This document shows positions 1 through 64,000 of a DNA stretch of 64,000 nucleotides, piece after piece; the stretch's first letter is position 1, and every line of letters starts with the position of its first letter. The stretch lies in contig OZ244197.1 of the NCBI GenBank assembly GCA_965216785.1, forward strand, positions 2,976,001 to 3,040,000, written 5' to 3'. Position numbers and translations under genes: made by a program. The stretch comes from Thermodesulfobacteriota bacterium. GTDB lineage: Bacteria > Desulfobacterota_D > UBA1144 > Nemesobacterales > UBA2774. The notes below the pieces were generated by a model. That model had not been told where the DNA came from, ran no database searches, and saw only the letters and a program-made list of their open reading frames with translations.

Positions 1-1167
1 ATCTTCTTCGCTTGTTTCCTCTAAGAGAAGATTATCTTCTTCAAAAATATCAACTACAACTTCATAACCGAACTCTTCGGCTACCAAAGTCGCGGTTTCG
101 TGATCGAGGGCCTGGTTCAATGTTGCCTTAACACCCAGGGAAATTAGTTTTTTGATAAGGTCTCCGGCCTTAACGCTCATGAGCTTTGCCAGCTCGCCAA
201 GGTTTATGGATTCCCCTATTTTTACAACTCTTTTTGACGGTTTTGCTGTAAATGGTATTACTTCAGCTGAATCAGTTGTCGCCTGTAAGGGTTGCCTTGT
301 TCTTGCCGAATCCCTGCCCCCTTTATCAAAGCGCCTATCCCGCTGAGCATTTCCCGCTTGAGGGCGGGTTCTGGGGCGTCTGTCATCAACCAGGTATTCT
401 CTTTTTCTACCCGGAAGTTTAGTTCTAAACGCCTTTCTCAATTCCTCCAGCGTATCCTCATCTATAATCTCCTCACGCTTCGGTTTGACCCTCTTAGTTT
501 TTTTCTTGAACTTTTTAGCAGCCTCTTCAGGGGTATCCTTAGCTTCCCCCTTAGCACCGTCTGTCTGATCTTCTTTACCCTCAAGAGGTTTATCCTCTTC
601 TTTTTTAGCTTCCTCTATTTGTTCAGATTCTAACTTCTGCTCCGGCTCCTGAGTTTCTAGAGCGTCAGAGGCCAGTTCTTCTGGGATTTGGCTTTTTGCT
701 TCTTCCGACACATCGGAAAGCTCTGCCTGTTGCTCCTCTGACTCCGGAGTCTTGGCCTCAAGCTCAGTTTGGGATGTATCTATCTCTTTTGATGCGGTGG
801 CTTCTTCTGTTAATTCGGCATCAGGCGTTTGAGCGGCGTCCTGCTCTATTTCAGGCTCAATTGGCTCGTCGAGTTTTTTCTTTCTCCGAAGCACAACTCG
901 CGCCCCTTTCCTTCTCTCAACCACCTCGGCGCCCGACTCTGACTTAAATACTCTTACTTTTTCCTGTTCCTCAGCCTGCGGGTCTTTAGCTTTAGGCTCG
1001 GACTTATCCGCTGAACCGATCTTGTCGATTATCCTTTTAGCTTCCTCGTCAGATATAGAGCTTGCGTGACTTTTTACCGAAATGCCAAGACCTTTTGCTA
1101 CGTTCAATATCTCTTTATTGGTTTTATCAAGGTCTCGCGAGAGCTCATACACTCTTACATTTGCCAT
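1..1167 (-). CDS. infB: Translation initiation factor IF-2, N-terminal part (runs off the window edge)
   Basis: Minus-strand ATG at 1167 reads MANVRVYELSRDL...GISVKSHASSI (IF2_N). A charged linker follows, then a second IF2_N-like segment (LGELAKLMSVKAGDLIKKLISLG...NQALD). Lies downstream of rimP-nusA. Absent from the ORF track because no stop falls in the window. Confidence 0.95.
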   Translation of the reverse strand, partial: MANVRVYELSRDLDKTNKEILNVAKGLGISVKSHASSISDEEAKRIIDKIGSADKSEPKAKDPQAEEQEKVRVFKSESGAEVVERRKGARVVLRRKKKLDEPIEPEIEQDAAQTPDAELTEEATASKEIDTSQTELEAKTPESEEQQAELSDVSEEAKSQIPEELASDALETQEPEQKLESEQIEEAKKEEDKPLEGKEDQTDGAKGEAKDTPEEAAKKFKKKTKRVKPKREEIIDEDTLEELRKAFRTKLPGRKREYLVDDRRPRTRPQAGNAQRDRRFDKGGRDSARTRQPLQATTDSAEVIPFTAKPSKRVVKIGESINLGELAKLMSVKAGDLIKKLISLGVKATLNQALDHETATLVAEEFGYEVVVDIFEEDNLLLEETSEED

Positions 1168-1489
1168 ATACAATTACACCTTCACTTTATCAAAACTTTA
1201 TTTTACACTTTATGAAAACTTTATTTGCATTTTATTAATACTTTTTTCGCGCTTTTCCAATACTATTTTCAGATTACAGAAACCACCTTGCACGTAAACT
1301 AAACTTCATTGCCTAAAATATTAAGTATATCCGAGTTAGAGTACCAAAAATTAACCCAGTATGCAAAAAAACAACCATGTGCTTAATTCTATATAAGCTA
1401 CTTATCTAATGCTAAAATCCCCTTTACACCAGCCCTCTAATAACCCGGTGCTTTAATACCAATACGGTTATGGAGTTTAGATATAGAGC

Positions 1490-2917
1490 TTATTCCTGCT
1501 CCGGCAGAGCTTTCTCTTCTGACTCCGGCGCTTGCTCAAGCTCGGTCTCTGTATCCGCAACAGGCTCGGTTTCAGTTGCGAGTTCGGCGTCGGGGGCAGA
1601 CTCGATTTCCGGAGCAGATTCGTCGTCCGGAGCGGGTTCCTCATCAGTGAACGTCATTTGCTCCAGTTTGTCCTTGAGAGCGAATCTGGCTGCAGTCTGT
1701 AGTTTTTCCGCCTCTTCTTCGTCTTTCAGGCCGCCGGCTTTTATTAAAGCTTCGGGATCGGCAAAAGCTACATCTTCTAAATTCTGAAATCCTTCTGAAT
1801 ATAATAGGTTAGCCGTAACTTCTTTTACATTTGGAAGTGACATAAGCAGTGATACGATTTCATTCTGCTCCAGCTTGACTTGCGAGTCCGTCTTTATATC
1901 TATCTTCCAGTCAGTAAGCTGTGAGGCAAGTCTCACGTTCTGTCCCCTGCGCCCGATTGCAAGCGAAAGCTGATCATCGTCCACTATAATTTCCATCGCC
2001 TTATTTTCGTCATCGATTATAACCTTATTCACCCGCGCAGGTGAAAGCGCATTGCAAGCGAATCTCGCATGATCAGGAGACCACGGCACAATATCAATTT
2101 TCTCGCCCTTTAGCTCCTGTATTACGTTTTGAACCCTAGCTCCACGCATACCCACGCATGCGCCGACAGGGTCTACATCGGGGTCAATTGAAGTAACGGC
2201 AATTTTAGTTCTACCACCGGCATCCCTTGAGATAGCTTTAATGTTGACGATTTGCTCCCCTATCTCGGGCACTTCGGATTCAAAGAGCTTTCTTACAAAA
2301 TCCCTGTGAGAGCGCGACAGTATTAGCTGCGGGCCCCTCTTTGTCTCTTTAATATCTATAAGTATTGCTCTAAGGCGCTCTTTAGGTTTATAGTATTCTC
2401 TCGGAACCTGGTGCTCAGGAGGGAGAAACGCTTCAGTTCTGCCCAAATCCACTATTATGTTCCTTCGCTCCACCCTTCTTACAATACCGCTTATAAGCTC
2501 GCCTTTACGATTTTTAAATTCCTCGTATATTACTTTTCCTTCCGCTTCTTTTATGCTTTGTAGTATGCGCTGTTTTGCGTTTTGAATAGCAATTCTAGTG
2601 AACTCGGGATTTATAGTTACACCTATCTGGTCTCCGACTTCAGCTTCGGGGTCAAGTGTTTGAGCTTCTTCCATATCTATTTCAGACTCTGAGTCCTCTA
2701 CACTCTCAACTACCGTTTTAAACTCAAACAGCTCCACATCCCCGTCCTCGTCATTAAAATGGACTTCGAGCTCCTTATCCATGTCCTGCATACGGTAGAG
2801 CTTCTGTGCTGCGGACAAAACCGCTTCTTCAACAGCCATGACTATCTCGTCCCTGTTGATGCCCTTGTCCTTACATACAGAATCCATTACTCGGCTAAGT
2901 TCGGTCATTACTGCCAT
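1490..2917 (-). CDS. nusA: Transcription termination/antitermination factor NusA
   Basis: S1 and KH motifs (DPVGACVGMRGARVQ, LSLAIGRRGQNVRLAS), acidic C-terminal extension, rimP-nusA-infB synteny. Confidence 0.98.
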   Translation of the reverse strand: MAVMTELSRVMDSVCKDKGINRDEIVMAVEEAVLSAAQKLYRMQDMDKELEVHFNDEDGDVELFEFKTVVESVEDSESEIDMEEAQTLDPEAEVGDQIGVTINPEFTRIAIQNAKQRILQSIKEAEGKVIYEEFKNRKGELISGIVRRVERRNIIVDLGRTEAFLPPEHQVPREYYKPKERLRAILIDIKETKRGPQLILSRSHRDFVRKLFESEVPEIGEQIVNIKAISRDAGGRTKIAVTSIDPDVDPVGACVGMRGARVQNVIQELKGEKIDIVPWSPDHARFACNALSPARVNKVIIDDENKAMEIIVDDDQLSLAIGRRGQNVRLASQLTDWKIDIKTDSQVKLEQNEIVSLLMSLPNVKEVTANLLYSEGFQNLEDVAFADPEALIKAGGLKDEEEAEKLQTAARFALKDKLEQMTFTDEEPAPDDESAPEIESAPDAELATETEPVADTETELEQAPESEEKALPEQE

Positions 2918-2930
2918 TTTGATTCTCCCT

Positions 2931-3398
2931 CTATAGATCCAATTCCAAGTTCGCTTTTTCTATCTGACCAAACGGTATCTCATAGGTACCGTTTTCAGTT
3001 TCAACTGTTACTTTATCGTCTTTATATTGAATAAGCTTCCCTATAAACATATTCCTATCTTCAATCTCAACCTCTGTTTTAATCTTTACCTTCTTTCCCA
3101 GAAATCTTACGAATTCGACGGGATTTCTGAGCGCTCTTGTAAGCCCTGGTGAAGACACCTCAAGAGTGTAAGAGTCTTCAATCACATCGTGAACATCCAA
3201 GAGAGTTCCAAGCTCTCTGCTAACATTTGCGCAGTCATCTATAGTTACTCCCTGCTCGCTGTCTATATAAACTCTCAACATCCCCTTACGGCCCGTGCCC
3301 TTAAACACCAGATCGTACAACTCAAGCCTATATTCAGCTAATATCGGCCCTAAGAGCTCTTTAACATTGAATATTATGTCTTGATCTGAAGCGCTCAT
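2931..3398 (-). CDS. rimP: Ribosome maturation factor RimP
   Basis: LRVYID..GVTIDDC and YTLEVSSPG motifs; directly upstream of nusA. Confidence 0.97.
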   Translation of the reverse strand: MSASDQDIIFNVKELLGPILAEYRLELYDLVFKGTGRKGMLRVYIDSEQGVTIDDCANVSRELGTLLDVHDVIEDSYTLEVSSPGLTRALRNPVEFVRFLGKKVKIKTEVEIEDRNMFIGKLIQYKDDKVTVETENGTYEIPFGQIEKANLELDL

Positions 3399-3415
3399 TT
3401 AAAATTCATTAACCA

Positions 3416-3446
3416 ATAAAAAAAGCGGGTCAGACCCGCTTTTTAT
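3416..3446 (-). terminator. Terminator-like hairpin just upstream of rimP (rimP-leader-like)
   Basis: AAAAAGCGGGTC-A-GACCCGCTTTTT inverted repeat. On the minus strand it is followed by a T-run about 20 nt before the rimP ATG. Confidence 0.7.
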
Positions 3447-3606
3447 CATTTAAATACTACCCTATCAGAGAGGATAGAGCAAGAAACGTCCGCTGTCAAA
3501 GAAATTGTGTTTAAACCACAATAATTGTCAAAATCTTATTCAACAAATCAATATAATCCAAATACGGTAATATAGCTCAAAAGATGTATAAGTATAAACC
3601 CAGCGT

Positions 3607-5688
3607 TTAATTGCTCTGAAGTTTCTTTCTAAGCTCACTGACCAAGTGCTTTAGCTCTGAAAGCTCTTTGGCAGACTTTACATCACCAAACCTGATTTTG
3701 AGGTATTTATCTGTGACTCGCCTAAGAACAGTATAATCCTGTCCACCCCTTTTAATAACGTAGTCAGAAAACTCCCCCGGAGTCATAGAGGCGGGTTTAT
3801 CATAGCCCCTTTTCGAAAGATATTTAAGCACCTTTTGGTATTGAATTGATGCTTTATCTGAGACGGTATCATTTCTGGATCCTATAATGTGCAAGAAAGC
3901 CGGTTTTTTAACGAATAGCCAGAGCCCCAATAGGGCAGCGGCAATTATAGCTAATGAACTTTTGTTAAATGAGAGTCCAATACTCGGGGGGCTCATGAAT
4001 TTACGCTTCTGCCAATTGACCGAGTTTTCTATCCCGCTCAGTATCTTTATCTGGTCCCCTTGGTTGAAATCGACCACGTAGCGCTGCCATCTGAACTTTA
4101 AGTAGTCAATATACGTAAGAGCAAACCAGCGGTCCCTTAGGTGAAAAGCGCTCTCTGCCTCAGGTGTGGCGTCAAAGGTAACCCAGCCGTATGAGGGGAA
4201 ATATACTTCCGCCCAAGAATGGGCGTCACTTTCGCGCACCAGGTAAAACTCACCGTGCGGGTTCCACTCCCCACCCACAAATCCGTTTACTATTCGCGCG
4301 GGAACCCCTGCTTCCCTTAGTAATATGGCCATCGCCGTCGCGAAGTATTCACAGTGCCCTACCTTTTTTTCGAATAGAAAGTCTTCGAGAGGGCTGTCTA
4401 TTGAGGATGTGCCAAGAGTCCTGGTGTACTCGAAATTCTCTAAAAGATAGAGCTTTATAGAAAGGGCTTTGTCATAGGGAGTTTGGTCATTCTCCGTAAT
4501 TTCGCGGGCGAGCTCAGTGAGTTTTGAGATACCATGATCCAGTTGTAAGAACTGCGCTCTTATATCCTCGGGATATTCAGCGCCGTCATTACTGAGCATA
4601 GCGCTCGATGGTGTGTGGGTATCTGAATAAGCGTAATATTTCATTCTCCCAGAGACCCCTCCCAATAGCATGTAGGAATCGTTGATACGCTCAAGCCTCC
4701 TTCTGCCCTTTGCTTTAAAGCCCATTGGCTTTTCCGCTGCAAAGAGGATATTCGAATCAAGTGGCTCTGTAACAATCTCCTGTTGCAGCAGCTTATTGGA
4801 GCTTTCCCCTGTTCTAAATACACCTCCTCCCTGTGCATTGTGAAGCCTATACCCCTGCCCGCTCGATTTCCACTTTGTGCCGTCAAAGTGATCAAGCGCA
4901 ATCCCTCTCCAGTAAATTGGGATCGGGACGGATACTTCAGCAGGGTTTAATATATGGACTCTCATTACAGCAGAATCGTCAAGCTTAATCTCGCCCACTC
5001 GTCCGAGAGTAACTTCTTCAGAAAAACCGCTTCTGAGCTCTCTTTGGTTTAAGAATGAGCCCGCGAAAAACCCTGACTTTACACGTGGTACAGATACGAA
5101 TATCAGCGCCGCAATTATAAAAATACAAAAGCTTAAGATAAAAGTGGTGCTTAAAAACAGGGGAGTAACAACTTTTGGGTCTTGACTCCCGGGACTATTG
5201 TAGTCCGAAGGGCTCTTTTGATCTACAGCCTCCTTATTCATCGAGTAGACCATAACGGCCCATATCGCAACCGCAATATAAAAAAGAAATACAACCCCGT
5301 ATGAGAAGCTCACGGTAAGCACCGTGCCCGCTAAGAACTGAAAGAAGCTAAGTAGGTATATCTGCATTACATCCCTTGAGCTTTTACTGCCGAGTAGTTT
5401 TAGAATTTGGGTGTAGATTAGAAAGTCCAGAAGGCCTGTAATAATTTCTACACCCAAGAATAGAATGTTGAATCCCACGTAGAGGATAAGAAGCACTGCC
5501 AGGAGTGAAGTTGTGCCGCTACCCAGGTAATAGCCTTTTTCGTAGCTTTCATTTATAAAACTGAGCGCTAACGAAAGAGAAAATAGTACAATTGTGAATA
5601 GTGACACTACCCCAGTAATTGACAGCGCCACAAAGCCCGAGAGCGCGATCAGATGGGTGAATAAGATGAGCGCCTGAGAGATTCTCAT
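3607..5688 (-). CDS. Membrane transglutaminase-like protein (DUF3488 / transglutaminase core / DUF4129, TgpA-like)
   Basis: N-terminal TM helices, YWRG..D.FDG motif, catalytic motifs GHCEYFATAM, AHSWAEVY and FDATP. Confidence 0.9.
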   Translation of the reverse strand: MRISQALILFTHLIALSGFVALSITGVVSLFTIVLFSLSLALSFINESYEKGYYLGSGTTSLLAVLLILYVGFNILFLGVEIITGLLDFLIYTQILKLLGSKSSRDVMQIYLLSFFQFLAGTVLTVSFSYGVVFLFYIAVAIWAVMVYSMNKEAVDQKSPSDYNSPGSQDPKVVTPLFLSTTFILSFCIFIIAALIFVSVPRVKSGFFAGSFLNQRELRSGFSEEVTLGRVGEIKLDDSAVMRVHILNPAEVSVPIPIYWRGIALDHFDGTKWKSSGQGYRLHNAQGGGVFRTGESSNKLLQQEIVTEPLDSNILFAAEKPMGFKAKGRRRLERINDSYMLLGGVSGRMKYYAYSDTHTPSSAMLSNDGAEYPEDIRAQFLQLDHGISKLTELAREITENDQTPYDKALSIKLYLLENFEYTRTLGTSSIDSPLEDFLFEKKVGHCEYFATAMAILLREAGVPARIVNGFVGGEWNPHGEFYLVRESDAHSWAEVYFPSYGWVTFDATPEAESAFHLRDRWFALTYIDYLKFRWQRYVVDFNQGDQIKILSGIENSVNWQKRKFMSPPSIGLSFNKSSLAIIAAALLGLWLFVKKPAFLHIIGSRNDTVSDKASIQYQKVLKYLSKRGYDKPASMTPGEFSDYVIKRGGQDYTVLRRVTDKYLKIRFGDVKSAKELSELKHLVSELRKKLQSN

Positions 5689-5832
5689 ACCGTAGTAATA
5701 ATTCTATAGCTTGGATAAAGCAGTGTAAACTAAAAAACACTCAGCTCTTAAGGGATGGATACCGCGCTTTTGTTCCTAAATCTAGCGCTTTTAGATTAGA
5801 TCAACTTTATTTCAATTTACAAAGACCGCTCG

Positions 5833-6249
5833 TCAGCGGTGGGTACCCTGATATCTTGATTTGATTTTGTGTAAAGTTTCTATTTGCTCCGGGGTTAGCA
5901 CGCCTTTTACCTGCAGAAACATCTGAACTTTTATTCTGGTTAAAGCTGCTTTTATATCCTCAATTTCATCGATCAGCCTCAATACTTCCTCGTTGTTGGA
6001 ATCAGTCGTGTTTAGCTTTTTACCTAGCTGGATCTCCTTTTGGCGGAGCTCCTTCTGATACCTTAATATCTTATTTTTATTTGAGTTAAAAATCCTTTCT
6101 ATGGAGTCAGACTGAGATCTAGTAAGCCCCATTTCACTTGCGATGTTTGGGTTTTTCCACCACTTATAATTCGATTTGCTTCCGTAGTACGCGTAAGCGC
6201 TGAAGCTGATAAAGTAGATCAGAACAAAAAATACTAAAGATACTCTCAA
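5833..6249 (-). CDS. Spy/CpxP-like periplasmic protein
   Basis: Signal peptide, WW..P..A.EMGLT..Q segment, C-terminal VLTPEQ (LTxxQ) motif. Confidence 0.75.
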   Translation of the reverse strand: MRVSLVFFVLIYFISFSAYAYYGSKSNYKWWKNPNIASEMGLTRSQSDSIERIFNSNKNKILRYQKELRQKEIQLGKKLNTTDSNNEEVLRLIDEIEDIKAALTRIKVQMFLQVKGVLTPEQIETLHKIKSRYQGTHR

Positions 6250-6746
6250 TTCATACCTCCATTACCATTTGCATCAAAGCTGTTATCCCAAGGGCCGTAT
6301 ATTGCTAGCAGCTCAGACGTCTCAGAATTAGTTGCCCTATCAAGCTCACTTAGTATTATTTCATCTTTCTCATCTCCGCTTCTGAACACCCCGTCCAGCG
6401 TGCCGGGCCCTAGTAGCGCGAACGTGAATATGCCGACTATAAATACGGTCGCCAGTGCGCCGCTTACCGCTAGCTTGGGCTTGAAACCCCTTAACCAGCC
6501 AAAGAACCCTGCTTTGGCCTTATCCTCTTCGGCTGATACTTTATTCCAAAACTCGGTAACGAACCCGCGCTCAGGCTCGATCTCATCCCAGGAATCCAGC
6601 GTATCCCAGAGTCTTTCTGAGCGAATGAAGTATTGTTCACACCCATTGCAGTCCCTTACGTGCTCATCGACTAAAACCTTCTCGGCCTCTTCTATATCAC
6701 CTGAGGAATAGCGTACGATTAATTCCTTAATGCTTCTACACTCCAT
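6246..6746 (-). CDS. Zinc-finger (ZAS) anti-sigma factor
   Basis: HxxxCxxC (HVRDCNGC) plus one TM helix; overlaps the end of the ECF sigma gene. Confidence 0.88.
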   Translation of the reverse strand: MECRSIKELIVRYSSGDIEEAEKVLVDEHVRDCNGCEQYFIRSERLWDTLDSWDEIEPERGFVTEFWNKVSAEEDKAKAGFFGWLRGFKPKLAVSGALATVFIVGIFTFALLGPGTLDGVFRSGDEKDEIILSELDRATNSETSELLAIYGPWDNSFDANGNGGMN

Positions 6747-7308
6747 AGCCTCCTCCTTTCGATAAATGAGGTTCCAATATGTCTATCAGCTTCATCCTTC
6801 CTCTGTGGACGTAGGCTTTGACCGCGCCCACTGTACATTCCAGCACTTCCGATACCTCTTCATATGAAAACCCTTCATATTTACATAGCATAATAGCAAC
6901 TTTCTCTCTTTCAGGCAAAGACTCCAAAGCCTTAAATATATGTTCTTTCATCTCTTTCCTATAAATTATATCATCCGTTATCTGTACTCGTCTGTCCTCT
7001 ATATTCCCTCTGGTCTCTTCAATCTCATCTAGACTCAGGTTCTTAGGTCTTCCCTTAAGGTGGGTAATACTCACGTTTGTAGCGATTTTATATAGCCATG
7101 TAGAGAACTTAGCCTCGGGTCTATAATTCTTAGCCGAGCGGTAAACGCGGAAAAAAACTTCCTGTGCTAGATCTTCTGAGTTATCTCTCATATTCGTAAA
7201 CCTATATATATAATTCACCACCCCTTTATAATGCCTTTTCATGAGCTCGCTGAATGCACCATCATCCCCGGCTTTTGTCCTCAACATAAGCTCTATATCG
7301 CTTTGCAT
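6736..7308 (-). CDS. ECF RNA polymerase sigma factor
   Basis: Region 2 EDLAQEVF..FSTWLYKIATN; region 4 SYEEVSEVLECTVGAVK..HRGR. Confidence 0.93.
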   Translation of the reverse strand: MQSDIELMLRTKAGDDGAFSELMKRHYKGVVNYIYRFTNMRDNSEDLAQEVFFRVYRSAKNYRPEAKFSTWLYKIATNVSITHLKGRPKNLSLDEIEETRGNIEDRRVQITDDIIYRKEMKEHIFKALESLPEREKVAIMLCKYEGFSYEEVSEVLECTVGAVKAYVHRGRMKLIDILEPHLSKGGGYGV

Positions 7309-7336
7309 ATGAATGCCAGACTAGCTTTATTAATTA

Positions 7337-7364
7337 CTAACCACGAAGTTCCGAAAAAGTTGCA
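7337..7364 (-). promoter_or_regulatory. Possible ECF-type autoregulatory promoter
   Basis: Minus strand TGCAAC-N16-GGTTAG about 30 nt upstream of the ECF gene; only loosely matches the ECF AAC/(C)GT pattern. Confidence 0.35.
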
Positions 7365-7493
7365 GGTTTTAACACACTTATATGAGTTTTGATGTTTAAA
7401 TATCAAATTTTGCATATCGTAATTAGGCTTGAAACCATCTATGGGAATCCAAATTTAAGGTTGTTAAAATATGAATCCTAACATATTGAGAAC

Positions 7494-8066
7494 CTATTTC
7501 TTTTTAAGTCTTTCGAGATATTCACCGGTTCTTGTGTCGACCTTTATTACGTCCCCTATATCTATAAATAGAGGAACCTGTATAGTGGCTCCGGATTCAA
7601 GCTTGGCTGGCTTGGTGCCTCCGGACACGGTATCCCCTTTTACGCCCGGCTCTGTTTCCGACACCTCTATTTCAACAGCCGTCGGAAGCTCAACACCCGA
7701 GGGCTCATCATTAAAATAAAGAATGTTTACTTCCTGCTGCTCCTTTAAAAATTTTGCGGAATCTCCCACCTGCTCGGGGCTTAACGTGTGCTGCTCGTAG
7801 GATTCCATGTCCATAAAATTAAACCCAACATCGTCTTTATATAGAAACTGCATGTTCTTCCTTTCCATATCTGGCACTGTAAAACTGTCTCCGGAGCGGA
7901 AATTTTTCTCCTGCACGGCGCCTGTGGCCAGGTTTCTCATCTTCGTTTTCATCACGGCGCTTCTCTGCGCAACTTTTGAGTGGCGGTATTCGATTATTTC
8001 CCATATTTCCCCTTCAAACTCTATTTTAAGCCCCTTATGAAACCTGTTTGTTTCAACAACTCCCAT
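7494..8066 (-). CDS. efp: Elongation factor P
   Basis: MQFLY, TEPGVKGDT..GGTKPA.LESG..IQVPLFI and VDTRTGEY motifs. Confidence 0.97.
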   Translation of the reverse strand: MGVVETNRFHKGLKIEFEGEIWEIIEYRHSKVAQRSAVMKTKMRNLATGAVQEKNFRSGDSFTVPDMERKNMQFLYKDDVGFNFMDMESYEQHTLSPEQVGDSAKFLKEQQEVNILYFNDEPSGVELPTAVEIEVSETEPGVKGDTVSGGTKPAKLESGATIQVPLFIDIGDVIKVDTRTGEYLERLKKK

Positions 8067-8112
8067 TTTCAGTACTACCTCCTTGGATGCATTTAATCCA
8101 TTAATGCGGGAA

Positions 8113-8325
8113 CTAATTCAACCCGCCTTTTATATCCTCGCAAACCTCTGACTCTTCATCGTACTCATCATTTTCATCCGGAATTTTATAATCCTCAGAC
8201 GCCCAGGCCCCGAGATCCAGCATTTTGCAGCGCTCAGAGCAAAAAGGTCTCCATATATTCCCATCCCACTTAGTTATCTTCCTACATCCGGGGCATTTCA
8301 TAGTCTTTGAGCTCTGCATATTCAT
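8113..8325 (-). CDS. yacG: DNA gyrase inhibitor YacG
   Basis: CPGC...[17 protein letters not shown] motif. Confidence 0.93.
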
Positions 8326-8361
8326 CTTAATATTTTAGATAAAAACATTTACTATTCATAT

Positions 8362-8967
8362 TTATTTATGAGAACTCTCATTCTTTGAGGATTCTTTTTT
8401 ATTACTAAACGCTTCGTCGATGAGCTCACATATTATATGAGCGATCGTTATGTGAAGCTCCTGAATCCTCGCTGTAGTTTTAGACGGCACACTGATGCAA
8501 CAGTCTGTAAGTCTCCTCACTTTGGACTTATCGGAACCCACAAGAGCTATAGTTTTTAACTCCATCGATTTTGCGGTTTTAAGAGCCTTAATCACGTTGG
8601 GGGACTTCCCTCCTGTGGACAGAGCAAGCGCGACATCTCCTTTTTTCCCAAGAGCCTCAATTTGTCTTGAGAATACGTTTTCGAAAGAGCCGTCATTTGA
8701 AACACTAGTTAATATAGAGCCGTCAGTCGTAAGCGCGATCGCAGAAAGAGCTTTTCTCTTAAGAGCATACTTATTCACAAGCTCAGCCGCTATATGCTGT
8801 GAATCCGAGGCGCTCCCGCCGTTTCCAAATATCAAGAGCTTATTGCCCGACTTAAAGGCTTTTTGTAGAATTACCGCTGCCTCTTCCACGTCATTAGCCG
8901 ATTCTTTCGCAAACTGAAGCTTTAGATCGGCGCTTTCTCTAAGTATCGATACTATACATTCTTTCAT
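8362..8967 (-). CDS. gmhA: Phosphoheptose (sedoheptulose-7-phosphate) isomerase, SIS domain
   Basis: GNGGSASDSQHIAAEL, FSRQIEALG, ARIQELHITIAH motifs. Confidence 0.9.
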   Translation of the reverse strand: MKECIVSILRESADLKLQFAKESANDVEEAAVILQKAFKSGNKLLIFGNGGSASDSQHIAAELVNKYALKRKALSAIALTTDGSILTSVSNDGSFENVFSRQIEALGKKGDVALALSTGGKSPNVIKALKTAKSMELKTIALVGSDKSKVRRLTDCCISVPSKTTARIQELHITIAHIICELIDEAFSNKKESSKNESSHK

Positions 8968-8970
8968 GTT

Positions 8971-10812
8971 TTATGTCCTCTTAAACATCCTCTCAATCTC
9001 TTGGTATGTCAGCTTATGCGCAACAGGTCTTCCGTGAGGGCAGGAGTGCGGGAACTCCGAGCGGTCAAGCTCTTTTAGCAGCGACTCCATTTTCTCTAAG
9101 TTAAGCTCAAAACTTGCTTTAATAGACGCGTGGCAGGCCATCGTAGAGATTACCCTTTCTATTCTTTCACTCAAGCTCTTCTCCCCTCCGCTCTCGGCTA
9201 TTTCGGCCAATATATCTTTGATAAGCCCCGAGTAATCTGTGGATTTAATAAGCGCGGGAGCTGAGCGCAGCACTACGGAGTTTTGACCGAAATCCTCTAC
9301 TCTGAGACCAAGCGACAAAAGCTCCTCACGGTGCTTTTCAATCAAATTGGCCTCATACGGAGATAGCTCTAAAACCACAGGAACAAGAAGCTCCTGCACC
9401 TGCACAGGACTTGATTCAAGATATGCGTTCTTAATTTTTTCATAATTAATTCTCTCATGCGCCGCGTGCTGATCTATAAGGATCATACCCTTCTCGTACG
9501 CGCAAACTATATAAAGATCACCAAGCTGTCCTATAATCTTTAAACTCGAATAAAAACCCTGGCCCCCGAAAAGCTCTTCCGTTTCATCATTGATCTCCTC
9601 CTGACCCGTACTGAATCGCGCTTGTGATGTATCAGGCGTTCTGTCTCGTAGATCCTCAGAGCCGATACGTCCTATACCTGAAAGACTATCGGGGTAAGAA
9701 GAGTCTTTGTCTTGATCGTTCTTGTATACGGGACTCCTAGAGTTATGGGAACTATAGTGCGGGCGGTATTCTCTACCAGAATACTCTTTTCGGGCCATAT
9801 TGTCCGTTTTCGCCCGGTAATCATTTAACCATGGGGCAGATCTCAGCATTTGCTCGATTGCGGATTTTATTAAATCCCCCACTATTCTGGTGTTCTGGAA
9901 CCTTACTTCACTCTTTGTCGGGTGTACGTTAACATCCACATCACTAAAGGGAATTTCAACATATAAAGCTCCCTGGGGAAACTTGCCTTTCTCGAGCATT
10001 TTACCGTAAGAGTCTATCAGTACGCGCGTAAGGAAGCGGTCCTTCACACCTCTTCCGTTTACGAAAGTAAAGAGTTTTTGAGTGTTCGATCTGGTATCAA
10101 GAGGGCTTGACATAAAGCCCTTTATTTTAATTCCATTTGCTCCGGCGCCTACCCTATGGAGCTCACATTTCGGAAATATTTCAGCCACTCTGTCTGAAGT
10201 TTTATCCCGTCTCCTGAGATTCAGCAGCACTCTCCCACCGTGCGTAAGCTCAAATGAAGTACCAGGGCTCGAGAGTGCCAAGCGCTCCGTGACAGCTAGC
10301 ACATTACTAAGCTCTGTCTCGGTCCTTTTCATAAACTTATGTCTTGCGGGAGTATTGAAGAAAAGGTTTTTAACCTCTATGATTGTCCCTCCGGGAGCGC
10401 CGGTTTCCTCAACTTTTTTTATCACCCCGCCCTGAATCTTAACTTCTGTTCCAATTACTTCGGCTCCGGGTTTTGTCGTCATTGTGAATCTGGAGACGCT
10501 CGCGATACTCGGGACGGCTTCTCCGCGAAAACCAAAAGAGCTTACAGAGAAAAGGTCATCCACATCCCTAATCTTACTTGTGGCGTGTCTTTCGAGTGAG
10601 AGTAGCGCCTCGTCCCTGCTCATTCCCTGCCCGTCGTCTGAAACCCTGACGAGCCTCTTGCCGCCTGCTTCAAGCTCTATTTTTATCGCCGTAGCGCCCG
10701 CGTCAAGCGAGTTCTCGACCAGCTCTTTAACGACAGAGGCGGGCCTTTCGACTATCTCTCCCGCTGCAATTTTTGAGACAAGATTATCTGGGAGTATCCT
10801 TATTTTTCCCAT
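8971..10812 (-). CDS. mutL: DNA mismatch repair endonuclease MutL
   Basis: IAAGEIVERPASVVKELVENSLDAG, GFRGEA, DQHAAHER, CPHGRP. Start set at MGKIRIL (ORF track extends to 10848). Confidence 0.98.
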   Translation of the reverse strand: MGKIRILPDNLVSKIAAGEIVERPASVVKELVENSLDAGATAIKIELEAGGKRLVRVSDDGQGMSRDEALLSLERHATSKIRDVDDLFSVSSFGFRGEAVPSIASVSRFTMTTKPGAEVIGTEVKIQGGVIKKVEETGAPGGTIIEVKNLFFNTPARHKFMKRTETELSNVLAVTERLALSSPGTSFELTHGGRVLLNLRRRDKTSDRVAEIFPKCELHRVGAGANGIKIKGFMSSPLDTRSNTQKLFTFVNGRGVKDRFLTRVLIDSYGKMLEKGKFPQGALYVEIPFSDVDVNVHPTKSEVRFQNTRIVGDLIKSAIEQMLRSAPWLNDYRAKTDNMARKEYSGREYRPHYSSHNSRSPVYKNDQDKDSSYPDSLSGIGRIGSEDLRDRTPDTSQARFSTGQEEINDETEELFGGQGFYSSLKIIGQLGDLYIVCAYEKGMILIDQHAAHERINYEKIKNAYLESSPVQVQELLVPVVLELSPYEANLIEKHREELLSLGLRVEDFGQNSVVLRSAPALIKSTDYSGLIKDILAEIAESGGEKSLSERIERVISTMACHASIKASFELNLEKMESLLKELDRSEFPHSCPHGRPVAHKLTYQEIERMFKRT

Positions 10813-11278
10813 CTTCAAGCACCCCGGCAAAACGCCTTCTGCATACATCCAAAGTCATATTTCAAGACCGAAGCCGCCCATTGTCTAGTAGTAAATTCAG
10901 GCAATACTCTCGGCGTGAGCTGTGACTATGTCAGAATATCTTAAATAAGAGGACCGTAATAAAAAATAGCGTCGGCACGACAACGCACGCAATAGACAAT
11001 ACTGTATATAGAGAAAGCGTTGTTTTAGCCTTGACTCCGTATACGTCATTTGCGTGGTTTTTTAAAATCTTAAAATATTGATTCAGCATAGACTGTGTAT
11101 ATATTACACGAATTCCAGGGCTTCAGATATACTACGGATCAATACCGTTCCACTCTCTTAAATTTTACAAACGCTCATATCAGAAAAGATTTTATTTCAG
11201 AAAAACGGTATGCTACTATTTAAAATTGTATTATGTATAATCTTAGTTCGGACCGGCATATAAATCTAAGGAGTTAAC

Positions 11279-12730
11279 ATGCATTTCATACCCAGACCGC
11301 AATCAAAAAAACTGGTTTCAAAAATATCGGCGAAAAGTATTTTCATCATGATACTGCTGACTGTCTTCGCTTTGGGGCTCTACGCAAACAGGGCTGATGC
11401 GAAAAGGAAGGTGAACCCCGAACAAGCAGATAGAGTAATTGTGGTAAAGGATTACAAATGGGCCTCGGGCGGTAAGGGCAGACCCGGTATAATGCAGGAA
11501 ATAACACTTGAGAACAAAGGGAAGATGGACTATCAAAATATCGAAGTTGAAGTCGATTTCTACACTACAAACGATATCCCCCTTGGCTCACTCAGATCTA
11601 CGATAAGAGAAGTGCTGCCCGCAGGCAGTGAAAAGACGTTCTACAATCTGAATTTTGGCATGATGCACTCTGAGCTCAAGAACAGCATTGCCAGAGTCGC
11701 CGGCGCCGAAGTGATTGAGAAAGGCACTCCGACCAAGGCGAAAGACCTGATACTTGTAAAGAGCTGGGAATGGACAGGCGGTCAGTACGGCACGGAGGGA
11801 ATAATAAAGGAACTTACTCTTGAGAATAACAGTACTGAGAACTGGAAAGACATTAAGATCAGGATTGACTTCCTGGGACTCAGCGGAGGCAAGGTAGGCG
11901 TAAGGGGATTTACAAGTAGAGCAATAATACATGACATACTCCCGGCAAAGAGCACGCGGACATATGAGGGTATTAACGTAGGATTCCGCCACCCGGACGC
12001 AAAGGAAGTATCTATCAGCGTCATGGGTGCTAAGGAGATTTCCGAAAAAGAGGTCAGGTACCGCCAAGCAAAAAAAGACGGAAAGTCTCCAAGGAGTGTA
12101 AGGAAGAAAAAAGGCTCGCCCAAGGACAGCGACGGTGAGGATCTTGATCCTGAATACTACTCGGCTGACGGGGAGAAACTCTCCCTTTCCCAAAGATATA
12201 AAAGGAAGCTCGAGAAAGAACAGGGTCTTCCAGAAGGCAGCCTGAGCGAGGACACCTCGGGTGAAATAGCAAGCTACGATCCGGGCGATCAAGAGTCTAT
12301 GTCAGTCAGGGATATTATAACAAAACCTTCTGCCCGGGGTTACACTACCGCTCAAACAGGGGACGGCGAATATGAGGACTATGGAGACGAGGGCGAGTAC
12401 GAATATGAGGAAGAGGTACCTCTGCCTAGGGATGACATTATAGTTGAGGACTTTGTCTGGGGCGGCGGGGTAACTCAGACCATAGGATTCTTCAGAGAGA
12501 TTACACTTCAGAATATTAGCAGCATCGACTACACAAAAATCGACCTCAAGGTGGATTTCTTTTCCTTTACAGAGGAAACCCCTATGTTCTCTAATAGAGT
12601 CACGATTGTCGAAGTACTGCCCGCTCACAGTAAGAAGACTTTCAAGAACGTAAAAGCGGGATATCTAAACGCCATACCGGAAGAAGTGCGTGTGGAAGTT
12701 CTGGACGCAATTCCTTTCAGCCAGTATTAG
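11279..12730 (+). CDS. Exported protein with three Ig-like (FxLYD-like) repeats
   Basis: Signal peptide; three copies of IxVxxxxW.GG....G...E[IL]TL[EQ]N......I....DF...[VI]LPA.S..T[FY]. Confidence 0.6.
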   Translation: MHFIPRPQSKKLVSKISAKSIFIMILLTVFALGLYANRADAKRKVNPEQADRVIVVKDYKWASGGKGRPGIMQEITLENKGKMDYQNIEVEVDFYTTNDIPLGSLRSTIREVLPAGSEKTFYNLNFGMMHSELKNSIARVAGAEVIEKGTPTKAKDLILVKSWEWTGGQYGTEGIIKELTLENNSTENWKDIKIRIDFLGLSGGKVGVRGFTSRAIIHDILPAKSTRTYEGINVGFRHPDAKEVSISVMGAKEISEKEVRYRQAKKDGKSPRSVRKKKGSPKDSDGEDLDPEYYSADGEKLSLSQRYKRKLEKEQGLPEGSLSEDTSGEIASYDPGDQESMSVRDIITKPSARGYTTAQTGDGEYEDYGDEGEYEYEEEVPLPRDDIIVEDFVWGGGVTQTIGFFREITLQNISSIDYTKIDLKVDFFSFTEETPMFSNRVTIVEVLPAHSKKTFKNVKAGYLNAIPEEVRVEVLDAIPFSQY

Positions 12731-12747
12731 CTCTCTGAATTTTAGAG

Positions 12748-13824
12748 TTAAAATAAATCAAGCTGTGTACCGCATGGCCTTCTGAAATGATCAGTCGATA
12801 AAGAAACCTTCTCCTGGTTAAGCCCCGACTTTTTGCAAGAGAGCTGAAACATATTCTTTACCTGTTCTGCGAATATCCCCTCTCCCTTCATTCTAGAATG
12901 AAATTCGGCGCTGTTGAGATTCCCGCCTCTGACAGACTTAATCCTATTCAGCACCTTGTCCTTTCTGTCCGGGAAATACCTCTCAAGCCAGTTTGTGAAG
13001 ATATCCGAGACTCCGTACGGGAGTCTCAGCATTATATATCCCGCCCCTATAGCGCCCGCATCGGCCGCTGCTTGAAGTAAGCTCGGGAGCTCATGGTCTG
13101 TGAGTCCGGGTATTACGGGGGCTACCATTACGATCACCGGAACGCCCTCTCTTGAGAGCTCTTCAATAGCGCGCAGCCGTAGTTTTGGCTCTGATGTGCG
13201 GGGCTCCATAACCCTTTTAAGCTCAGGGTCCAGTGTGGTTATAGATAGGGCCACAAGAGCACCCTGCCAATGCGCGCACTCTTTCAAAATATCCTTGTCC
13301 CGCGTTACCAAATAGTTCTTTGTTACGATGCCCACGGGGTTTTTAAACTCGGCCAGAACCTTAAGACACCTGCGTGTAAGCTCAAAACGCTTCTCAGCAG
13401 GCTGATAACAGTCGGTATTGCCGCTAATAGCGATAGTCTCGGGGTTATACCCAGGAGAGCCGAGCTCTTTCCTTAAGAGCTCAGGAGCGTCTTCTTTTAC
13501 GAAGATGTTTGTCTCGAAATCAAGGCCCAGGGAAAAACCCAGAAATTCGTGAGACGGACGGGCATAGCAGTAAATACATCCGTGCTCACACCCTCGGTAA
13601 GGGTTAATACCCGCGTTAAACCCCACATCCGGGCTGTCGTTATATGTAATTATCGATTTTGCTGTGTCTTTGTAGAAAAGAGTCTTAGGCGATATACCTT
13701 CCCTAATCTCGTCCTCCGAAGGCTCAAACTCTATCTGCTCGAAACGGTTGGCCGGATTCTCCCCTGACCCCCTGCCCTTAATGCCAGGAATATTAGTGCT
13801 CAAAGATAGTCCCCTATCGGCCAA
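12748..13824 (-). CDS. Radical SAM protein, PA0069/Rv2578c (spore photoproduct lyase-like) family
   Basis: NPYRGCEHGCIYCYARPSHEFLG (CxxxCxxC), GLDFET, TDCYQPAE. Confidence 0.9.
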   Translation of the reverse strand: MADRGLSLSTNIPGIKGRGSGENPANRFEQIEFEPSEDEIREGISPKTLFYKDTAKSIITYNDSPDVGFNAGINPYRGCEHGCIYCYARPSHEFLGFSLGLDFETNIFVKEDAPELLRKELGSPGYNPETIAISGNTDCYQPAEKRFELTRRCLKVLAEFKNPVGIVTKNYLVTRDKDILKECAHWQGALVALSITTLDPELKRVMEPRTSEPKLRLRAIEELSREGVPVIVMVAPVIPGLTDHELPSLLQAAADAGAIGAGYIMLRLPYGVSDIFTNWLERYFPDRKDKVLNRIKSVRGGNLNSAEFHSRMKGEGIFAEQVKNMFQLSCKKSGLNQEKVSLSTDHFRRPCGTQLDLF

Positions 13825-13921
13825 AAAGATAAAAAGAAACCCATAAGAAAATTATAAAAGATGGTGAGCGATATTAATATAGGGTTTATTGCTGCTAATG
13901 TGAGTGTTATGAGATAGCCCT

Positions 13922-15016
13922 TTAAGAAGGCTCGGCAAATGTCTCAAGCTCTTTTACTAGCTCATCTACAATCTGGCTTTCTTTAAAAGAGCGCACCAGC
14001 TTACCGTCTTTGTAGAGCATCCCCTTTCCTCTTCCGCCCGCAATGCCGATGTCCGCTTCAGAAGCCTCTCCCGGGCCGTTTACTACACAGCCCAATATGG
14101 CTACTTTAATGGGTCTTGGCAGGTTGATATTGGAAATTCTGTCCTCGACATCTTTAACGAGCTTCATGAGGTCAATCTCGAGCCTTCCGCATCCGGGGCA
14201 CGATATAAGCTCAATCCCGTTCTGCCTCAGGCCAAGTGACTTAAGAATATTAAGCCCCACCACTATCTCGTCCACAGGGTCTCCGGTAAGAGATACCCTT
14301 ATAGTATCGCCAATTCCCTCAGCCAGCAGTGTGCCGATGCCGATTGAAGATTTAATCGTACCCAGCTCATAAGTGCCGGCCTCTGTTACTCCCAGATGAA
14401 GCGGGTATTCACACATTTTAGCCAACAGCTTATATGCGGCGATCATTTTTTTGACGTCTGTAGACTTAACCGAAATTTTTATGTCCCTGTAGTCAAAGTC
14501 TTCAAGTATACGTACGTGACGCATAGCGCTCTCGGCAAGCGCCTCGGCAGTGGGTGAGCCGTATTTTTTTAGTATGTCTTTTTCGAGTGAGCCGGAGTTC
14601 ACGCCGATCCTGATCGGAACTCCTCTTTCTTTAACTGCGTCCACAACAGCTTTTATCCTGTATTTGGCTCCGATGTTTCCGGGGTTGATCCTCATTCCGT
14701 CCACACCCTGTCTTACGGCTTCTAGCGCGAGCTTATAGTCAAAATGAATGTCTGAAACTATTGGTATCCGGGTCTGGCCCTTTATCTCGCCAAGGGCTTT
14801 TGCGGCGTCCATATCAGGTACAGCAAGCCGCACGATATCGCAGCCCGCAGCCTCTAAGCGCTTTATCTCATCCACCGTGGAGGCTACATCCCGCGTATCT
14901 GTTTTAGTCATAGACTGGACGGTAACGGGCGCACCGCCCCCGACTTTTACTCCGCCTAAATCAATCTGTCTTGAAGATCTATTCATTTCCGCCTGAGAAT
15001 ATTTTGATATTCCCAA
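13922..15016 (-). CDS. ispG: 4-hydroxy-3-methylbut-2-en-1-yl diphosphate synthase
   Basis: VQSMT, DIHF, RINPGNIG, HLGVTEAG, SCPGCGR, GCVVNGPGEA motifs. Confidence 0.98.
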   Translation of the reverse strand: MGISKYSQAEMNRSSRQIDLGGVKVGGGAPVTVQSMTKTDTRDVASTVDEIKRLEAAGCDIVRLAVPDMDAAKALGEIKGQTRIPIVSDIHFDYKLALEAVRQGVDGMRINPGNIGAKYRIKAVVDAVKERGVPIRIGVNSGSLEKDILKKYGSPTAEALAESAMRHVRILEDFDYRDIKISVKSTDVKKMIAAYKLLAKMCEYPLHLGVTEAGTYELGTIKSSIGIGTLLAEGIGDTIRVSLTGDPVDEIVVGLNILKSLGLRQNGIELISCPGCGRLEIDLMKLVKDVEDRISNINLPRPIKVAILGCVVNGPGEASEADIGIAGGRGKGMLYKDGKLVRSFKESQIVDELVKELETFAEPS

Positions 15017-15054
15017 TAATAATATATGTGTAACAGCCTATTGCAAAAGATAAA

Positions 15055-17346
15055 TTAAGGGGTTTCTGTATTCGGTGTAGAAGCTTCAGAATCTTGTTTT
15101 TTAGCTCCTTTTGATTTTGGGTGTTGTTTCCCCTCTATTATATTCCCATTCTCATCGATATTTTTTATATTCCTGCACCTGGGATAACCAGTGCATCCGA
15201 GAAATTTCCCGTAGCGGCCCTTTCTAACTGCCATCGCTTTACCGCACTTCTCACACTTAATGTCTTCGCGGATCTCGGGCTCCTCTTTTTCAATGACCTT
15301 AATGTTGCCTTCGGGGTCAAGCTCAAAAGCCTTAGCATTTTTACATTCCGGGTATCCTGAGCATGCCAGAAACTCACCGCGTCTCCCGGTTTTTATAACC
15401 ATCGGACGGCTGCACTTCTCACACTTAATATCTTCGCGTAGCTCAGGCTCCGCTCTTTCTATAATCTTTATCTTCCCCTCTTCATCATACTCAAAGGCCT
15501 TGGCGTTTTTACACTCCGGGTACTTTGAGCATGAGAGAAACTCTCCGTTTCTTCCCCACTTGATAATCATATTCGAGTGGCACAGGTCACACTCAATATC
15601 TGTTGCTATACCGTCCTTTCGGAGACTCTTCATCGAATCGTCCGCGCCCTCGAGCCTGGTGGAAAAACCGTCATAGAACTTTTTAAGGAGTTCTACCCAG
15701 TTCACACTCCCCTCTTCCACATCATCTAGCTTCTCTTCCATTTCCGCTGTGAACTGAACATCCATAATCTCGGGGAACCCCTGGATTAATAAATCACTCA
15801 CTGAGCAGCCAAGCAGTGTGGGCTTGAGCCTCTGCTTTTCTCTCTCAACATACTCACGGTCCTGAATTGTGGACAGTATGCTCGCATAGGTAGACGGGCG
15901 GCCTATCCCCTTTTCCTCAAGCTCTTTTACGAGTGAGCTTTCGGTGAACCTCGGGGGAGGCTGGGTGAAGTGCTGTTTGCCTTCAACATTTAATAGATCG
16001 AGGTTATCTCCTTTATTAAGATCAGGGAGCTTCTTTAGTTCATCTTTTTCTTTAGCTTCCTCTTCTTCCTCTTTACCTTCCAAGTAAACCGCTGAAAAGC
16101 CTGGGAATTTTATAATCGACCCTGTTGCCCTGAAAAGTCCCGGGCCTGCTTTAATCTCGGCTGTAGTCTGGTCATAGATCATAGGCTTCATCTGTGAGGC
16201 TACGAACCTCTGCCAAATGAGTTTGTAGAGCTTATATTCCTCTTCCGTAAGATAGCTCTTAATAGAGTCCGGAAGCTTATCGACAAAAGTGGGCCTGACG
16301 GCTTCGTGAGCGTCCTGCGCCGCTTTCTTTACTTTAAAGGAGTTTGGCTTATCCGGCAGATAATCCGCGCCGTAGGACTCTTTGATTAAGTTTCTCGCTT
16401 CTTCAACTGCGCTCGGGGAAATCCTGACCGAGTCTGTCCTCATATAAGTAATCAGACCGACCGGGCCCTCGTCTCCGAGGCCTATACCCTCGTATAGCTT
16501 TTGCGCTATGGACATAGTTCTTTTCGGGTTATATCTGAGCTTTCTAGATGCCTCTTGCTGCAAAGTGCTTGTAATAAATGGAGGTAAAGTGTTTCGCTTT
16601 TTATCTTTTCTCTCAACCGAGGTAACGGTGAAAGGCTCTTCCCTTACAGCGTCGAGTATTTTATTCGCCTGCTCTTCGTTTGATATCTCGGCCTTCTCTC
16701 CATCAAATTTTGCAAGGGCCGCAGTAAATGAAGCACCCGGCTCGTCCTGCGCCCTCTTTAACTCTGACTCGATGGACCAGTATTCGACTTTATTAAAAGC
16801 TTCAATTTCGCGTTCCCGCTCTACTATTATTCTGAGCGCAACGCTCTGTACTCTGCCCGCGCTGAGCCCCTTTCTTACCTTTTTCCATAGAATCGGGCTC
16901 ACTTGATAGCCTACAAGACGGTCAAGCACACGGCGGGCCTGCTGGGCTTCAAAACGCTCCTTGCTGAGCTCCGTAGGATTGTCAATCGAGTCTTTTACTG
17001 CGCTCTTGGTTATTTCATGTATAAGCACCCTATGCGAGCGGTCCTGTATACCGAGCTCATTCGCGATGTGCCAAGCTATGGCCTCGCCTTCACGGTCAGG
17101 GTCAGAGGCAAGATACACCTGATCCGCATTCTTGGCGGCTTTTTTTAGTTTATCCAGATACTTTCCCTTACCCCTAATCACCACATATTGAGGATTGAAG
17201 TCGTTTTCCACGTCCACACCGAGCTTACTGCTCGGAAGGTCAATAAGGTGGCCTGACGAAGCCTCCACACTGAAGTCGTCACCAAGGTACTTTTTTATTG
17301 TTTTAGCCTTTGCCGGAGACTCAACTATTACTAGCGATTTAGACAT
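15055..17346 (-). CDS. topA: DNA topoisomerase I with three C-terminal C4 zinc ribbons
   Basis: IVESPAKAKTI, DPDREGEAI, SAGRVQS, ITYMRTDS, GIGRPSTY; three CxxC...FLxCxxYPxC repeats. Confidence 0.98.
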   Translation of the reverse strand: MSKSLVIVESPAKAKTIKKYLGDDFSVEASSGHLIDLPSSKLGVDVENDFNPQYVVIRGKGKYLDKLKKAAKNADQVYLASDPDREGEAIAWHIANELGIQDRSHRVLIHEITKSAVKDSIDNPTELSKERFEAQQARRVLDRLVGYQVSPILWKKVRKGLSAGRVQSVALRIIVEREREIEAFNKVEYWSIESELKRAQDEPGASFTAALAKFDGEKAEISNEEQANKILDAVREEPFTVTSVERKDKKRNTLPPFITSTLQQEASRKLRYNPKRTMSIAQKLYEGIGLGDEGPVGLITYMRTDSVRISPSAVEEARNLIKESYGADYLPDKPNSFKVKKAAQDAHEAVRPTFVDKLPDSIKSYLTEEEYKLYKLIWQRFVASQMKPMIYDQTTAEIKAGPGLFRATGSIIKFPGFSAVYLEGKEEEEEAKEKDELKKLPDLNKGDNLDLLNVEGKQHFTQPPPRFTESSLVKELEEKGIGRPSTYASILSTIQDREYVEREKQRLKPTLLGCSVSDLLIQGFPEIMDVQFTAEMEEKLDDVEEGSVNWVELLKKFYDGFSTRLEGADDSMKSLRKDGIATDIECDLCHSNMIIKWGRNGEFLSCSKYPECKNAKAFEYDEEGKIKIIERAEPELREDIKCEKCSRPMVIKTGRRGEFLACSGYPECKNAKAFELDPEGNIKVIEKEEPEIREDIKCEKCGKAMAVRKGRYGKFLGCTGYPRCRNIKNIDENGNIIEGKQHPKSKGAKKQDSEASTPNTETP

Positions 17347-17830
17347 TTAACCTCCATGAGTCGGTACATATATAGTAAAGAGTAATCATAATCGGAATAG
17401 ATTCAACGTACTAATTTTTTACACTGGCATTTTACCTGAATTTAAATATATGCAAACATAAACAGGATATTTAATGATCCGGAATGGATTCAACAAGAAA
17501 AATAAACTTAGTAATACTGTTAAAGAATGACGCTTAAGTGCCTTTTACTAAATAAAAAGGAAGCTGGAGCTTCCTTTCCATCATCTTTTCTACAGTCTCA
17601 GAATATTATTATCAGACTGCGGCAGCTCTCCTTCCATACCACACTTCTGGAAATGAAATTTAATCTATTACCGTTTGGAGCATCCAACCTAACAACCTTG
17701 TTTGGGACTATGACGTAAGAGAGCCAGAATAAATATTAATACACACAAAATTCATAACGGCATTATAATTTTAGAGGGGATGAATCCACATTACACGGTG
17801 AAAACGTAATCAATATAGAAGGCAGCTATT

Positions 17831-18424
17831 ATGTCTAAAAATACAATAGAGATATTAATCATATCGGAGTCAAAGCTCCTTATCGACGGTATTCGTAAGA
17901 TCCTAGAGCCGGAACTCTTTATAAAGGTTATTGCGGATCTATCCGAGATAAAGCAAGTTCAGAGCTTTATGGATGAAAACGAACCTGACTACATATTCCT
18001 TGATAAGAGGGTACAGGACCCCGGTATTGAAAAGTTCCTTCTCACAAAAAAAATTAAGTCCAAGGGCACTGAAGTAATTCTTTTATCCGATGAAAATGAC
18101 AAAAACCCCGGGAGCTTCATAACAGTGAACCAGAGTACAAGTGCCGCTGAGTTGGTTGATATTATTAAAAACAACAGGAAAATTCATAAAGACTCGATTG
18201 TAAAAAACATAATCATCAAAGAACCTGAGACTAACGTTACTAAGACAGAGTCTCGAATTATTAACCTCGTAACTTCGGGCCATACGAATAAAGAAATAGC
18301 CGAAAAGCTAAAGGTGAGCGAGAAAACCATTAAAGCGCACGTTACAAGCATATTCACCAAGCTCAACCTTCAAAACCGATACCAGCTCATGGTCTACGGA
18401 AGAAGAAAGGCGAAAAAGGTTTAG
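17831..18424 (+). CDS. LuxR-family regulator with shortened, degenerate receiver domain
   Basis: C-terminal HTH GHTNKEIAEKLKVSEKTIKAHVTSIFTKL; receiver lacks the acidic pair and the conserved Lys. Confidence 0.85.
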   Translation: MSKNTIEILIISESKLLIDGIRKILEPELFIKVIADLSEIKQVQSFMDENEPDYIFLDKRVQDPGIEKFLLTKKIKSKGTEVILLSDENDKNPGSFITVNQSTSAAELVDIIKNNRKIHKDSIVKNIIIKEPETNVTKTESRIINLVTSGHTNKEIAEKLKVSEKTIKAHVTSIFTKLNLQNRYQLMVYGRRKAKKV

Positions 18425-18433
18425 AAAGCCCGT

Positions 18434-19738
18434 TTAGTTCCCTATACCCACACCGATATATTTAAATCCACTCTCGGAAAGTCTCTTTGGATTGTATAGA
18501 TTCCTTCCGTCAAATATTACGGACTCAGCCATAATCTCCTTGAGCTTTGTAAAATCCGGCTGCCGGTATTCATTCCACTCGGTATTTATAACCAGAGCAT
18601 CGGCGCCGCGGCAGACGTCATAGTTTGAATCAGCGTAGGTGAGCCTGTCCCCGTAGTGTTTTTTAAGATTATCCATTGCTGCGGGGTCATGCGCACAGAC
18701 TTGAGCGCCCGAGTCTAAAAACTTATCAATTAAAAATAGAGCCGGAGCCTCTCTGATATCGTCTGTTTCGGGTTTAAAAGAAATGCCCCAGAACCCGATT
18801 TTTTTACCTTCGAGCTTGCCTCCGAAATAATCCTCTATCTTTTTCCAAAACAGCTCCCTTTGTTTTGTATTCACATCATCTGTAGCGCCGCATATTTTAA
18901 GCTCGTAACCAAGCTCGTCCGCGGTACTTATCAGAGCCTTTACGTCTTTAGGGAAACACGATCCCCCGTAACCTATGCCCGGGAAGATGAAGTGTCTCCC
19001 GATCCTTGCATCAGAGCCTATCGCGTTTCTCACTTCCGATATATCCGCTCCCACAATTTCACATAAATTAGCGATCTCGTTCATAAAAGATATCCTGGTG
19101 GCCAGCATGGCGTTTGCAGTATATTTTGCAAGCTCGGATGATTTTACAGAAACAACCAGAGCCCTGTCACTTGAGCGCATAAATGGGGCGTATAGGTCTT
19201 TCAGCACCCCCGCCACAGAGGGTTTATCCGCGCCAATTATCACCCTGTCGGGTTTCATAAAGTCCTCAACAGCGGCCCCCTCTTTTAAAAATTCAGGATT
19301 TGACGCTACATCGAACTCCACATCTGAGTATTCCTCTATTACCGCTCTAATTCGCTCCGTCGTACCTACCGGAACAGTGCTCTTGGTAACCACTATCTTA
19401 TAACCATCCATACTCTCACCAATAGAGCGTGCTACGCTCAGTACCGCATCCATGTTTACCGAGCCATCAGAATTAGGGGGAGTACCTACAGCTATAAGTA
19501 TTACAAGCGAGTTTTTGATCGCATGATCTATATCCGTAGAAAAGCGAAGCCGGCCCTCTTTCACATTCTTTTTTACCAGATCTTCAAGCGCCGGCTCATA
19601 AAACGGGACTTGTCCCTCATTCAGAGCTTTTATCTTCTCTTCGTCTATATCCACACAAATTACGTTATTACCGCTTCCCGCAAAACAAGCGCCTGTCACA
19701 AGCCCGACATATCCGGTTCCTATTACACTTAAATTCAT
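18434..19738 (-). CDS. ugd: UDP-glucose 6-dehydrogenase
   Basis: GTGYVGL, SNPEFLKEG, GYGGSCFPKD, FKPETDDIRE motifs. Confidence 0.95.
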   Translation of the reverse strand: MNLSVIGTGYVGLVTGACFAGSGNNVICVDIDEEKIKALNEGQVPFYEPALEDLVKKNVKEGRLRFSTDIDHAIKNSLVILIAVGTPPNSDGSVNMDAVLSVARSIGESMDGYKIVVTKSTVPVGTTERIRAVIEEYSDVEFDVASNPEFLKEGAAVEDFMKPDRVIIGADKPSVAGVLKDLYAPFMRSSDRALVVSVKSSELAKYTANAMLATRISFMNEIANLCEIVGADISEVRNAIGSDARIGRHFIFPGIGYGGSCFPKDVKALISTADELGYELKICGATDDVNTKQRELFWKKIEDYFGGKLEGKKIGFWGISFKPETDDIREAPALFLIDKFLDSGAQVCAHDPAAMDNLKKHYGDRLTYADSNYDVCRGADALVINTEWNEYRQPDFTKLKEIMAESVIFDGRNLYNPKRLSESGFKYIGVGIGN

Positions 19739-19891
19739 ATTAATAACTCCTTTTGACTCTTTGTTGATTAAAACCTATTACAACTTTAATAGTATAAGCC
19801 CAAAAATAGATTAATTTATTTGCTCTTAGGAGTCTATTCAAGAATTTGAACAAGGTCATATATCAATCAAGCGCATGATTAGAGTTAAATT

Positions 19892-20575
19892 CTAAGAAAC
19901 AAAACCATGTCTAAATCCGAACAGAATGAGCTCTGAACGGTTTTTAACGCTGAGCTTTTTAAATATCTTATACAAGTGAAACTTGACGGTCTTCTCACTA
20001 ATATAAAGCTCATCCGCAATACTCTTATTCGTATACCCGTTAAGGACAAGTTTAATTATCTTGATTTCACTTTCCGTAAGGTCATATATCTGCCCTTTAC
20101 TCTTTTCGGGCTTTTTCGGGTAGGATGTGCCGTCTATTACCTTACCCATCAACTTTCTCTCCACCCAGAGCTCTCCGTTGAAGACCGAGCTCACAGACTT
20201 AATCAGATGGTTCGAGTCGGTATCCTTGAGCAGGTAGCCCCTCACCCCTGAGCGGATCGCGTTTATAAGAAGACTTTCGTTATAGTCGTTGTCGATTATC
20301 AGTATCAACTTGGCTTTGTTATTCTTTTTGATCAGACTCAGTATTTTTGTAAGATTCAGCCCTTTTAGCTCGACATCCAAGAGAAGGATATCAAAATCAT
20401 GCTCTTCGCACGCTCCTATGAGATCAATAAGGTTTGAGACCCTCGATAGAACTTCTACAGATTTATCTTCCTCCAGTATTTTCGCGATTCCGTCTCTGAC
20501 CAGAGGGTATCTGCAGGCAACTATAGTCCTTATGATCTCAGTCTTCTTTTTTGCAGCTGCTTTTGTACTCGCCAT
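19892..20575 (-). CDS. NarL/LuxR-family response regulator, atypical receiver
   Basis: Receiver (ILLLD, GYLLKD) plus HTH GYTNKSIADELYISEKTVKFH; the usual DD pair reads CR. Confidence 0.88.
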   Translation of the reverse strand: MASTKAAAKKKTEIIRTIVACRYPLVRDGIAKILEEDKSVEVLSRVSNLIDLIGACEEHDFDILLLDVELKGLNLTKILSLIKKNNKAKLILIIDNDYNESLLINAIRSGVRGYLLKDTDSNHLIKSVSSVFNGELWVERKLMGKVIDGTSYPKKPEKSKGQIYDLTESEIKIIKLVLNGYTNKSIADELYISEKTVKFHLYKIFKKLSVKNRSELILFGFRHGFVS

Positions 20576-20650
20576 AATTTCTGCTCCGCATTACAAAAGT
20601 ATATTTAAACCCTCCCGGGATAAAATCCAAGCGGGTTAATACTATTGCCA

Positions 20651-20732
20651 TATACTATAGTATTAATTAAAGTCCCGGGCAAGGAAAAAGTCAACATACT
20701 TTAGTTTGGGATAATTTTCATACTAAAGTATG
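20651..20732. promoter_or_regulatory. Three ATACT-WW-AGT[AT]T palindromic boxes (NarL/LuxR-type operator candidates)
   Basis: TATACTATAGTATT (20651-20664), CATACTTTAGTTTG (20695-20708), CATACTAAAGTATG (20719-20732), upstream of the regulator starting at 20575. Confidence 0.6.
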
Positions 20733-20747
20733 CAAGTACATCCGGGA

Positions 20748-21095
20748 CTACATGCTTAGTTGAAAATACTTTCCTTGAAGCTGCACTATGAAACCGTTAA
20801 GCTCAAGCGACAGAAGAGTGGAAAGCACGTTTGAGGGCTCCATTTCCGTGAGCTTTATTATTTCATCCACATGTAAAGCCTCTGCTTTAAATACGGAAAA
20901 AACCGTCTTTTCATTTTTAGTCAGGGAGTCCACAACGGACTGCCTGTCAAAAGTAATATCAGTACTTTCGCCCAGGGCTATACCTAAATCAATTATCACA
21001 TCCTCTGCTTTTTCTACAAGCTTGGCGCCCTTTTTAATGAGCCAGTTTGGTCCGACACTAAGTTTCTTACCCGCTTCTCCCGGAACTGCGAATAC
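20748..21095 (-). pseudogene. dprA: DNA processing protein DprA, 3' fragment
   Basis: VFAVPG...SVGPNWLIKKGAKLVE plus winged-helix tail LLSLELNGFI...G.YF; continues the 5' fragment in frame. Confidence 0.93.
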
Positions 21096-21107
21096 CTCTA
21101 TGTTGTG
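21090..21107. repeat. Left att-like direct repeat
   Basis: GAATACCTCTATGTTGTG; 14/18 identical to 39615-39632. Confidence 0.8.
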
Positions 21108-21205
21108 TCCTGGTTTAAGGTGCTGAGATTGTTGAGTATTAAGTGTGTTGTATCTCTTAATTGAATAATTAAAAAGGTGTAGTTTACTTCTATAGATCAA
21201 GAGAT

Positions 21206-22228
21206 CTAAGTCAAAGGATCTTCCGATATTTTTACTATGAGCTTCCCCTTATTCGTCCCTTCGAAAAGCTTATTGAGCGCAGCGGGTGCATTTTCAAGTC
21301 CTTCCACAATATCAATACGGTACTTGAGCTTACCTTCCGAGTACCACCTGACGAGATTGTTGATTCCTTCTCCATACCGCTCAGCATAGTTAAGAACTAT
21401 AAACCCTTCCACTCGAGCGCTCTTATAGAGTATGTTGATGAAATTGTAGGGGCCCGGCACAGGCTCAGAAGAATTATACTGTGATATCATCCCACATATG
21501 ACGATTCTGGCTTTAAAATTTATCTGGGCCAAAACGGCATCCAGTATTTTTCCTCCGACGGCATCAAAATAAATATCAATACCTTCTGGACAATGCTCTC
21601 TCAAACTGTCCTGGACCGATTCTGTCTTGTAATTGATTGAGGCATCAAAACCAAGATCGTCCCTAATCCATCTGCATTTTTCTTCTGTGCCAGCTATACC
21701 TACAACACGGCATCCCTTAATCTTGCCAATCTGTCCAGCTACAGATCCCACAGCCCCAGCCGCTGCCGATACCACTAGAGTCTCACCTTCTTTAGGCTTC
21801 CCTATATCTTCAAGGCCGAAATAAGCCGCAAGTCCCGTGTGGCTGAATAGTCCGAAAAATGCGCTCAATGGCACTGCCCCATCATAGGGTATCACACTTA
21901 CATTAGTGCCGTCCGAAATTACATACTCCTCCCACCCCAGAATGCCCTGCACAATATCTCCTTCTTTAAAAGCAGGATTACGGGACTCCTCGACAACACC
22001 GATAATCAGGCCGCGCATAACCTCTCCGGTCTCGACAGGAGGCATGTAAGATTTCCTGGCATCAGCCCACAGTCTGTTAGTTGGATCTAAAGAAAGGTAT
22101 ATGTTGCGGATAAGAATCTCTCCTTCGCATAGTTCAGGTATTTTTTCTTCTTGTAACGTAAAATGCGAAAGATCTAGTCTCCCTACCGGATGTTCAACCA
22201 GAAGCCACCTACGGTTAATTTGACTCAT
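21206..22228 (-). CDS. NADP-dependent alkenal/enone reductase (CurA / prostaglandin reductase-like MDR family)
   Basis: YLSLDPT.R, VVSAAAGAVGS..GQI.KIKG, GIDIYFD.VGG, CGMISQYN, G.NKGKL motifs. Confidence 0.92.
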   Translation of the reverse strand: MSQINRRWLLVEHPVGRLDLSHFTLQEEKIPELCEGEILIRNIYLSLDPTNRLWADARKSYMPPVETGEVMRGLIIGVVEESRNPAFKEGDIVQGILGWEEYVISDGTNVSVIPYDGAVPLSAFFGLFSHTGLAAYFGLEDIGKPKEGETLVVSAAAGAVGSVAGQIGKIKGCRVVGIAGTEEKCRWIRDDLGFDASINYKTESVQDSLREHCPEGIDIYFDAVGGKILDAVLAQINFKARIVICGMISQYNSSEPVPGPYNFINILYKSARVEGFIVLNYAERYGEGINNLVRWYSEGKLKYRIDIVEGLENAPAALNKLFEGTNKGKLIVKISEDPLT

Positions 22229-22281
22229 ATTTAAAAACCTCCCTAAAAATGTAATAGGCTTATTTTCCTCTTACCCTGCTA

Positions 22282-22758
22282 TCAGCTCAACGCATACCAG
22301 GAATAGCTGACTCTGAAACGGTCTCCCTCTGGCTCAACGCTTCCCCTACCAACCGCCTGAATGCGGGTAAGCCATTGGTACTTCTCATTTGCGGTTTCAA
22401 ATCTAGGAGTTGTAAAGAGGTTCAGGTTCGGCGGTAGCTCTCCTGCAAGGAATTTATTGGCTTCGTCTTCCGACATGTCTATTACGCCCTTATACGTTAC
22501 ATATATTAAAGCGTTATCATTAGTTTCTAAAACAAGCCTTACATTAAGTTCAAAGCAGTTATCGAAGCGTATTAGTGCCGCGTCCTCGCCAAGAGGGCGG
22601 ATTTTCGCCTGTAGTTTAGGGCCGTCCACATATCCGTCTTCGCCGATTACGGGAAAAAACAGTCTTGTTCCCCAGCTACTTGACCCTATAGGAGCAGGCG
22701 CCGATACAAACGCCACAACATCGCATATATGGTCTAATTTTATTTCGTATTTAGACAT
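22282..22758 (-). CDS. DUF3237 (UPF0311) family beta-barrel protein
   Basis: G.R..FPV..G.V.GP.L, LNVRLVLETND.ALIYVTY.G, TPRFET..EKYQWL motifs. Confidence 0.85.
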   Translation of the reverse strand: MSKYEIKLDHICDVVAFVSAPAPIGSSSWGTRLFFPVIGEDGYVDGPKLQAKIRPLGEDAALIRFDNCFELNVRLVLETNDNALIYVTYKGVIDMSEDEANKFLAGELPPNLNLFTTPRFETANEKYQWLTRIQAVGRGSVEPEGDRFRVSYSWYALS

Positions 22759-22872
22759 AACTCACCTCTTCGTTTTCGTATATTTTTCAAGCAATACATC
22801 TATTATTTCTTATGGTTATGACACGGGAGAACCGTGATTGATTCCCCCGCGCTGTTTTTATCTTGTGGGTAA

Positions 22873-23151
22873 TTATCTGAAGTCTTCGCTGTGAATCTCA
22901 GCCATCGGGCTCACTTCAGAAAACGGTAGCTCAGGAATCGTATTTGTTAAAGCATCCCTAACTGACTGTGCGTCCCTACCGTCCCATTCGCAGTAAATAG
23001 CGTCAACCTGCCCTTTATCGTTTAATTTCAGCCAACTCTTTACCCAGTACGCATCTGTGCTGAGTCCAGATTTAGCTTTTTTCGCTACGGGCCCCACGTC
23101 CTCAGTATTTACCGGTGGGTCCACCGGATGTATCGCAATAAATTTTGGCAT
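22873..23151 (-). CDS. Small DUF4242/SCO4226-like protein
   Basis: MPKFIAIH...WVKSW.......IYCEWDG.DA.SVR pattern; clear GGAGG RBS. Confidence 0.6.
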   Translation of the reverse strand: MPKFIAIHPVDPPVNTEDVGPVAKKAKSGLSTDAYWVKSWLKLNDKGQVDAIYCEWDGRDAQSVRDALTNTIPELPFSEVSPMAEIHSEDFR

Positions 23152-23239
23152 TTTCTTAGCCTCCTACTATTGAATTTTATTTTTCCTGCAATATAACTCG
23201 GAGAAACTACGCTCTCCTTCTACGATTTTCATCAAATCA

Positions 23240-23719
23240 TTACGGCAGCTTCCACTCGCCGTCCCAGATAGAATAGCCTTGCGGTGTGCCGCCAATTCCT
23301 ACCTGCGCATAAAATGAATTGTTCCCGCTGATCCCTTTGTATTTCCCTGTTCCGCCTGTCCACTGAAAATCCCCTTTGCAGAGCTCAGCGCCTGTACATT
23401 TCCATACTGCAAAAGCCTTATCTCCGTCATTATCCGTGACTATACAGTACCCATGTCCATCGTGCATTCCTTTGTTAATGTCCATAGCTCCAGGACAAAC
23501 AACAGAGCTCTTATCCATAAAGCCGTTGCCCTTATCGTTGAAATTCGTCCCGCCGAACTCCCCGACGAAAAATACATGCTCAGGTCCAACTTCTACCATC
23601 TGTCCTTTTGAATACCAGCCAAATTTACTCGTGAATTTGCCTTCTTTCTCAAACGCAAAAACACTTGAAAAACTAGCCAGCATAAATAAGGACAAGGAAA
23701 AAAATATAAGCTTTCTCAT
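23240..23719 (-). CDS. Secreted hypothetical protein, possible allene-oxide-cyclase/dirigent-like barrel
   Basis: Signal peptide from MRKLIFF (GGAGG RBS); GYC..TD.DGD and GGTGKYKGISG motifs. Confidence 0.6.
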   Translation of the reverse strand: MRKLIFFSLSLFMLASFSSVFAFEKEGKFTSKFGWYSKGQMVEVGPEHVFFVGEFGGTNFNDKGNGFMDKSSVVCPGAMDINKGMHDGHGYCIVTDNDGDKAFAVWKCTGAELCKGDFQWTGGTGKYKGISGNNSFYAQVGIGGTPQGYSIWDGEWKLP

Positions 23720-23769
23720 TTTACTACCTCCTACTATTTTCGATTTAACGAATAACACTTAATTTCCTA

Positions 23770-24159
23770 CTACTCCGCAACTAACCTAAGCGCGCCTACA
23801 CCACGCTCGCTTGATACCTGACAGCTTACGTCTATGGGATAGCTAGTCCCGCTAAAATTACAGACGCTCCTCGGTTTAGAATCCAGCGTTACACCCCAGC
23901 TAGAATCAGCTACTCCCCTAACAACCGTTATATCGGAAACAGCATCATTTTCAGCATTACAACTGAGTGTAAAGCTCTTGCCACCGATAACTCCCTTCGC
24001 ACTTCCTTCAACCCGTCTGCAATAATCCGCATAACAGGTGACATTAGGCATACATGTCAACTTAATACGGACGTCCTTCTGTGATTGGGCGAAAGCACTG
24101 CTTAAGCCCAACGCACTAAGCAAAATCCCTAAAGCTACTAATGTCATCTTGTACTTCAT
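23770..24159 (-). CDS. Small secreted hypothetical protein (6 Cys)
   Basis: Signal peptide ending SAFA; first gene behind the sigma54 promoter. Confidence 0.7.
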   Translation of the reverse strand: MKYKMTLVALGILLSALGLSSAFAQSQKDVRIKLTCMPNVTCYADYCRRVEGSAKGVIGGKSFTLSCNAENDAVSDITVVRGVADSSWGVTLDSKPRSVCNFSGTSYPIDVSCQVSSERGVGALRLVAE

Positions 24160-24266
24160 AACGCACCCCCAGAATTTTTATTAAAGTGCATTTGAAAGCA
24201 CTTTTAATCTATTTCCAGACTTTACTTATCGTTCTTTCCGAAAAATAGATCTCATTTACATGCAAT

Positions 24267-24283
24267 CGCAAGCGGCATGCCAA
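24267..24283 (-). promoter_or_regulatory. Sigma54 -24/-12 promoter for the leftward operon
   Basis: Minus strand TTGGCAT-GCCGC-TTGCG matches TGGCAY-N5-TTGC; about 110 nt upstream of 24159. Confidence 0.8.
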
Positions 24284-24334
24284 CGACGTAACATTCTGTT
24301 ATCATTGCATATTAGTCTCGAGAGCAAACATTAA

Positions 24335-24465
24335 TGTAAACTATCTATACACATGTTTCCCTTTGTGAAAGCGTCTTAGATGGTATATATATTTGAATTT
24401 GTTATAGATGTGTTAAGCTTTGTTTATGTGTCTATATTTCTTTCTTTATGTCTATATAGTTGACA
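24335..24465. promoter_or_regulatory. Two TGT-N11-ACA enhancer (UAS) candidates
   Basis: TGTAAACTATCTATACA (24335-24351) and TGTCTATATAGTTGACA (24449-24465); 14/17 identical when one is inverted. Confidence 0.6.
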
Positions 24466-24493
24466 CCGAAAAAGGTTAAGGCGGGGAGATAGT

Positions 24494-26011
24494 ATGAGTA
24501 AATTAGACGCAATAATGAATATCTGTCAAAAGATCAATACTCAAAGGGAACTGCCGGCACTTTTAGAACTCGTAGTCCAGGAGACAAAAGAGCTTCTTGA
24601 AGCCGACAGATCCAGTATCTTTCTTTTGGATAGAGAAAAACATGAGTTATGGTCAATAATTACCCTTGATGGTGAGCAGATTCGTTTGGATTCACGTCTT
24701 GGAATTACAGGGGACGCTACTATTACAGGACAATCTATTAATGTAGAAGACGTCTCTCAGGATTCCAGATTTTATAAAAAGGTTGATGAAATTGCAGGGT
24801 ATCAAACTAGGAGTCTCTTGGTTGTACCGATTAAAAACCATAACGGGGTGGTCGTTGGCACGTTTCAAGTACTAAACAAAAAAAAAGGTAGTTTCAGTGA
24901 GCAAGATCAAGAGATTTTGGAACTGATAGCCGGCCATGTGGCGGCGGCAATAGAAACCACACAGCTGATCGAAGATTCAAAACAATATCAGCAAAAACTT
25001 CTTAAAGAAAACAACCATCTCTGGAAAGAGGTCGAAGGACGTTTCTTCACGCAAAACATACTAGGAACAAGTCCCCGCATTCAACACATTGTAAGATTAA
25101 TTGAACAAATCAGTGATACCTCTCTTAACGTACTCATAACAGGGGAAAGCGGAACCGGGAAAGAGCTCGTAGCCAAGTCCATACACTATAACAGTCCGCG
25201 CACAAGGATGCCGTTTGTCGCTATTAACTGTGCCGCTCTGCCTGAAAGTCTTTTAGAGAGCGAGCTGTTCGGAATAGAGAAGGGGGTAGCTACAGGAGTG
25301 GAAAGGAGAATCGGTAAATTCGAAGAGGCCAGCGGAGGAACACTTTTTTTAGACGAGATCGGAGACCTGAGCCTTACAGCTCAAGCCAAGATCCTCCGCG
25401 TATTGCAAGAAAGCAGTATTGAGCACGTAGGGGGCAGGAAAACTATACCAATAGACGTTAGAATTATTTCTGCTACAAACAAGGATCTTGAGAGAGAAAT
25501 CAAAAAGGGAAATTTCCGTGAAGATCTTTTCTACCGCCTTAAGGTAATTCATATTCATATGCCGCCTCTAAGGCAGATTGCAGAGGACATTGTACTTATT
25601 GCCAGCTACTTCATGGATAAATACTGTAAGGCAATGAAAAAAGAATCCAAGAAATTCTCACCCGAGACCTTAAGGTGCCTAACCAAGTATGATTGGCCGG
25701 GGAATATAAGGGAACTGGAAAATGAGGTAAAAAGACTGGCTGTTCTCACACCGGGCAAATTAGTACAAGAAGAGAACCTCTCTCCGCACATCAGACCCCT
25801 AATGGACAATATTGAACCCGACTCAACCAAGCCTCTCTCGCTTAAGGAAAATGTGCAGCAATTAGAAAAGCGGTTGATTTTCGAGACACTTGAGAAGTGC
25901 GGCCATAATCAAAAGCGGGCGGCCAAGGTATTGGGATTAAGCCGCCAGGGCTTAATTAATAAAATGAAGAGATATGAAATAACTGCTAATAAAATTAACT
26001 CGTTCAGCTAG
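24494..26011 (+). CDS. Sigma54-dependent activator, GAF-AAA+-Fis HTH
   Basis: PDE-like GAF (ADRSSIFLLD, DSRF..VD...GYQTRSLLVVPI, LNKK..F...D). AAA+ motifs GESGTGKE, ESELFGIEKGVATGV, GTLFLDEIG, FREDLFYRL, WPGNIREL. C-terminal HTH. Confidence 0.93.
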   Translation: MSKLDAIMNICQKINTQRELPALLELVVQETKELLEADRSSIFLLDREKHELWSIITLDGEQIRLDSRLGITGDATITGQSINVEDVSQDSRFYKKVDEIAGYQTRSLLVVPIKNHNGVVVGTFQVLNKKKGSFSEQDQEILELIAGHVAAAIETTQLIEDSKQYQQKLLKENNHLWKEVEGRFFTQNILGTSPRIQHIVRLIEQISDTSLNVLITGESGTGKELVAKSIHYNSPRTRMPFVAINCAALPESLLESELFGIEKGVATGVERRIGKFEEASGGTLFLDEIGDLSLTAQAKILRVLQESSIEHVGGRKTIPIDVRIISATNKDLEREIKKGNFREDLFYRLKVIHIHMPPLRQIAEDIVLIASYFMDKYCKAMKKESKKFSPETLRCLTKYDWPGNIRELENEVKRLAVLTPGKLVQEENLSPHIRPLMDNIEPDSTKPLSLKENVQQLEKRLIFETLEKCGHNQKRAAKVLGLSRQGLINKMKRYEITANKINSFS

Positions 26012-29000
26012 AAGTTTGAAGCTCGTCAAGCAACCCTCTGGCATCTCTTAAGTCTTTTGTCTCAAATCCTTCCTCAAACCAGCCGTAAGTCTTTGCAAGC
26101 ATCTCCCGGGCTTTTTCAGTTTTTCCTCTATTCCGTAGGCTGCTGCATAAGCTGGTAGTAGCACGAAGCTCTAATGATCTTGCTCCCAAGCTTTCCGCAA
26201 TCACGACTGCCTTTTGAAAGTAGGATTCTGACTCTTTATAATTGTCAGAAGAAATGCCGTTTGTCAGCTCCCCCTTAATTCTATGAAGCTCGGTTTCCAT
26301 CCAACGCTCACCAGAATTTTGTACAAACGCCAATGCCCCCTCTATAACCTCTAATCCCTCTTTGAATTTTCTAGCTCCAAGATATCTATCTGCTAATAAT
26401 CCCAAGAAATATGATTTTCCTGATGCTGATCCAATTGTTTCCATGTCATTCAATCCTTTGAGGATCTGCTTAATTCCGCTCTCTTTCTCATCTGTCTCGA
26501 CTTTAGACCAGCCTCTCATAATGTTTCCGAATGCTAACCAGAATGGAAACGCTTGGTCGGAGGAAAGGGAAATCAATTGCTCAGAAAGCTCTGAAGTATT
26601 ATGGCAATCGCCACAGAGCTGATAGATCACAGCCGAAAAGAATAGAGCCCAAGCCAGACTGAAAGGATGAGATAGATCACGTGCTAACGCCCGGGCTTCT
26701 TGGACTGTTATTAAACTCTTATCGGGTTTACCCAGTTGCCAAAGAGCCATCGCCTTATAAGACAAGCAAGCCACACCGGGGTCCGTCCATAACCAGGGAT
26801 AACGGGGTACTAGGGTATCGTATAGGGAATAGCCCTGTTCCATATGCTCATAACAATAATTAAACCTGCCCTGCGAATAAAACGTCTCTCCCAAAGCTAT
26901 GTGGGCCACTGTAATCAGACCCGGGTCTTTTAAGACTCGTGCCAGTCGCATCAGCCTCTCAGCCAGCTCTAGCGCCTCATCGTATTCTGCTCTTAGATAA
27001 TAAAAGACATGGAGACCCATCAATGCCGGGAAATATTGCGGAAATTCACCAAGTTCACTACACAGTTCCCTTGCCCTACTATATGTTCTCTCAACTTCTT
27101 TAGAAGAATAACCCATAATAGCTATAAGCGGTGAGCCAAGGGTAATGAGTATCTCAAGCTCTTTATTGCGGTTATCAGGAGTATCCGGCAGACTTTTGAC
27201 TAATTCAAGTGCTTTTTCTAAATGTCTTATTGCCTCAATATTAGCACTATGGCCTATCGCCTTTTGACCTGCTGTAAACCAATAAGAAATCGATTTTTCA
27301 AAGAGGTTTGCCTGTGTAAAATGATGTCCCAATAGCTCAGGATGATTCTCGCACTTTTCAGGGAAACTCTCTTCCAATACACGGGCAATTTTTTGATGAT
27401 ACTGCTGTCTTTTTCTTTTTGAGAGTGATTGATATGCGGTGTCTTGAACAAGTGCATGTTTGAAAATGTATGTACTATCGGGGAAATCTCCACTCTTATA
27501 GAGGAGTTCTGCCCCTTCTAGAAGCTCAAGCTGTTTCTCCAAAGCGGGTTTGTCTAATTCCGAAACAGCCTCTATCATTTCATATGTAAACGAGCGCCCT
27601 ATCACAGCTCCCAATTGTGCTAGTTCTTTCGCCATAGCAAGGCGGTCAAGTCTGGACATTAAAGAGCCGTAAAGTGTGGACGGTACTTGATCTAACGGAA
27701 GTGGTATAAAGCCCTCAGAATCGTCTGTTCTTTCTTTAATTGTGCCCGTTTCGAGGATCATTTTTGTCAACTCTTCGACGAAAAAGGGTATTCCATCTGT
27801 TTTGTTTACTATCGCGTTTGCCAATTTATCAGGAAGAACTTTGCCTCTCGTAAGATAATGGACCATTTCTTCTACTTCATATCTGTTCAAACGGTTAAGT
27901 GTGATTGATGATAAATTGGAGCTGCTAACCCAAGGCGGGATGAATTGCGGTCTAAAAGTCAGAAGAGCAAGAATTTCGGAATTTTGAGCATTCTCTACTA
28001 GGAAACTTAAAAATTCCAATGTCGAGGGATCTGACCAATGTAAATCCTCTACTATAAATAATAACGGTTGCTTTGCAGCTTCTTTAATGAGCAAGCTATT
28101 TAATGCTTCTATTGTCTCCTGTTTTTGTCTTTGAGGGCTCAAACTCAGAGGTTCATAACCATTGGGTAACGGAAGAGAAAGAAGCTCCGTAAACAGTGGG
28201 AGAGTTTCTTTAAGAGGTAAATCGTATGATTCTAAGCATTCTTCAAGTTTCTTCAGTTTTCTCTGAGCGGTATCGTCTTTACGGTAGCCCAATAAGTTCT
28301 GGAGAAAAGAACTGATAGGATTAAATGGAGTATTTTGGTCATAAGGTGAACATCGAGATTCAAATTTGTTGCATAGCTCAGGTATCAATCGTTCTTTTAG
28401 CACATCTACAAGTCTGGACTTTCCTATGCCGGCTTCACCACTGAGTAAAATCACATGTCCTACTCCATTCTTAACACCTTCCCAATGCTCTAGGAGTAAT
28501 TTAACCTCATCCTCTCTCCCCACAAGTGGTGTTAACCCTTTGACGGCTGCTATATCCAGTGGACTCTCCACATCACTTCGGCGGAGTACAGAATATAATT
28601 CCATTGGCTTTGAGTAGCCTCTGAGATTATATGAACCTAAAGATTGACAGACAAAATATCCTTCTATCAGTTTATAAGTTGCCTCGCTTACTATTATGCA
28701 GTTAGGTTCGGCAATATCCTTTAACCTTGCAGCGATATTTGGTGTTACTCCCATGGCCAGGGATTCATGTTTTTCCTCTTTTTCCATTCCCCCAACAACT
28801 ACTAATCCCGTGTGAATCCCTATTCGAACATTAAGTTGCTGCTTCCTATCGAATTTTGAATTATGACGTTTTATCCCCTGGAGTATTCCCAAACCCGCAT
28901 GCATTGCACGCTTAGCGTCATCCTCGTGGGCAATCGGATAACCAAAATAAGCTAATACTCCATCGCCTAGATACTGTGCGATATAACCGTCAAAACTTCT

Positions 29001-29159
29001 TATGACTTTAGAACAAAGCTCTTGATAGATTAGTATTAATTCGCGCAATTCTTCAGGATCTAATCTCTCTGATAGAGTAGTCGAATCGACCAGATCACAA
29101 AACATTACGGTTAATCGACGTCTCTCAATTTCTTTGCCCTCGGGTTTATTATTACCCAT
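26004..29159 (-). CDS. Class III adenylate/guanylate cyclase - STAND/AAA ATPase - TPR protein
   Basis: TVMFCDLVDST, YLGDGVLAYFG, RIGIHTG, PNIAARL; Walker A GEAGIGKS, Walker B IVEDLHWSD, G.PFFVEEL, YIFKHALVQD; helical repeat tail. Confidence 0.93.
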   Translation of the reverse strand: MGNNKPEGKEIERRRLTVMFCDLVDSTTLSERLDPEELRELILIYQELCSKVIRSFDGYIAQYLGDGVLAYFGYPIAHEDDAKRAMHAGLGILQGIKRHNSKFDRKQQLNVRIGIHTGLVVVGGMEKEEKHESLAMGVTPNIAARLKDIAEPNCIIVSEATYKLIEGYFVCQSLGSYNLRGYSKPMELYSVLRRSDVESPLDIAAVKGLTPLVGREDEVKLLLEHWEGVKNGVGHVILLSGEAGIGKSRLVDVLKERLIPELCNKFESRCSPYDQNTPFNPISSFLQNLLGYRKDDTAQRKLKKLEECLESYDLPLKETLPLFTELLSLPLPNGYEPLSLSPQRQKQETIEALNSLLIKEAAKQPLLFIVEDLHWSDPSTLEFLSFLVENAQNSEILALLTFRPQFIPPWVSSSNLSSITLNRLNRYEVEEMVHYLTRGKVLPDKLANAIVNKTDGIPFFVEELTKMILETGTIKERTDDSEGFIPLPLDQVPSTLYGSLMSRLDRLAMAKELAQLGAVIGRSFTYEMIEAVSELDKPALEKQLELLEGAELLYKSGDFPDSTYIFKHALVQDTAYQSLSKRKRQQYHQKIARVLEESFPEKCENHPELLGHHFTQANLFEKSISYWFTAGQKAIGHSANIEAIRHLEKALELVKSLPDTPDNRNKELEILITLGSPLIAIMGYSSKEVERTYSRARELCSELGEFPQYFPALMGLHVFYYLRAEYDEALELAERLMRLARVLKDPGLITVAHIALGETFYSQGRFNYCYEHMEQGYSLYDTLVPRYPWLWTDPGVACLSYKAMALWQLGKPDKSLITVQEARALARDLSHPFSLAWALFFSAVIYQLCGDCHNTSELSEQLISLSSDQAFPFWLAFGNIMRGWSKVETDEKESGIKQILKGLNDMETIGSASGKSYFLGLLADRYLGARKFKEGLEVIEGALAFVQNSGERWMETELHRIKGELTNGISSDNYKESESYFQKAVVIAESLGARSLELRATTSLCSSLRNRGKTEKAREMLAKTYGWFEEGFETKDLRDARGLLDELQTSS

Positions 29160-29444
29160 TGTCTAACCTCTTTACTCCGATCAAAAATATTAGCCGCATA
29201 AATACATTAACCTTTCAGACTATTTAAGACCCTATCTTATAATAATATAAAAATCATCAACATATAATTTGATACTTTCCGACTAGAATACGGAGTTCTA
29301 AGATTTTAATTTAGATTTTCAACAGAGAACCATATATAAATAAGGTTAGTAGTAAGGCCAGCACGCCTTGTACTCATTTTGATCTGACGTAATCTTATAC
29401 TTTTGAATTTCATCGCACCGTGTATTTTATATTTAGGTGTCTAA

Positions 29445-29496
29445 TGTCCTAGATATCGACACTCTCGCCCCCAATGTTATGTCATCAGGTTAGATA
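29445..29496. promoter_or_regulatory. Two TGTC-N9-GA[CT]A enhancer candidates
   Basis: TGTCCTAGATATCGACA (29445-29461) and TGTCATCAGGTTAGATA (29480-29496), upstream of the sigma54 promoter. Confidence 0.45.
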
Positions 29497-29527
29497 ATTT
29501 TTGATTGGTTTGAGTGTATTACCTTGA

Positions 29528-29544
29528 TTGGCATATAGATTGCA
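29528..29544 (+). promoter_or_regulatory. Sigma54 -24/-12 promoter for the IPTL-CTERM gene
   Basis: TTGGCAT-ATAGA-TTGCA, about 100 nt upstream of ATG 29645. Confidence 0.82.
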
Positions 29545-29644
29545 CATAAAAAATATTAGGAAAAGAAGATTAATATAATGTATTGGTATAGTTTGAAGAA
29601 GTATAGTTGAGTTATTTAAAAAAAATTCTTAGGAGGTAGAGGAA

Positions 29645-30517
29645 ATGAGAACGTTAAGAAACTTTTTTGTGCTCAGTGGTTCAAAATCCCCTTTGTTACT
29701 TATCAGCTTTGCTATGGTGAGTGTTTTGCTATTGATGACTACTCAAGCCCAGGCCGTAGCTTCCGGCACGCTGTTTTTAATGGATGACGTAGGGGACAAT
29801 TCTCTATACACGGTCAATACAACTACGGCTGCCTTGACTCTGGTCGGACCGGGCGGCTGCGACGGGCTTGCGCCCAGTGAAGATCCGACAAACTTCTTAT
29901 ATTGTGCTAATAACGTTCCGAACTTGTTTACAGTTGCAACAGACGGTAGTGGCCTTACATTCGTGGCTCCTATTGGCGGTGACGCTAACAGAGGTTTAGC
30001 TTTTAATACATCAAATGGCATGCTGTACGGAACCGATAATCAAGTCTTTGGGACTATTGACACGACAACAGGTGCTTTTTCGCCTTTAGCATCTCCGCCC
30101 GAAGAATCAGAGGCCTTGGCGGCTGATCCAAATAATAATCTGATTTACGCACTTGAAAGGGACGATAATGGGGATTTAATGGTCTACGATATCGGCGCTA
30201 ATACATGGGGTATTATTGGACCCACCGGTGTTGCTGACGGCGTACAAGCGGGCTTAGCCTTTGATCCGATAACTAATATCCTCTTTGCTGCTGATCGAGA
30301 TGGGGGTCTATACCGGATCAATCCATCAAATGGTGAAACAGTATTTATAGGGGACACCGGCATAGATGATCCGGTCGGCCTTGCATTCGTACCTAGAGAA
30401 ATATCTGCTATCCCTACTATGACACAATGGGGCATGATCATCTTTGTAGTGTTTGCAGGACTAGCAGCACTCTATTATATGAGAAGACGTCTGTACAAAC
30501 AGAGAGCGAGCTCTTAA
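29645..30517 (+). CDS. Exported beta-propeller-like protein with IPTL-CTERM sorting signal
   Basis: Signal peptide, repeated GLAF/LAAD-P...LY blades, C-terminal IPTMTQWGMIIFVVFAGLAALYYMRRR. Confidence 0.85.
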   Translation: MRTLRNFFVLSGSKSPLLLISFAMVSVLLLMTTQAQAVASGTLFLMDDVGDNSLYTVNTTTAALTLVGPGGCDGLAPSEDPTNFLYCANNVPNLFTVATDGSGLTFVAPIGGDANRGLAFNTSNGMLYGTDNQVFGTIDTTTGAFSPLASPPEESEALAADPNNNLIYALERDDNGDLMVYDIGANTWGIIGPTGVADGVQAGLAFDPITNILFAADRDGGLYRINPSNGETVFIGDTGIDDPVGLAFVPREISAIPTMTQWGMIIFVVFAGLAALYYMRRRLYKQRASS

Positions 30518-30689
30518 CAAAGTATCTAAATTTCTAGCCCAGCTTTATAATGCTTTCTGTACTCTCATTGGTTCTCTCTATATTACCGTTGCTTTGGGGA
30601 TTTTTTTTGGATTTGGGTGCTTTTTCAAAACAATTAAGAAGTATATTTAAGTTGGTAATTGTTCAAAAAAGACAAGAGGAGCGGGAGCA

Positions 30690-31016
30690 ATGAGGCGAAG
30701 GAGATGGGATTCTAAAACTAAAACGAAGATAGTACTTGATGGTTTATCTGGAAGACCAGTCTCAGAGATATGCAATTATTACGGAATACATCAAAACCAA
30801 TACTACACCTGGCGTGATAAGTTCCTATCTGAAGCTTATAGAGCCTTTGAATCTAAGAATGACATTGGAGAAATAGACCGTCTTCGCAAAGAGAACAAAG
30901 AACTAACAAAAATAATCGGTTCAATCTCTGTTGAATTAAAAAAAATAGAGGACGAGTTAATATGAGAAATCAGTCTGACTCTGTAGCTCTGCGTAACGAA
31001 CATCTGATTTGCTAAG
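30690..31016 (+). mobile_element. IS3-family transposase remnant (OrfA intact, OrfB truncated)
   Basis: HTH_Tnp_1-like OrfA 30690-30965 (K.KIVL.GL.G..VSEIC..YGIH.NQYY.WR), A8 slippery run at 30938-30945, -1 frame stops after ~25 codons. Confidence 0.85.
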
Positions 31017-31051
31017 TGGCCTGTCTCAACAGCAGAATGAAGGTAATTCCG

Positions 31052-31158
31052 TGTACTGCTCATCTTTTTTAATATTCTATTTAAGCTTCATTATGTCTTC
31101 TTAAGGGTTGTAAAGAAGGGATATAAATTAGTGGTTTTGTGAGCATAACGTAAGCGTG
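31052..31158. repeat. Repeat copy 1, IS150/IS3-end-like unit
   Basis: TGTACTGCTC...TAAAGAAGGGATATAAATTAGTGGTTTTGTGAGCATAACGTAAGCGTG; similar to 31257-31326 and 32287-32393. Confidence 0.75.
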
Positions 31159-31216
31159 TTGAGGACTTAATCCGGGTGTTCTAATTAACTGCAGTTATTG
31201 AGTATATTGGAACTAT

Positions 31217-31237
31217 AAAAGGGAGCCGAAGCTCCTA
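31217..31237 (-). terminator. Intrinsic terminator-like hairpin
   Basis: Minus strand GGAGC-TTCG-GCTCC followed by CTTTT. Confidence 0.45.
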
Positions 31238-31256
31238 AATGTTTCCTTTAATCACC

Positions 31257-31326
31257 TGTACTGCTCCCCATTTTGTTAAACTCGATTTAAGCTTATATAT
31301 GTTTTCCTAATGGTAGAATAGAAGGG
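31257..31326. repeat. Repeat copy 2 (shorter), IS150/IS3-end-like unit
   Basis: TGTACTGCTCCCCATTTTGTTAAAC...GCTTATATATGTTTTCCTAATGGTAG..AGAAGGG. Confidence 0.72.
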
Positions 31327-31336
31327 GGTATTTTCG

Positions 31337-32270
31337 ATGAGAACGCTGGTATTTGGTGCAGGCCCACTGGGTTGTCTTTATGCACATATTCTTGGTCAGG
31401 CAGGAAAGGATGTAACGATTCACGCGCGAGGTCAACGGTACGACTTCATTAAGGCCAATGGTCTTGTAAATCACTGGAGCTAAGGGGGGCTCGAAGGTTC
31501 AGGTAGTAGATGAACTGAAGGAGGACGATGAATACGATCTCGTGGTCGTTCTCATAAGAAAGAACAAGCTACCGCCTGTGTTTGAGGTTCTTCGGGCCAA
31601 TGCCAATATCAAGAACATCCTGTTCATGGGCAACAACGCAATTGGCTTTGAGCAGTACCTGCGGCACTTGCCTCAGGAGAAGTTGCTGTTTGGGTTTCCA
31701 GGTGCAGGAGGTGGGATTAGCGAACACACCGTCCATTACGTTGATCGAGAGAAGGCAGGCGAGAAGCGGAAACCCATAACTATCGGAGAAATCAACGGGG
31801 AGACCAAGGAGAGGACGCGGATAGTTAAATCGCTGTTTGAAACGAGCGGAGTTCCCGTTAAAATTGCTGGAGATATCGATGGGTGGTTGAAGTACCATGT
31901 CGCCTTGGTTCTTCCATTGGGGAATGCCCTCTACAAGCACGATTGCAACAACTACGCTCTCGCCAAAGACAAAAAGACGATTCGGACGATGGTACGAGCT
32001 GCAAAGGAAGGCGGCAGAGTCCTGAAAGCTCTGGGATACACAAAGCGCTACCCATTCCGATTCAACCTGTTCTACTGGTTGCCCGAGATACTTAATGTGA
32101 AGGCCGTCCAGGGCCTTCTAGAAAGCAAGTTTGCGGAAGTAGGATTCGCTCTGCATGCTAGGGCGGCACGGGACGAGGTGAGGGTACTCGCAGGTGAATT
32201 CCAGAGTCTGATTGACAAGACGTCTGTAGAAACACCGAACATAGACACTCTGAGGAGCTTTATCGCATGA
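31337..32270 (+). pseudogene. Ketopantoate reductase (ApbA/PanE)-family protein, frameshifted
   Basis: ATG 31337 gives MRTLVFGAGPLGCLYAH...ARGQR (Rossmann motif) and stops at ~31483. The rest (YDLVVV.IRK, LFMGNN, GFPGAGG, WLKYHVA) is in another frame ending at 32270. Confidence 0.85.
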
Positions 32271-32286
32271 AAGAGAAAGGCCGAAC

Positions 32287-32393
32287 TGACCTGCACCCCT
32301 TTTGTTAAACAGGTCTTTGGTGCTTATATGTCTTCTGAATGGTAGTAAAGAAGGGATATAATTTAGTGGTATTGTGAGCATAACGTAAGCGTG
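32287..32393. repeat. Repeat copy 3, IS150/IS3-end-like unit
   Basis: TGACCTGCACCCCTTTTGTTAAAC...TAAAGAAGGGATATAATTTAGTGGTATTGTGAGCATAACGTAAGCGTG. Confidence 0.75.
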
Positions 32394-32467
32394 ATGCACA
32401 CTATTTTAAGTGGCTGTGATTGCCAAAGAGTTCAATCTCATACATCAAGTTAGAATATCTTTCATCA

Positions 32468-32773
32468 CTAGTTGCCATAGTCGTAGATCAGGACGCCATC
32501 TTCAATTTGAGTAGGGAGGATGATCAAGCGGGAATCCGGACGCGCCGGTCCCTTCAGATATTTCCCTTGGTTACAGTCAAATTCTGCGCCATGCCATTGG
32601 CAAACGAGCTTCTCACCAACTTTTTTCATCGGGCCGCCAAGGTGCATACATATATTCACAATTGCTTTGGGCTTACCGTGATGCTTATAGACCAGCACCT
32701 CACGTCCTAAGAAATCTATCGTTATCGTCCCTTCATCGGGTATATCCTCTTGTTTACAAAGCGGTACCTTCAT
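32468..32773 (-). CDS. Small Rieske (2Fe-2S) ferredoxin
   Basis: CMHLGGP...CQWHGAEF (CxH...CxxH); start placed at MKVPLC. Confidence 0.9.
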   Translation of the reverse strand: MKVPLCKQEDIPDEGTITIDFLGREVLVYKHHGKPKAIVNICMHLGGPMKKVGEKLVCQWHGAEFDCNQGKYLKGPARPDSRLIILPTQIEDGVLIYDYGN

Positions 32774-32789
32774 GCTAAACCCCCTATTT

Positions 32790-32981
32790 TTATAGTTTGG
32801 CAATACAATTGATTTCTACCATAAGCTCAGGGAAAACAAGACGCTCTATGCAGACAATGTTTCTGATGTCATGGCTCACCTTGCCTGAGATATATATAGT
32901 ATTTTCTACTTTCACCGCCTGGGAGTAGCCGTAATCCTGCTCCCACGGCATTCCCAGGCTCCTTGTTTCTTTATCGATCAT
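32790..32981 (-). pseudogene. RidA/YjgF-family gene with internal deletion
   Basis: N-terminal PWEQDYGYSQAVKV..TIYISG is joined directly to C-terminal L.FPELMVEI.CIA; 63 aa versus ~130 aa typical. Confidence 0.8.
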
Positions 32982-33025
32982 CTTAATGTCTCATAATGTT
33001 CTTTTGTAAATACTTCATATTTTCG

Positions 33026-33976
33026 CTAATCTATAATTAGATCCAGCGCTGTTGCCCAGCAATGTCCTTTAGTATATAAATCCGCCGCTTTTAACTGATG
33101 CCTCCATTTTTCCAATGTGATCTGAGTGCAAACTTCGCTAACCGCTTCCAGGTAAGTATTGAATGGGATATAAGGCTCCTTGGTTGGATTGTCCTTTCCG
33201 GCAAAGGAAATGGGTGGTTGAGTGATTTGCAGAGCCTTACCGGCATTACTTTGAATATCGATGATGTATTGGTGTGCTGTATCGAACTCCTCGCGTGTTC
33301 CCGGTCTGCCTACATGACCGCCTTGGAAATATTTAAAGTCGTATTCCTTTGCTTGGTCGAAGGCTTGGAAATAGCCGGGGATGCTCGCGGCTACAGCAAA
33401 GTCTTCAAACGGTACCCACCCGGGATAGAGGACATCTACTAACATCAACACCTTTTGTTTCGGCAGATAAATAAATACGTTTCCCGGAGAGTGTTGCAGA
33501 CCAGGATAGGATAATTCAACCTGCTGATTGCCGAGTTTAACGGTATGGTTGTCACTGAAAGTCACGGTCGGCAGCGGTCTATTGGGGTCATTCTTCCTGC
33601 GCAGCTCGTTAGCCGTAAGCTCATGAGCCACACGGATTACATCGTTTCCAAATAGCGAAGACCCGGCTGTATGATCAGCGTGATGGTGACTGTAAATAAA
33701 GTATTTAACAGGTTTGTCAGTTACTTCACGGATAGCATCTTGTAATTTGTCTGCATAAGAACGCGGAGCGTCGACTACAATAACGCCTTCGTCACTGACA
33801 ATAAACATCGAGTTGTAGAGACCGTCAGTAACCCAATAAGCACCTCCGCCATAACTTCCAATATGATAACCTTTCGAGTCTATTACCGGGTTCTTGATCG
33901 TTTGATTGGATGCATATGCCGACCACCCTGATAAAACGATTAAGCAACTGGTTAATACTATGTAGAATATTTTCAT
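33026..33976 (-). CDS. Secreted metallo-beta-lactamase-fold hydrolase
   Basis: Signal peptide, VIVVDAP, YSHHHADH (HxHxDH), HSPG, GGHVG. Confidence 0.88.
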   Translation of the reverse strand: MKIFYIVLTSCLIVLSGWSAYASNQTIKNPVIDSKGYHIGSYGGGAYWVTDGLYNSMFIVSDEGVIVVDAPRSYADKLQDAIREVTDKPVKYFIYSHHHADHTAGSSLFGNDVIRVAHELTANELRRKNDPNRPLPTVTFSDNHTVKLGNQQVELSYPGLQHSPGNVFIYLPKQKVLMLVDVLYPGWVPFEDFAVAASIPGYFQAFDQAKEYDFKYFQGGHVGRPGTREEFDTAHQYIIDIQSNAGKALQITQPPISFAGKDNPTKEPYIPFNTYLEAVSEVCTQITLEKWRHQLKAADLYTKGHCWATALDLIID

Positions 33977-34029
33977 ATCTTTATCTCCTTGTTTTACTCA
34001 TATTCATTTACATCCTTTCACAATCAATT

Positions 34030-34353
34030 CTAGGACTCGAGTGGGAATCCCGCCTCGGTCCAATCCTGCTTACCTTCGACGTACTCGTAAACTTTTTCAT
34101 AGCCTAAAGCCTCAAGAGTCCTGGCAGCTTTAGTTGAGTTCTGACACTCGGTACTAGCACAATAAACTACTATTTTTGCTTTCTTATCGGGAAGCAGCGT
34201 ATCTGCCTTCTCTTCTATTTCCGTATAATCGATCTGTATAGATCCGGGCAGATGCGCCTCCCTCCAGTACTTTTCGGGTAGGGCTTCTACTAAAGTTAAG
34301 CCATGCCCGTTATCTAATGCATTCTTCAATTCGTGTCTCGTAATGTTCTTCAT
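34030..34353 (-). CDS. Rhodanese-like domain protein
   Basis: HLPGSI, IVVYCASTEC, Y..GK.DW..AG.P motifs. Confidence 0.9.
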   Translation of the reverse strand: MKNITRHELKNALDNGHGLTLVEALPEKYWREAHLPGSIQIDYTEIEEKADTLLPDKKAKIVVYCASTECQNSTKAARTLEALGYEKVYEYVEGKQDWTEAGFPLES

Positions 34354-34379
34354 TTCAAGACCCCCTTATTTGTTTATTA

Positions 34380-34395
34380 TGTTGCAGCTGCAACA
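34380..34395. promoter_or_regulatory. MarR operator candidate 1
   Basis: Perfect palindrome TGTTGCAGCTGCAACA, 27 nt upstream of the rhodanese start. Confidence 0.75.
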
Positions 34396-34537
34396 AATAT
34401 AAACTTATAGATTATTGTTGACGTAAAAAGGATTCAAGATTTATACGTGAGCATAATTACGGCTTTAAAATATTCAGATTTGGGATTAAATAAGATGATT
34501 AAATACGATACAAAAAACCGGAAATAATTTGTTTTGG

Positions 34538-34987
34538 TTATCCTTCGAGAGTTTTTCTAATTCTCCTTATATGTTGTATAAAGTCGTCCAGCTCTTTTTT
34601 ATTAAAGTTAGACAGGAAGTATTCTTTTAGAACATCGTAGTACACAGGCCACATTTTCCTTCTTACGTCACGGCCTTTTTTAGTTATTACAGCAACTACG
34701 CCCCTTGCATCTTCTTCGCAATCCTCTCTTACGACCAGACCTGCCTTTTCAAGCCGTTTAATCGTTCTTGTGACATTATATCTGGTTAGTAAAACTCGAT
34801 TGCCTAATTCAACAAACCTCAATCTCCCGTCATCACTCTTGTCGAGCTCTAATAATACGTCATACCAGGAATAGGGAGGCAAATCTTTATTTTTCAGCTC
34901 AGCTTCAACTTTTGCTAATAGCTTTTCAGATGATAGTACAAGTCCAACCCATGCTTCTGTTTCCTTGCCACTAAGTTTTTTAGTCAT
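34538..34987 (-). CDS. MarR-family transcriptional regulator
   Basis: WYDVLLEL, VTR.I.RLEKAGLV.R..C.EDARG...IT..G; start placed at MTKKL (ORF track extends to 35005). Confidence 0.92.
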   Translation of the reverse strand: MTKKLSGKETEAWVGLVLSSEKLLAKVEAELKNKDLPPYSWYDVLLELDKSDDGRLRFVELGNRVLLTRYNVTRTIKRLEKAGLVVREDCEEDARGVVAVITKKGRDVRRKMWPVYYDVLKEYFLSNFNKKELDDFIQHIRRIRKTLEG

Positions 34988-35008
34988 AGTGGAAATTTTA
35001 TACAAATA

Positions 35009-35024
35009 TGTTGCACACGCAACA
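35009..35024. promoter_or_regulatory. MarR operator candidate 2
   Basis: TGTTGCACACGCAACA directly upstream of the MarR gene; same TGTTGC-N4-GCAACA pattern as 34380. Confidence 0.75.
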
Positions 35025-35162
35025 ATTTTGTTTTATAAATATAAATACTAATGTGATTGTGATTACCTCAAGGTACATGAAAGATCACATAATTATATTT
35101 ATCTACGTGAGCTAGTCCTAGTATAAAAACATAGCATTGTTATAAAATGATCAATACTTGTA

Positions 35163-36041
35163 TCATTGGGAAAAAGCCGTTTCTAGCCAAGATAGAAAAA
35201 TTCGTACTTTTTCTTCCTTTCGTTTTTCAGGTATGCAAAGAGCTGTATAGGATGCACCGTCAAGCTTCACGTCTGCGCGATATGGAGTTAATAAATTACG
35301 GCTAACCAAGTCGTCGACAAGGACAGAACTTGCCAGTGCTATTCCCTGACCAGCCATTGCAGCTTGTAATACATGCTCTTCTTCAGCAAATCTTAATAAC
35401 TTAGGATCATCAATCTTTATGGCTGCTGCTCCAAGCCATCTGTCCCAATTTACATCAGACATAACTTCTTGCTGCCAAGCCGTTTCAATGAGTTGCAAGT
35501 CTTTTAGTCCTTCATCAAGCGGAAGCAAATAAGGTGAGACATATGCACCAAAAGTTTCAGTGATCAATGTTGTAGCATCCAAATCCTCATATGGTCCATG
35601 GCCATAACGTATCGCAATATCTACTCTTCTATCTTGTTTAAGGTCGATTGGCTTAGTTGTGGTATCCAGCTGTACACTATAGTTTGGATTTGATGCGTAT
35701 AGCTCTGCCAGCTTTGGTACCAGCCGTAATGTGGCAAACGATGCGGTAGTAGAGACATTGATAACAGTCTCAAGCGAAACTATGTGTTCCAATCCGTTAC
35801 GAATGTCTAAAAATGCGCGTGTTAGGATAGGCGCTAGCTCCTTACCAGCGGTAGTGAGCTCGATTGATCGCACCTTTCTGACGAATAATGAAATATTTAG
35901 CTGGGATTCAAGTGTACGTATTTGATGTGATACCGCAGCCGGTGTAACAAATAATTCCTTTGCTGCCGCTTTAAAACTTCCTAGTCTGGCAGCAGATTCG
36001 AATGTCCTTAGGATAAATGGTGACGGTATGCGGCTAAACAT
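35163..36041 (-). CDS. LysR-family regulator (GcvA-like)
   Basis: LR.FESAARLGSFKAAA.EL.VTPAAVSHQIR.LE and DIAIRYG motifs. Confidence 0.93.
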   Translation of the reverse strand: MFSRIPSPFILRTFESAARLGSFKAAAKELFVTPAAVSHQIRTLESQLNISLFVRKVRSIELTTAGKELAPILTRAFLDIRNGLEHIVSLETVINVSTTASFATLRLVPKLAELYASNPNYSVQLDTTTKPIDLKQDRRVDIAIRYGHGPYEDLDATTLITETFGAYVSPYLLPLDEGLKDLQLIETAWQQEVMSDVNWDRWLGAAAIKIDDPKLLRFAEEEHVLQAAMAGQGIALASSVLVDDLVSRNLLTPYRADVKLDGASYTALCIPEKRKEEKVRIFLSWLETAFSQ

Positions 36042-36051
36042 AATTATCTCC

Positions 36052-36076
36052 TATAGATTAGTTATACTAATCTATA
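36052..36076. promoter_or_regulatory. Inverted repeat between the divergent LysR and RidA genes (LysR box candidate)
   Basis: TATAGATTAGT-TAT-ACTAATCTATA, perfect 11-bp arms. Confidence 0.65.
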
Positions 36077-36180
36077 ATCAAATTATTCTCCTTTGTCAAT
36101 TGAATTATACAAAAGTATAATACATCTATAATGATGCTTACAGAGAGATATCTGAAAGACTTTTACAAAGGAGAAATAGA

Positions 36181-36594
36181 ATGAAAATTGAAGGTATATC
36201 CACTCAACCTGACCCCTACGCACCATACCTGCTGTCGCAAGCTATAAAAGCAGGTCCGTTCGTGTTCGTCTCCGGACAAGCTGGTTATGATAGCAATTCA
36301 AAAATCGTGGAAGGTGGTTTCACTGCTCAAGGTGAGCAAGCATTCAAGAATTTAAATCGGGCTCTAGTGGCTTCTGGAAGCTCATTAGAAAACGTTTTGA
36401 AGGTCACGATATTCGTAACGGATATGAGCCACTTCAAAGATGTGGTCGATCTACGAAGAAAATATTTTTCAGAGCCCTATCCTGCGGACACAATAGTTGA
36501 GGTTAAAGCACTCTATTCCCAGGAAGTAATGATAGAAATAGAGGCCGTCGCGCTAATAAGCAGGAAAGATGAAAGTACCCCAGATTCTATATAG
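36181..36594 (+). CDS. RidA/YjgF/UK114-family protein
   Basis: SQAI.AG.FVFVSGQ, VLKVTIFVTDM, YPA.T.V.V..L...IEIEAVA. Confidence 0.9.
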   Translation: MKIEGISTQPDPYAPYLLSQAIKAGPFVFVSGQAGYDSNSKIVEGGFTAQGEQAFKNLNRALVASGSSLENVLKVTIFVTDMSHFKDVVDLRRKYFSEPYPADTIVEVKALYSQEVMIEIEAVALISRKDESTPDSI

Positions 36595-36631
36595 GGACAA
36601 GTATATGAAACTCAGGCTTATGGGGGTTTAA

Positions 36632-37768
36632 ATGAGGCATACGGTTAGTAGTAACGAGCACGAATACCTTAAATTATTCACTATCGCACAGATAATTAAT
36701 TATCTGAAAACCCATGATGAATTCGAAAATTTTAAGGATCTCTTACTCAGAGATAATACACCGCTCAAAGAAGAGATAGTACCGGAAAATAATTTTGAGG
36801 GAATCGTTGGTGCGAGCAAATTATTAAAAAAAGCTCTTAGTAAAGTTAATATGGTGGCGGATACGGATGCGACAGTTCTAATAAGGGGCGAAACGGGTAC
36901 AGGGAAGGAGCTCATAGCGCGCGCAATTCATAACAATAGCCCCAGGAGGGACCGGCCGTTGGTCAAGGTAAACTGTCCCGCCATACCCCAAGGACTCTTG
37001 GAGAGCGAGATGTTCGGGCATGAAAAGGGGGCGTTCACCGGTGCGCTCGCAAAGAAAATCGGCAAGTTTGAGCTTGCTGATGGTGGAACTATATTTCTGG
37101 ACGAGATGGGAGACCTGTCGCTTGATGCTCAGGCAAAGCTCCTCAGGGTGCTGCAGGAAATGGAGTTTGAGCGCGTGGGCGGTACAGAGACGATCAAAGT
37201 GGACGTGCGCGTAATTGCTGCTACAAACAGGGATTTGGAAGCTCAGGCGAAAGAGGAGAAATTTCGGAGAGACCTCTATTACCGTTTAAATGTGTTTCCC
37301 ATAGCTATTCCCCCCCTTTCGGAGCGTAGAGAAGATATACCTCTCCTTGCAATGTATTTCACACAGAAGTACGTGAATAGGTTGGGTAAAAACATAATGT
37401 CAATCAGCGATGACACCCTAAATAGGTTAAAGAGTTATTCATGGCCGGGAAATATCAGGGAGCTTGAAAACATAGTCGAAAGGGCAGTGATTCTCACGAC
37501 TGGCAAAGAGCTTGAGATAGGAAGGGAGCATTTCGGTACTTCTTCTGAAGCGGCAACCTCAAAGGAGGGCTCCCATGTAAAATTGGAAGATATAGAACGC
37601 AATCATATAATAAGTATATTGAATAAAACAAATTGGCAGATCCATGGGGAAAAGGGAGCTGCTAAAATACTAGGTATCAATGCCAATACGCTCAGGAGCC
37701 GTATGGCAAAGCTTGGTATAAAAAAGGTACTAAAAGTATCTGACCAAAAGCTCAAGTTTCCTTTATAA
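36632..37768 (+). CDS. Sigma54-dependent activator (FhlA/HyfR-like AAA+ and HTH) lacking an N-terminal sensor
   Basis: GETGTGKE, ESEMFGHEKGAFTGA, FLDEMG, WPGNIREL, GAAKILGIN..TLRSRM.KLGI; only ~55 aa precede the AAA+ domain. Confidence 0.9.
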   Translation: MRHTVSSNEHEYLKLFTIAQIINYLKTHDEFENFKDLLLRDNTPLKEEIVPENNFEGIVGASKLLKKALSKVNMVADTDATVLIRGETGTGKELIARAIHNNSPRRDRPLVKVNCPAIPQGLLESEMFGHEKGAFTGALAKKIGKFELADGGTIFLDEMGDLSLDAQAKLLRVLQEMEFERVGGTETIKVDVRVIAATNRDLEAQAKEEKFRRDLYYRLNVFPIAIPPLSERREDIPLLAMYFTQKYVNRLGKNIMSISDDTLNRLKSYSWPGNIRELENIVERAVILTTGKELEIGREHFGTSSEAATSKEGSHVKLEDIERNHIISILNKTNWQIHGEKGAAKILGINANTLRSRMAKLGIKKVLKVSDQKLKFPL

Positions 37769-38702
37769 ATTTATCTATTAGTTTTCCGATCTGCTCAGGC
37801 GCATCCTCATGGCAGTAGTGCCCAACTCCTTCGAGACGATGAATATGGCTGTTCGGAAAAGCTTCATTAAAGAGTGGAAGGAAGTACTTTGGCTGAAGGG
37901 TTTGGTCTGCCATACCCCAGATAGCCAAGGCAGGCTTGCGAGAAAGCTCTCTTATGGTAGGTGGATCACCCACCTCGAATCTGTGCGCACCCTCCGCAAA
38001 TCCCTTCGCCCAGCCGATTGCGCCCAGGCAATACTCCGGTACCCTGAACGGATCGCGATAAGCGCGTAACCAGGTATCTGTGATCACCTCATTGCGCTCG
38101 AATCCGTTTAGCTTCAGAGTGCTGAGAATGTTGTAATCGAGCTGCCCGAGAATCTGCTCTAAAGTACCGTCCTCATAAGCTTTTGCGATCCAGCTAAACC
38201 ATGGGGAGCTAGCCCCGTTTTTTTCAAGAGCGTCAACGAGACCCGGCTGACCAAGCGGTGTGGGTCCGTTGGTGCTGATGATCCGTTTAATGCGATCCGG
38301 GTGACGAATGGCTAAACCAATACCTGTCGGTCCGCCAAAGTCATGCATGACGAGCGTGATATCTCTTAAGTTGAGGTCTAGGACGAACCGCTCCAGGTTG
38401 TCGATGTGGTCCTGAAGTAGATAGCTCCTATCCTGGGGCGTATCGCTTTTTCCGAAGCCCATATGGTCGGGTGTGATCACTCTATATCGCGGCGAAAGGT
38501 CATTGATGAGTTTCCTAAACAGGTATCCCCATGTCGGCTCACCGTGAAGAGCAAGAACAGTTTCACCATTACCCTCCTCCACGTAGTGCATCTGAAAGCC
38601 CGGCGCACTGGTGTAGCGGGCTTCGAAAGGCCACGTGCCGTCGAAGGTCTCCTCGGATGGTACAGACATTCTCTCAAGCAGTTTGTTTCTCATTTTTACC
38701 AT
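37752..38702 (-). CDS. Alpha/beta hydrolase, haloalkane dehalogenase-like
   Basis: MHYVEEG, LHGEPTWGYLFR, PDHMGFGKSD, nucleophile HDFGG, GHYCHED. Confidence 0.85.
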   Translation of the reverse strand: MVKMRNKLLERMSVPSEETFDGTWPFEARYTSAPGFQMHYVEEGNGETVLALHGEPTWGYLFRKLINDLSPRYRVITPDHMGFGKSDTPQDRSYLLQDHIDNLERFVLDLNLRDITLVMHDFGGPTGIGLAIRHPDRIKRIISTNGPTPLGQPGLVDALEKNGASSPWFSWIAKAYEDGTLEQILGQLDYNILSTLKLNGFERNEVITDTWLRAYRDPFRVPEYCLGAIGWAKGFAEGAHRFEVGDPPTIRELSRKPALAIWGMADQTLQPKYFLPLFNEAFPNSHIHRLEGVGHYCHEDAPEQIGKLIDKFIKET

Positions 38703-38853
38703 CTATCTATATTCAAACACCTGTTAATGCTTTAGTTAACCAGAATATGAAAAAGATTCCGGCTATAGATTTAAAATTAAATTTATACGGTGAACGGGAA
38801 TATCTAGTCCAGAATTGTTATTAAAATGGTCTGCATTCTATTAGATTAATAAA

Positions 38854-39267
38854 CTAAGCTTCTGGAACATTGTGGTCAAGCGCGCGTGATATTTGAGCCG
38901 TGTCCGCATACTGACGCATCCGCGTCAGTTTACCGTGTGAAACGTCCCATAAATGAGCAAAAGCTGAGGGCATATCCTCCCCCGTTAACTTAGATGGCGT
39001 GTGATAAGTACCAATCGATATTACCAAATTATTACCCGCATCTATATACTCATGTATTTCGAGCGTAAAGGGGTCAAGAAGTGCCCAGACTTTTGAGAAA
39101 AAATCGTTAATTGCGGAATCCAATCCCGAATATGTACCACCATAAGGCCAACCTTTCATCATTACAAGCTCGATGTTTTGATCTAAAACAGTTGGCAGTT
39201 GACTCGGCACACCACTCATTAAGATTTCATAAAATTTCTTTACTGTTTCTATGTTGTCGGAAGACAT
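38854..39267 (-). CDS. SnoaL/NTF2-like protein
   Basis: N.ETVKKFYE, PYGGTY.G, FAHLW.V..GKL..M.QYADT. Confidence 0.85.
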   Translation of the reverse strand: MSSDNIETVKKFYEILMSGVPSQLPTVLDQNIELVMMKGWPYGGTYSGLDSAINDFFSKVWALLDPFTLEIHEYIDAGNNLVISIGTYHTPSKLTGEDMPSAFAHLWDVSHGKLTRMRQYADTAQISRALDHNVPEA

Positions 39268-39578
39268 GTTGTATCCCTCCTAATACTTACCCATATCACA
39301 ACATTAAAATTTGATCAAGATTTTTTGTCTGTCTCAAATAAGACTTCCTAGAGAAATCAATATGGTAGGCTTTGAATACTGACTTTACTTAATTTCGATT
39401 GACTGTAGTACGGCACATTTTTTAATTAGCTCAACTTTGACCAATATATACTTTCCGAATCATAGAAAAGAACGGCTACAAAATTCCTTTATTTTGATTA
39501 CAATGTCAGTATGATGTGCTCTATTTTAAGTTGCTTTGATTTTTGACAATTTACTTCTTGTATCTAAGTTTAATTCTA

Positions 39579-40385
39579 CTAATGAAGGGGTAGCTTTTTC
39601 TTGTATTGTTTCTTGAATACGTCTTTATTCTGATCGAGCGCAAATGAAGCAGTGATAAGAGAGCCGCTTTTTTGAGAAGCTTGAACTACTATTACGCCTA
39701 ACGAAAGGCCGCTTATTACCCTGTTTCTCTGAGGGAAATTTTGTCCCAGCGGACCCGTCCCAAGAGGAAATTCCGATATCACCGCGCCGTTTTGGGATAT
39801 CTTATCGTAAAGCTTATCATTCTCAGGCGGATATATTACATCAATGCCGGAGCCGAGCACTGCGATCGTTCTTCCCCCGCGCTCAATCGCTTCCTCTTGA
39901 GCTATCGAGTCTATACCGCGCGCCATGCCGCTAACTATTGTAATCCCCCTTGCGGCAAGCTCCCCCGAAAGTTTCTGGGTCACAGTTCTCCCGTAACGGT
40001 CAGGAATTCTCGAACCAACAATCGCTACCGAAAGGGAATCTTCGGGCAATATCTCACCTTTCACATAAAGGATTAGAGGGGGATTGTAAATATTAAACAG
40101 GCTCTCTGGGTAGGCGGGTTCATTCAGCGTGAGTACATTGAGCCCGAGCTTTTCAATAGCTTTTATCTCCTCTTCAACAAGGATCCAATCGGAGAAGGCA
40201 CAGATAGACTCTATGATATTCTCAGAGCCCCTTTCGAATATCCTTTTTATTCGTCCAAGCTCGCTCCTGCTTGCTTTAAACAGCTTCTCCGGACTCTCGA
40301 ACTCATCCAGAAGCTTTTTAGCAGACACATACCCTACGCCTTCCACCATGCTTAGAGCTATCCAGTACTTTAAGTTCTTATTCAT
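39579..40385 (-). pseudogene. dprA: DNA processing protein DprA, 5' fragment
   Basis: YP..L..I.NPP.ILYVKG, AIVGSR, VSGMARGIDS.A, TIAVLGSG.D..YP, FPQRNR.ISG, SGSLITA..ALDQNKDVF. Homology stops at 39615 and is followed by 11 unrelated codons. Confidence 0.95.
39615..39632. repeat. Right att-like direct repeat
   Basis: GAATACGTCTTTATTCTG; 14/18 identical to 21090-21107. Confidence 0.8.
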
Positions 40386-40449
40386 ATTTATACTTTTCGC
40401 GCGCGCATATTAAGCGCTGTACATAGAGAGTTATTTTGAAAATTTCCGC

Positions 40450-40758
40450 TTAATCTATTTTTTCTTCAAGGCTCTCCATTTTCCCAGACATTGTATAGGG
40501 CTTATCCACCCTTTCACTTATTCTAATCGTGGTGTTAATCCTCTCAACTCCCATTTTCTTTAGCTCATCATGACACTTTCTCACAAGCGGCGTAATATCG
40601 TCCCACTCGCACTCTATGTTTGTACCCATTGAGTGAGACTCATACTTTAGCCCGCTGTCCCTGATTACCCTCATAACCGAAGCCACATAAACGGAAAGCG
40701 AAGTCCCAACTCCAATCGGAATTACGCTAAGCTCAACTATCATACAATCCTCCGTCAA
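40450..40758 (-). CDS. MTH1187/YkoF-like thiamine-binding family protein
   Basis: SVIPIG.GTS.S.YVA, MGTNIE, ERI.T.I.I.ER.DK. Confidence 0.88.
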   Translation of the reverse strand: MTEDCMIVELSVIPIGVGTSLSVYVASVMRVIRDSGLKYESHSMGTNIECEWDDITPLVRKCHDELKKMGVERINTTIRISERVDKPYTMSGKMESLEEKID

Positions 40759-40891
40759 TAGTCGTTTAATATTTTTCCTAGAATATATATGATATTACAC
40801 AAGAATTTCCTATTTTGGCATACAACGGCGCTTGGGATAATATCTGTAAAGAAGATACGGCAACTAAATCTTAATAGGGGAGACTACAATT

Positions 40892-41305
40892 ATGAAGAGC
40901 CTGACCGAATATTTATGGTTTGAAACCGAGAAGAAAAGGGAGATCGTACACATAACCGAAACCATAAGGTCTATTGTAGACAAGAGCGGTGTTCTTGAGG
41001 GGTTAGCGCTCGTCTCCGCGATGCATAATACGGCGGCTGTTTATGTTAACGACCCGGATAGCGGACTGAAAGAAGACATATGGGAATGGCTTGAAGCCAT
41101 TGCCCCATATAAACCCGATTACCGGCATAGTCTAACGGATGATGATAACGGTGACGCCCACCTTAAAAACCTAATAATGCATAATCAAGTATTGGTGCCG
41201 ATTACAAACGGCGAGCTTGACCTAGGCACCTGGCAGAGAATCTTCTACGCCGAGTTTGACGGGCAAAGGAAAAAACAGGTCGTCGTCAAGGTGCTTGGAG
41301 AATAG
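40892..41305 (+). CDS. YjbQ/UPF0047 family protein
   Basis: MH.TA.VYVND, YRH.....DNGDAHLK, LDLGTWQ.IFY.EFDG.R. Confidence 0.9.
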   Translation: MKSLTEYLWFETEKKREIVHITETIRSIVDKSGVLEGLALVSAMHNTAAVYVNDPDSGLKEDIWEWLEAIAPYKPDYRHSLTDDDNGDAHLKNLIMHNQVLVPITNGELDLGTWQRIFYAEFDGQRKKQVVVKVLGE

Positions 41306-41367
41306 AAACCTATATACGGAACTCTATTTGTGAAGCCCGGGGTAGCTCGGCGCTACCTCTCACACAT

Positions 41368-42237
41368 CTAATCGCATGAAGCTTCCAGAGGCGTCTCATC
41401 AAAGACAGCCCACTTCGTACAAATTCCATGTACGTCAACTGATTCACATTGACAGACACAACTGTTTGAGCTTGGAACATTACCGCTGCCAAGAAGCTCG
41501 CACGCTAGTTGTTCAGGTGTCCCGGCCGGCGCTCCGACAGGTATATCCTCCTGAATACCGAGCTGACTGAGCGGGTTTGGCAACTCACATTCCAGTTCGG
41601 TTAAAGCCCCCGCGTTACATTTGGAACATTCCGCGACGCTGCACTGTCCTTCATAGGAGCCTGAAATTTGATATCCCTCCGGATTCTCAGATAAATTCTC
41701 ACAAATGGTCGAAAACGGGCAGGAACACATAATTTCGCTTCTGCGCAGCCGTTCGGGAAAACCCGGGAACGATCTACCTCTGGTACTTGTAAAGCAAAGA
41801 CCTCCGTCACATTGACCGTACGTACCGCGCGCCGGATGTCCCATGTTAATAAACTTACTTTTATTAGCTTCTCCCGGGCAGGTATAAAGAGCCAAATCAC
41901 CGTCGGGAAACGCTACCTCTTCTGGAAAGCTAAAGGTACTTGCCCTGTAGCCGTTTCTCCTGCCGTCTTGGTTCAGGGTGCAAATATTTTGATTATCACC
42001 GTAATCGTAGGGGACACTGATACTATCGCCCCTCAAAACATCGCATTTGCAGTAAGCCAGTTGATTTAAGCTGAAGCAATCGGCTGTAGCGCAAAGAGCG
42101 TAACTCTGGTTTTCAAGAATCAAAAAAGGACCGGCCGACTCGCATTTGTTAGGGTTAGCCGCCCATAAAACACTTGTGCTGATAAGTACTGCAAAGAAGG
42201 CAAAGGCAAATACTGACAATATATTCTCTGTTTTCAT
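41368..42237 (-). CDS. Secreted cysteine-rich hypothetical protein
   Basis: Signal peptide; 22 Cys in 289 aa. Confidence 0.75.
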   Translation of the reverse strand: MKTENILSVFAFAFFAVLISTSVLWAANPNKCESAGPFLILENQSYALCATADCFSLNQLAYCKCDVLRGDSISVPYDYGDNQNICTLNQDGRRNGYRASTFSFPEEVAFPDGDLALYTCPGEANKSKFINMGHPARGTYGQCDGGLCFTSTRGRSFPGFPERLRRSEIMCSCPFSTICENLSENPEGYQISGSYEGQCSVAECSKCNAGALTELECELPNPLSQLGIQEDIPVGAPAGTPEQLACELLGSGNVPSSNSCVCQCESVDVHGICTKWAVFDETPLEASCD

Positions 42238-42393
42238 CCTATCATCCCTTTCCTACAAAATTTATTATTTAAAAATTAGACCTTTCCGAGAGATAAGTCA
42301 AGAAAAACATTAGGACCACAGTTCTGCCTTTGATTTAGAATTCAATATGCTTCTTTTCTTTGTACAGCCCGCATAAGTTATAATAGATATGCG

Positions 42394-42840
42394 ATGGACA
42401 AAACAAGAGAAGATGAGCCCCGTGTGTTTATCGATAACAGGGGTAATTGGTTTCAGGACGGGATCGAGATAAAACACAGGCTCACGTACCTCTACAACAA
42501 TAAGCTTCTGGACAGAGACGAACAAGGAAGACTCTACATTGATGACGGGAGCTGCCGGATCTATGTCCGTGCGGAAGACACCCCCTTTGTGGTAAAGATG
42601 CTCAGGAAAGAAGGCGAGGATTACTACATTATTCTAAACGATGAAACGGAAGAGAAACTGGAGCTTGAGACACTTCGGATAAATGAGGAGAATATCCCCT
42701 ATACCAAGGTTAAGAACGGAAAATTCGACGCCCGCTTCACAAGGCCCGCCTATTACGAGCTGATGAAACACGCAGTACAGGAAGGAGAGGGATTCTACAT
42801 AGAATCCAAAGGGCAAAAGTACTATCTAGAACATAACTAG
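42394..42840 (+). CDS. DUF1285-like protein
   Basis: ID..G.WFQDG.EI, EDTPFVV, ARF.RPAYY.L. Confidence 0.7.
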   Translation: MDKTREDEPRVFIDNRGNWFQDGIEIKHRLTYLYNNKLLDRDEQGRLYIDDGSCRIYVRAEDTPFVVKMLRKEGEDYYIILNDETEEKLELETLRINEENIPYTKVKNGKFDARFTRPAYYELMKHAVQEGEGFYIESKGQKYYLEHN

Positions 42841-43997
42841 GCAGGGCTGAGCGAATCTAAAAACTTTTCAATAACCGCATTTGATAAAAGAGTTCCTTTA
42901 TCCGTCAGACGAACATTTCCGCCGTCGATCTCTATCAACCCGCCATTAATCAAATACCCGATTTTATACTCATCAGGGGCAACGCTGTAAGAATCTCTAA
43001 GAGATTTAAACTCAAGTCCGCTATTTAGCCTGAGACCCATTAGTACCGTATCTTCCAGGGCCTCGTGCTTCTCCAGCTCCTCAGTAAACCCTAAAGGCTT
43101 ATCGCCCGCCCTTACGGATTTCATGTAAAGACCCGGGTTTTTAATATTTCCGTATCTTTTTCCCCATCCCCTGCCCTCACTTTTCAGATGTGAGTGCGCC
43201 CCAGCCCCCACACCCAAATAGTCGTCTCCACGCCAGTAAAGCATGTTGTGGCGGCACTCATACCCCGGCTTTGAGTAATTAGAAATCTCGTACTGTTTGT
43301 AGCCGCTCCGCTCAAGAGTATCTGTAGTGAACGTTATAAATTCCGTAAGCTCACCCTCAGCAGGAAGAGTCATTTTCCCCCGCCTGAAGAGATTTCCGAA
43401 CTGAGTAGCTTCCTCGATCATCAGGCAATAGGCCGAGATATGGGTCGAATTAAACCTAAGCGCTTCTTCCAAATCGCTTTGCCATTCCTCAGGAGTCTCG
43501 TCCGTAGTGCCGTACATAAGGTCAACGTTGATATTCTCAAACCCCGCTTTCACCGCGTCCTCAAGTATTGAGCGGCTGTCATCAGGAGAATTAATCCTGC
43601 CAAGGAACTTTAACTTTCTTTCTGAAAACGACTGCACTCCGAAACTTACCCTGTTTACCCCAGCCTCCCTTAAGCCCCTGAGCTTTTCAAGATCAGCGGT
43701 CTTTGGGTTAATCTCGAGTGAAATCTCACAATCATTCTTTGGTGAAGTGTTATTTTTAATTTTCGATATGATTCTCTCAATATTTTGGGCTTCAAATAAA
43801 GAAGGCGTGCCGCCGCCGAAAAATATAGAGGTCAAGCGCGCTTTATCCAATATGCCCGCATGCATTTCGAGCTCGTATAACACAGATTCTGTGTAATCCT
43901 GCTCGGGAAAACTCTCCCCCACACCGTATGAGTTAAAATCACAGTAAGGGCACTTTTTCACGCAATAAGGGATATGAACGTATACTCCAAAGGCCAT
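42837..43997 (-). CDS. hemW: Radical SAM heme chaperone HemW (HemN-like)
   Basis: YVHIPYC..KCPYCDFNS, IFFGGGTPS, YEISNY, HN..YW...YLG.GAGAH; start placed at MAFGVY. Confidence 0.92.
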   Translation of the reverse strand: MAFGVYVHIPYCVKKCPYCDFNSYGVGESFPEQDYTESVLYELEMHAGILDKARLTSIFFGGGTPSLFEAQNIERIISKIKNNTSPKNDCEISLEINPKTADLEKLRGLREAGVNRVSFGVQSFSERKLKFLGRINSPDDSRSILEDAVKAGFENINVDLMYGTTDETPEEWQSDLEEALRFNSTHISAYCLMIEEATQFGNLFRRGKMTLPAEGELTEFITFTTDTLERSGYKQYEISNYSKPGYECRHNMLYWRGDDYLGVGAGAHSHLKSEGRGWGKRYGNIKNPGLYMKSVRAGDKPLGFTEELEKHEALEDTVLMGLRLNSGLEFKSLRDSYSVAPDEYKIGYLINGGLIEIDGGNVRLTDKGTLLSNAVIEKFLDSLSPA

Positions 43998-44069
43998 GCG
44001 GATAGTGTACGCCAATAGATAAATGTTGCAACGACTATGTTTTAGAGTCATATTTATTGACTTATAAAC

Positions 44070-45323
44070 ATGAAAGAATCTATGCAATCGCCCTTAACGC
44101 GTTTTATATGTATGTGCCTAATACTTATTCTTTCCGCACCTTTCGCGGAGGGAAACTCTGTTCTCACACTAGATGAGGCAATTCAGATCACTCTTGAGAA
44201 CAACCCGGGTATAGACGCCTCGGACGCGGGAATCGAAATAGAAAGAGCCGGAGTAAAGAGGGCGAAATCGGCCTACTACCCTGAGATCAGCACGAGGCTG
44301 ATAGTGCCCTTTATCGGACGAGAATCAGGATTCTTTCTAGATCAGCTGTTATACGATTTCGGGCGTACTTCAAACAAAGTTAAATCAAGCAAAGCCCGTC
44401 TAAGATCGTCTAAATACGACAGTGAGGTAACGAAAGAAGACCTCATTCTGGACACTCAAATTGCATATTACAACGTGCTGGCGAATACGCATTTAGCCCT
44501 GGCCGGAGAAAAAAAGGTCATTGAGCACGAGAAGCGTTTAGAGCAGTCCAAAGGGTTCCTCGAGGCAGGGCGAATCCCCCCGATAGACGTAACCAAAACA
44601 GAGGTTGATCTTGGGAACTCGAGGCTCGAAGCGATCTCGGCGTTAAATGAGCTTGAGATAGCAAAAGTGAACCTAATGACCATTATGGGTATCGAAGGTG
44701 AGTTTAATTATGAGCTCGAGGACTCGCTCGCGTATAAAAAAGAAATATTCGATCTTGACTCGGTAATAGATCAGGCCCTTCAGACCAGACCCGAGCTTAA
44801 GAGTCTCGAGGCGCAAGAGGATGCCATGAAAGCAAACCTACAAGCTAGCAAAAAAGAGTTTTATCCGGTCATATTCGGAAGAACCGCATACCGCTTTGAG
44901 GGTGAAGGGGCCGAGACACCGGGGTTTATAGCGGGTGTGGGGCTCAGGTTTCCCATCTTTGTAGGGTTTTCAAGGTTTGCCGACGTTGAAAGCGCCAGGG
45001 GAAGCCTCAAAAGGGTAAAAGCGCAAAAGGCGCAGGAAAAAGCAGCGATAATCTCAGAGATTAAAAAGCTTTACCTGGATCTCGAATTCTACGAAGAGAA
45101 TATAAAAGTTACAGAGAATACCAGAAAATCAGCTCTTGCCAGCCTTGATCTCGCAAGAGAAAGACACAGATTGAGAAGGGCCTCAGACGTCGAGCTCGCA
45201 GAGGCGGAATCCCTCTATGCATCTACAAAGGCTACATACATGCAGTCAATATATAATTATAATATAGCAGCCGCGCGTTTAAAGCGTGCCATAGGTGAAA
45301 ATGGATATAATCAAGAAAAATAA
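44070..45323 (+). CDS. TolC-family outer membrane efflux protein
   Basis: Signal peptide, LTLDEAI...LENNP, Q.LYDFG, RPELK, Y.YNIA.A.L.RAIG. Confidence 0.88.
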   Translation: MKESMQSPLTRFICMCLILILSAPFAEGNSVLTLDEAIQITLENNPGIDASDAGIEIERAGVKRAKSAYYPEISTRLIVPFIGRESGFFLDQLLYDFGRTSNKVKSSKARLRSSKYDSEVTKEDLILDTQIAYYNVLANTHLALAGEKKVIEHEKRLEQSKGFLEAGRIPPIDVTKTEVDLGNSRLEAISALNELEIAKVNLMTIMGIEGEFNYELEDSLAYKKEIFDLDSVIDQALQTRPELKSLEAQEDAMKANLQASKKEFYPVIFGRTAYRFEGEGAETPGFIAGVGLRFPIFVGFSRFADVESARGSLKRVKAQKAQEKAAIISEIKKLYLDLEFYEENIKVTENTRKSALASLDLARERHRLRRASDVELAEAESLYASTKATYMQSIYNYNIAAARLKRAIGENGYNQEK

Positions 45324-46455
45324 AATAGCACTAGCCTTAATAGCTCTAATTGCGATTGCAGCCGTATTCGTTGTACCCGGGTTCCTTGACAGAGGAAACG
45401 AGGGAATATCCTACAAAACCGAAAAGGTCGATCGTAATAACGTGACCTCATATATAGAGGCTTCGGGCACCATTAACCCGCTTACTACTATAGAGGTGGG
45501 CACGCAGGTGACGGGGACTATAAACAAGATTAACGTGGACTACAACTCAGAGGTGAAAAAAGGCGACCCGTTGGCGGAAATAGATCCCACTCCTCTTAAG
45601 ACGGCGCTCAAAAGCTCTGAGGCAAATAGTAATAAAGCAAAAGCGGATCTTAACGTCGCTCAGTCTCTCTACAATACGAATAAAGAGCTATATGATAAAA
45701 GACTTATATCAAAAGAAGAATTCGACAGCTCTAAATCCAGCTATTCATCGGCGCTCGCCGCCTATGAGCAGACCAAAGTCGAGCTTGAAGTCGCCTCAAC
45801 TAATCTTGAGAACGCAACCATACGCTCCCCGATAGACGGAATCGTGCTGTCCAGAAACGTCACCTCTGGCGAATCGGTGCTCGCGAACTCTAAGCCGCTA
45901 TTCACTATATCGGGACATTTACAGAGTATGCAGATCGACACCAGAGTAAGCGAATCCGACATAGGTAAAGTCGCTGAATCACAGGGTGCGCTTTTCAATG
46001 TTGACGCATATCCGGGAATGACATTTCACGGAAAAGTCGATCAGGTAAGAAACGAGCCTCTTAACGAGAATAACGTGGTCACATATAACGTTGTGGTGCT
46101 GACTGATAACCAGGAGCTCAAACTAAAACCCGGAATGACGGCGGAAGTAAAAATAGTGGTGGCGAATAAAGAGGGCGTGCTCAGGGTTCCCACTTCCGCT
46201 ATAAGGTTTATTCCTCCTCCTTCAGCAAACATTGAAGACTCACCTGACTACAAAGAAAATTCATCTTATGTGTGGATACCCGCCGGAGGCGGGCTCATAA
46301 AACCCCTTCCGATCGAGACCGGGGTTAGCGACAGCAGATATACGGAGATTAAATCAGGTGATATTAAAGAAGGGCAGGAAGTCATCGTCGAAGCCTTCGT
46401 TAATAGCGGCTCAAATATCAATTCCTCTTATCTGCCGCAGCCAAGAAGATTCTAA
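45295..46455 (+). CDS. MacA-like periplasmic adaptor (membrane fusion protein)
   Basis: VGTQVTG.I..I.VDYNS.VKKGD.LA.ID, IRSPIDG.V, VSESDIG, LKPGMTA. Confidence 0.92.
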   Translation: MKMDIIKKNKIALALIALIAIAAVFVVPGFLDRGNEGISYKTEKVDRNNVTSYIEASGTINPLTTIEVGTQVTGTINKINVDYNSEVKKGDPLAEIDPTPLKTALKSSEANSNKAKADLNVAQSLYNTNKELYDKRLISKEEFDSSKSSYSSALAAYEQTKVELEVASTNLENATIRSPIDGIVLSRNVTSGESVLANSKPLFTISGHLQSMQIDTRVSESDIGKVAESQGALFNVDAYPGMTFHGKVDQVRNEPLNENNVVTYNVVVLTDNQELKLKPGMTAEVKIVVANKEGVLRVPTSAIRFIPPPSANIEDSPDYKENSSYVWIPAGGGLIKPLPIETGVSDSRYTEIKSGDIKEGQEVIVEAFVNSGSNINSSYLPQPRRF

Positions 46456-46479
46456 TTAACATTAGGAGATTTAGGTTCT

Positions 46480-47172
46480 ATGAGTGAAAGCACCCCGGTT
46501 ATATCAGCTAAAGATTTGTATAAAATATATAAGCTGGGCGATATTGATGTTCACGCTCTAAACGGTATCTCAATTGATATCGAAGAAGGAGAGTTCGTAT
46601 CGATAATGGGGGCCTCGGGCTCGGGCAAGAGCACGTTCATGAACATCATCGGGTGCCTGGACAGACCCACCAAGGGCGTTTATTGCCTTGACGGAGAAGA
46701 GGTTTCCGAGCGGAGCCCGGATGAGCTTGCGGAGATAAGGAACAATAAGATCGGATTTGTATTTCAGAGCTTTAACCTACTCTCGAGAACCTCGGCTAAA
46801 GAGAACGTTGAGCTCCCGATGATTTACAGCAACACACCCCGTGAGAAGAGATCAGAGCTTGCGCATAAAGCGCTTGAGATTCTGGGTCTAGCGGGACGCG
46901 AGAAGCACTTCCCCTCTCAGCTCTCAGGCGGTCAGCAGCAGAGGGTCGCAATTGCAAGGGCCATAGTCAATGATCCGAGCATAATATTGGCCGATGAACC
47001 TACCGGCAACCTGGATAGCGCGATTAGCGCCGAGATCATGGAGATATTCAAGACCCTTAATTCCCAGGGTAAGACAATAGTTATGATCACGCACGAGCGT
47101 GAAATAGCGGATTACGCCCAAAGAATTTTAGTATTTAAAGACGGTCTTGTCGTAGAGGAAATTAGAAATTAG
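46480..47172 (+). CDS. MacB/LolD-type ABC transporter ATP-binding protein
   Basis: GASGSGKST, IGFVFQSFNL, LSGGQQQRVAIARA, ADEPTGNLD. Confidence 0.93.
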   Translation: MSESTPVISAKDLYKIYKLGDIDVHALNGISIDIEEGEFVSIMGASGSGKSTFMNIIGCLDRPTKGVYCLDGEEVSERSPDELAEIRNNKIGFVFQSFNLLSRTSAKENVELPMIYSNTPREKRSELAHKALEILGLAGREKHFPSQLSGGQQQRVAIARAIVNDPSIILADEPTGNLDSAISAEIMEIFKTLNSQGKTIVMITHEREIADYAQRILVFKDGLVVEEIRN

Positions 47173-47220
47173 AAGTAAGCACAAGTTTCCTTGTATGAAT
47201 CTAGATCTATAGCTTTTCTA

Positions 47221-49047
47221 TCAATAAACAAGCTGGATTAAACCTTCCGCACCCACAGAAAAATCCGTTACCTCATCCCCGTTAACATCTCCCATGGTTA
47301 ATACTTTCTGACCAAAATCCGTGTCCCCACCCTCTCCGATAACATTTATATCGGAATCAGCTGCTGATACTTCTGCCGGGAGACCCTCTTGACCGAAGAA
47401 TACATAAACCGTACCGGGCTCTGTACCGGGAGCGCCTGCCGCTATATCCGCGTTACTCACTTCGAACTCCAGCACAATCGCCGTATCTTTCCTTTTCTTT
47501 TCGATTATCGGGGTAAAACCATCTAGTACGCTGACCGAGCTTCCAAACCTGTCCCCGGAGCTAATACCCGTAAATTCCGTTTCAAACCCCGTAGTAGTAC
47601 CATCTTCAAACGCTGTAAGGAGATCTTCTCCCGAATATAAGAACACCGAACCCCTGTCCGAATCGGCCTCAGGCGCACCAATAATTACATCCGGTGTACC
47701 CTCTCCGTCCTCGTCTATGTCTCCGTCACCGGAGATCGAAGTGCCGAAGCTGGAAACTCCGTCAACTTCAAGCACAACTACATCGGTAGTATCTACTGCA
47801 AGGTCCTGGTCGGAAAGACCGCTTTTCCCAAATATGATATAAGCCCTGCTAATTCCGGGCGCGCCTACACCGAACTCATCATGGCTGTTTCTGTTTATAC
47901 GACCGAGCAGAGCTATGTCGTACCCGAATAAACCGCCTGCTGACTGACCCGTATAGGTAGCCTCGTCATCGGTCGCCGGAAGCTCTGTATTCTGGTCCAG
48001 CTTGGCCCCCCTGTACAAGTAGGCCCTGCCCGTATCTCCGTCAAAAAACGGTGCGCCAACCAAAAAGAGCCCTCCGCCGTTAGTCACATCGTCAGCGCTA
48101 GATACTTCAAAACCGAATCCGTCCCCTGCGTTCTCTCCAACCACTTCAATGCGGTCAACTTCTGGGTCGCTCATCTCTATAACGCTAGGAAGATCTCTGC
48201 TTCCGAATATAACGAATACTTTTCCTCTCCCTCCGTCAAAATCGGGCGCTCCTATCACAAGCTCTTCCGATCTTACATCACCGTCAAAATCGGGAAGCGA
48301 CGCAAGAGAGGCCCCAAATCCGTCGGCAGCGCTGCCTATAACAGTTACATCGGCAGCCGAAACGTTTATGTCAGTACTGCCGTTCTCAGTCATATCATTC
48401 ATTCCGTAGAATATATATACTTTCCCCGCACAAGGATCACCGATTGCGACGTCGTTTAAGCTTACACCCTGGTCGCTTTCATCACCGTCAAAATTCCCCG
48501 CGGTAACGGCCTCTCCAATGCAAGTCTCTTCATCGCTGCTCGTATATCTGATGGATTGTAAGGGTGTGGTTAATTGCGTGACGTTTGAGGGCTTTGAGGA
48601 ATCCCCCACTTCATCGTTAGTAACTATTGCGTAGTAATATGTAAGGTCGCCCATGAGATCGAGCCTGGGGGTGAGGAAGCTCTCCGGGTCACCGGCGGGT
48701 TCTGGTTGGGCGAAATTGGGCACCTGGGTCGCGTCACCGAAGTTATCCTGTACAGTCTCCTGAATAACTGCAAACGGGACGTCGTCAAGATTTGGAACTC
48801 CCAGTATTTCAGCGATCTCGGTATCATCGAAAAACCTGGGGAAGTATATTGTAGCTCTACCCGAGTTTCCGTTGTCACCAGGGGCTGTCCAGTTTAAATT
48901 TCTGGACACCTCATCCGCTGATAAGTCATTAATTTTAGCAGGAGAGTTGCTGTCCCCTAAGCTGCAAGAGATTAGCGACATCACAAAAAACAAAGGAACT
49001 ATTGCCAAAAGCGTATTAGGAACGCGATTAAATTTCATATAAAGCAC
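47221..49047 (-). CDS. Lipoprotein with Fn3-like N-terminus and FG-GAP (integrin-alpha-like) repeats
   Basis: Lipobox LISC, L.WTAPGD.G..G.A; repeated FG...D.DGD...D..IGAP......G.VYIF.G. Confidence 0.85.
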   Translation of the reverse strand: MLYMKFNRVPNTLLAIVPLFFVMSLISCSLGDSNSPAKINDLSADEVSRNLNWTAPGDNGNSGRATIYFPRFFDDTEIAEILGVPNLDDVPFAVIQETVQDNFGDATQVPNFAQPEPAGDPESFLTPRLDLMGDLTYYYAIVTNDEVGDSSKPSNVTQLTTPLQSIRYTSSDEETCIGEAVTAGNFDGDESDQGVSLNDVAIGDPCAGKVYIFYGMNDMTENGSTDINVSAADVTVIGSAADGFGASLASLPDFDGDVRSEELVIGAPDFDGGRGKVFVIFGSRDLPSVIEMSDPEVDRIEVVGENAGDGFGFEVSSADDVTNGGGLFLVGAPFFDGDTGRAYLYRGAKLDQNTELPATDDEATYTGQSAGGLFGYDIALLGRINRNSHDEFGVGAPGISRAYIIFGKSGLSDQDLAVDTTDVVVLEVDGVSSFGTSISGDGDIDEDGEGTPDVIIGAPEADSDRGSVFLYSGEDLLTAFEDGTTTGFETEFTGISSGDRFGSSVSVLDGFTPIIEKKRKDTAIVLEFEVSNADIAAGAPGTEPGTVYVFFGQEGLPAEVSAADSDINVIGEGGDTDFGQKVLTMGDVNGDEVTDFSVGAEGLIQLVY

Positions 49048-49251
49048 CCTTTTCCATATTTTTAGAATTTAAGATTGTACCGAACTAATGCTACTTTTCC
49101 AATAAGTAATATCTGGAGGGCAAAAATCCGCGTACCCAGAGCATACAAACTATTATGTTGAATAGCGCTATATTTAATTTACCTAATAGTTTGAATCCTA
49201 TCCGATTTGATAGGTACTTAGTGTTATGGTACTTTCCTATTCCTTATTTGA

Positions 49252-50544
<1,293 letters not shown>

Positions 50545-50674
50545 CTTGCATGCAAATGCGCGATCCGCGGTCGGCATTCAGAGATACACTGTAACAGACC
50601 GTTAGGCCTGGTATAATTTAAGGTTAAGGTTTAAGTAAAAATTGTTAATAAGGCTAAGGTAAAAAGGAAAAATT

Positions 50675-52099
<1,425 letters not shown>

Positions 52100-52114
52100 A
52101 GAGGAATCACTTAA

Positions 52115-52738
52115 ATGGAACCATTAGAAAGAGTAGAAGGCATTGTAGCTCCGCTGGACAGGATGAACGTTGATACCGATCAGATCATACCCAAACAGTT
52201 CTTGAAGAGAATTGAGAGGACAGGGTTCGGGGAGTTTTTGTTCTTTGACTGGAGATATCATGAAGACGGATCGCATAATCCAGAATTCGAGCTAAACCAG
52301 GAGCACGTACAAGGGGCTAATATTCTTCTCACAAGCCATAACTTCGGCAGCGGAAGCTCTCGTGAGCACGCGCCGTGGGCGCTGCGCGAGTATGGATTTC
52401 AGGTGATTATCGCCCCGTCATTCGCCGATATTTTCTATAACAACTGCTTTAAAAACGCCATTCTCCCGATAATCCTGCCTGAAGACACAGTAAAGGAGCT
52501 GTTTGTTAAGACCGAAGAGAAAAAGGGTTACAGGCTAACAGTAGACCTCGATTCGCAAACGATAGAGGGAGAGGACGGTTGGACAGCCTCTTTTGATATC
52601 GACCAGTTTAAGAAGCAAAGCCTTCTCGAAGGTCTCGACGATATAGCCCACACGCTCCAGCACGAAAGTAAGATTGATGAATATGAGAAGAAGCACGCTG
52701 AGAGTATGAAATGGGCTACCCCTAACCAGGTACAGTGA
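52115..52738 (+). CDS. leuD: 3-isopropylmalate dehydratase small subunit
   Basis: NVDTDQIIPKQFLK, NFG.GSSREHAPWAL, SFADIF.NN. Confidence 0.97.
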   Translation: MEPLERVEGIVAPLDRMNVDTDQIIPKQFLKRIERTGFGEFLFFDWRYHEDGSHNPEFELNQEHVQGANILLTSHNFGSGSSREHAPWALREYGFQVIIAPSFADIFYNNCFKNAILPIILPEDTVKELFVKTEEKKGYRLTVDLDSQTIEGEDGWTASFDIDQFKKQSLLEGLDDIAHTLQHESKIDEYEKKHAESMKWATPNQVQ

Positions 52739-52756
52739 ACCAGGGTAAAGGTATAA

Positions 52757-52981
52757 CTATTTCCCCCGCAGTAAGAAATTAAGAATGAGCGTAAGGATAA
52801 TGCTCAGGATTATTGAGGTAGCGAGTGGGAAATAGAATGAAAAATTATCCCGCTTGAAGACAAAATCCCCTGGCAGTTTTCCGATGAACGGGATCTTGCC
52901 CGAGAACGTGAGCAGAAGCCCAAAGATTACTAAAAAGACCCCTGCCAATATTATTATCTTTCCCAGATTTTGAAATTCCAT
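52757..52981 (-). CDS. DUF2905 small membrane protein
   Basis: GKLPGDF...NF.FYFPLATSIILS. Confidence 0.88.
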   Translation of the reverse strand: MEFQNLGKIIILAGVFLVIFGLLLTFSGKIPFIGKLPGDFVFKRDNFSFYFPLATSIILSIILTLILNFLLRGK

Positions 52982-53142
52982 TTCGCGTTACCCTCTCAGC
53001 TCTTCAGGTTTAAAATTATATAGTGCCCAATTAAATTTTCATAGACGAATCAGAAGTCTTGTTTATACTTGTAGCAATTAAAAGTCCAAAAAACACTGGT
53101 AATTTAGACAAAAACGCTATATGATTGTAGTATAAATATGAA

Positions 53143-53159
53143 TTGGCACAAAATTTGAA
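53143..53159 (+). promoter_or_regulatory. Sigma54-like box upstream of rpoN
   Basis: TTGGCAC-AAAAT-TTGAA (perfect -24, variant -12), 35 nt before the rpoN ATG. Confidence 0.55.
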
Positions 53160-53193
53160 TGGAAATTAAAAAGGGTCGTAACCAAATCGGAAA

Positions 53194-54711
53194 ATGAGCA
53201 CTAATTTAAGCCAGACAACTTCTCAAAGACAGGTTCTGCAGCAGCGCCTCATACTGACTCAGGAGCTTCAGCTCTTCTTGAAAATGATCCAGATGACCAC
53301 CCTTGAGTTGAAGGACTATCTGGAAGAGCAGCTCATAGAAAACCCTACGCTCGAAGAGTCTGAAGTGCAGGAGGAAAAGAGTGAGGACTCTCCCGCTGAA
53401 GATGATTTCAGCTTTGAAACTTTTGAAGATGGGCGTTTACTAAAAAGCCGGGATGAAGACATCCCCCACTATACCTCACGCGAGTTTATAGACGATAGCG
53501 GAGAGGACACCACCTGGGAAAATAGGGTAAGCGCGGCTGACTCGCTCATTGATCACCTTAGGTGGCAGCTCAAGGTTGCGGACTTCACTGAGGGAGAAAA
53601 GCAGATTGCCGATTTAATTATCGGGAACACAAACGAAGACGGCTACCTGGAATCGGATCTTAGTGAAATCGAGCGGAACGTTCTAGAGGGTGATGTTCGT
53701 ATGGATGATGTGGAGCCATATGAGGAGAACGCAACCTGCAGTGAAAAGATACAACACGTCCTCCGCCTGATACAAACTTCGTTTGACCCCACGGGAGTGT
53801 GCGCAAGAGACCTCAAGGAATGCCTCAGAACACAGGCCCTAGATATGGGCTATAAAGAAAGCGACCTCGTAATCAAGCTCATCGACCGAGAGCTTGAGGA
53901 GCTTGAGGATAAAGAGATTTCAGATATCGCGCTTGAGCTTGGCTGTAAGGAAGAAGAGGCCGAAGAGGCCATGACTGTTATTTCATCCCTTGAGCCCAGA
54001 CCCGGCAGACCCTTTTTCAATCAGGATACGGAAAAATACATAGTCCCCGATTTCTTCGTATATAAAGTGGGCAATGAGCTCCAGATACAGCTGAACCGGG
54101 ATTTCCCGAAGGTCAGGATAAGCTCCTACTACAGAAACCTTATAAAGAAGGAAAAGACCCTGCCGCCAGAGGCAAAGCAGTTCATCCGTGAGAAACTGGA
54201 AGCGGCAAAGAGGATTATTAAATGCCTCGATGAACGCGAAGAGGCGGTGAAGAAAATAATCACCAAGATCGTAGAGGTTCAAAAAGACTTCTTCGAGCAC
54301 GGAAGAAATTATATTAAACCACTCATTCTTAAGGATGTAGCCCAGTCCGTAGGCGTCCACGAATCCACCGTAAGCAGGATCACAAGTAAAAGGTATATGG
54401 AAACCCCGCAGGGCGTGATCGCTCTTAAATCACTTTTCTCAAGAAAAATCGAGACCTCTCACGGTAAGGAAATCTCGTTTGAGAAGGTAAAGTCCATCAT
54501 AACAGAAATTGTTTCCGGAGAAATGCCCGAAAGCCCGTATTCTGACGAGGATATATCCAAGATACTTGAGAGAAGAAATATAAAGGTTGCCCGCAGAACT
54601 GTTGCAAAATACAGAAAAATCCTTAAAATACCCTCATCTTCAGCAAGAGCCAGCCAACACAGGAAATCGAAAAATGAAAGTAACGGTAACCACAAGACAT
54701 ATAAGCAATAA
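53194..54711 (+). CDS. rpoN: RNA polymerase sigma-54 factor
   Basis: Gln/Leu-rich region I, ENP.LE, HESTVSRIT, RpoN box VARRTVAKYR. Confidence 0.97.
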   Translation: MSTNLSQTTSQRQVLQQRLILTQELQLFLKMIQMTTLELKDYLEEQLIENPTLEESEVQEEKSEDSPAEDDFSFETFEDGRLLKSRDEDIPHYTSREFIDDSGEDTTWENRVSAADSLIDHLRWQLKVADFTEGEKQIADLIIGNTNEDGYLESDLSEIERNVLEGDVRMDDVEPYEENATCSEKIQHVLRLIQTSFDPTGVCARDLKECLRTQALDMGYKESDLVIKLIDRELEELEDKEISDIALELGCKEEEAEEAMTVISSLEPRPGRPFFNQDTEKYIVPDFFVYKVGNELQIQLNRDFPKVRISSYYRNLIKKEKTLPPEAKQFIREKLEAAKRIIKCLDEREEAVKKIITKIVEVQKDFFEHGRNYIKPLILKDVAQSVGVHESTVSRITSKRYMETPQGVIALKSLFSRKIETSHGKEISFEKVKSIITEIVSGEMPESPYSDEDISKILERRNIKVARRTVAKYRKILKIPSSSARASQHRKSKNESNGNHKTYKQ

Positions 54712-55225
54712 GAGAAAGTCAGAAGAACTCAAGACTTACGCGATTGAAAAATCAAAGAGAATTGAAAAATTTCTGAGATCAGAACGGGATCCTTCGGAGC
54801 TCCGCATAATACTCTCGTCCGAGAAGTACAGGAACAGAGCAGAATTCATAATCAACAATATTAATTTAAAGGCCGCAAGTTCTGTGGAAACAGAGGATAT
54901 GCATACATCGATCGACCAAGCTGTTGACGCCATTATCAAACAGCTGCGCAAGCAGACCGATAAAAAAATCACGTCCAAAAGAAGAAGCGCTCCGAGACTG
55001 AAAGATGAAATGCCCGACATTCAAAGCTACGGTGATTTCCCGCCCACCTCGTATGAGGATATCCGGATTCACAAGCTTCCGCCTAAGCCCATGTCGATTG
55101 AAGAGGCTTCACTACAGCTCAAGGTGTCAGACGCTAATTTTGTAGCGTTTAAAAACAGTGAAAACGGCGAAATGAATGTCATTTACATTAACCGTAGAGG
55201 ACAAGTTATTCTGATTGAGCCCTAG
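54674..55225 (+). CDS. hpf: Ribosome hibernation promoting factor (long HPF/RaiA)
   Basis: MKVTVTTRH, DMHTSID.AVD.I.KQLRK, KPMSIEEA.LQL; follows rpoN. Confidence 0.9.
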   Translation: MKVTVTTRHISNKRKSEELKTYAIEKSKRIEKFLRSERDPSELRIILSSEKYRNRAEFIINNINLKAASSVETEDMHTSIDQAVDAIIKQLRKQTDKKITSKRRSAPRLKDEMPDIQSYGDFPPTSYEDIRIHKLPPKPMSIEEASLQLKVSDANFVAFKNSENGEMNVIYINRRGQVILIEP

Positions 55226-55239
55226 AGTGACAGAAGAGC

Positions 55240-55707
55240 ATGATAAAAATTTCAGATGTACTCAAGCGAAATACTGTCACGGCCTCCCTCAAAGCTATAG
55301 ATAAACCGCAAGTCATAAAAGAGCTTTCAGAGAGTTTAGCCACAGAGCATCCGGGAATTAACAATGAAAGACTCATAGAAGTCTTGACTGAACGCGAAAA
55401 GCTCTGCAGCACGGCACTTGACTCCGGTGTTGCCATCCCTCACGCAAAGTTAGGCGGAATATCTAATATTCTGTTGGGCTTTGGCAGGAGTGTGAAAGGT
55501 GTCGACTTTGATTCCCTTGACAGAAAGCCGACCCATTTCTTCATACTACTCGTATCGCCCGAAAACTCTAGTGGTCTGCATATCGAGCTTCTGGCCCGTA
55601 TATCAATGCTATTTAAGGACCCTGAATTCCGCTCGAATCTTTTGAAGGCGGAGTCCGCAGAGGAGCTATACGAATATATAATATCAGAAGATGAAAAGCT
55701 TGAGTAA
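55240..55707 (+). CDS. ptsN: PTS EIIA (Ntr-type)
   Basis: EREKL.ST....GVAIPHAK, GVDFDSLD.KP. Confidence 0.9.
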   Translation: MIKISDVLKRNTVTASLKAIDKPQVIKELSESLATEHPGINNERLIEVLTEREKLCSTALDSGVAIPHAKLGGISNILLGFGRSVKGVDFDSLDRKPTHFFILLVSPENSSGLHIELLARISMLFKDPEFRSNLLKAESAEELYEYIISEDEKLE

Positions 55708-56647
55708 TGTACCACAGATCCAGGTAAGTGAGCTTTACAGTACTTTGGGAAAAGAGCTACACCTGAACGTCATAGCAGGCAAAAAGGGCTTTTCCAGAAA
55801 AATCACATCACACGAAATTCTAAAGCCCGGCAATATATGGGTTGATACTGGCGCAGCTGAAAAAGGCAAAGTACAGATATTGGGCCGAGTAGAGCTTAAG
55901 CACTTTGCTACCATGTCCGCGGAAGAGAAAAAAAAATTCACAGATACCCTCCAATCGGGTCACATACCGTGTTTTGTTGTAGCAAAAGGCCTTTCTGCTG
56001 AAGCCTCTTTAGTTAAGATTTGCCAAAAAACGAAGACCCCGCTTTTTAGCACCGGACTGTTTACGGGCAAACTCATCACAAATTTGGAATCAATACTCAG
56101 AGACAGATTAACCCCCTTCACAACCGCTCACGGCGTGCTGCTCGAGGTTTACGGAGTAGGAGTCCTGATACTCGGGGAAAGTGGTATCGGAAAGAGTGAA
56201 AACGCGCTTGACTTAATTAACAGGGGTTCTAAACTCATTTCCGATGACATAGTGGAGATAAGAAAATCCGCTCAATCAGCGCTTTGTGGTAAAGCGCCTG
56301 AGCATACAAAGCACCTAATGGAAATTAGGGGCGTCGGTATAATTAATATAGAAGATATATTCGGGAACGCGTCCGTAATGGACGAACGGGAGATAGAAAT
56401 GGTTATCGAGCTTGCGCAGTGGGACCCGGATAGGGAGTACGACAGACTCGGCCTGGATGCTAAAACTATCCCGATACTGGACATCGAGCTTCCTTATCTT
56501 CAGATTCCGGTCAGACCGGGCAGAAACACAGCTACCATTATCGAAGTCGCCGCCAGAAACCAGCGCTTAAAGTTAAGCGGAATCCATTCCGCTGAAAAGT
56601 TCAGAGCTCAGCACAGCAAAATGCTATCGAACAAAAAAAACCAATGA
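55691..56647 (+). CDS. hprK: HPr kinase/phosphorylase
   Basis: HGVLLEVYG.GVLI.GESGIGKSE.AL.L..RG..L.SDD, EIRG.GII, PVRPGRN. Confidence 0.95.
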   Translation: MKSLSNVPQIQVSELYSTLGKELHLNVIAGKKGFSRKITSHEILKPGNIWVDTGAAEKGKVQILGRVELKHFATMSAEEKKKFTDTLQSGHIPCFVVAKGLSAEASLVKICQKTKTPLFSTGLFTGKLITNLESILRDRLTPFTTAHGVLLEVYGVGVLILGESGIGKSENALDLINRGSKLISDDIVEIRKSAQSALCGKAPEHTKHLMEIRGVGIINIEDIFGNASVMDEREIEMVIELAQWDPDREYDRLGLDAKTIPILDIELPYLQIPVRPGRNTATIIEVAARNQRLKLSGIHSAEKFRAQHSKMLSNKKNQ

Positions 56648-57495
56648 CAAACCTCGTCATCATAAGCGGCCTTTCAGGCTCAGGCAAGAGTACAGCGGTA
56701 AACGTTCTAGAGGACCTCGGATATTACTGTGTAGACAATCTTCCTCTTACACTTCTTCCAACGTTCATAGAGCTTTGTGACAACTCGGAAAAAGACATCA
56801 AAAAGGTCGCTCTTGTAATCGATATAAGGGAGGGGATATTCTTTGACCATGCTCCTGAGCTTATTAAGGATCTCAAGGAACGTGGTTACCCGCTGGACAT
56901 CATATTTTTGGACTCGTCCGACGAAACGCTCATTAAACGTTACAAAGAAACCAGGAGAAAACACCCATTATCCTCTGACGGGAACATATCTGAAGGCATA
57001 TCCAGGGAAAGAGAAAAGCTCAAAGAGCTTAAAGACTTCGCAGACATTACGATCGACACTTCAGAGTACAATGTCCATGATTTAAAAGAGCTTATAAGAG
57101 AACATTTTGAAAACCCTGACTCCCAGCGCCTGTCGTTAAATATTTTCTCCTTCGGTCATAAGCACGGATTCCCGAATGAGGCTGATATGGTTTTTGACGT
57201 GAGGTTTTTACCAAACCCTCATTTCGTTGAAGAGCTCAAGGAGCTCGACGGCAAGAGTGATGAGGTAAAAGAATACGTTTTGGAGAACGAGGTGACAAAA
57301 GAGTATATTCTGAAGCTAAAAGAGTTTCTTGGGTATCTAATACCTAAATACGATAAAGAAGGGAAATCATACCTCACGATAGCCATAGGGTGTACTGGAG
57401 GCAAACACCGCTCGGTCGCAATAGTCGATGCAATATCCGAGCATTTCAAACACCTATCGCCAAAAATAAGGCACAGGGATATACTTAAGAATTAA
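56644..57495 (+). CDS. rapZ: RNase adapter RapZ (YvcJ/YhbJ)
   Basis: SGLSGSGKS, CVDNLP, FDVRFLPNP, IAIGCTGGKHRSV. Confidence 0.95.
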   Translation: MTNLVIISGLSGSGKSTAVNVLEDLGYYCVDNLPLTLLPTFIELCDNSEKDIKKVALVIDIREGIFFDHAPELIKDLKERGYPLDIIFLDSSDETLIKRYKETRRKHPLSSDGNISEGISREREKLKELKDFADITIDTSEYNVHDLKELIREHFENPDSQRLSLNIFSFGHKHGFPNEADMVFDVRFLPNPHFVEELKELDGKSDEVKEYVLENEVTKEYILKLKEFLGYLIPKYDKEGKSYLTIAIGCTGGKHRSVAIVDAISEHFKHLSPKIRHRDILKN

Positions 57496-57506
57496 GGAGA
57501 GCGTGT

Positions 57507-57920
57507 ATGGTCGGTATAGTTGTCGTAACTCACGGGAAATTAGCTAAAGAGCTCATCGAAGCGGTAAACTTCGTTCTATCCTCAAGTCCTCAAGTGAAAA
57601 TGGCAGGTGTATGTCTTGACCCAGATAGAGAGTTCGAAAGCTTTAAACAAGACATAAAAACCGCAATAAAAAAAGTAAAGGAAAAAGACGGCACACTTCT
57701 GGTAACGGATATGTTCGGCGGTACCCCCTCAAATATTAGTCTAACGTTCCTTGAAGAAAACAAGGTAGAGGTGGTGTCAGGCGTAAACCTGCCTATGCTT
57801 CTCAAGCTAGCCACACTCAAAGACAGCGTAACTCTGGAGGAAGCTGTCAAAACAGCCGAGTCTGCAGGCAAAGAAAACATTATCGTAGCAAGCAAGCTCC
57901 TACATGACAGAGAGAGCTGA
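57507..57920 (+). CDS. PTS EIIA, mannose/fructose type
   Basis: GIVVVTHG.LA, TDMFGGTPSN, SGVNLPML. Confidence 0.92.
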   Translation: MVGIVVVTHGKLAKELIEAVNFVLSSSPQVKMAGVCLDPDREFESFKQDIKTAIKKVKEKDGTLLVTDMFGGTPSNISLTFLEENKVEVVSGVNLPMLLKLATLKDSVTLEEAVKTAESAGKENIIVASKLLHDRES

Positions 57921-58047
57921 ATCGGCAGCTGAAAATCCGTATAATAAGACCATATAAGCCTGTCTTTATTTGAAAAAGTCTGCTATCCTGTATATTGTTT
58001 CATTTTTTATATCCTAGGGGTCTAGATCAAATAACCGAGGTTAAGAT

Positions 58048-58371
58048 ATGACAAAGGAAGAAATAGAGAGAATTATAGAGTCTTGGAAAAATCACCTTGC
58101 AACGGGAGGCATGGAAGACTTTAAGCTTGAAATAGAGCATAACGTGCCAAAGGAATTTGCCGCAATAGCGCTATACATGGATTCAAAGACTGTCAAAGCA
58201 TCAGGGGAGAACGAGGATTACTACGAAGGGTATCGACAGGCTTCAATCGATGTTTTGAATTTAATAGGGGTACAGATGGCTCAGGACGATATGACAAAAA
58301 CTATAACACTATTCAGAAAAGAATCAGACGATACAAAGCAGGAAGAGTTAAAGAAGCACATATGGGGTTAA
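58048..58371 (+). CDS. Hypothetical protein
   Basis: 107-aa ORF with GAGG RBS in an otherwise unassigned gap. Confidence 0.7.
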   Translation: MTKEEIERIIESWKNHLATGGMEDFKLEIEHNVPKEFAAIALYMDSKTVKASGENEDYYEGYRQASIDVLNLIGVQMAQDDMTKTITLFRKESDDTKQEELKKHIWG

Positions 58372-58440
58372 CGCGCTTTTTATAAGCTTTATATCTATTC
58401 CCCGTACTACATCCATTAAGACCGTGACTTTGAAAACCTT

Positions 58441-59250
58441 ATGAAGCTAATAGATAAGTTTAATTGCTTTCTCATTGATCTTGACGGTGTTGTATACGTT
58501 GAGCACAAGCCTACAGAGGGTTCTGTAGATACTATAAACCATCTTAAAAACATCGGTAAAAATATAATATTCATAACAAACGACCCGAGAAGCTCAACAG
58601 CGGACTATGCAGAGAAATTAAGAGGTTTCGGCCTCGAGGTGGAAGACGATGAGGTCATAACATCGGCCATGGCTATTGCCCATCATATACGAGCCCACAC
58701 TAAAAATTCGGATAAAAAAAACGCCTATGTAGTCGGGAGCGATGCGCTTAAGAAAGAGATAGAGCTTGCGGGTCTAACAATAGTAGACGGCGAAGAAGCA
58801 AAGAGCGCGGATTACGTCATACTTGGCGGGCACCCCGAGTTTCACTACAATGAGCTCAAATTGGCGACCCTGGCGCTAAGAAACGGGGCCGAGTTTTTCG
58901 CTACGAGCCGCGATCCGGCCTACCCGAGCTCTGAAGGACATGTTCCGGCCACAGGGGCTATGCTAGCATCTATTGAAGTCGCATCTGAGAAAAAGGCGGT
59001 AGTCGCTGGAAAGCCCGAAAGAATTATATTCGAAGAAGCCCTGCATCACGCTAAGTGCACAGGCAAGAGCACCACAGCCATCATAGGCGACAGGCTCGAT
59101 ACAGACATTTTGGGCGGCAAGATCGCCGGCATTTCCACGATCCTCACACTATCGGGCTCAACTAAAAAAGAAGACGTAAAGATTTCAGACGTTAAACCCG
59201 ACTTCATCATCAATGATCTCAGAGACCTACTTATAGAACTGGAGAATTGA
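58441..59250 (+). CDS. HAD-superfamily hydrolase, subfamily IIA (NagD-like)
   Basis: IDLDGVVY, FITN, GKP, IGDRLDTDI.GG. Confidence 0.92.
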   Translation: MKLIDKFNCFLIDLDGVVYVEHKPTEGSVDTINHLKNIGKNIIFITNDPRSSTADYAEKLRGFGLEVEDDEVITSAMAIAHHIRAHTKNSDKKNAYVVGSDALKKEIELAGLTIVDGEEAKSADYVILGGHPEFHYNELKLATLALRNGAEFFATSRDPAYPSSEGHVPATGAMLASIEVASEKKAVVAGKPERIIFEEALHHAKCTGKSTTAIIGDRLDTDILGGKIAGISTILTLSGSTKKEDVKISDVKPDFIINDLRDLLIELEN

Positions 59251-59286
59251 GCCCGATTACAACCTCCTCTGAGAGCACAACTTACA

Positions 59287-60090
59287 ATGCCGCTTATAAA
59301 CGTAAATTCCATTAATATAAACTATGAGCTTGACGGCCAAGGACCTGTCGTAGTGTTCATAAACGGTCTGACTATGACCACATCCGGCTGGGCTTATCAG
59401 ATCAAGCCTTTTACACAGAGATACAGCGTACTCCGCTACGATTGCCGCGGACAGGGCGGCTCTGACAAGCCTGCAGAAGAGTACTCCCAGCAAATCCACG
59501 CTGAGGACCTATACCAGCTGCTTAGAGCTCTGGATATTGATAAAGCACACTTGATCGGTCTTTCAAACGGAGGGATGATAGCTCAGCATTTCGCTCTCAA
59601 ATACCCCGAGATAACAGACACTCTTGTTCTGGTAGACACATGTGGTTTTGTAGGAAAACTGCTAGAGCTCACAGTAAGTTCCTGGATTAAAGCAACAGAG
59701 GCTGGCGGTAACGATCTGCGCTATGATGTGTTGCTACCGCAAATTTTCTCAGAGAGTTTTATTAGTAACAACGAGGAGCTTATTAAGAGCATGAAAGAAT
59801 TCAGCTCCGAAATAAATACTCCTGAAGCCGTAATAAACCTGGCAAAAGCATCAATGAACCACGACTTGAGATCCCATATATCGAAAATCAAATCCCCTAC
59901 GCTGATTATTGCGGGGCAAGAGGATATACTGATCCCGCCAAAATACTCCAGGATGCTAAGTGAAGAGATAGAAAATTCAGAGCTTGTTATTATCCAAGAC
60001 TGCGCTCACGTACCGCCAATTGAAAAACCAGAGGAGTTTAACTCCATAGTGTTGGATTTTTTAAATAAACACGACTCGCCTGCTCAATAG
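59287..60090 (+). CDS. Alpha/beta hydrolase (enol-lactonase-like)
   Basis: YD.RGQG.S, GLSNGG nucleophile, PTLII.GQED, H...IEKPEEFN. Confidence 0.85.
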   Translation: MPLINVNSININYELDGQGPVVVFINGLTMTTSGWAYQIKPFTQRYSVLRYDCRGQGGSDKPAEEYSQQIHAEDLYQLLRALDIDKAHLIGLSNGGMIAQHFALKYPEITDTLVLVDTCGFVGKLLELTVSSWIKATEAGGNDLRYDVLLPQIFSESFISNNEELIKSMKEFSSEINTPEAVINLAKASMNHDLRSHISKIKSPTLIIAGQEDILIPPKYSRMLSEEIENSELVIIQDCAHVPPIEKPEEFNSIVLDFLNKHDSPAQ

Positions 60091-60242
60091 AATTTGCACA
60101 TACTTCATTCTAACTGCCAGTCATGACTCACTATTTATTGTTCAGGTAAACTATATATATAAGCTCAGGCAGCTAAAAAACTCCTCCTTAATAAGAACTA
60201 ACATTTTCTTCGGGACGGAAATTCCGGGTTTATCTGATAATC

Positions 60243-61184
60243 ATGGTATCAAAAGTAATGCAAATAGCAGCGAAAAGCTCCCCTCAGAATAATGCTTTGA
60301 TTCTGATGATTTTTGGCGGATTCATGTTCGCTTCGATGGGAGCTCTCACACACGCGCTCGGTAAAGAGGTAGATTGGCTTATTATTGCTTTTATCAGAAT
60401 GGGCCTCTCATTTGTAATCACACTGGTACTCGCGCTAAGATCAGACATCAACCCTTTCTTACTCAACAGACCGCTCCTTTGGTTCAGGAGCTTTGTCGGA
60501 AGCTCCGTAATGCTGGCGACATTCTACGCTCTTACGGTTCTACCCATTTCAGATGTCGCGGTGATAACCGAATCACGCCCGATTTGGGTCGCACTATTAG
60601 CAGGTTATCTGCTGGGCGAGACCACCGGCAAAAAGATATGGCTTTCCATAGCATTCGGCATGCTCGGCATTATACTTGTCGAACACCCGATATTCTCAAG
60701 CGGAAGCTTTGCGGGATTAGTTGCTCTTTATGCAGCAATCGGGGGAGCTGTGGTGATGATTTGTCTTAGGAAGCTAAGAGACCTGGACACTAGAGTCATA
60801 GTTACTCATTTCTCAGCCACCGCTACCATAATCGCGTTTCTAACACTCATAGCCGTACGTGGAGAGGCGGATTTTTCTCAGCTTGGAGATACTCGCATCC
60901 TGCTCATGCTCATAGGTGTTGGTGTTCTGGGCACATTGGGACAGCTCGCAATGACAAAAGCTTTCTCAATGGGCGAGGCGCCAAGCGTTGCCTCAGCCGG
61001 GTTTGTTAAAGTGGGCTTCTCGGCTGGGTACGATATCTTTATATGGAAATACGTTTTTGAGTATCCGACAATCCTGGGAATGCTTCTGATACTGGGCTCT
61101 ACTATGTGGCTGTTCAAGAGAAAAAAAGAGCCTCTCGGATATAATATCCCGGGTAAGAAGTTAAATATAAAAGACGGCAGTTAG
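60243..61184 (+). CDS. EamA/DMT-family transporter
   Basis: About 10 TM helices in two repeats; P..VALLA..LLGE. Confidence 0.88.
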   Translation: MVSKVMQIAAKSSPQNNALILMIFGGFMFASMGALTHALGKEVDWLIIAFIRMGLSFVITLVLALRSDINPFLLNRPLLWFRSFVGSSVMLATFYALTVLPISDVAVITESRPIWVALLAGYLLGETTGKKIWLSIAFGMLGIILVEHPIFSSGSFAGLVALYAAIGGAVVMICLRKLRDLDTRVIVTHFSATATIIAFLTLIAVRGEADFSQLGDTRILLMLIGVGVLGTLGQLAMTKAFSMGEAPSVASAGFVKVGFSAGYDIFIWKYVFEYPTILGMLLILGSTMWLFKRKKEPLGYNIPGKKLNIKDGS

Positions 61185-61210
61185 CATCTAAACCGGACTT
61201 AATGCGGTTT

Positions 61211-62209
61211 CTATTCCGAGGACTTCCAGATAAATCTGCCTTTTCTATCTATATACCCCCACTCACCGCCGCCAAGCTCTACAATCGACAGCCCTCCGGA
61301 AAAACTAACTGCTGTTACGAAATCGGGTTTTATAACTACCTCACCTCTCTTATTTATAAAACCCCAATGAGAACCCTCTCTGTAGCTTGCGAGACCTTCT
61401 GAGAAATTTCCCACCTCATCATATTCGGGTTGAACAATAATTACTCCTCTTCTATTTATGAAACCCTGTTTTCCACCCTTGGTAAATGCGGCGGCGCCGT
61501 TACTGAAATGCCTGATAGCCTGAAAATCCGTTTCAAGAGCGACTTCCCCAAACCTATCGAGGAATACGAATTGCCCGTCTTTCTCTACGCTCGCAAGTCC
61601 TTCCGAGTACCCTTGGGCCCAATCAAAATCGGGATCTATGAACATCTTTCCGTTCTTTTTAATATATCCCCCCTTCCCTTCTACTATCACAAGCCCGTAG
61701 CCATCGGAGAAATTAAAAGCCTTCTCATACCGGGGTTCTATGACCATTTTGCCTTCTTTATTCACGTAACCCCACCTGCCGTTAATTTTCACACTCGCAA
61801 GTCCTTCAGAAAATGGCATCGCTTTTTCAAACTGCGGCTCTATCATCATCTTACCTACTTTGTTTATATAGCCGTATCGTCCATCAACCTTCACACGGGC
61901 AAGCCCCTCGCTGAATTTGTGTGCTTCACGGTACTCGGGAGTAATAACCAGAATATTAAACTCATTTATATATCCCCAGAGACCGTCTTTCTTTACAAGC
62001 GCCCTACCGTCCGAGAAATCGACCGCGCCTTCATACTTATATGGAATCTTAAGGTCCCCAGTTCTGGAAATAAATCCCCACTGACCGTTCTTCTCCACCG
62101 GGAAAAGAAGCTCCGAGACAGAACCCACCGAAGAGCCCGGCGGCGAAGACGCGCAGGCCTGTATTAATATAAAAAAAGCACATGTGAGTAAAGTGACGTA
62201 CCTAATCAA
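61211..62209 (-). CDS. WG-repeat lipoprotein
   Basis: Lipobox-like IQAC; about 8 repeats of FSEGLA.V...G.WGYIN..G...I.P.[FY]. Confidence 0.9.
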   Translation of the reverse strand: MIRYVTLLTCAFFILIQACASSPPGSSVGSVSELLFPVEKNGQWGFISRTGDLKIPYKYEGAVDFSDGRALVKKDGLWGYINEFNILVITPEYREAHKFSEGLARVKVDGRYGYINKVGKMMIEPQFEKAMPFSEGLASVKINGRWGYVNKEGKMVIEPRYEKAFNFSDGYGLVIVEGKGGYIKKNGKMFIDPDFDWAQGYSEGLASVEKDGQFVFLDRFGEVALETDFQAIRHFSNGAAAFTKGGKQGFINRRGVIIVQPEYDEVGNFSEGLASYREGSHWGFINKRGEVVIKPDFVTAVSFSGGLSIVELGGGEWGYIDRKGRFIWKSSE

Positions 62210-62419
62210 AAAAAATCCTCCGGGAACCCTTAAAATACAGGAGAGATATACCTAAAAATTAAAGATAGATCAAAAAACTTCCAGATAAAACCCTTTCCGG
62301 CAACTATGGTGGATACTTAAAAGAACGCCGTATTCAGTGAATCGCTAGATAGGCTGATTTTTAGAATCCCTGAGTAACTCCTACCCAATCCGGCAATTCG
62401 TAAACTCAGATTACATACT

Positions 62420-63871
62420 TCACTTGTGTTTAAGCCTAAATAGATCCAAATGCGCAAAATGTTTTTCAAGCTCGAAATCGTATGTACCGCTTAGGCCCTC
62501 TTTGATGTACTTTCGGTGTTTAGGGTTCGCACGCATCACGACCCAAACTCTTTTGTTACCCAGGTTTTTAAATGCCGGGAATTTGTCGGACAAAGGTACA
62601 ATTGTGATGTCGTCCCTCGTTTGATAATATTTGACAGATATATACCCCTGACCAGGCTGCAAAACTAGTACATCCCCATAGCCTGCACTATTTTCTATCT
62701 CGCTTACGACTTCCCGCCACTGCGGTTTAGTCACATTGTCGTAGTAAGTCTTCAGATTAGCCGTGGGAAGTATCAATAGAACTATCCCTATTACGAGTAC
62801 GGCCCATCTGCTACTCAGGCTGTCGATACCCTTTGAGGCAAGTAAATAGTAGGCAAGAATCGGACTTAAAGCATAGCGCGCAACGAACATCGGTGTGGAT
62901 ACGATAGAATAGATAAAAGGAATCAGTATGGGGACTGAAAACCAGAGAATAAGGAGATAGACCCTGTAGCCCGAAGATATCCCCGGCTCTGGGTTATCAT
63001 CTTCATGGGCTTTAAAAACTTTATTAATCCCGGGAATATTCGACATTCTCCGGATGCCTATTATCGCAACAAGTGCAAAAAGAACGAAGAGCACAAGAAG
63101 GTATAAAGAGCCTGAATACCGCACCATATTGTAATAGAGCAATATCAAAGTGGGTTCTTTAATCCAAAAAGATTCCTGCATAGCAGCATTCATTTTTAGA
63201 ATATGCATGAAGCCCGGCATGAAGGAAAAAACCAGAATCAACTGTAGGAATATCCATTGTTTTATAGTTATCTCACCAGCTTTTCGTTGTTTCAGAAATA
63301 GCGTAAGACAAAAAACATTCTGAGCTACTATGATGAAAAGACCATAGTAGTGTGTGTAAATCATCAAGATACCAGATACAAGGTAGAGAACATTGTAATA
63401 CATCCTTCTTCCTGCGGTTAGCTTGATGAGTGAATAAAAGAAAATGACAGAGAGCAGCGCCATCAACGCGTACGCCCTTGCTTCCTGCGAGTACTGTATA
63501 TGAAAAACCGAGACAGCAATTATAAGAGCGGCAACGATGCCGGCTCTTTTATTAAAGAGAAGTTTCCCCAGGACGTATACAGCAATTATCGAGGCCGAGC
63601 CGAATATGACGGACGGGAATCTTAAAGAAAATTCCGAATCCCCGAATGCCAGAACCCAGAAATGGAGTAAAACATAATACAAAGGAGGGTTAGATTCTTC
63701 TGAGTTGCCAAGAACAGAATTGATCAGATCCAATACACCTTTCTTCGAGATCATAGCGGAGAATGATTCGTCATACCAGAGGCTTTCGGCGGAAAGGTCA
63801 TAAATTCTAAGAACAAAACCTAGCGCGAAAATCAGGATTACCAGATAATTATCTTTAATGAATTTTAGCAA
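62420..63871 (-). CDS. GT-C membrane glycosyltransferase (family 39 / PMT-like)
   Basis: LR...L..ESLWYDE, PPLYY.LL..W...FG.SE..LR.PS, YSQEAR.YAL. Confidence 0.88.
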   Translation of the reverse strand: MLKFIKDNYLVILIFALGFVLRIYDLSAESLWYDESFSAMISKKGVLDLINSVLGNSEESNPPLYYVLLHFWVLAFGDSEFSLRFPSVIFGSASIIAVYVLGKLLFNKRAGIVAALIIAVSVFHIQYSQEARAYALMALLSVIFFYSLIKLTAGRRMYYNVLYLVSGILMIYTHYYGLFIIVAQNVFCLTLFLKQRKAGEITIKQWIFLQLILVFSFMPGFMHILKMNAAMQESFWIKEPTLILLYYNMVRYSGSLYLLVLFVLFALVAIIGIRRMSNIPGINKVFKAHEDDNPEPGISSGYRVYLLILWFSVPILIPFIYSIVSTPMFVARYALSPILAYYLLASKGIDSLSSRWAVLVIGIVLLILPTANLKTYYDNVTKPQWREVVSEIENSAGYGDVLVLQPGQGYISVKYYQTRDDITIVPLSDKFPAFKNLGNKRVWVVMRANPKHRKYIKEGLSGTYDFELEKHFAHLDLFRLKHK

Positions 63872-64000
63872 GTTACACCATATACACGTACTTCTGACCT
63901 TAAATATAAGCTTAGAATGTCACATTAAACAGGATTTGTGATTTTTTAAACCTTAGAGATAATGCAACATCATTCTAACAGGTTAATTAGTTAAATGCGA

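Follow-up and report, generated by a model that had tools for sequence, protein, structure and literature searches.

An island without recombinase genes splits dprA in a Thermodesulfobacteriota genome: a composite probably inserted by a large serine recombinase supplied from outside

The competence gene dprA of a Thermodesulfobacteriota bacterium is cut in two by an island of 18.5 kb, which raises the questions of which recombinase placed the island there and whether the break blocks transformation or acts as a reversible switch. The window analysed is a stretch of 64,000 nucleotides (GenBank assembly GCA_965216785.1, contig OZ244197.1, positions 2,976,001 to 3,040,000), and coordinates below refer to it unless a genome position is named. 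The best explanation, with a probability of roughly 0.8, is that the island is an integrase-free composite whose ends are the halves of one attachment (att) site, likely inserted into dprA by a large serine recombinase (LSR) of outside origin and likely leaving the cell without working DprA. What looked like a mere split gene can thereby be resolved into components open to experiment: an LSR family that has not been studied, its natural attP in two core classes, and two competence-gene targets.

The split gene and its crossover

The two parts of dprA and the crossover dinucleotides, both placed by a read joint and by the register of a site family described below, are as follows.

39622..40385, minus strand: dprA 5' part, codons 1-254 plus GA of codon 255
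20748..21098, minus strand: dprA 3' part, EVFAVPG through the stop, with the winged-helix domain (DprA_WH)
39622..39623, plus strand: crossover dinucleotide TC at the 5'-gene junction, an attL-type hybrid of a TC-class P arm and dprA
21097..21098, plus strand: crossover dinucleotide TC at the 3'-gene junction, an attR-type hybrid of dprA and a short P' arm

A sequence-only reading of the window had claimed that dprA is split by an island of about 18.5 kb, that neither half has internal stops, and that precise excision restores the frame; all three claims held. The 5' part covers positions 2-184 of the 212 in the Pfam DNA_processg_A profile, and in the occupied state it reads on into the island to a stop at 39579, giving a product of 268 aa; a promoter-like site for the 3' remnant was looked for and none was found. 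Searching the whole 3.12-Mb genome with each half returned only that half, so there is one dprA. The halves are 89% and 87% identical to the intact gene of a same-genus genome, in which the island flanks are contiguous, and their identities co-vary across 30 relatives (Spearman 0.74). Sequencing runs were examined as assembled contigs. The entire stretch occurs in a single contig with zero differences in three runs, which represent one sample that may be the source, and an empty dprA site in a near-identical strain occurs in two runs of another study, its joint passing from 21096 to 39622 and skipping 18,525 bases. Runs X3 and X4, which gave small low-depth pieces only, were excluded from the evidence. 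The spanning contigs, the lone genomic dprA, the halves tracking the same relatives and the precise empty allele leave a negligible probability that the split is a misassembly or that the halves come from two different dprA genes, the two artefacts that the sequence-only reading had asked to be checked. Joining the halves in silico and reading the empty allele both give a product with the predicted 370 aa and one terminal stop, but not the predicted NKDVF at the joint: the restored gene reads ...ALDQNKEVFAVPG (NKEVF).

At the empty site C21096 is kept and G39621 is dropped, with three letters common to both ends, so the exchange falls within TCT (21097-99/39622-24). The central dinucleotide common to both junctions is TC, as expected of an LSR element, and in dprA it makes up positions one and two of codon 255, which is conserved as Glu or Asp. 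The 6-mer GAATAC, previously proposed as the core, does occur at both junctions (21090 and 39615), and in 21 copies on the plus strand of the window, but the read joint and the site-family register rule it out as the crossover. Because the crossover lies off GAATAC, the probes suggested for the empty site and the circle are each wrong by one base; the empty joint itself was recovered in two runs, and a circle-type joint in one low-depth contig.

A family of recombination sites and its likely recombinase

When the island ends are rejoined they form one copy of a site family of about 105 bp, which has about 24 matches in the genome, three of them whole copies within the island; among 101 genomes from the order, 16 contain it. 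This repeat family, which explains the island ends, had been overlooked in the sequence-only reading. The copies in and around the island are:

39551..39621, minus strand: TC-class P arm, reading TYSRNNTRKSYPFISRIKLRYKK-stop, a detached integrase tail like the LSR gene tail in locus L137
21099..21145, plus strand: short P' arm, scoring 27.8 bits against a matrix from which the island ends had been left out
39450..39554, plus strand: whole internal site, AG class, crossover 39508-09, 114 bases from the terminal TC crossover
32330..32434, plus strand: whole internal site, AG class, crossover 32388-89, a site-family match
31095..31199, plus strand: whole internal site, AG class, crossover 31153-54, a site-family match
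31267..31326, plus strand: partial copy, outer P arm only, a site-family match

On that matrix the right island arm is the sole new match above 18 bits in 6.2 million positions besides the listed copies, and the left arm scores 20.5 bits. The terminal P arm carries the motif CAAGA 19-23 bases from the crossover; from the short P' arm 15 nt are missing, the stretch with the zinc-ribbon motif. Of 41 P arms read in the integrase frame, 5 contain stops (9 and 32 in the other two frames); of 41 short P' arms, 32 do. Across 35 AG sites, distances within arms correlate (0.25, p 0.016; 0.28, p 0.004), three of four cross-arm pairs do not (-0.03 to -0.06), and one, outer left with inner right, does (0.21, p 0.044); from these distances, the arms appear to have been shuffled at the crossover. 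AG and TC sites lie side by side twice in the present genome (G000) and also in G009, G097, L135, L137 and L138.

The site family likely comprises the attachment sites of an LSR family of about 527 aa, whose action on these sites is inferred from junctions and tail peptides. In genome G003, comM holds an island of about 25 kb with halves of the site family at both ends, and a 527-aa LSR gene ends at the comM crossover; LSR P0016 reads ...NTSYLRYVHNTTHF, which is the translation of AG-class P arms. The LSR gene of L137, frameshifted, on a 2.2-kb contig and the sole TC-class gene found, reads through a whole TC site, and that site equals the dprA site of G004 across 15 central bases. AG-core sites join to comM, and TC-core sites fit dprA. 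For serine integrases a 5-bp shift between half-sites has been described, the distal motif of attB being nearer the crossover than that of attP (PMC3783163). Such a shift is clear in the AG class, with CCACT at 19-23 in P arms and CCGCT at 14-18 in comM, and more weakly (three of five letters) in the TC class, with CAAGA/CCAGA at 19-23 and CCgGG at 14-18 in dprA.

The cognate LSR family is absent from G000, where a profile search returned only two unrelated LSRs. Searches for further loci of the family gave the query only in genome contigs, none in viral contigs, distant matches only in plasmids, and among representatives proteins lacking their genomic context; no locus was found in which a dprA half adjoins an LSR gene of the TC class. 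The 563-aa LSR of the resident comM island was considered as a helper and rejected, for it uses a different comM codon and shares 26% identity with the cognate family; the loci fetched for its close relatives show no such arm upstream.

A tyrosine recombinase acting in trans, either one of the catalytic-only enzymes of 208-213 aa in G000 or the host Xer, might instead recombine the repeats: G000 has 15 tyrosine recombinase matches, and two of the three short enzymes adjoin repeat copies. This is most improbable, as the short recombinase has no adjoining repeat in the loci of G003, G004, G018, G097 and G099, the common core is 2-3 bases long, an LSR gene borders the comM junctions, and the P arm codes for the tail of an LSR. 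The idea that the repeats are dif-like Xer sites, which they resemble, gave way to the LSR evidence; a pattern search of the genome yielded no canonical dif. They were also dismissed as RNA genes, since Rfam gave no match at gathering score within 20000-41000. An integron was set aside too, as the island holds no integrase and the sites are tied to the LSR family.

Assembly of the island and choice of dprA

Between its ends the island carries three cargo modules, with gene content of modules 1 and 3 taken from the ORF list and Pfam.

21206..30965, no strand assigned: cargo module 1
31337..32270, plus strand: cargo module 2, one frameshifted gene between two AG sites
32468..39267, no strand assigned: cargo module 3

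Module 1 includes an NADP-type oxidoreductase, DUF3237 and SCO4226-like proteins, two unknown exported proteins, a GAF sigma-54 activator, a cyclase-AAA-TPR protein, a DUF4394-like exported protein and an orphan transposase HTH gene. The gene of module 2, whose 3' part has no Pfam match, is presumably related to ketopantoate reductase. Module 3 includes Rieske, metallo-beta-lactamase-fold, rhodanese, MarR, LysR, RidA-like, alpha/beta hydrolase and SnoaL-like proteins and a sigma-54 activator. The island has no recombinase gene, and a Pfam scan of 19 selected island ORFs found neither integrase nor relaxase. Excision of single modules was not seen in the assembled contigs of the source-like runs.

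The island is best read as a cis-mobilisable composite that was accreted and then inserted in trans. Autonomous elements would carry an LSR gene running across their own attP, so that each integration would leave the last 25-30 or so codons of the gene as a P arm. A defective derivative may have lost the LSR gene except for an end of about 45 bp with the 15-nt internal deletion, the short P'; tandem accretion of such modules would have left P'-P sites between them, and a composite circle would finally have used a TC-class site against codon 255 of dprA. Recombination of attP with attL or attR is not normally carried out by serine integrases (PMC3783163), so the accretion step would need some leak. 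One tentative suggestion is a serine-integrase cassette system, in which a compact site, with the zinc-ribbon motif gone from one of its arms, evades the usual one-way control. Perhaps, then, each passing helper LSR allows integrase-free modules to be taken up, added to arrays and rearranged in the manner of integron cassettes, and composite circles bearing AG and TC sites could conceivably pick either comM or dprA, with transformation off either way.

The proposal that dprA is an integration target here is borne out by the empty allele and by island ends that match the site family, which support site-specific integration. It is possible, if doubtful, that the same enzyme and sites met dprA only as a chance secondary site, the main target of the TC class lying elsewhere. 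The survey of other genomes called for earlier bears on this: among the 58 genomes with a match to the dprA 3' half, out of 120 searched, the gene is split at this site in one only. The family also uses other secondary sites, such as one that G000 and G001 have in common ahead of an ABC substrate-binding gene, on its upstream side, and a TC-class arm lies in non-dprA DNA at genome position 864,717. Against chance stand the crossover on the conserved codon and the 15-base agreement between the attP of L137 and a relative's dprA site. On a TC core with 8 bases on either side dprA also comes 7th among 6.2 million positions (78th and 495th when the core is widened). Such a rank does not settle the matter, since comM, a true target, comes no higher than 238-27,133 on the AG matrix. 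At the site, 26 of 28 genomes (30 rows minus 2 repeats of a genome) have Glu and 2 have Asp; the presence of TC in all dprA sites is a circular argument, since the search pattern required Asp or Glu, and in a separate locus set 4 of 30 dprA loci did not match it. The supplement of PMC10083194 already lists dprA as an LSR target: in its 2022 supplementary table DNA_processg_A is enriched, with 9 LSR target clusters and 0 in the background (FDR 0.032), and the commonest targets are comM-like 'magnesium chelatase' genes. Elements in that study were found through their own LSR, unlike the present island; the table names no insertion site, and six 14-base probes had no match in the supplementary file.

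Effect on transformation and relation to known systems

Still present in the genome are comEC, a comF-like gene, a comEA-like HhH gene, pilB and recA. Like dprA, comM is interrupted, in its case by a different island. The predicted loss of DprA, with the uptake genes otherwise in place, fits the earlier suggestion that natural transformation is blocked; with the cognate integrase absent from the genome, the break is likely a block rather than a switch. Lacking the LSR, the island would be unable to excise and would stay fixed until a helper element arrives.

The other half of that suggestion, a reversible switch in which the island is excised on some signal and DprA restored, found little support and is unlikely. 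A prophage in comK does excise to restore its gene, but that switch carries its own integrase. Excision here would give the 370-aa frame, and run X1 contains the empty allele (depth 8) together with a joint of the circle type, 39614/21090 (depth 3.5, its shorter side covering 33 letters), and small fragments that match parts of the island interior exactly. Excision may therefore occur somewhere in the species. That joint is a single short contig with two other letters in the arm, which could be an unsplit site elsewhere, in another strain or array; four source-like runs, examined as contigs, which drop rare variants, show no joint of either kind. The island has no recombinase, the genome no cognate LSR and the short P' arm no zinc-ribbon motif; comM is split as well, and DprA recruits ComM (10.1101/2024.10.21.619469). 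Loss of both genes with uptake genes kept would make this a clear natural case of mobile DNA shutting down transformation. Disruption of competence genes by mobile elements, including comK prophage switches, has been reviewed (PMC12378983); the targeting of transformation genes described there is as seen here, and dprA is absent from its Table 2.

A literature search, mostly outside subscription papers, returned no report of dprA as an island site or of the present site family; PMC5341023 describes dprA carried as cargo, and 10.1101/2024.08.13.607808 concerns DprA levels, not insertion. Integrons combine IntI and attI/attC with arrays in which short gene modules are separated by related recombination sites. 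The present island is similar in its module arrays between related sites, which work like cassette accumulation, but it has no IntI, and it differs in its serine-integrase site features, detached coding tail and modules of up to 10 kb. It bears on whether serine integrases can build cassette arrays despite their one-way chemistry.

Like CIMEs (PMC5704250, PMC5357655), the island has lost integration and transfer genes and kept attL and attR, and like the composites formed by CIME accretion it contains chimeric internal att sites, namely three whole sites with arms largely uncorrelated across the crossover. CIME work has mostly concerned streptococcal ICEs and IMEs, and all intact IMEs in accretion had tyrosine integrases (PMC5357655); here, unlike CIMEs, modules go down to one gene and the internal sites are a uniform family across genomes.

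The ssrA islands of Dehalococcoides, with the serine recombinase DsiB, occur in tandem with conserved att regions of about 85 bp; as in the present case, the 3' end of the LSR gene overlaps att, and many islands lack an integration module and are read as cis-mobilisable (PMC3146451). Their target ssrA is kept whole, with a 20-bp direct repeat, whereas here competence protein genes are broken at a 2-base core. Also unlike DsiB islands, there are two core classes, the internal sites have one deleted non-coding arm, and arrays occur in unrelated islands too. A derived, defective site has spread through islands of one bacterial family, which bears on the origin and movement of islands without mobility genes.

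The split dprA gene and its empty allele

The window comes from one 3.12 Mb contig, and dprA lies in it in two parts:

40385 to ~39622, - strand, dprA first part (positions 2-184 of 212 of Pfam DNA_processg_A)
21096-20748, - strand, dprA second part (Pfam DprA_WH)

In a search of the genome each half matches only itself. Compared with the intact dprA of a same-genus genome, in which the island flanks are contiguous, the halves show 89% and 87% identity, and across 30 relatives the identities of the two halves co-vary (Spearman 0.74). Three of four sequencing runs (one study, possibly the source of the assembly) carry the entire stretch on one contig with zero differences. The break of dprA by the island, first noticed in a sequence-only reading, is therefore genuine. 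DprA matches above the cut-off occur in 37 of 41 genomes searched and are nearly all whole; in another same-genus genome a contig breaks just upstream of dprA, with the site itself intact.

The empty allele is found in a near-identical strain in two runs of another study, where a contig joins 21096 to 39622, skipping 18,525 bases; three letters at this joint fit either side. Removal of the island in silico at the joint gives a dprA frame of 370 aa, as precise excision had been proposed to do. The sequence-only reading had also taken GAATAC as the core shared by both junctions, with Asp at the restored codon; GAATAC is only a look-alike sequence adjoining the crossover, and because the joint runs from 21096 to 39622 the empty allele carries Glu (GAG), the residue found in 26 of 28 relatives. 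G39621 is part of the element.

A site family with a shortened arm

The repeats in the island belong to a family of ~105-bp probable attachment sites (a P arm and a short P' arm) with 22 copies in the genome at first pass and 24 with a refined model, clustered in several islands. On a matrix of 19 whole copies, island ends left out, the sequence just inside the 3'-gene junction scores 27.8 bits and is the sole match above 18 bits, outside the listed copies, in 6.2 million positions; the sequence inside the 5'-gene junction scores 20.5 bits. Since they score on opposite arms of the matrix, the ends rejoin as one whole site copy in exact register. Of 101 genomes from the order, 16 carry the site family, and 14 of these belong to the source genome's own taxonomic family. 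The central crossover dinucleotide defines the class: among 41 distinct whole sites it is AG in 35, TC in five and AA in one. The island ends fall into the TC class, and whole sites of that class occur in G024, G097, G009 and metagenome contigs. Two arrays, with five and six sites in the same orientation, lie at genome C1 (whole-contig coordinates) 1609-1615 kb and 2685-2693 kb (L081, L082), some in tandem 128 bases apart and with tyrosine integrase genes nearby; no large serine recombinase (LSR) of the cognate family is found at either.

Among 19 island ORFs scanned with Pfam there are oxidoreductases, regulators, hydrolases, exported proteins and an orphan transposase HTH gene, with no integrase, recombinase or relaxase; island GC is 0.423 versus 0.46 for the genome. 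A gene between two AG sites (window 31337-32270) is frameshifted, a break that appears recent given a form longer by 11 bases, at 31467, in contigs of runs X2 and X4. The orphan transposase gene (window 30690-30965), which has a two-gene copy at genome C1 1323576-1324618, is presumably the first gene of an IS3-like element.

The closest architectures are the Dehalococcoides ssrA islands (PMC3146451) and CIME accretion (PMC5704250, PMC5357655), as far as the available text of these papers goes. What is new here is a site family with a uniform short arm, in which two core classes occur, often next to each other, and which forms arrays within unrelated islands.

The probable cognate recombinase and a proposed stacking route

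AG-class half-sites are joined to comM at codons GGHNL|LMIG in G003, G022 and metagenome locus L135. In G003 they form both ends of a ~25-kb comM island, whose LSR (527 aa; Pfam domains Resolvase, Recombinase and zinc ribbon) has its end precisely at the crossover; 14 relatives were found, and the 12 listed all end at the same motif or slightly past it. The C-terminal extension of one member, P0016 (...NTSYLRYVHNTTHF), is the translation of AG-class P arms; at L137 a frameshifted gene of this family reads through a whole TC site, its tail matching the translated P arm of the dprA island. The tail frame of P arms is mostly open (stops in 5 of 41; the two alternative frames have stops in 9 and 32). 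Outward from the crossover, CCACT lies at 19-23 in AG-class P arms and at the end of the G003 gene, and CCGCT at 14-18 in comM; TC-class arms carry CAAGA or CCAGA at 19-23, and dprA CCgGG at 14-18. These are the 5-bp offsets of the zinc-ribbon motif known from serine integrases (PMC3783163, available text).

The P' arm equals the G003 gene end minus 15 bases that contain the zinc-ribbon motif; short arms are non-coding (stops in 32 of 41), and all family proteins, compared by eye, have the long form. The uniformity of the deletion suggests one defective ancestor that spread, rather than many separate gene losses. Sequence distances among the 35 AG sites are correlated inside either arm, but for the most part they show no correlation between the two arms (one of four cross-arm pairs is an exception, p 0.044), much as arm exchange at the crossover would be expected to produce.

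In a profile search of the source genome only two unrelated LSRs score and the cognate family is absent; across 120 genomes of the phylum, three have it at E below 1e-60. One unrelated LSR (612 aa, genome C1 1150514-1152352, L046) is flanked by two similar ~200-220-aa genes. G052 has six whole or broken copies of the cognate family (L160-L166) that end at differing non-comM sequences, which suggests relaxed targeting.

We infer that an autonomous element would integrate by its own LSR, leaving the gene tail at the far end, and that integrase-free modules (P arm plus short P' arm) would stack at such sites while a helper LSR is present, leaving whole sites between modules; a composite circle of three modules would then have used its TC site against dprA. 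Serine integrases normally refuse such pairings (PMC3783163, available text); the missing zinc-ribbon motif in the short arm may permit them.

dprA and comM as targets

Three observations favour dprA as a dedicated target of TC-class sites: for the TC core its site takes 7th place among 6.2 million positions (weaker with wider cores), the same 15 central bases occur in the L137 site and in the dprA site of G004, and DprA is enriched among LSR targets, 9 versus 0 clusters, in the accessible part of a 2022 supplement (PMC10083194) where dprA already appears as a target; it is not in the competence-target table of a 2025 review (PMC12378983). However, among 58 genomes that gave a 3'-half match, only one has dprA split at this codon (six cases that looked odd proved to be frameshifts, contig ends or whole genes), and comM is struck far more often in this group.

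The occupied dprA encodes 268 aa, lacking the end of the core domain as well as the winged helix, which recruits ComM in other Gram-negative bacteria (10.1101/2024.10.21.619469, available text); this product likely loses function. The genome retains comEC, comF-like and comEA-like genes, pilB and recA, and its comM is also split, at another codon:

genome C1 861952-862761 and 894948-895667 (L045, L047, L048), comM, interrupted at PTIL|P by an island of ~32 kb that carries its own 563-aa LSR

In G004, G018 and G024, LSRs closely related to this one sit at the corresponding comM site, and nested within the island is an array that comprises four whole family sites and one TC arm.

Excision as a reversible switch had been proposed for dprA. 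Run X1 has one contig with a circle-type joint (depth 3.5) alongside the empty allele (depth 8), together with scattered island fragments that match exactly; the joint may come from a circle that was excised, or from a site that lies elsewhere in a different strain and was never split. In source-like runs no excision joint is found in contigs, which hide rare forms. A regulated switch is unlikely because the genome lacks the cognate enzyme.

Directly after the comM stop in L143 (G099), L157 (G001), L191 (G009), L189 (G100) and L192 (G017) lies a 20-35-base copy of the gene's own GGHNL target stretch, joined to a P arm in four of the five, readable as a gene-restoring or decoy arrangement. Further comM islands or junctions that lack the cognate LSR occur at L141 (G022) 13510-19640 and L187 (G007) ~2290, the latter with a short arm like that of the dprA island. 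One secondary site, shared by two species and located upstream of a gene for an ABC substrate-binding protein (genome C1 ~1502831; L196 ~6675, G001), is joined to a different P-arm type in each, which suggests independent insertions. Three tyrosine recombinases of 208-213 aa, catalytic domain only and 85-88% alike, have relatives in six other genomes of the family, some within comM islands:

genome C1 870935-871561, short tyrosine recombinase
genome C1 1163412-1164038, short tyrosine recombinase
genome C1 1289416-1290057, short tyrosine recombinase

Follow-up and report, generated by a model that had tools for sequence, protein, structure and literature searches.

A candidate cyclic nucleotide-to-sigma-54 switch combining a cyclase-STAND-TPR protein with a GVATGV enhancer-binding protein on a bacterial genomic insert

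Introduction

Can a bacterium convert the product of a class III cyclase into gene expression in the absence of CRP? The question is raised by a 64,000-nucleotide stretch of a Thermodesulfobacteriota genome (the window), in which the gene of a cyclase-STAND-TPR protein converges on the gene of a GAF-containing sigma-54 activator. CRP combines a cNMP_binding domain with sigma-70, and FleQ responds to c-di-GMP without a cNMP-type GAF. STAND NTPases act by ligand-gated nucleotide exchange and oligomerisation. The ligands known for group 3 (GAF) enhancer-binding proteins are 2-oxoglutarate, NO and formate, not cyclic nucleotides. Members of this group include NifA, NorR and FhlA (PMC7175178, in part). 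In the literature searched we found neither a description of a direct route from a cyclic nucleotide to sigma-54 transcription nor a described reader for the product of cyclase-STAND-TPR proteins. A first-pass annotation had proposed that the two genes form such a circuit; the observation on which it built is real, and its interpretation is partly supported by our analysis.

Results

The gene pair resides on an insert splitting dprA

The features of the locus are as follows.

21096..39614, unstranded: insert of 18,519 bp splitting dprA and carrying all features below; the empty site is contiguous in a congener (L215)
21206..22228, minus strand: CurA-like NADPH-dependent medium-chain reductase (ADH_N_2, ADH_zinc_N; NF058644 386.6 bits, below the cut-off of 440)
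22282..22758, minus strand: DUF3237 protein (Pfam)
22873..23151, minus strand: SCO4226-like small protein (PF14026 23.1 bits, below the cut-off of 28.5)
23240..23758, minus strand: predicted exported protein of an unnamed family (no Pfam match; Atlas 0.94 to unnamed clusters)
23770..24159, minus strand: 129-aa protein opening the left cluster, with a signal-peptide-like N-terminus and no family
24267..24282, minus strand: left sigma-54 -24/-12 promoter, directed at the five-gene cluster (exact consensus)
24335..24351, unstranded: further operator-like box near the left promoter (10.6 bits, rank 11/349,315)
24449..24465, unstranded: main operator palindrome, with a footprint in orthologs (rank 1/349,315 intergenic positions, partly circular because the window's own box was already known when the training-box consensus was defined)
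24494..26011, plus strand: GAF-Sigma54_activat-HTH_8 enhancer-binding protein, 505 aa (Pfam; Fis-type HTH)
26004..29159, minus strand: class III cyclase-STAND (AAA_16)-TPR protein, 1051 aa (Pfam)
29445..29461, unstranded: right TGTC-N9-GACA box, 84 bp upstream of the promoter on that side (3.3 bits, rank 159)
29529..29544, plus strand: sigma-54 -24/-12 promoter of the IPTL-CTERM gene (exact consensus)
29645..30517, plus strand: predicted exported 290-aa protein with a hydrophobic N-terminus (IPTL-CTERM TIGR04174 21.3 bits, cut-off 20.5)

Both dprA halves are recognised flanking the insert and a GTATTC repeat is present at both junctions; no integrase was found within the 18,519 bp. The activator and cyclase-STAND genes are convergent and overlap by 8 bp (26004-26011), in agreement with the coordinates of the first-pass annotation. 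Contigs of four other sequencing runs cover the stretch in short pieces, none spanning all of it. The same genome holds a second paired activator/cyclase locus, and both loci are low-GC islands or inserts with unrelated regulators also aboard. Neither the insert, nor this second locus, nor the GVATGV loop described below figured in the first-pass annotation.

The activator belongs to a variant subfamily of enhancer-binding proteins

GAF, Sigma54_activat and HTH_8 all score over their Pfam cut-offs, giving the group 3 layout of an N-terminal GAF, a central AAA+ and a C-terminal HTH domain. The L1 loop reads GVATGV (residues 264-269) in place of the canonical GAFTGA, as in 118 of 120 homologs, whose Walker A/B and arginine-finger motifs are intact. 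The protein is thus a member of a variant subfamily and not a canonical group 3 member. The loop lacks the Phe contacting sigma-54 in PspF, where F85 and T86 make this contact (PMC3467059); most GAFTGA mutants fail to activate (PMC7175178, in part), and activation through a GVATGV loop is given as a prediction only in the available part of PMC4641369. An rpoN gene is present in the genome, on the chromosome outside the insert.

The AlphaFold2 model (mean pLDDT 86.2) resembles the AAA+ domains of ZraR, FleQ and NtrC1, and Foldseek with the full model returned AAA+ matches alone among the matches listed, with nothing for the GAF domain. The best NCBIfam match, nifA (TIGR01817), reaches 399.5 bits against a cut-off of 528.85, and the protein stays below every listed equivalog cut-off, so the label "Nif-specific regulatory protein" attached to homologs in source records is not supported.

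The GAF domain carries a cyclic-nucleotide-type pocket

By sequence, the GAF domain (residues about 5-155) is of the cNMP type, its best PDB match being the cAMP-binding CyaB2 tandem GAF 1ykd (E 4.8e-40), followed by PmGH, PDE5, PDE2A, PDE10A and 5w10; for PmGH, the closest single-GAF structure, the available part of the source gives no ligand. The nucleotide contacts of CyaB2 GAFb, i.e. R291, T293, I308, T309, D356 and N359 (PMC4411481, in part), align to R39, S41, I56, T57, D98 and A101 of the activator, five of the six being identical or conservative and A101 differing from N359. The pocket is conserved among 120 homologs (R39 in 108, S/T41 in 120, V/I56 in 113, D98 in 118, T/S101 in 119), as is the NK-F-DE motif (N128 in 120, K129 in 119, F134 in 120, D138 in 113), which is present here with Q139 replacing the Glu. 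Three positions depart from the family consensus: A101 (T in 110/120), Q139 (E in 109/120) and T72 (A in 92%). The PDB matches and the conserved pocket support the assignment of the domain to the cNMP-binding class with a CyaB2-like pocket, and the phosphodiesterase/CyaB-type motifs quoted in the first-pass annotation are indeed present.

Among the GAFs of GAFTGA-type activators, and among those of kinase-STAND-TPR-GAF-AAA fusions, the pocket pattern is mostly absent, the nearest exceptions, L170 and L230, keeping most of it. In spirochetes, cyclases carry a fused GAF of the activator's class (5/15 matches), and GAFs of this class adjoin cyclase genes in GAF-only neighbours (L052, L053, L154, L156). 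Multi-GAF proteins made up most of the matches in a representative search with the GAF, which is not counted as evidence.

The cyclase-STAND-TPR protein retains its catalytic motifs

The predicted catalytic set of the cyclase, metal-binding D22 and D66 and transition-state N141 and R145, is kept here and in 118 of 123 homolog cyclase domains. The base-selecting positions are Q62 and L134, aligned to K and T of CyaB (3r5g), so that the product is not predictable, the ATP-selecting Lys and Asp/Thr of CyaB-type adenylyl cyclases being replaced; Gln at position 62 occurs in 108 and LALG in 96 of the 123 domains. The STAND part (AAA_16, 83.7 bits) has a Walker A at 241 and a Walker B at 367 and is followed by TPR-like repeats (TPR_12, 55.8 bits). 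These residues support cyclase and STAND motifs that are predicted to be catalytically intact. No membrane segment was found in the 1051 residues. TIGR03903 matches residues 9-1004 with 575.4 bits, below its cut-off of 705.75 and only from profile position 281, and the N-terminal kinase is absent; the protein is not a TOMM kinase/cyclase fusion. The N-terminal part matches at least 7,994 clusters. We take cyclase-STAND-TPR proteins to be the SWACOS clade, mycobacterial Rv0386 presumably being of the same kind.

A conserved operator supports the left promoter

The first-pass annotation had placed a -24/-12 promoter on each outer side of the pair, and both are exact TGGCAY-N5-TTGC sites, the only two in the window; Markov shuffles of the intergenic DNA produced an exact site in 7/5000 (left) and 1/5000 (right) cases. 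The related TGT-N11-ACA boxes that it named on both sides are present too, at 24335, 24449 and 29445. This pattern occurs 18 times in the window overall, and it is a generic enhancer-protein motif (PMC4641369, in part), which is why we did not use it as evidence; the stricter TGTC-N9-GACA occurs three times (24449, 29445, 42564).

From the palindrome at 24449 it is 28 bp to the activator start; relative to the left promoter, the palindrome is located about 170-180 bp upstream. Six promoters, the left one and five of the second locus, have the support of the family operator TGTCAAC-N3-GTTGACA: with an operator matrix built from other genomes they rank at the top of 54 sigma-54 promoters, the second-locus matches being free of the training circularity, while the right promoter ranks 12th. 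In the window's clade, 23 of 30 rows have an operator box upstream vs 1 of 24 in the two sister clades, as counted on a quick version of the tree. In six loci (L140, L141, L142, L143, L145, L158) the box is positioned 155-217 bp upstream of a divergent sigma-54 promoter. Cognate upstream palindrome, -24/-12 promoter and rpoN, as expected for an enhancer-binding protein, are all present, and the 24449 palindrome is likely a putative enhancer and autoregulatory site. A distal SCO4226-like paralog (G000 C1 2135559), a candidate regulon member by its sigma-54 promoter and TGTC-N9-GACA box, scores -5.5 bits with the operator matrix. Scans for sigma-70 promoters and terminators gave chance-level results.

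Output genes

In the left cluster five genes run in one direction (21206-24159), separated by 11-114 bp, and a terminator-like stem lies at 23200-23217, from a scan that found fewer such stems than in shuffled sequence; the single transcript proposed earlier is plausible. The 23240..23758 protein reaches Atlas 0.77-0.79 to named clusters, DUF3224/allene-oxide-cyclase-like barrels being a weak lead, and SCO4226-like homologs recur beside related loci. On the right, the IPTL-CTERM sorting signal agrees with the surface protein named in the first-pass annotation, and paralogs of this protein are encoded elsewhere in the genome. Its role as an output is possible but weakly supported, given the low-scoring box and promoter rank. 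Outputs vary from locus to locus.

Pairing within and outside the phylum

The own genome encodes two GAF-GVATGV activators and only two PF00211 class III cyclases, each cyclase within 8.4 kb of an activator. Among 120 genomes of the phylum, 15 contain both genes, two the activator only, two the cyclase-STAND only and 101 neither, counts that are not independent because 12 of the 15 double-positive genomes belong to one family. Fourteen of 23 activator genes lie within 10.5 kb of a cyclase-STAND gene vs 0.5 expected, a co-location that hitchhiking on low-GC islands, as at both loci of this genome, can inflate. For comparison, a scan of GTDB genomes with generic AAA+ patterns gave 80 loci including one true ortholog, and a cyclase was present at 1 of the 79 others, which served as controls. 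The convergent layout recurs in L037, L140, L145 and L032. Outside the phylum, any cyclase was nearby at 1 of 28 loci (of 37 matches) in the class of G121 and 4 of 12 loci (of 12) in the class of G120, several on short contigs, and none was a cyclase-STAND. We thus reject a fixed family-wide pair: conservation of the neighbourhood holds within the phylum only, and "self-contained" is not supported as a general rule, activators in two other classes mostly being without a neighbouring cyclase and rpoN being chromosomal, outside the insert.

The genome lacks a recognisable CRP/FNR system

In agreement with the earlier claim that the circuit needs no CRP, no HTH_Crp_2 over the cut-off was found in the genome (92% complete). 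Of its two cNMP_binding proteins one is dehydrogenase-like and the other a 168-aa stand-alone domain; no protein combines cNMP_binding with a Crp HTH. No class I cyclase was found in the genome. Seven Metallophos genes are present, and no phosphodiesterase was identified. A full Crp HTH occurs in 1/17 activator genomes vs 16/103 others, a difference too weak to argue for mutual exclusion of the activator with CRP/FNR.

Discussion

A predicted cyclase adjoining a sigma-54 activator with a cAMP-type pocket makes it likely that this bacterium uses a cyclic nucleotide to switch genes on without CRP. This supports a model, which we hold with slightly more confidence than doubt, according to which a cyclic nucleotide made by the cyclase-STAND-TPR protein, most probably cAMP, gates the GVATGV activator at sigma-54 promoters with the TGTCAAC-N3-GTTGACA operator. 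The TPR/STAND part would sense a ligand and gate the cyclase, the cytoplasmic cyclase would produce the nucleotide, presumably cAMP, and its binding to the GAF would activate rather than inhibit the activator, which would open operator-bearing promoters, chiefly that of the left five-gene cluster, and may autoregulate its own gene through the 24449 box. The two paralogous systems of the genome probably cross-talk, because their operators are of one family and the messenger is diffusible.

Four other readings bear on the same data. The activator might read cAMP in general and stand in for CRP at sigma-54 genes, supplied by any cyclase present in the cell, with the neighbouring cyclase-STAND one co-travelling supplier and not a dedicated one. 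Three observations fit this reading: two other classes have single-copy activators without a partner that share the pocket and frequently the operator, relatives hold as many as 10 cyclase-STAND genes in one genome, many of them distant from any activator, and the neighbouring cyclases are of several subtypes. We consider it unlikely though credible, since both cyclases of the own genome adjoin activators, the predicted regulon is confined to the two activator/cyclase loci and the convergent layout with the Q/LALG cyclase subtype is found in three other genomes. It is unlikely that the two genes are unrelated island cargo and the GAF responds to a different small molecule, perhaps one that the reductase/oxygenase-like outputs use as a substrate: the low-GC inserts with unrelated regulators, the outputs differing between loci and the pocket-region substitutions of this GAF copy would agree with it, but the pocket matches cNMP-binding GAFs residue by residue, and adjacency is repeated, with independent fusions, in different chromosomal settings.

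Control of the activator by contact or co-oligomerisation with the STAND-TPR part, MalT-style, with cyclase and GAF being structural or vestigial, appears quite unlikely. Covalent AAA-HTH-STAND fusions with a dead or no cyclase exist and kinase-STAND-TPR-GAF-AAA fusions are frequent, so that coupling of STAND to AAA need not involve a messenger; unfused cyclases, however, keep their catalytic residues and unfused activators their pocket, while GAFs inside STAND fusions lack it, and STAND neighbours are lacking at most activator loci outside the phylum. Very improbable is a GVATGV protein unable to remodel sigma-54 that instead binds its boxes to repress or to regulate sigma-70 transcription. 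The failure of most GAFTGA mutants, the F85/T86 contacts and the main box lying directly before the activator's own start would suit it, but the loop is near-invariant alongside intact ATPase motifs, and the distance of the box from divergent sigma-54 promoters in six loci argues against it.

The proposed cyclic nucleotide-gated activator is like NifA, NorR and FhlA in its GAF-AAA+-HTH architecture, its predicted ligand control and its -24/-12 promoters served from upstream palindromes, and unlike them in its cNMP-class GAF and GVATGV loop. DVUA0100 of Desulfovibrio vulgaris shares this loop and predicted sigma-54 activation, but its N-terminal sensing domain is called unknown and its targets are type III secretion genes (PMC4641369, in part); the word "cyclase" is absent from the text of that paper. 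Pocket residues and NK-F-DE motif are as in the GAFs of Anabaena CyaB2 and PDE2/5/10 (PMC4411481, in part; 1ykd, 2zmf, 5w10), which regulate an enzyme in the same chain, whereas here the GAF heads a transcription activator. The cyclase-STAND protein resembles TIGR03903-like proteins in the succession of class III cyclase, AAA_16 STAND and TPR-like repeats, but has no kinase domain and no LuxR HTH of its own. As for cAMP-CRP, FleQ and VpsR, the last being a c-di-GMP-binding enhancer protein in the available part of its description, a nucleotide messenger would set transcription via a DNA-binding protein; unlike in these, a GAF is predicted to be the reader and the output would depend on sigma-54.

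If correct, the model adds a direct cyclic nucleotide-to-sigma-54 route and explains the use of class III cyclases without CRP. The large and mostly unstudied cyclase-STAND-TPR family would gain a candidate reader and a simple reporter, by which the cyclase product and the activating ligand become testable, and the system would allow testing whether sigma-54 can still be driven by a loop lacking the conserved Phe.

More tentatively, and on balance with some doubt, the locus may be a mobile CRP-free cassette in which an NLR-like STAND sensor acts through a cyclic nucleotide, which in view of the Gln/Leu site may be other than cAMP, on widespread, undescribed GVATGV activators, and which fusion would have short-circuited at least twice, discarding the GAF and the cyclase chemistry. 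The correlated loss of GAF and cyclase site also speaks for the model above: in AAA-HTH-cyclase-STAND-TPR fusions without a GAF the catalytic Arg is lost in 13/13 intact-frame rows (12 distinct, from two cyclase subtypes), some also being without the first Asp. Unfused cyclase rows are intact in 38 of 42 cases, the other four being cut or frameshifted pieces. Against the correlation, the four catalytic residues are all retained in L209, a frameshifted fusion.

Distribution and pairing of the activator and cyclase-STAND genes

The cyclase-STAND protein (26004-29159, minus strand, 1051 aa) and the convergent activator with a cNMP-type GAF domain (24494-26011, plus strand, 505 aa) form a real, lineage-conserved module carried by a mobile insert and having a footprinted operator. 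The first-pass annotation placed the two genes, their 8-bp overlap, the boxes and the two -24/-12 promoters correctly, and a pattern scan of the 64 kb for exact TGGCAY-N5-TTGC returns two sites only, i.e. the left promoter (24267-24282, minus strand), facing a five-gene cluster (21206-24159), and the right promoter (29529-29544, plus strand), facing an IPTL-CTERM surface-protein gene.

The genome, a single contig of 3.12 Mb that is 92% complete, contains only two PF00211 genes, each adjoining one of its only two GAF activators with a GVATGV loop, and the two paired loci are 2.9 Mb apart in linear coordinates. At this completeness no Crp-type HTH scores over the cut-off; a class I cyclase was not found in the genome, and CYTH gives one weak match. 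rpoN is outside the block, about 24 kb to its right. Of the phylum's 120 genomes, both genes occur in 15, the activator alone in two, the cyclase-STAND alone in two (one of these counted on a fusion) and neither in 101, one GAF-only match being excluded as not an activator; related genomes are not independent counts here, 12 of the 15 double-positive ones being from one family. The window's own family shows both genes in three genomes, the activator only in one, the cyclase-STAND only in two and neither in 27. Of the 23 activator genes, 14 have a cyclase-STAND gene no more than 10.5 kb away, versus about 0.5 expected, and control activator loci have any cyclase nearby in 1/79. The predicted neighbourhood recurs within the phylum but is mostly absent from two other classes, where any cyclase is nearby in 1/28 (class of genome G121) and 4/12 (class of G120) fetched loci, none of STAND type; the activator family is therefore broad and the pairing with cyclase-STAND a lineage speciality.

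Other arrangements occur at related loci. Two 279-aa cyclases with intact catalytic motifs (L050:4807-5646, L141:2616-3455) stand beside GAF activators and have N-termini that are SCO4226-like by eye, possibly a further input type. A tandem cNMP-binding and 4Fe-4S protein between activator and cyclase-STAND (L032:6467-7936, genome G044) is a candidate second cNMP reader at that locus. At L052, L053, L154 and L156 the same cNMP-type GAF without AAA+ adjoins larger cyclases in related genomes, a predicted parallel cAMP-reader cluster.

The module lies on an insert that splits dprA

21096-39614: insert splitting dprA, 18,519 bp, 42% GC versus 46% genome-wide
20748-21095 and 39579-40385, minus strand: dprA halves; a congener and two further relatives have the gene unbroken
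30690-30965; 31044-31326, 32296-32396: transposase remnant; short intergenic repeats, also present at other places in the genome
G000:C1:73000-98000 (contig C1 of this genome; loci L046, L047): second locus, six sigma-54 promoters, adjoining an integrase and phage-like genes

The congener has the site without the insert, and GTATTC is repeated at both insert junctions. No integrase was found in the insert, only the transposase remnant. An upstream TTG leaves the C-terminal half of dprA with an open frame, and the split may impair natural transformation. The second locus, of low GC and abutting an integrase-bearing element, encodes a zinc-ribbon-cyclase-STAND-TPR protein, an SDR, ydhR, two SCO4226-like genes, a GAF-less AAA-HTH-STAND protein, a luciferase-like monooxygenase and a paralogous GAF activator. 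The earlier description of the module as portable gains support from the insert, the empty congener site and the low GC at both loci; given the insert and the low-GC second locus, hitchhiking has to be kept in mind too.

Cyclase, GAF pocket and the case for a messenger

The cyclase-STAND-TPR protein has no membrane segments and keeps both metal-binding Asp residues, the Asn/Arg pair and Walker A/B, suggesting a probably active cyclase. Its base-selecting positions are Gln and Leu, compared to Lys and Thr in CyaB, the Gln being typical of the subfamily (108/123 domains), and its product is not assignable from sequence. As in STAND proteins generally, the TPR region would sense a ligand and gate the cyclase.

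The activator, of GAF-AAA+-HTH layout, has a long linker helix (136-183) between GAF and AAA+ in its AlphaFold2 model. Its sigma-54 loop, GVATGV, is common to 118/120 close homologs; the one relevant paper that a full-text search turned up for this loop, PMC4641369, predicts, rather than demonstrates, sigma-54 promoter activation by DVUA0100, which has it. The best structural relatives of the GAF by sequence are CyaB2, PmGH, PDE5, PDE2A, PDE10A and 5w10. Six cAMP contacts of CyaB2 GAFb are named in PMC4411481, including an Arg bonding adenine N1 and N359; five are identical or conservative in the activator, among them that Arg, and the sixth, N359, aligns with A101, where 119/120 homologs have T/S. 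Within the activator family the pocket and NK-F-DE motif hardly vary, and they are largely missing in the other activators' GAFs examined, kinase-STAND-TPR-GAF-AAA fusions included; the exceptions, L170 and L230, have canonical-type loops yet keep most of the pocket/NK-F-DE pattern. Because three residues in the pocket region of the window activator (T72, A101, Q139) are not those of the family consensus, and because it sits on a longish terminal branch in a quick tree, its affinity may differ.

Longer homologs include chains in which activator and cyclase are joined:

L035:8816-13162, L036:520-4842, L042:2528-7180; homolog proteins P0124, P0126-P0132, P0134, P0135: GAF-less sigma-54 AAA-HTH-cyclase-STAND-TPR fusions, degenerate cyclase sites, two subtypes

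The catalytic Arg is gone in 13/13 intact-frame fusion rows (12 distinct), as is the first Asp in one subtype, and a frameshifted fusion, L209, keeps the catalytic residues. Of the unfused cyclase rows 38/42 are intact, the remaining four being cut or frameshifted. The fusions carry two different cyclase subtypes and, in a quick tree, branch at separate points within a single activator clade. The fusions make STAND-to-AAA coupling without a messenger workable, and the STAND protein might accordingly drive the unfused activator by direct contact, which we regard as improbable. The simplest reading, we infer, is that covalent linkage left messenger and reader superfluous; as both became dispensable once fused, the unfused pair would rely on them. 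The activator quite likely reads a cNMP, whatever its source, and the full messenger mechanism is our best reading, held with slightly better than even confidence.

Operator and outputs

The palindrome TGTCAAC-N3-GTTGACA lies directly upstream of the activator in 23/30 rows of the window's clade and, by the same rule, in 1/24 rows of the two sister clades, the Dadabacteria sister clade having a related variant; at six orthologous loci a divergent sigma-54 promoter follows it at a distance of 155-217 bp. Scored with a matrix built from 23 sites of other genomes, the left-side boxes at 24449 and 24335 come first and 11th among 349,315 intergenic positions. Of 54 sigma-54 promoters, the left promoter and five from the second locus take the first six ranks; the first rank of the 24449 box is partly circular, the second-locus ranking free of circularity. 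The right-hand box (29445) and promoter, proposed as a further output, are present but fit the operator weakly: the box reaches 3.3 bits and rank 159, and the promoter comes 12th among the 54. A second sigma-54 activator in the same insert (36632-37768; AAA+ and HTH, short/truncated N-terminus) could serve the right promoter.

The left cluster encodes two predicted exported proteins of unknown function, an SCO4226-like protein, a DUF3237 protein and a CurA-like reductase. Related loci differ in their outputs, which comprise small exported proteins, collagen-repeat proteins, methyltransferases and oxidoreductases, and SCO4226-like genes recur beside many of these loci; the common theme is putatively the redox handling of small molecules together with small-protein export. 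A third close SCO4226-like paralog (G000:C1:2135559-2136002) is served by a sigma-54 promoter of its own, with a TGTC-N9-GACA box matching the family matrix poorly; its rhodanese and MarR neighbours are similar to those of the insert. The operator matrix gives 19.7 bits to an intergenic site at G000:C1:2621812, which lies close to a 91-aa GAF-like open frame and is possibly a remnant of a third activator copy.

Relation to known systems

The module resembles cAMP-CRP in logic and NifA/NorR/FhlA in architecture (PMC7175178), but by the tests applied it is a member of neither. NifA itself was ruled out for the activator, which scores under all listed NCBIfam equivalog cut-offs. The literature searched, partly at title and abstract level and with few subscription papers, contained no relevant description of a cNMP-binding GAF activator or such a neighbourhood; for the GAF domains of Leptospira EbpA, the available text of PMC12655853 names no ligand. 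Among 301 genomes of the spirochete phylum, the window's GAF class is fused to cyclases in 5/15 matches, and one match is an activator whose loop reads GAFTDA and whose pocket is partial. The GAF-cyclase fusions (L220, L221, L223, L224, L231) have the same pocket and would be CyaB-like self-regulated cyclases.
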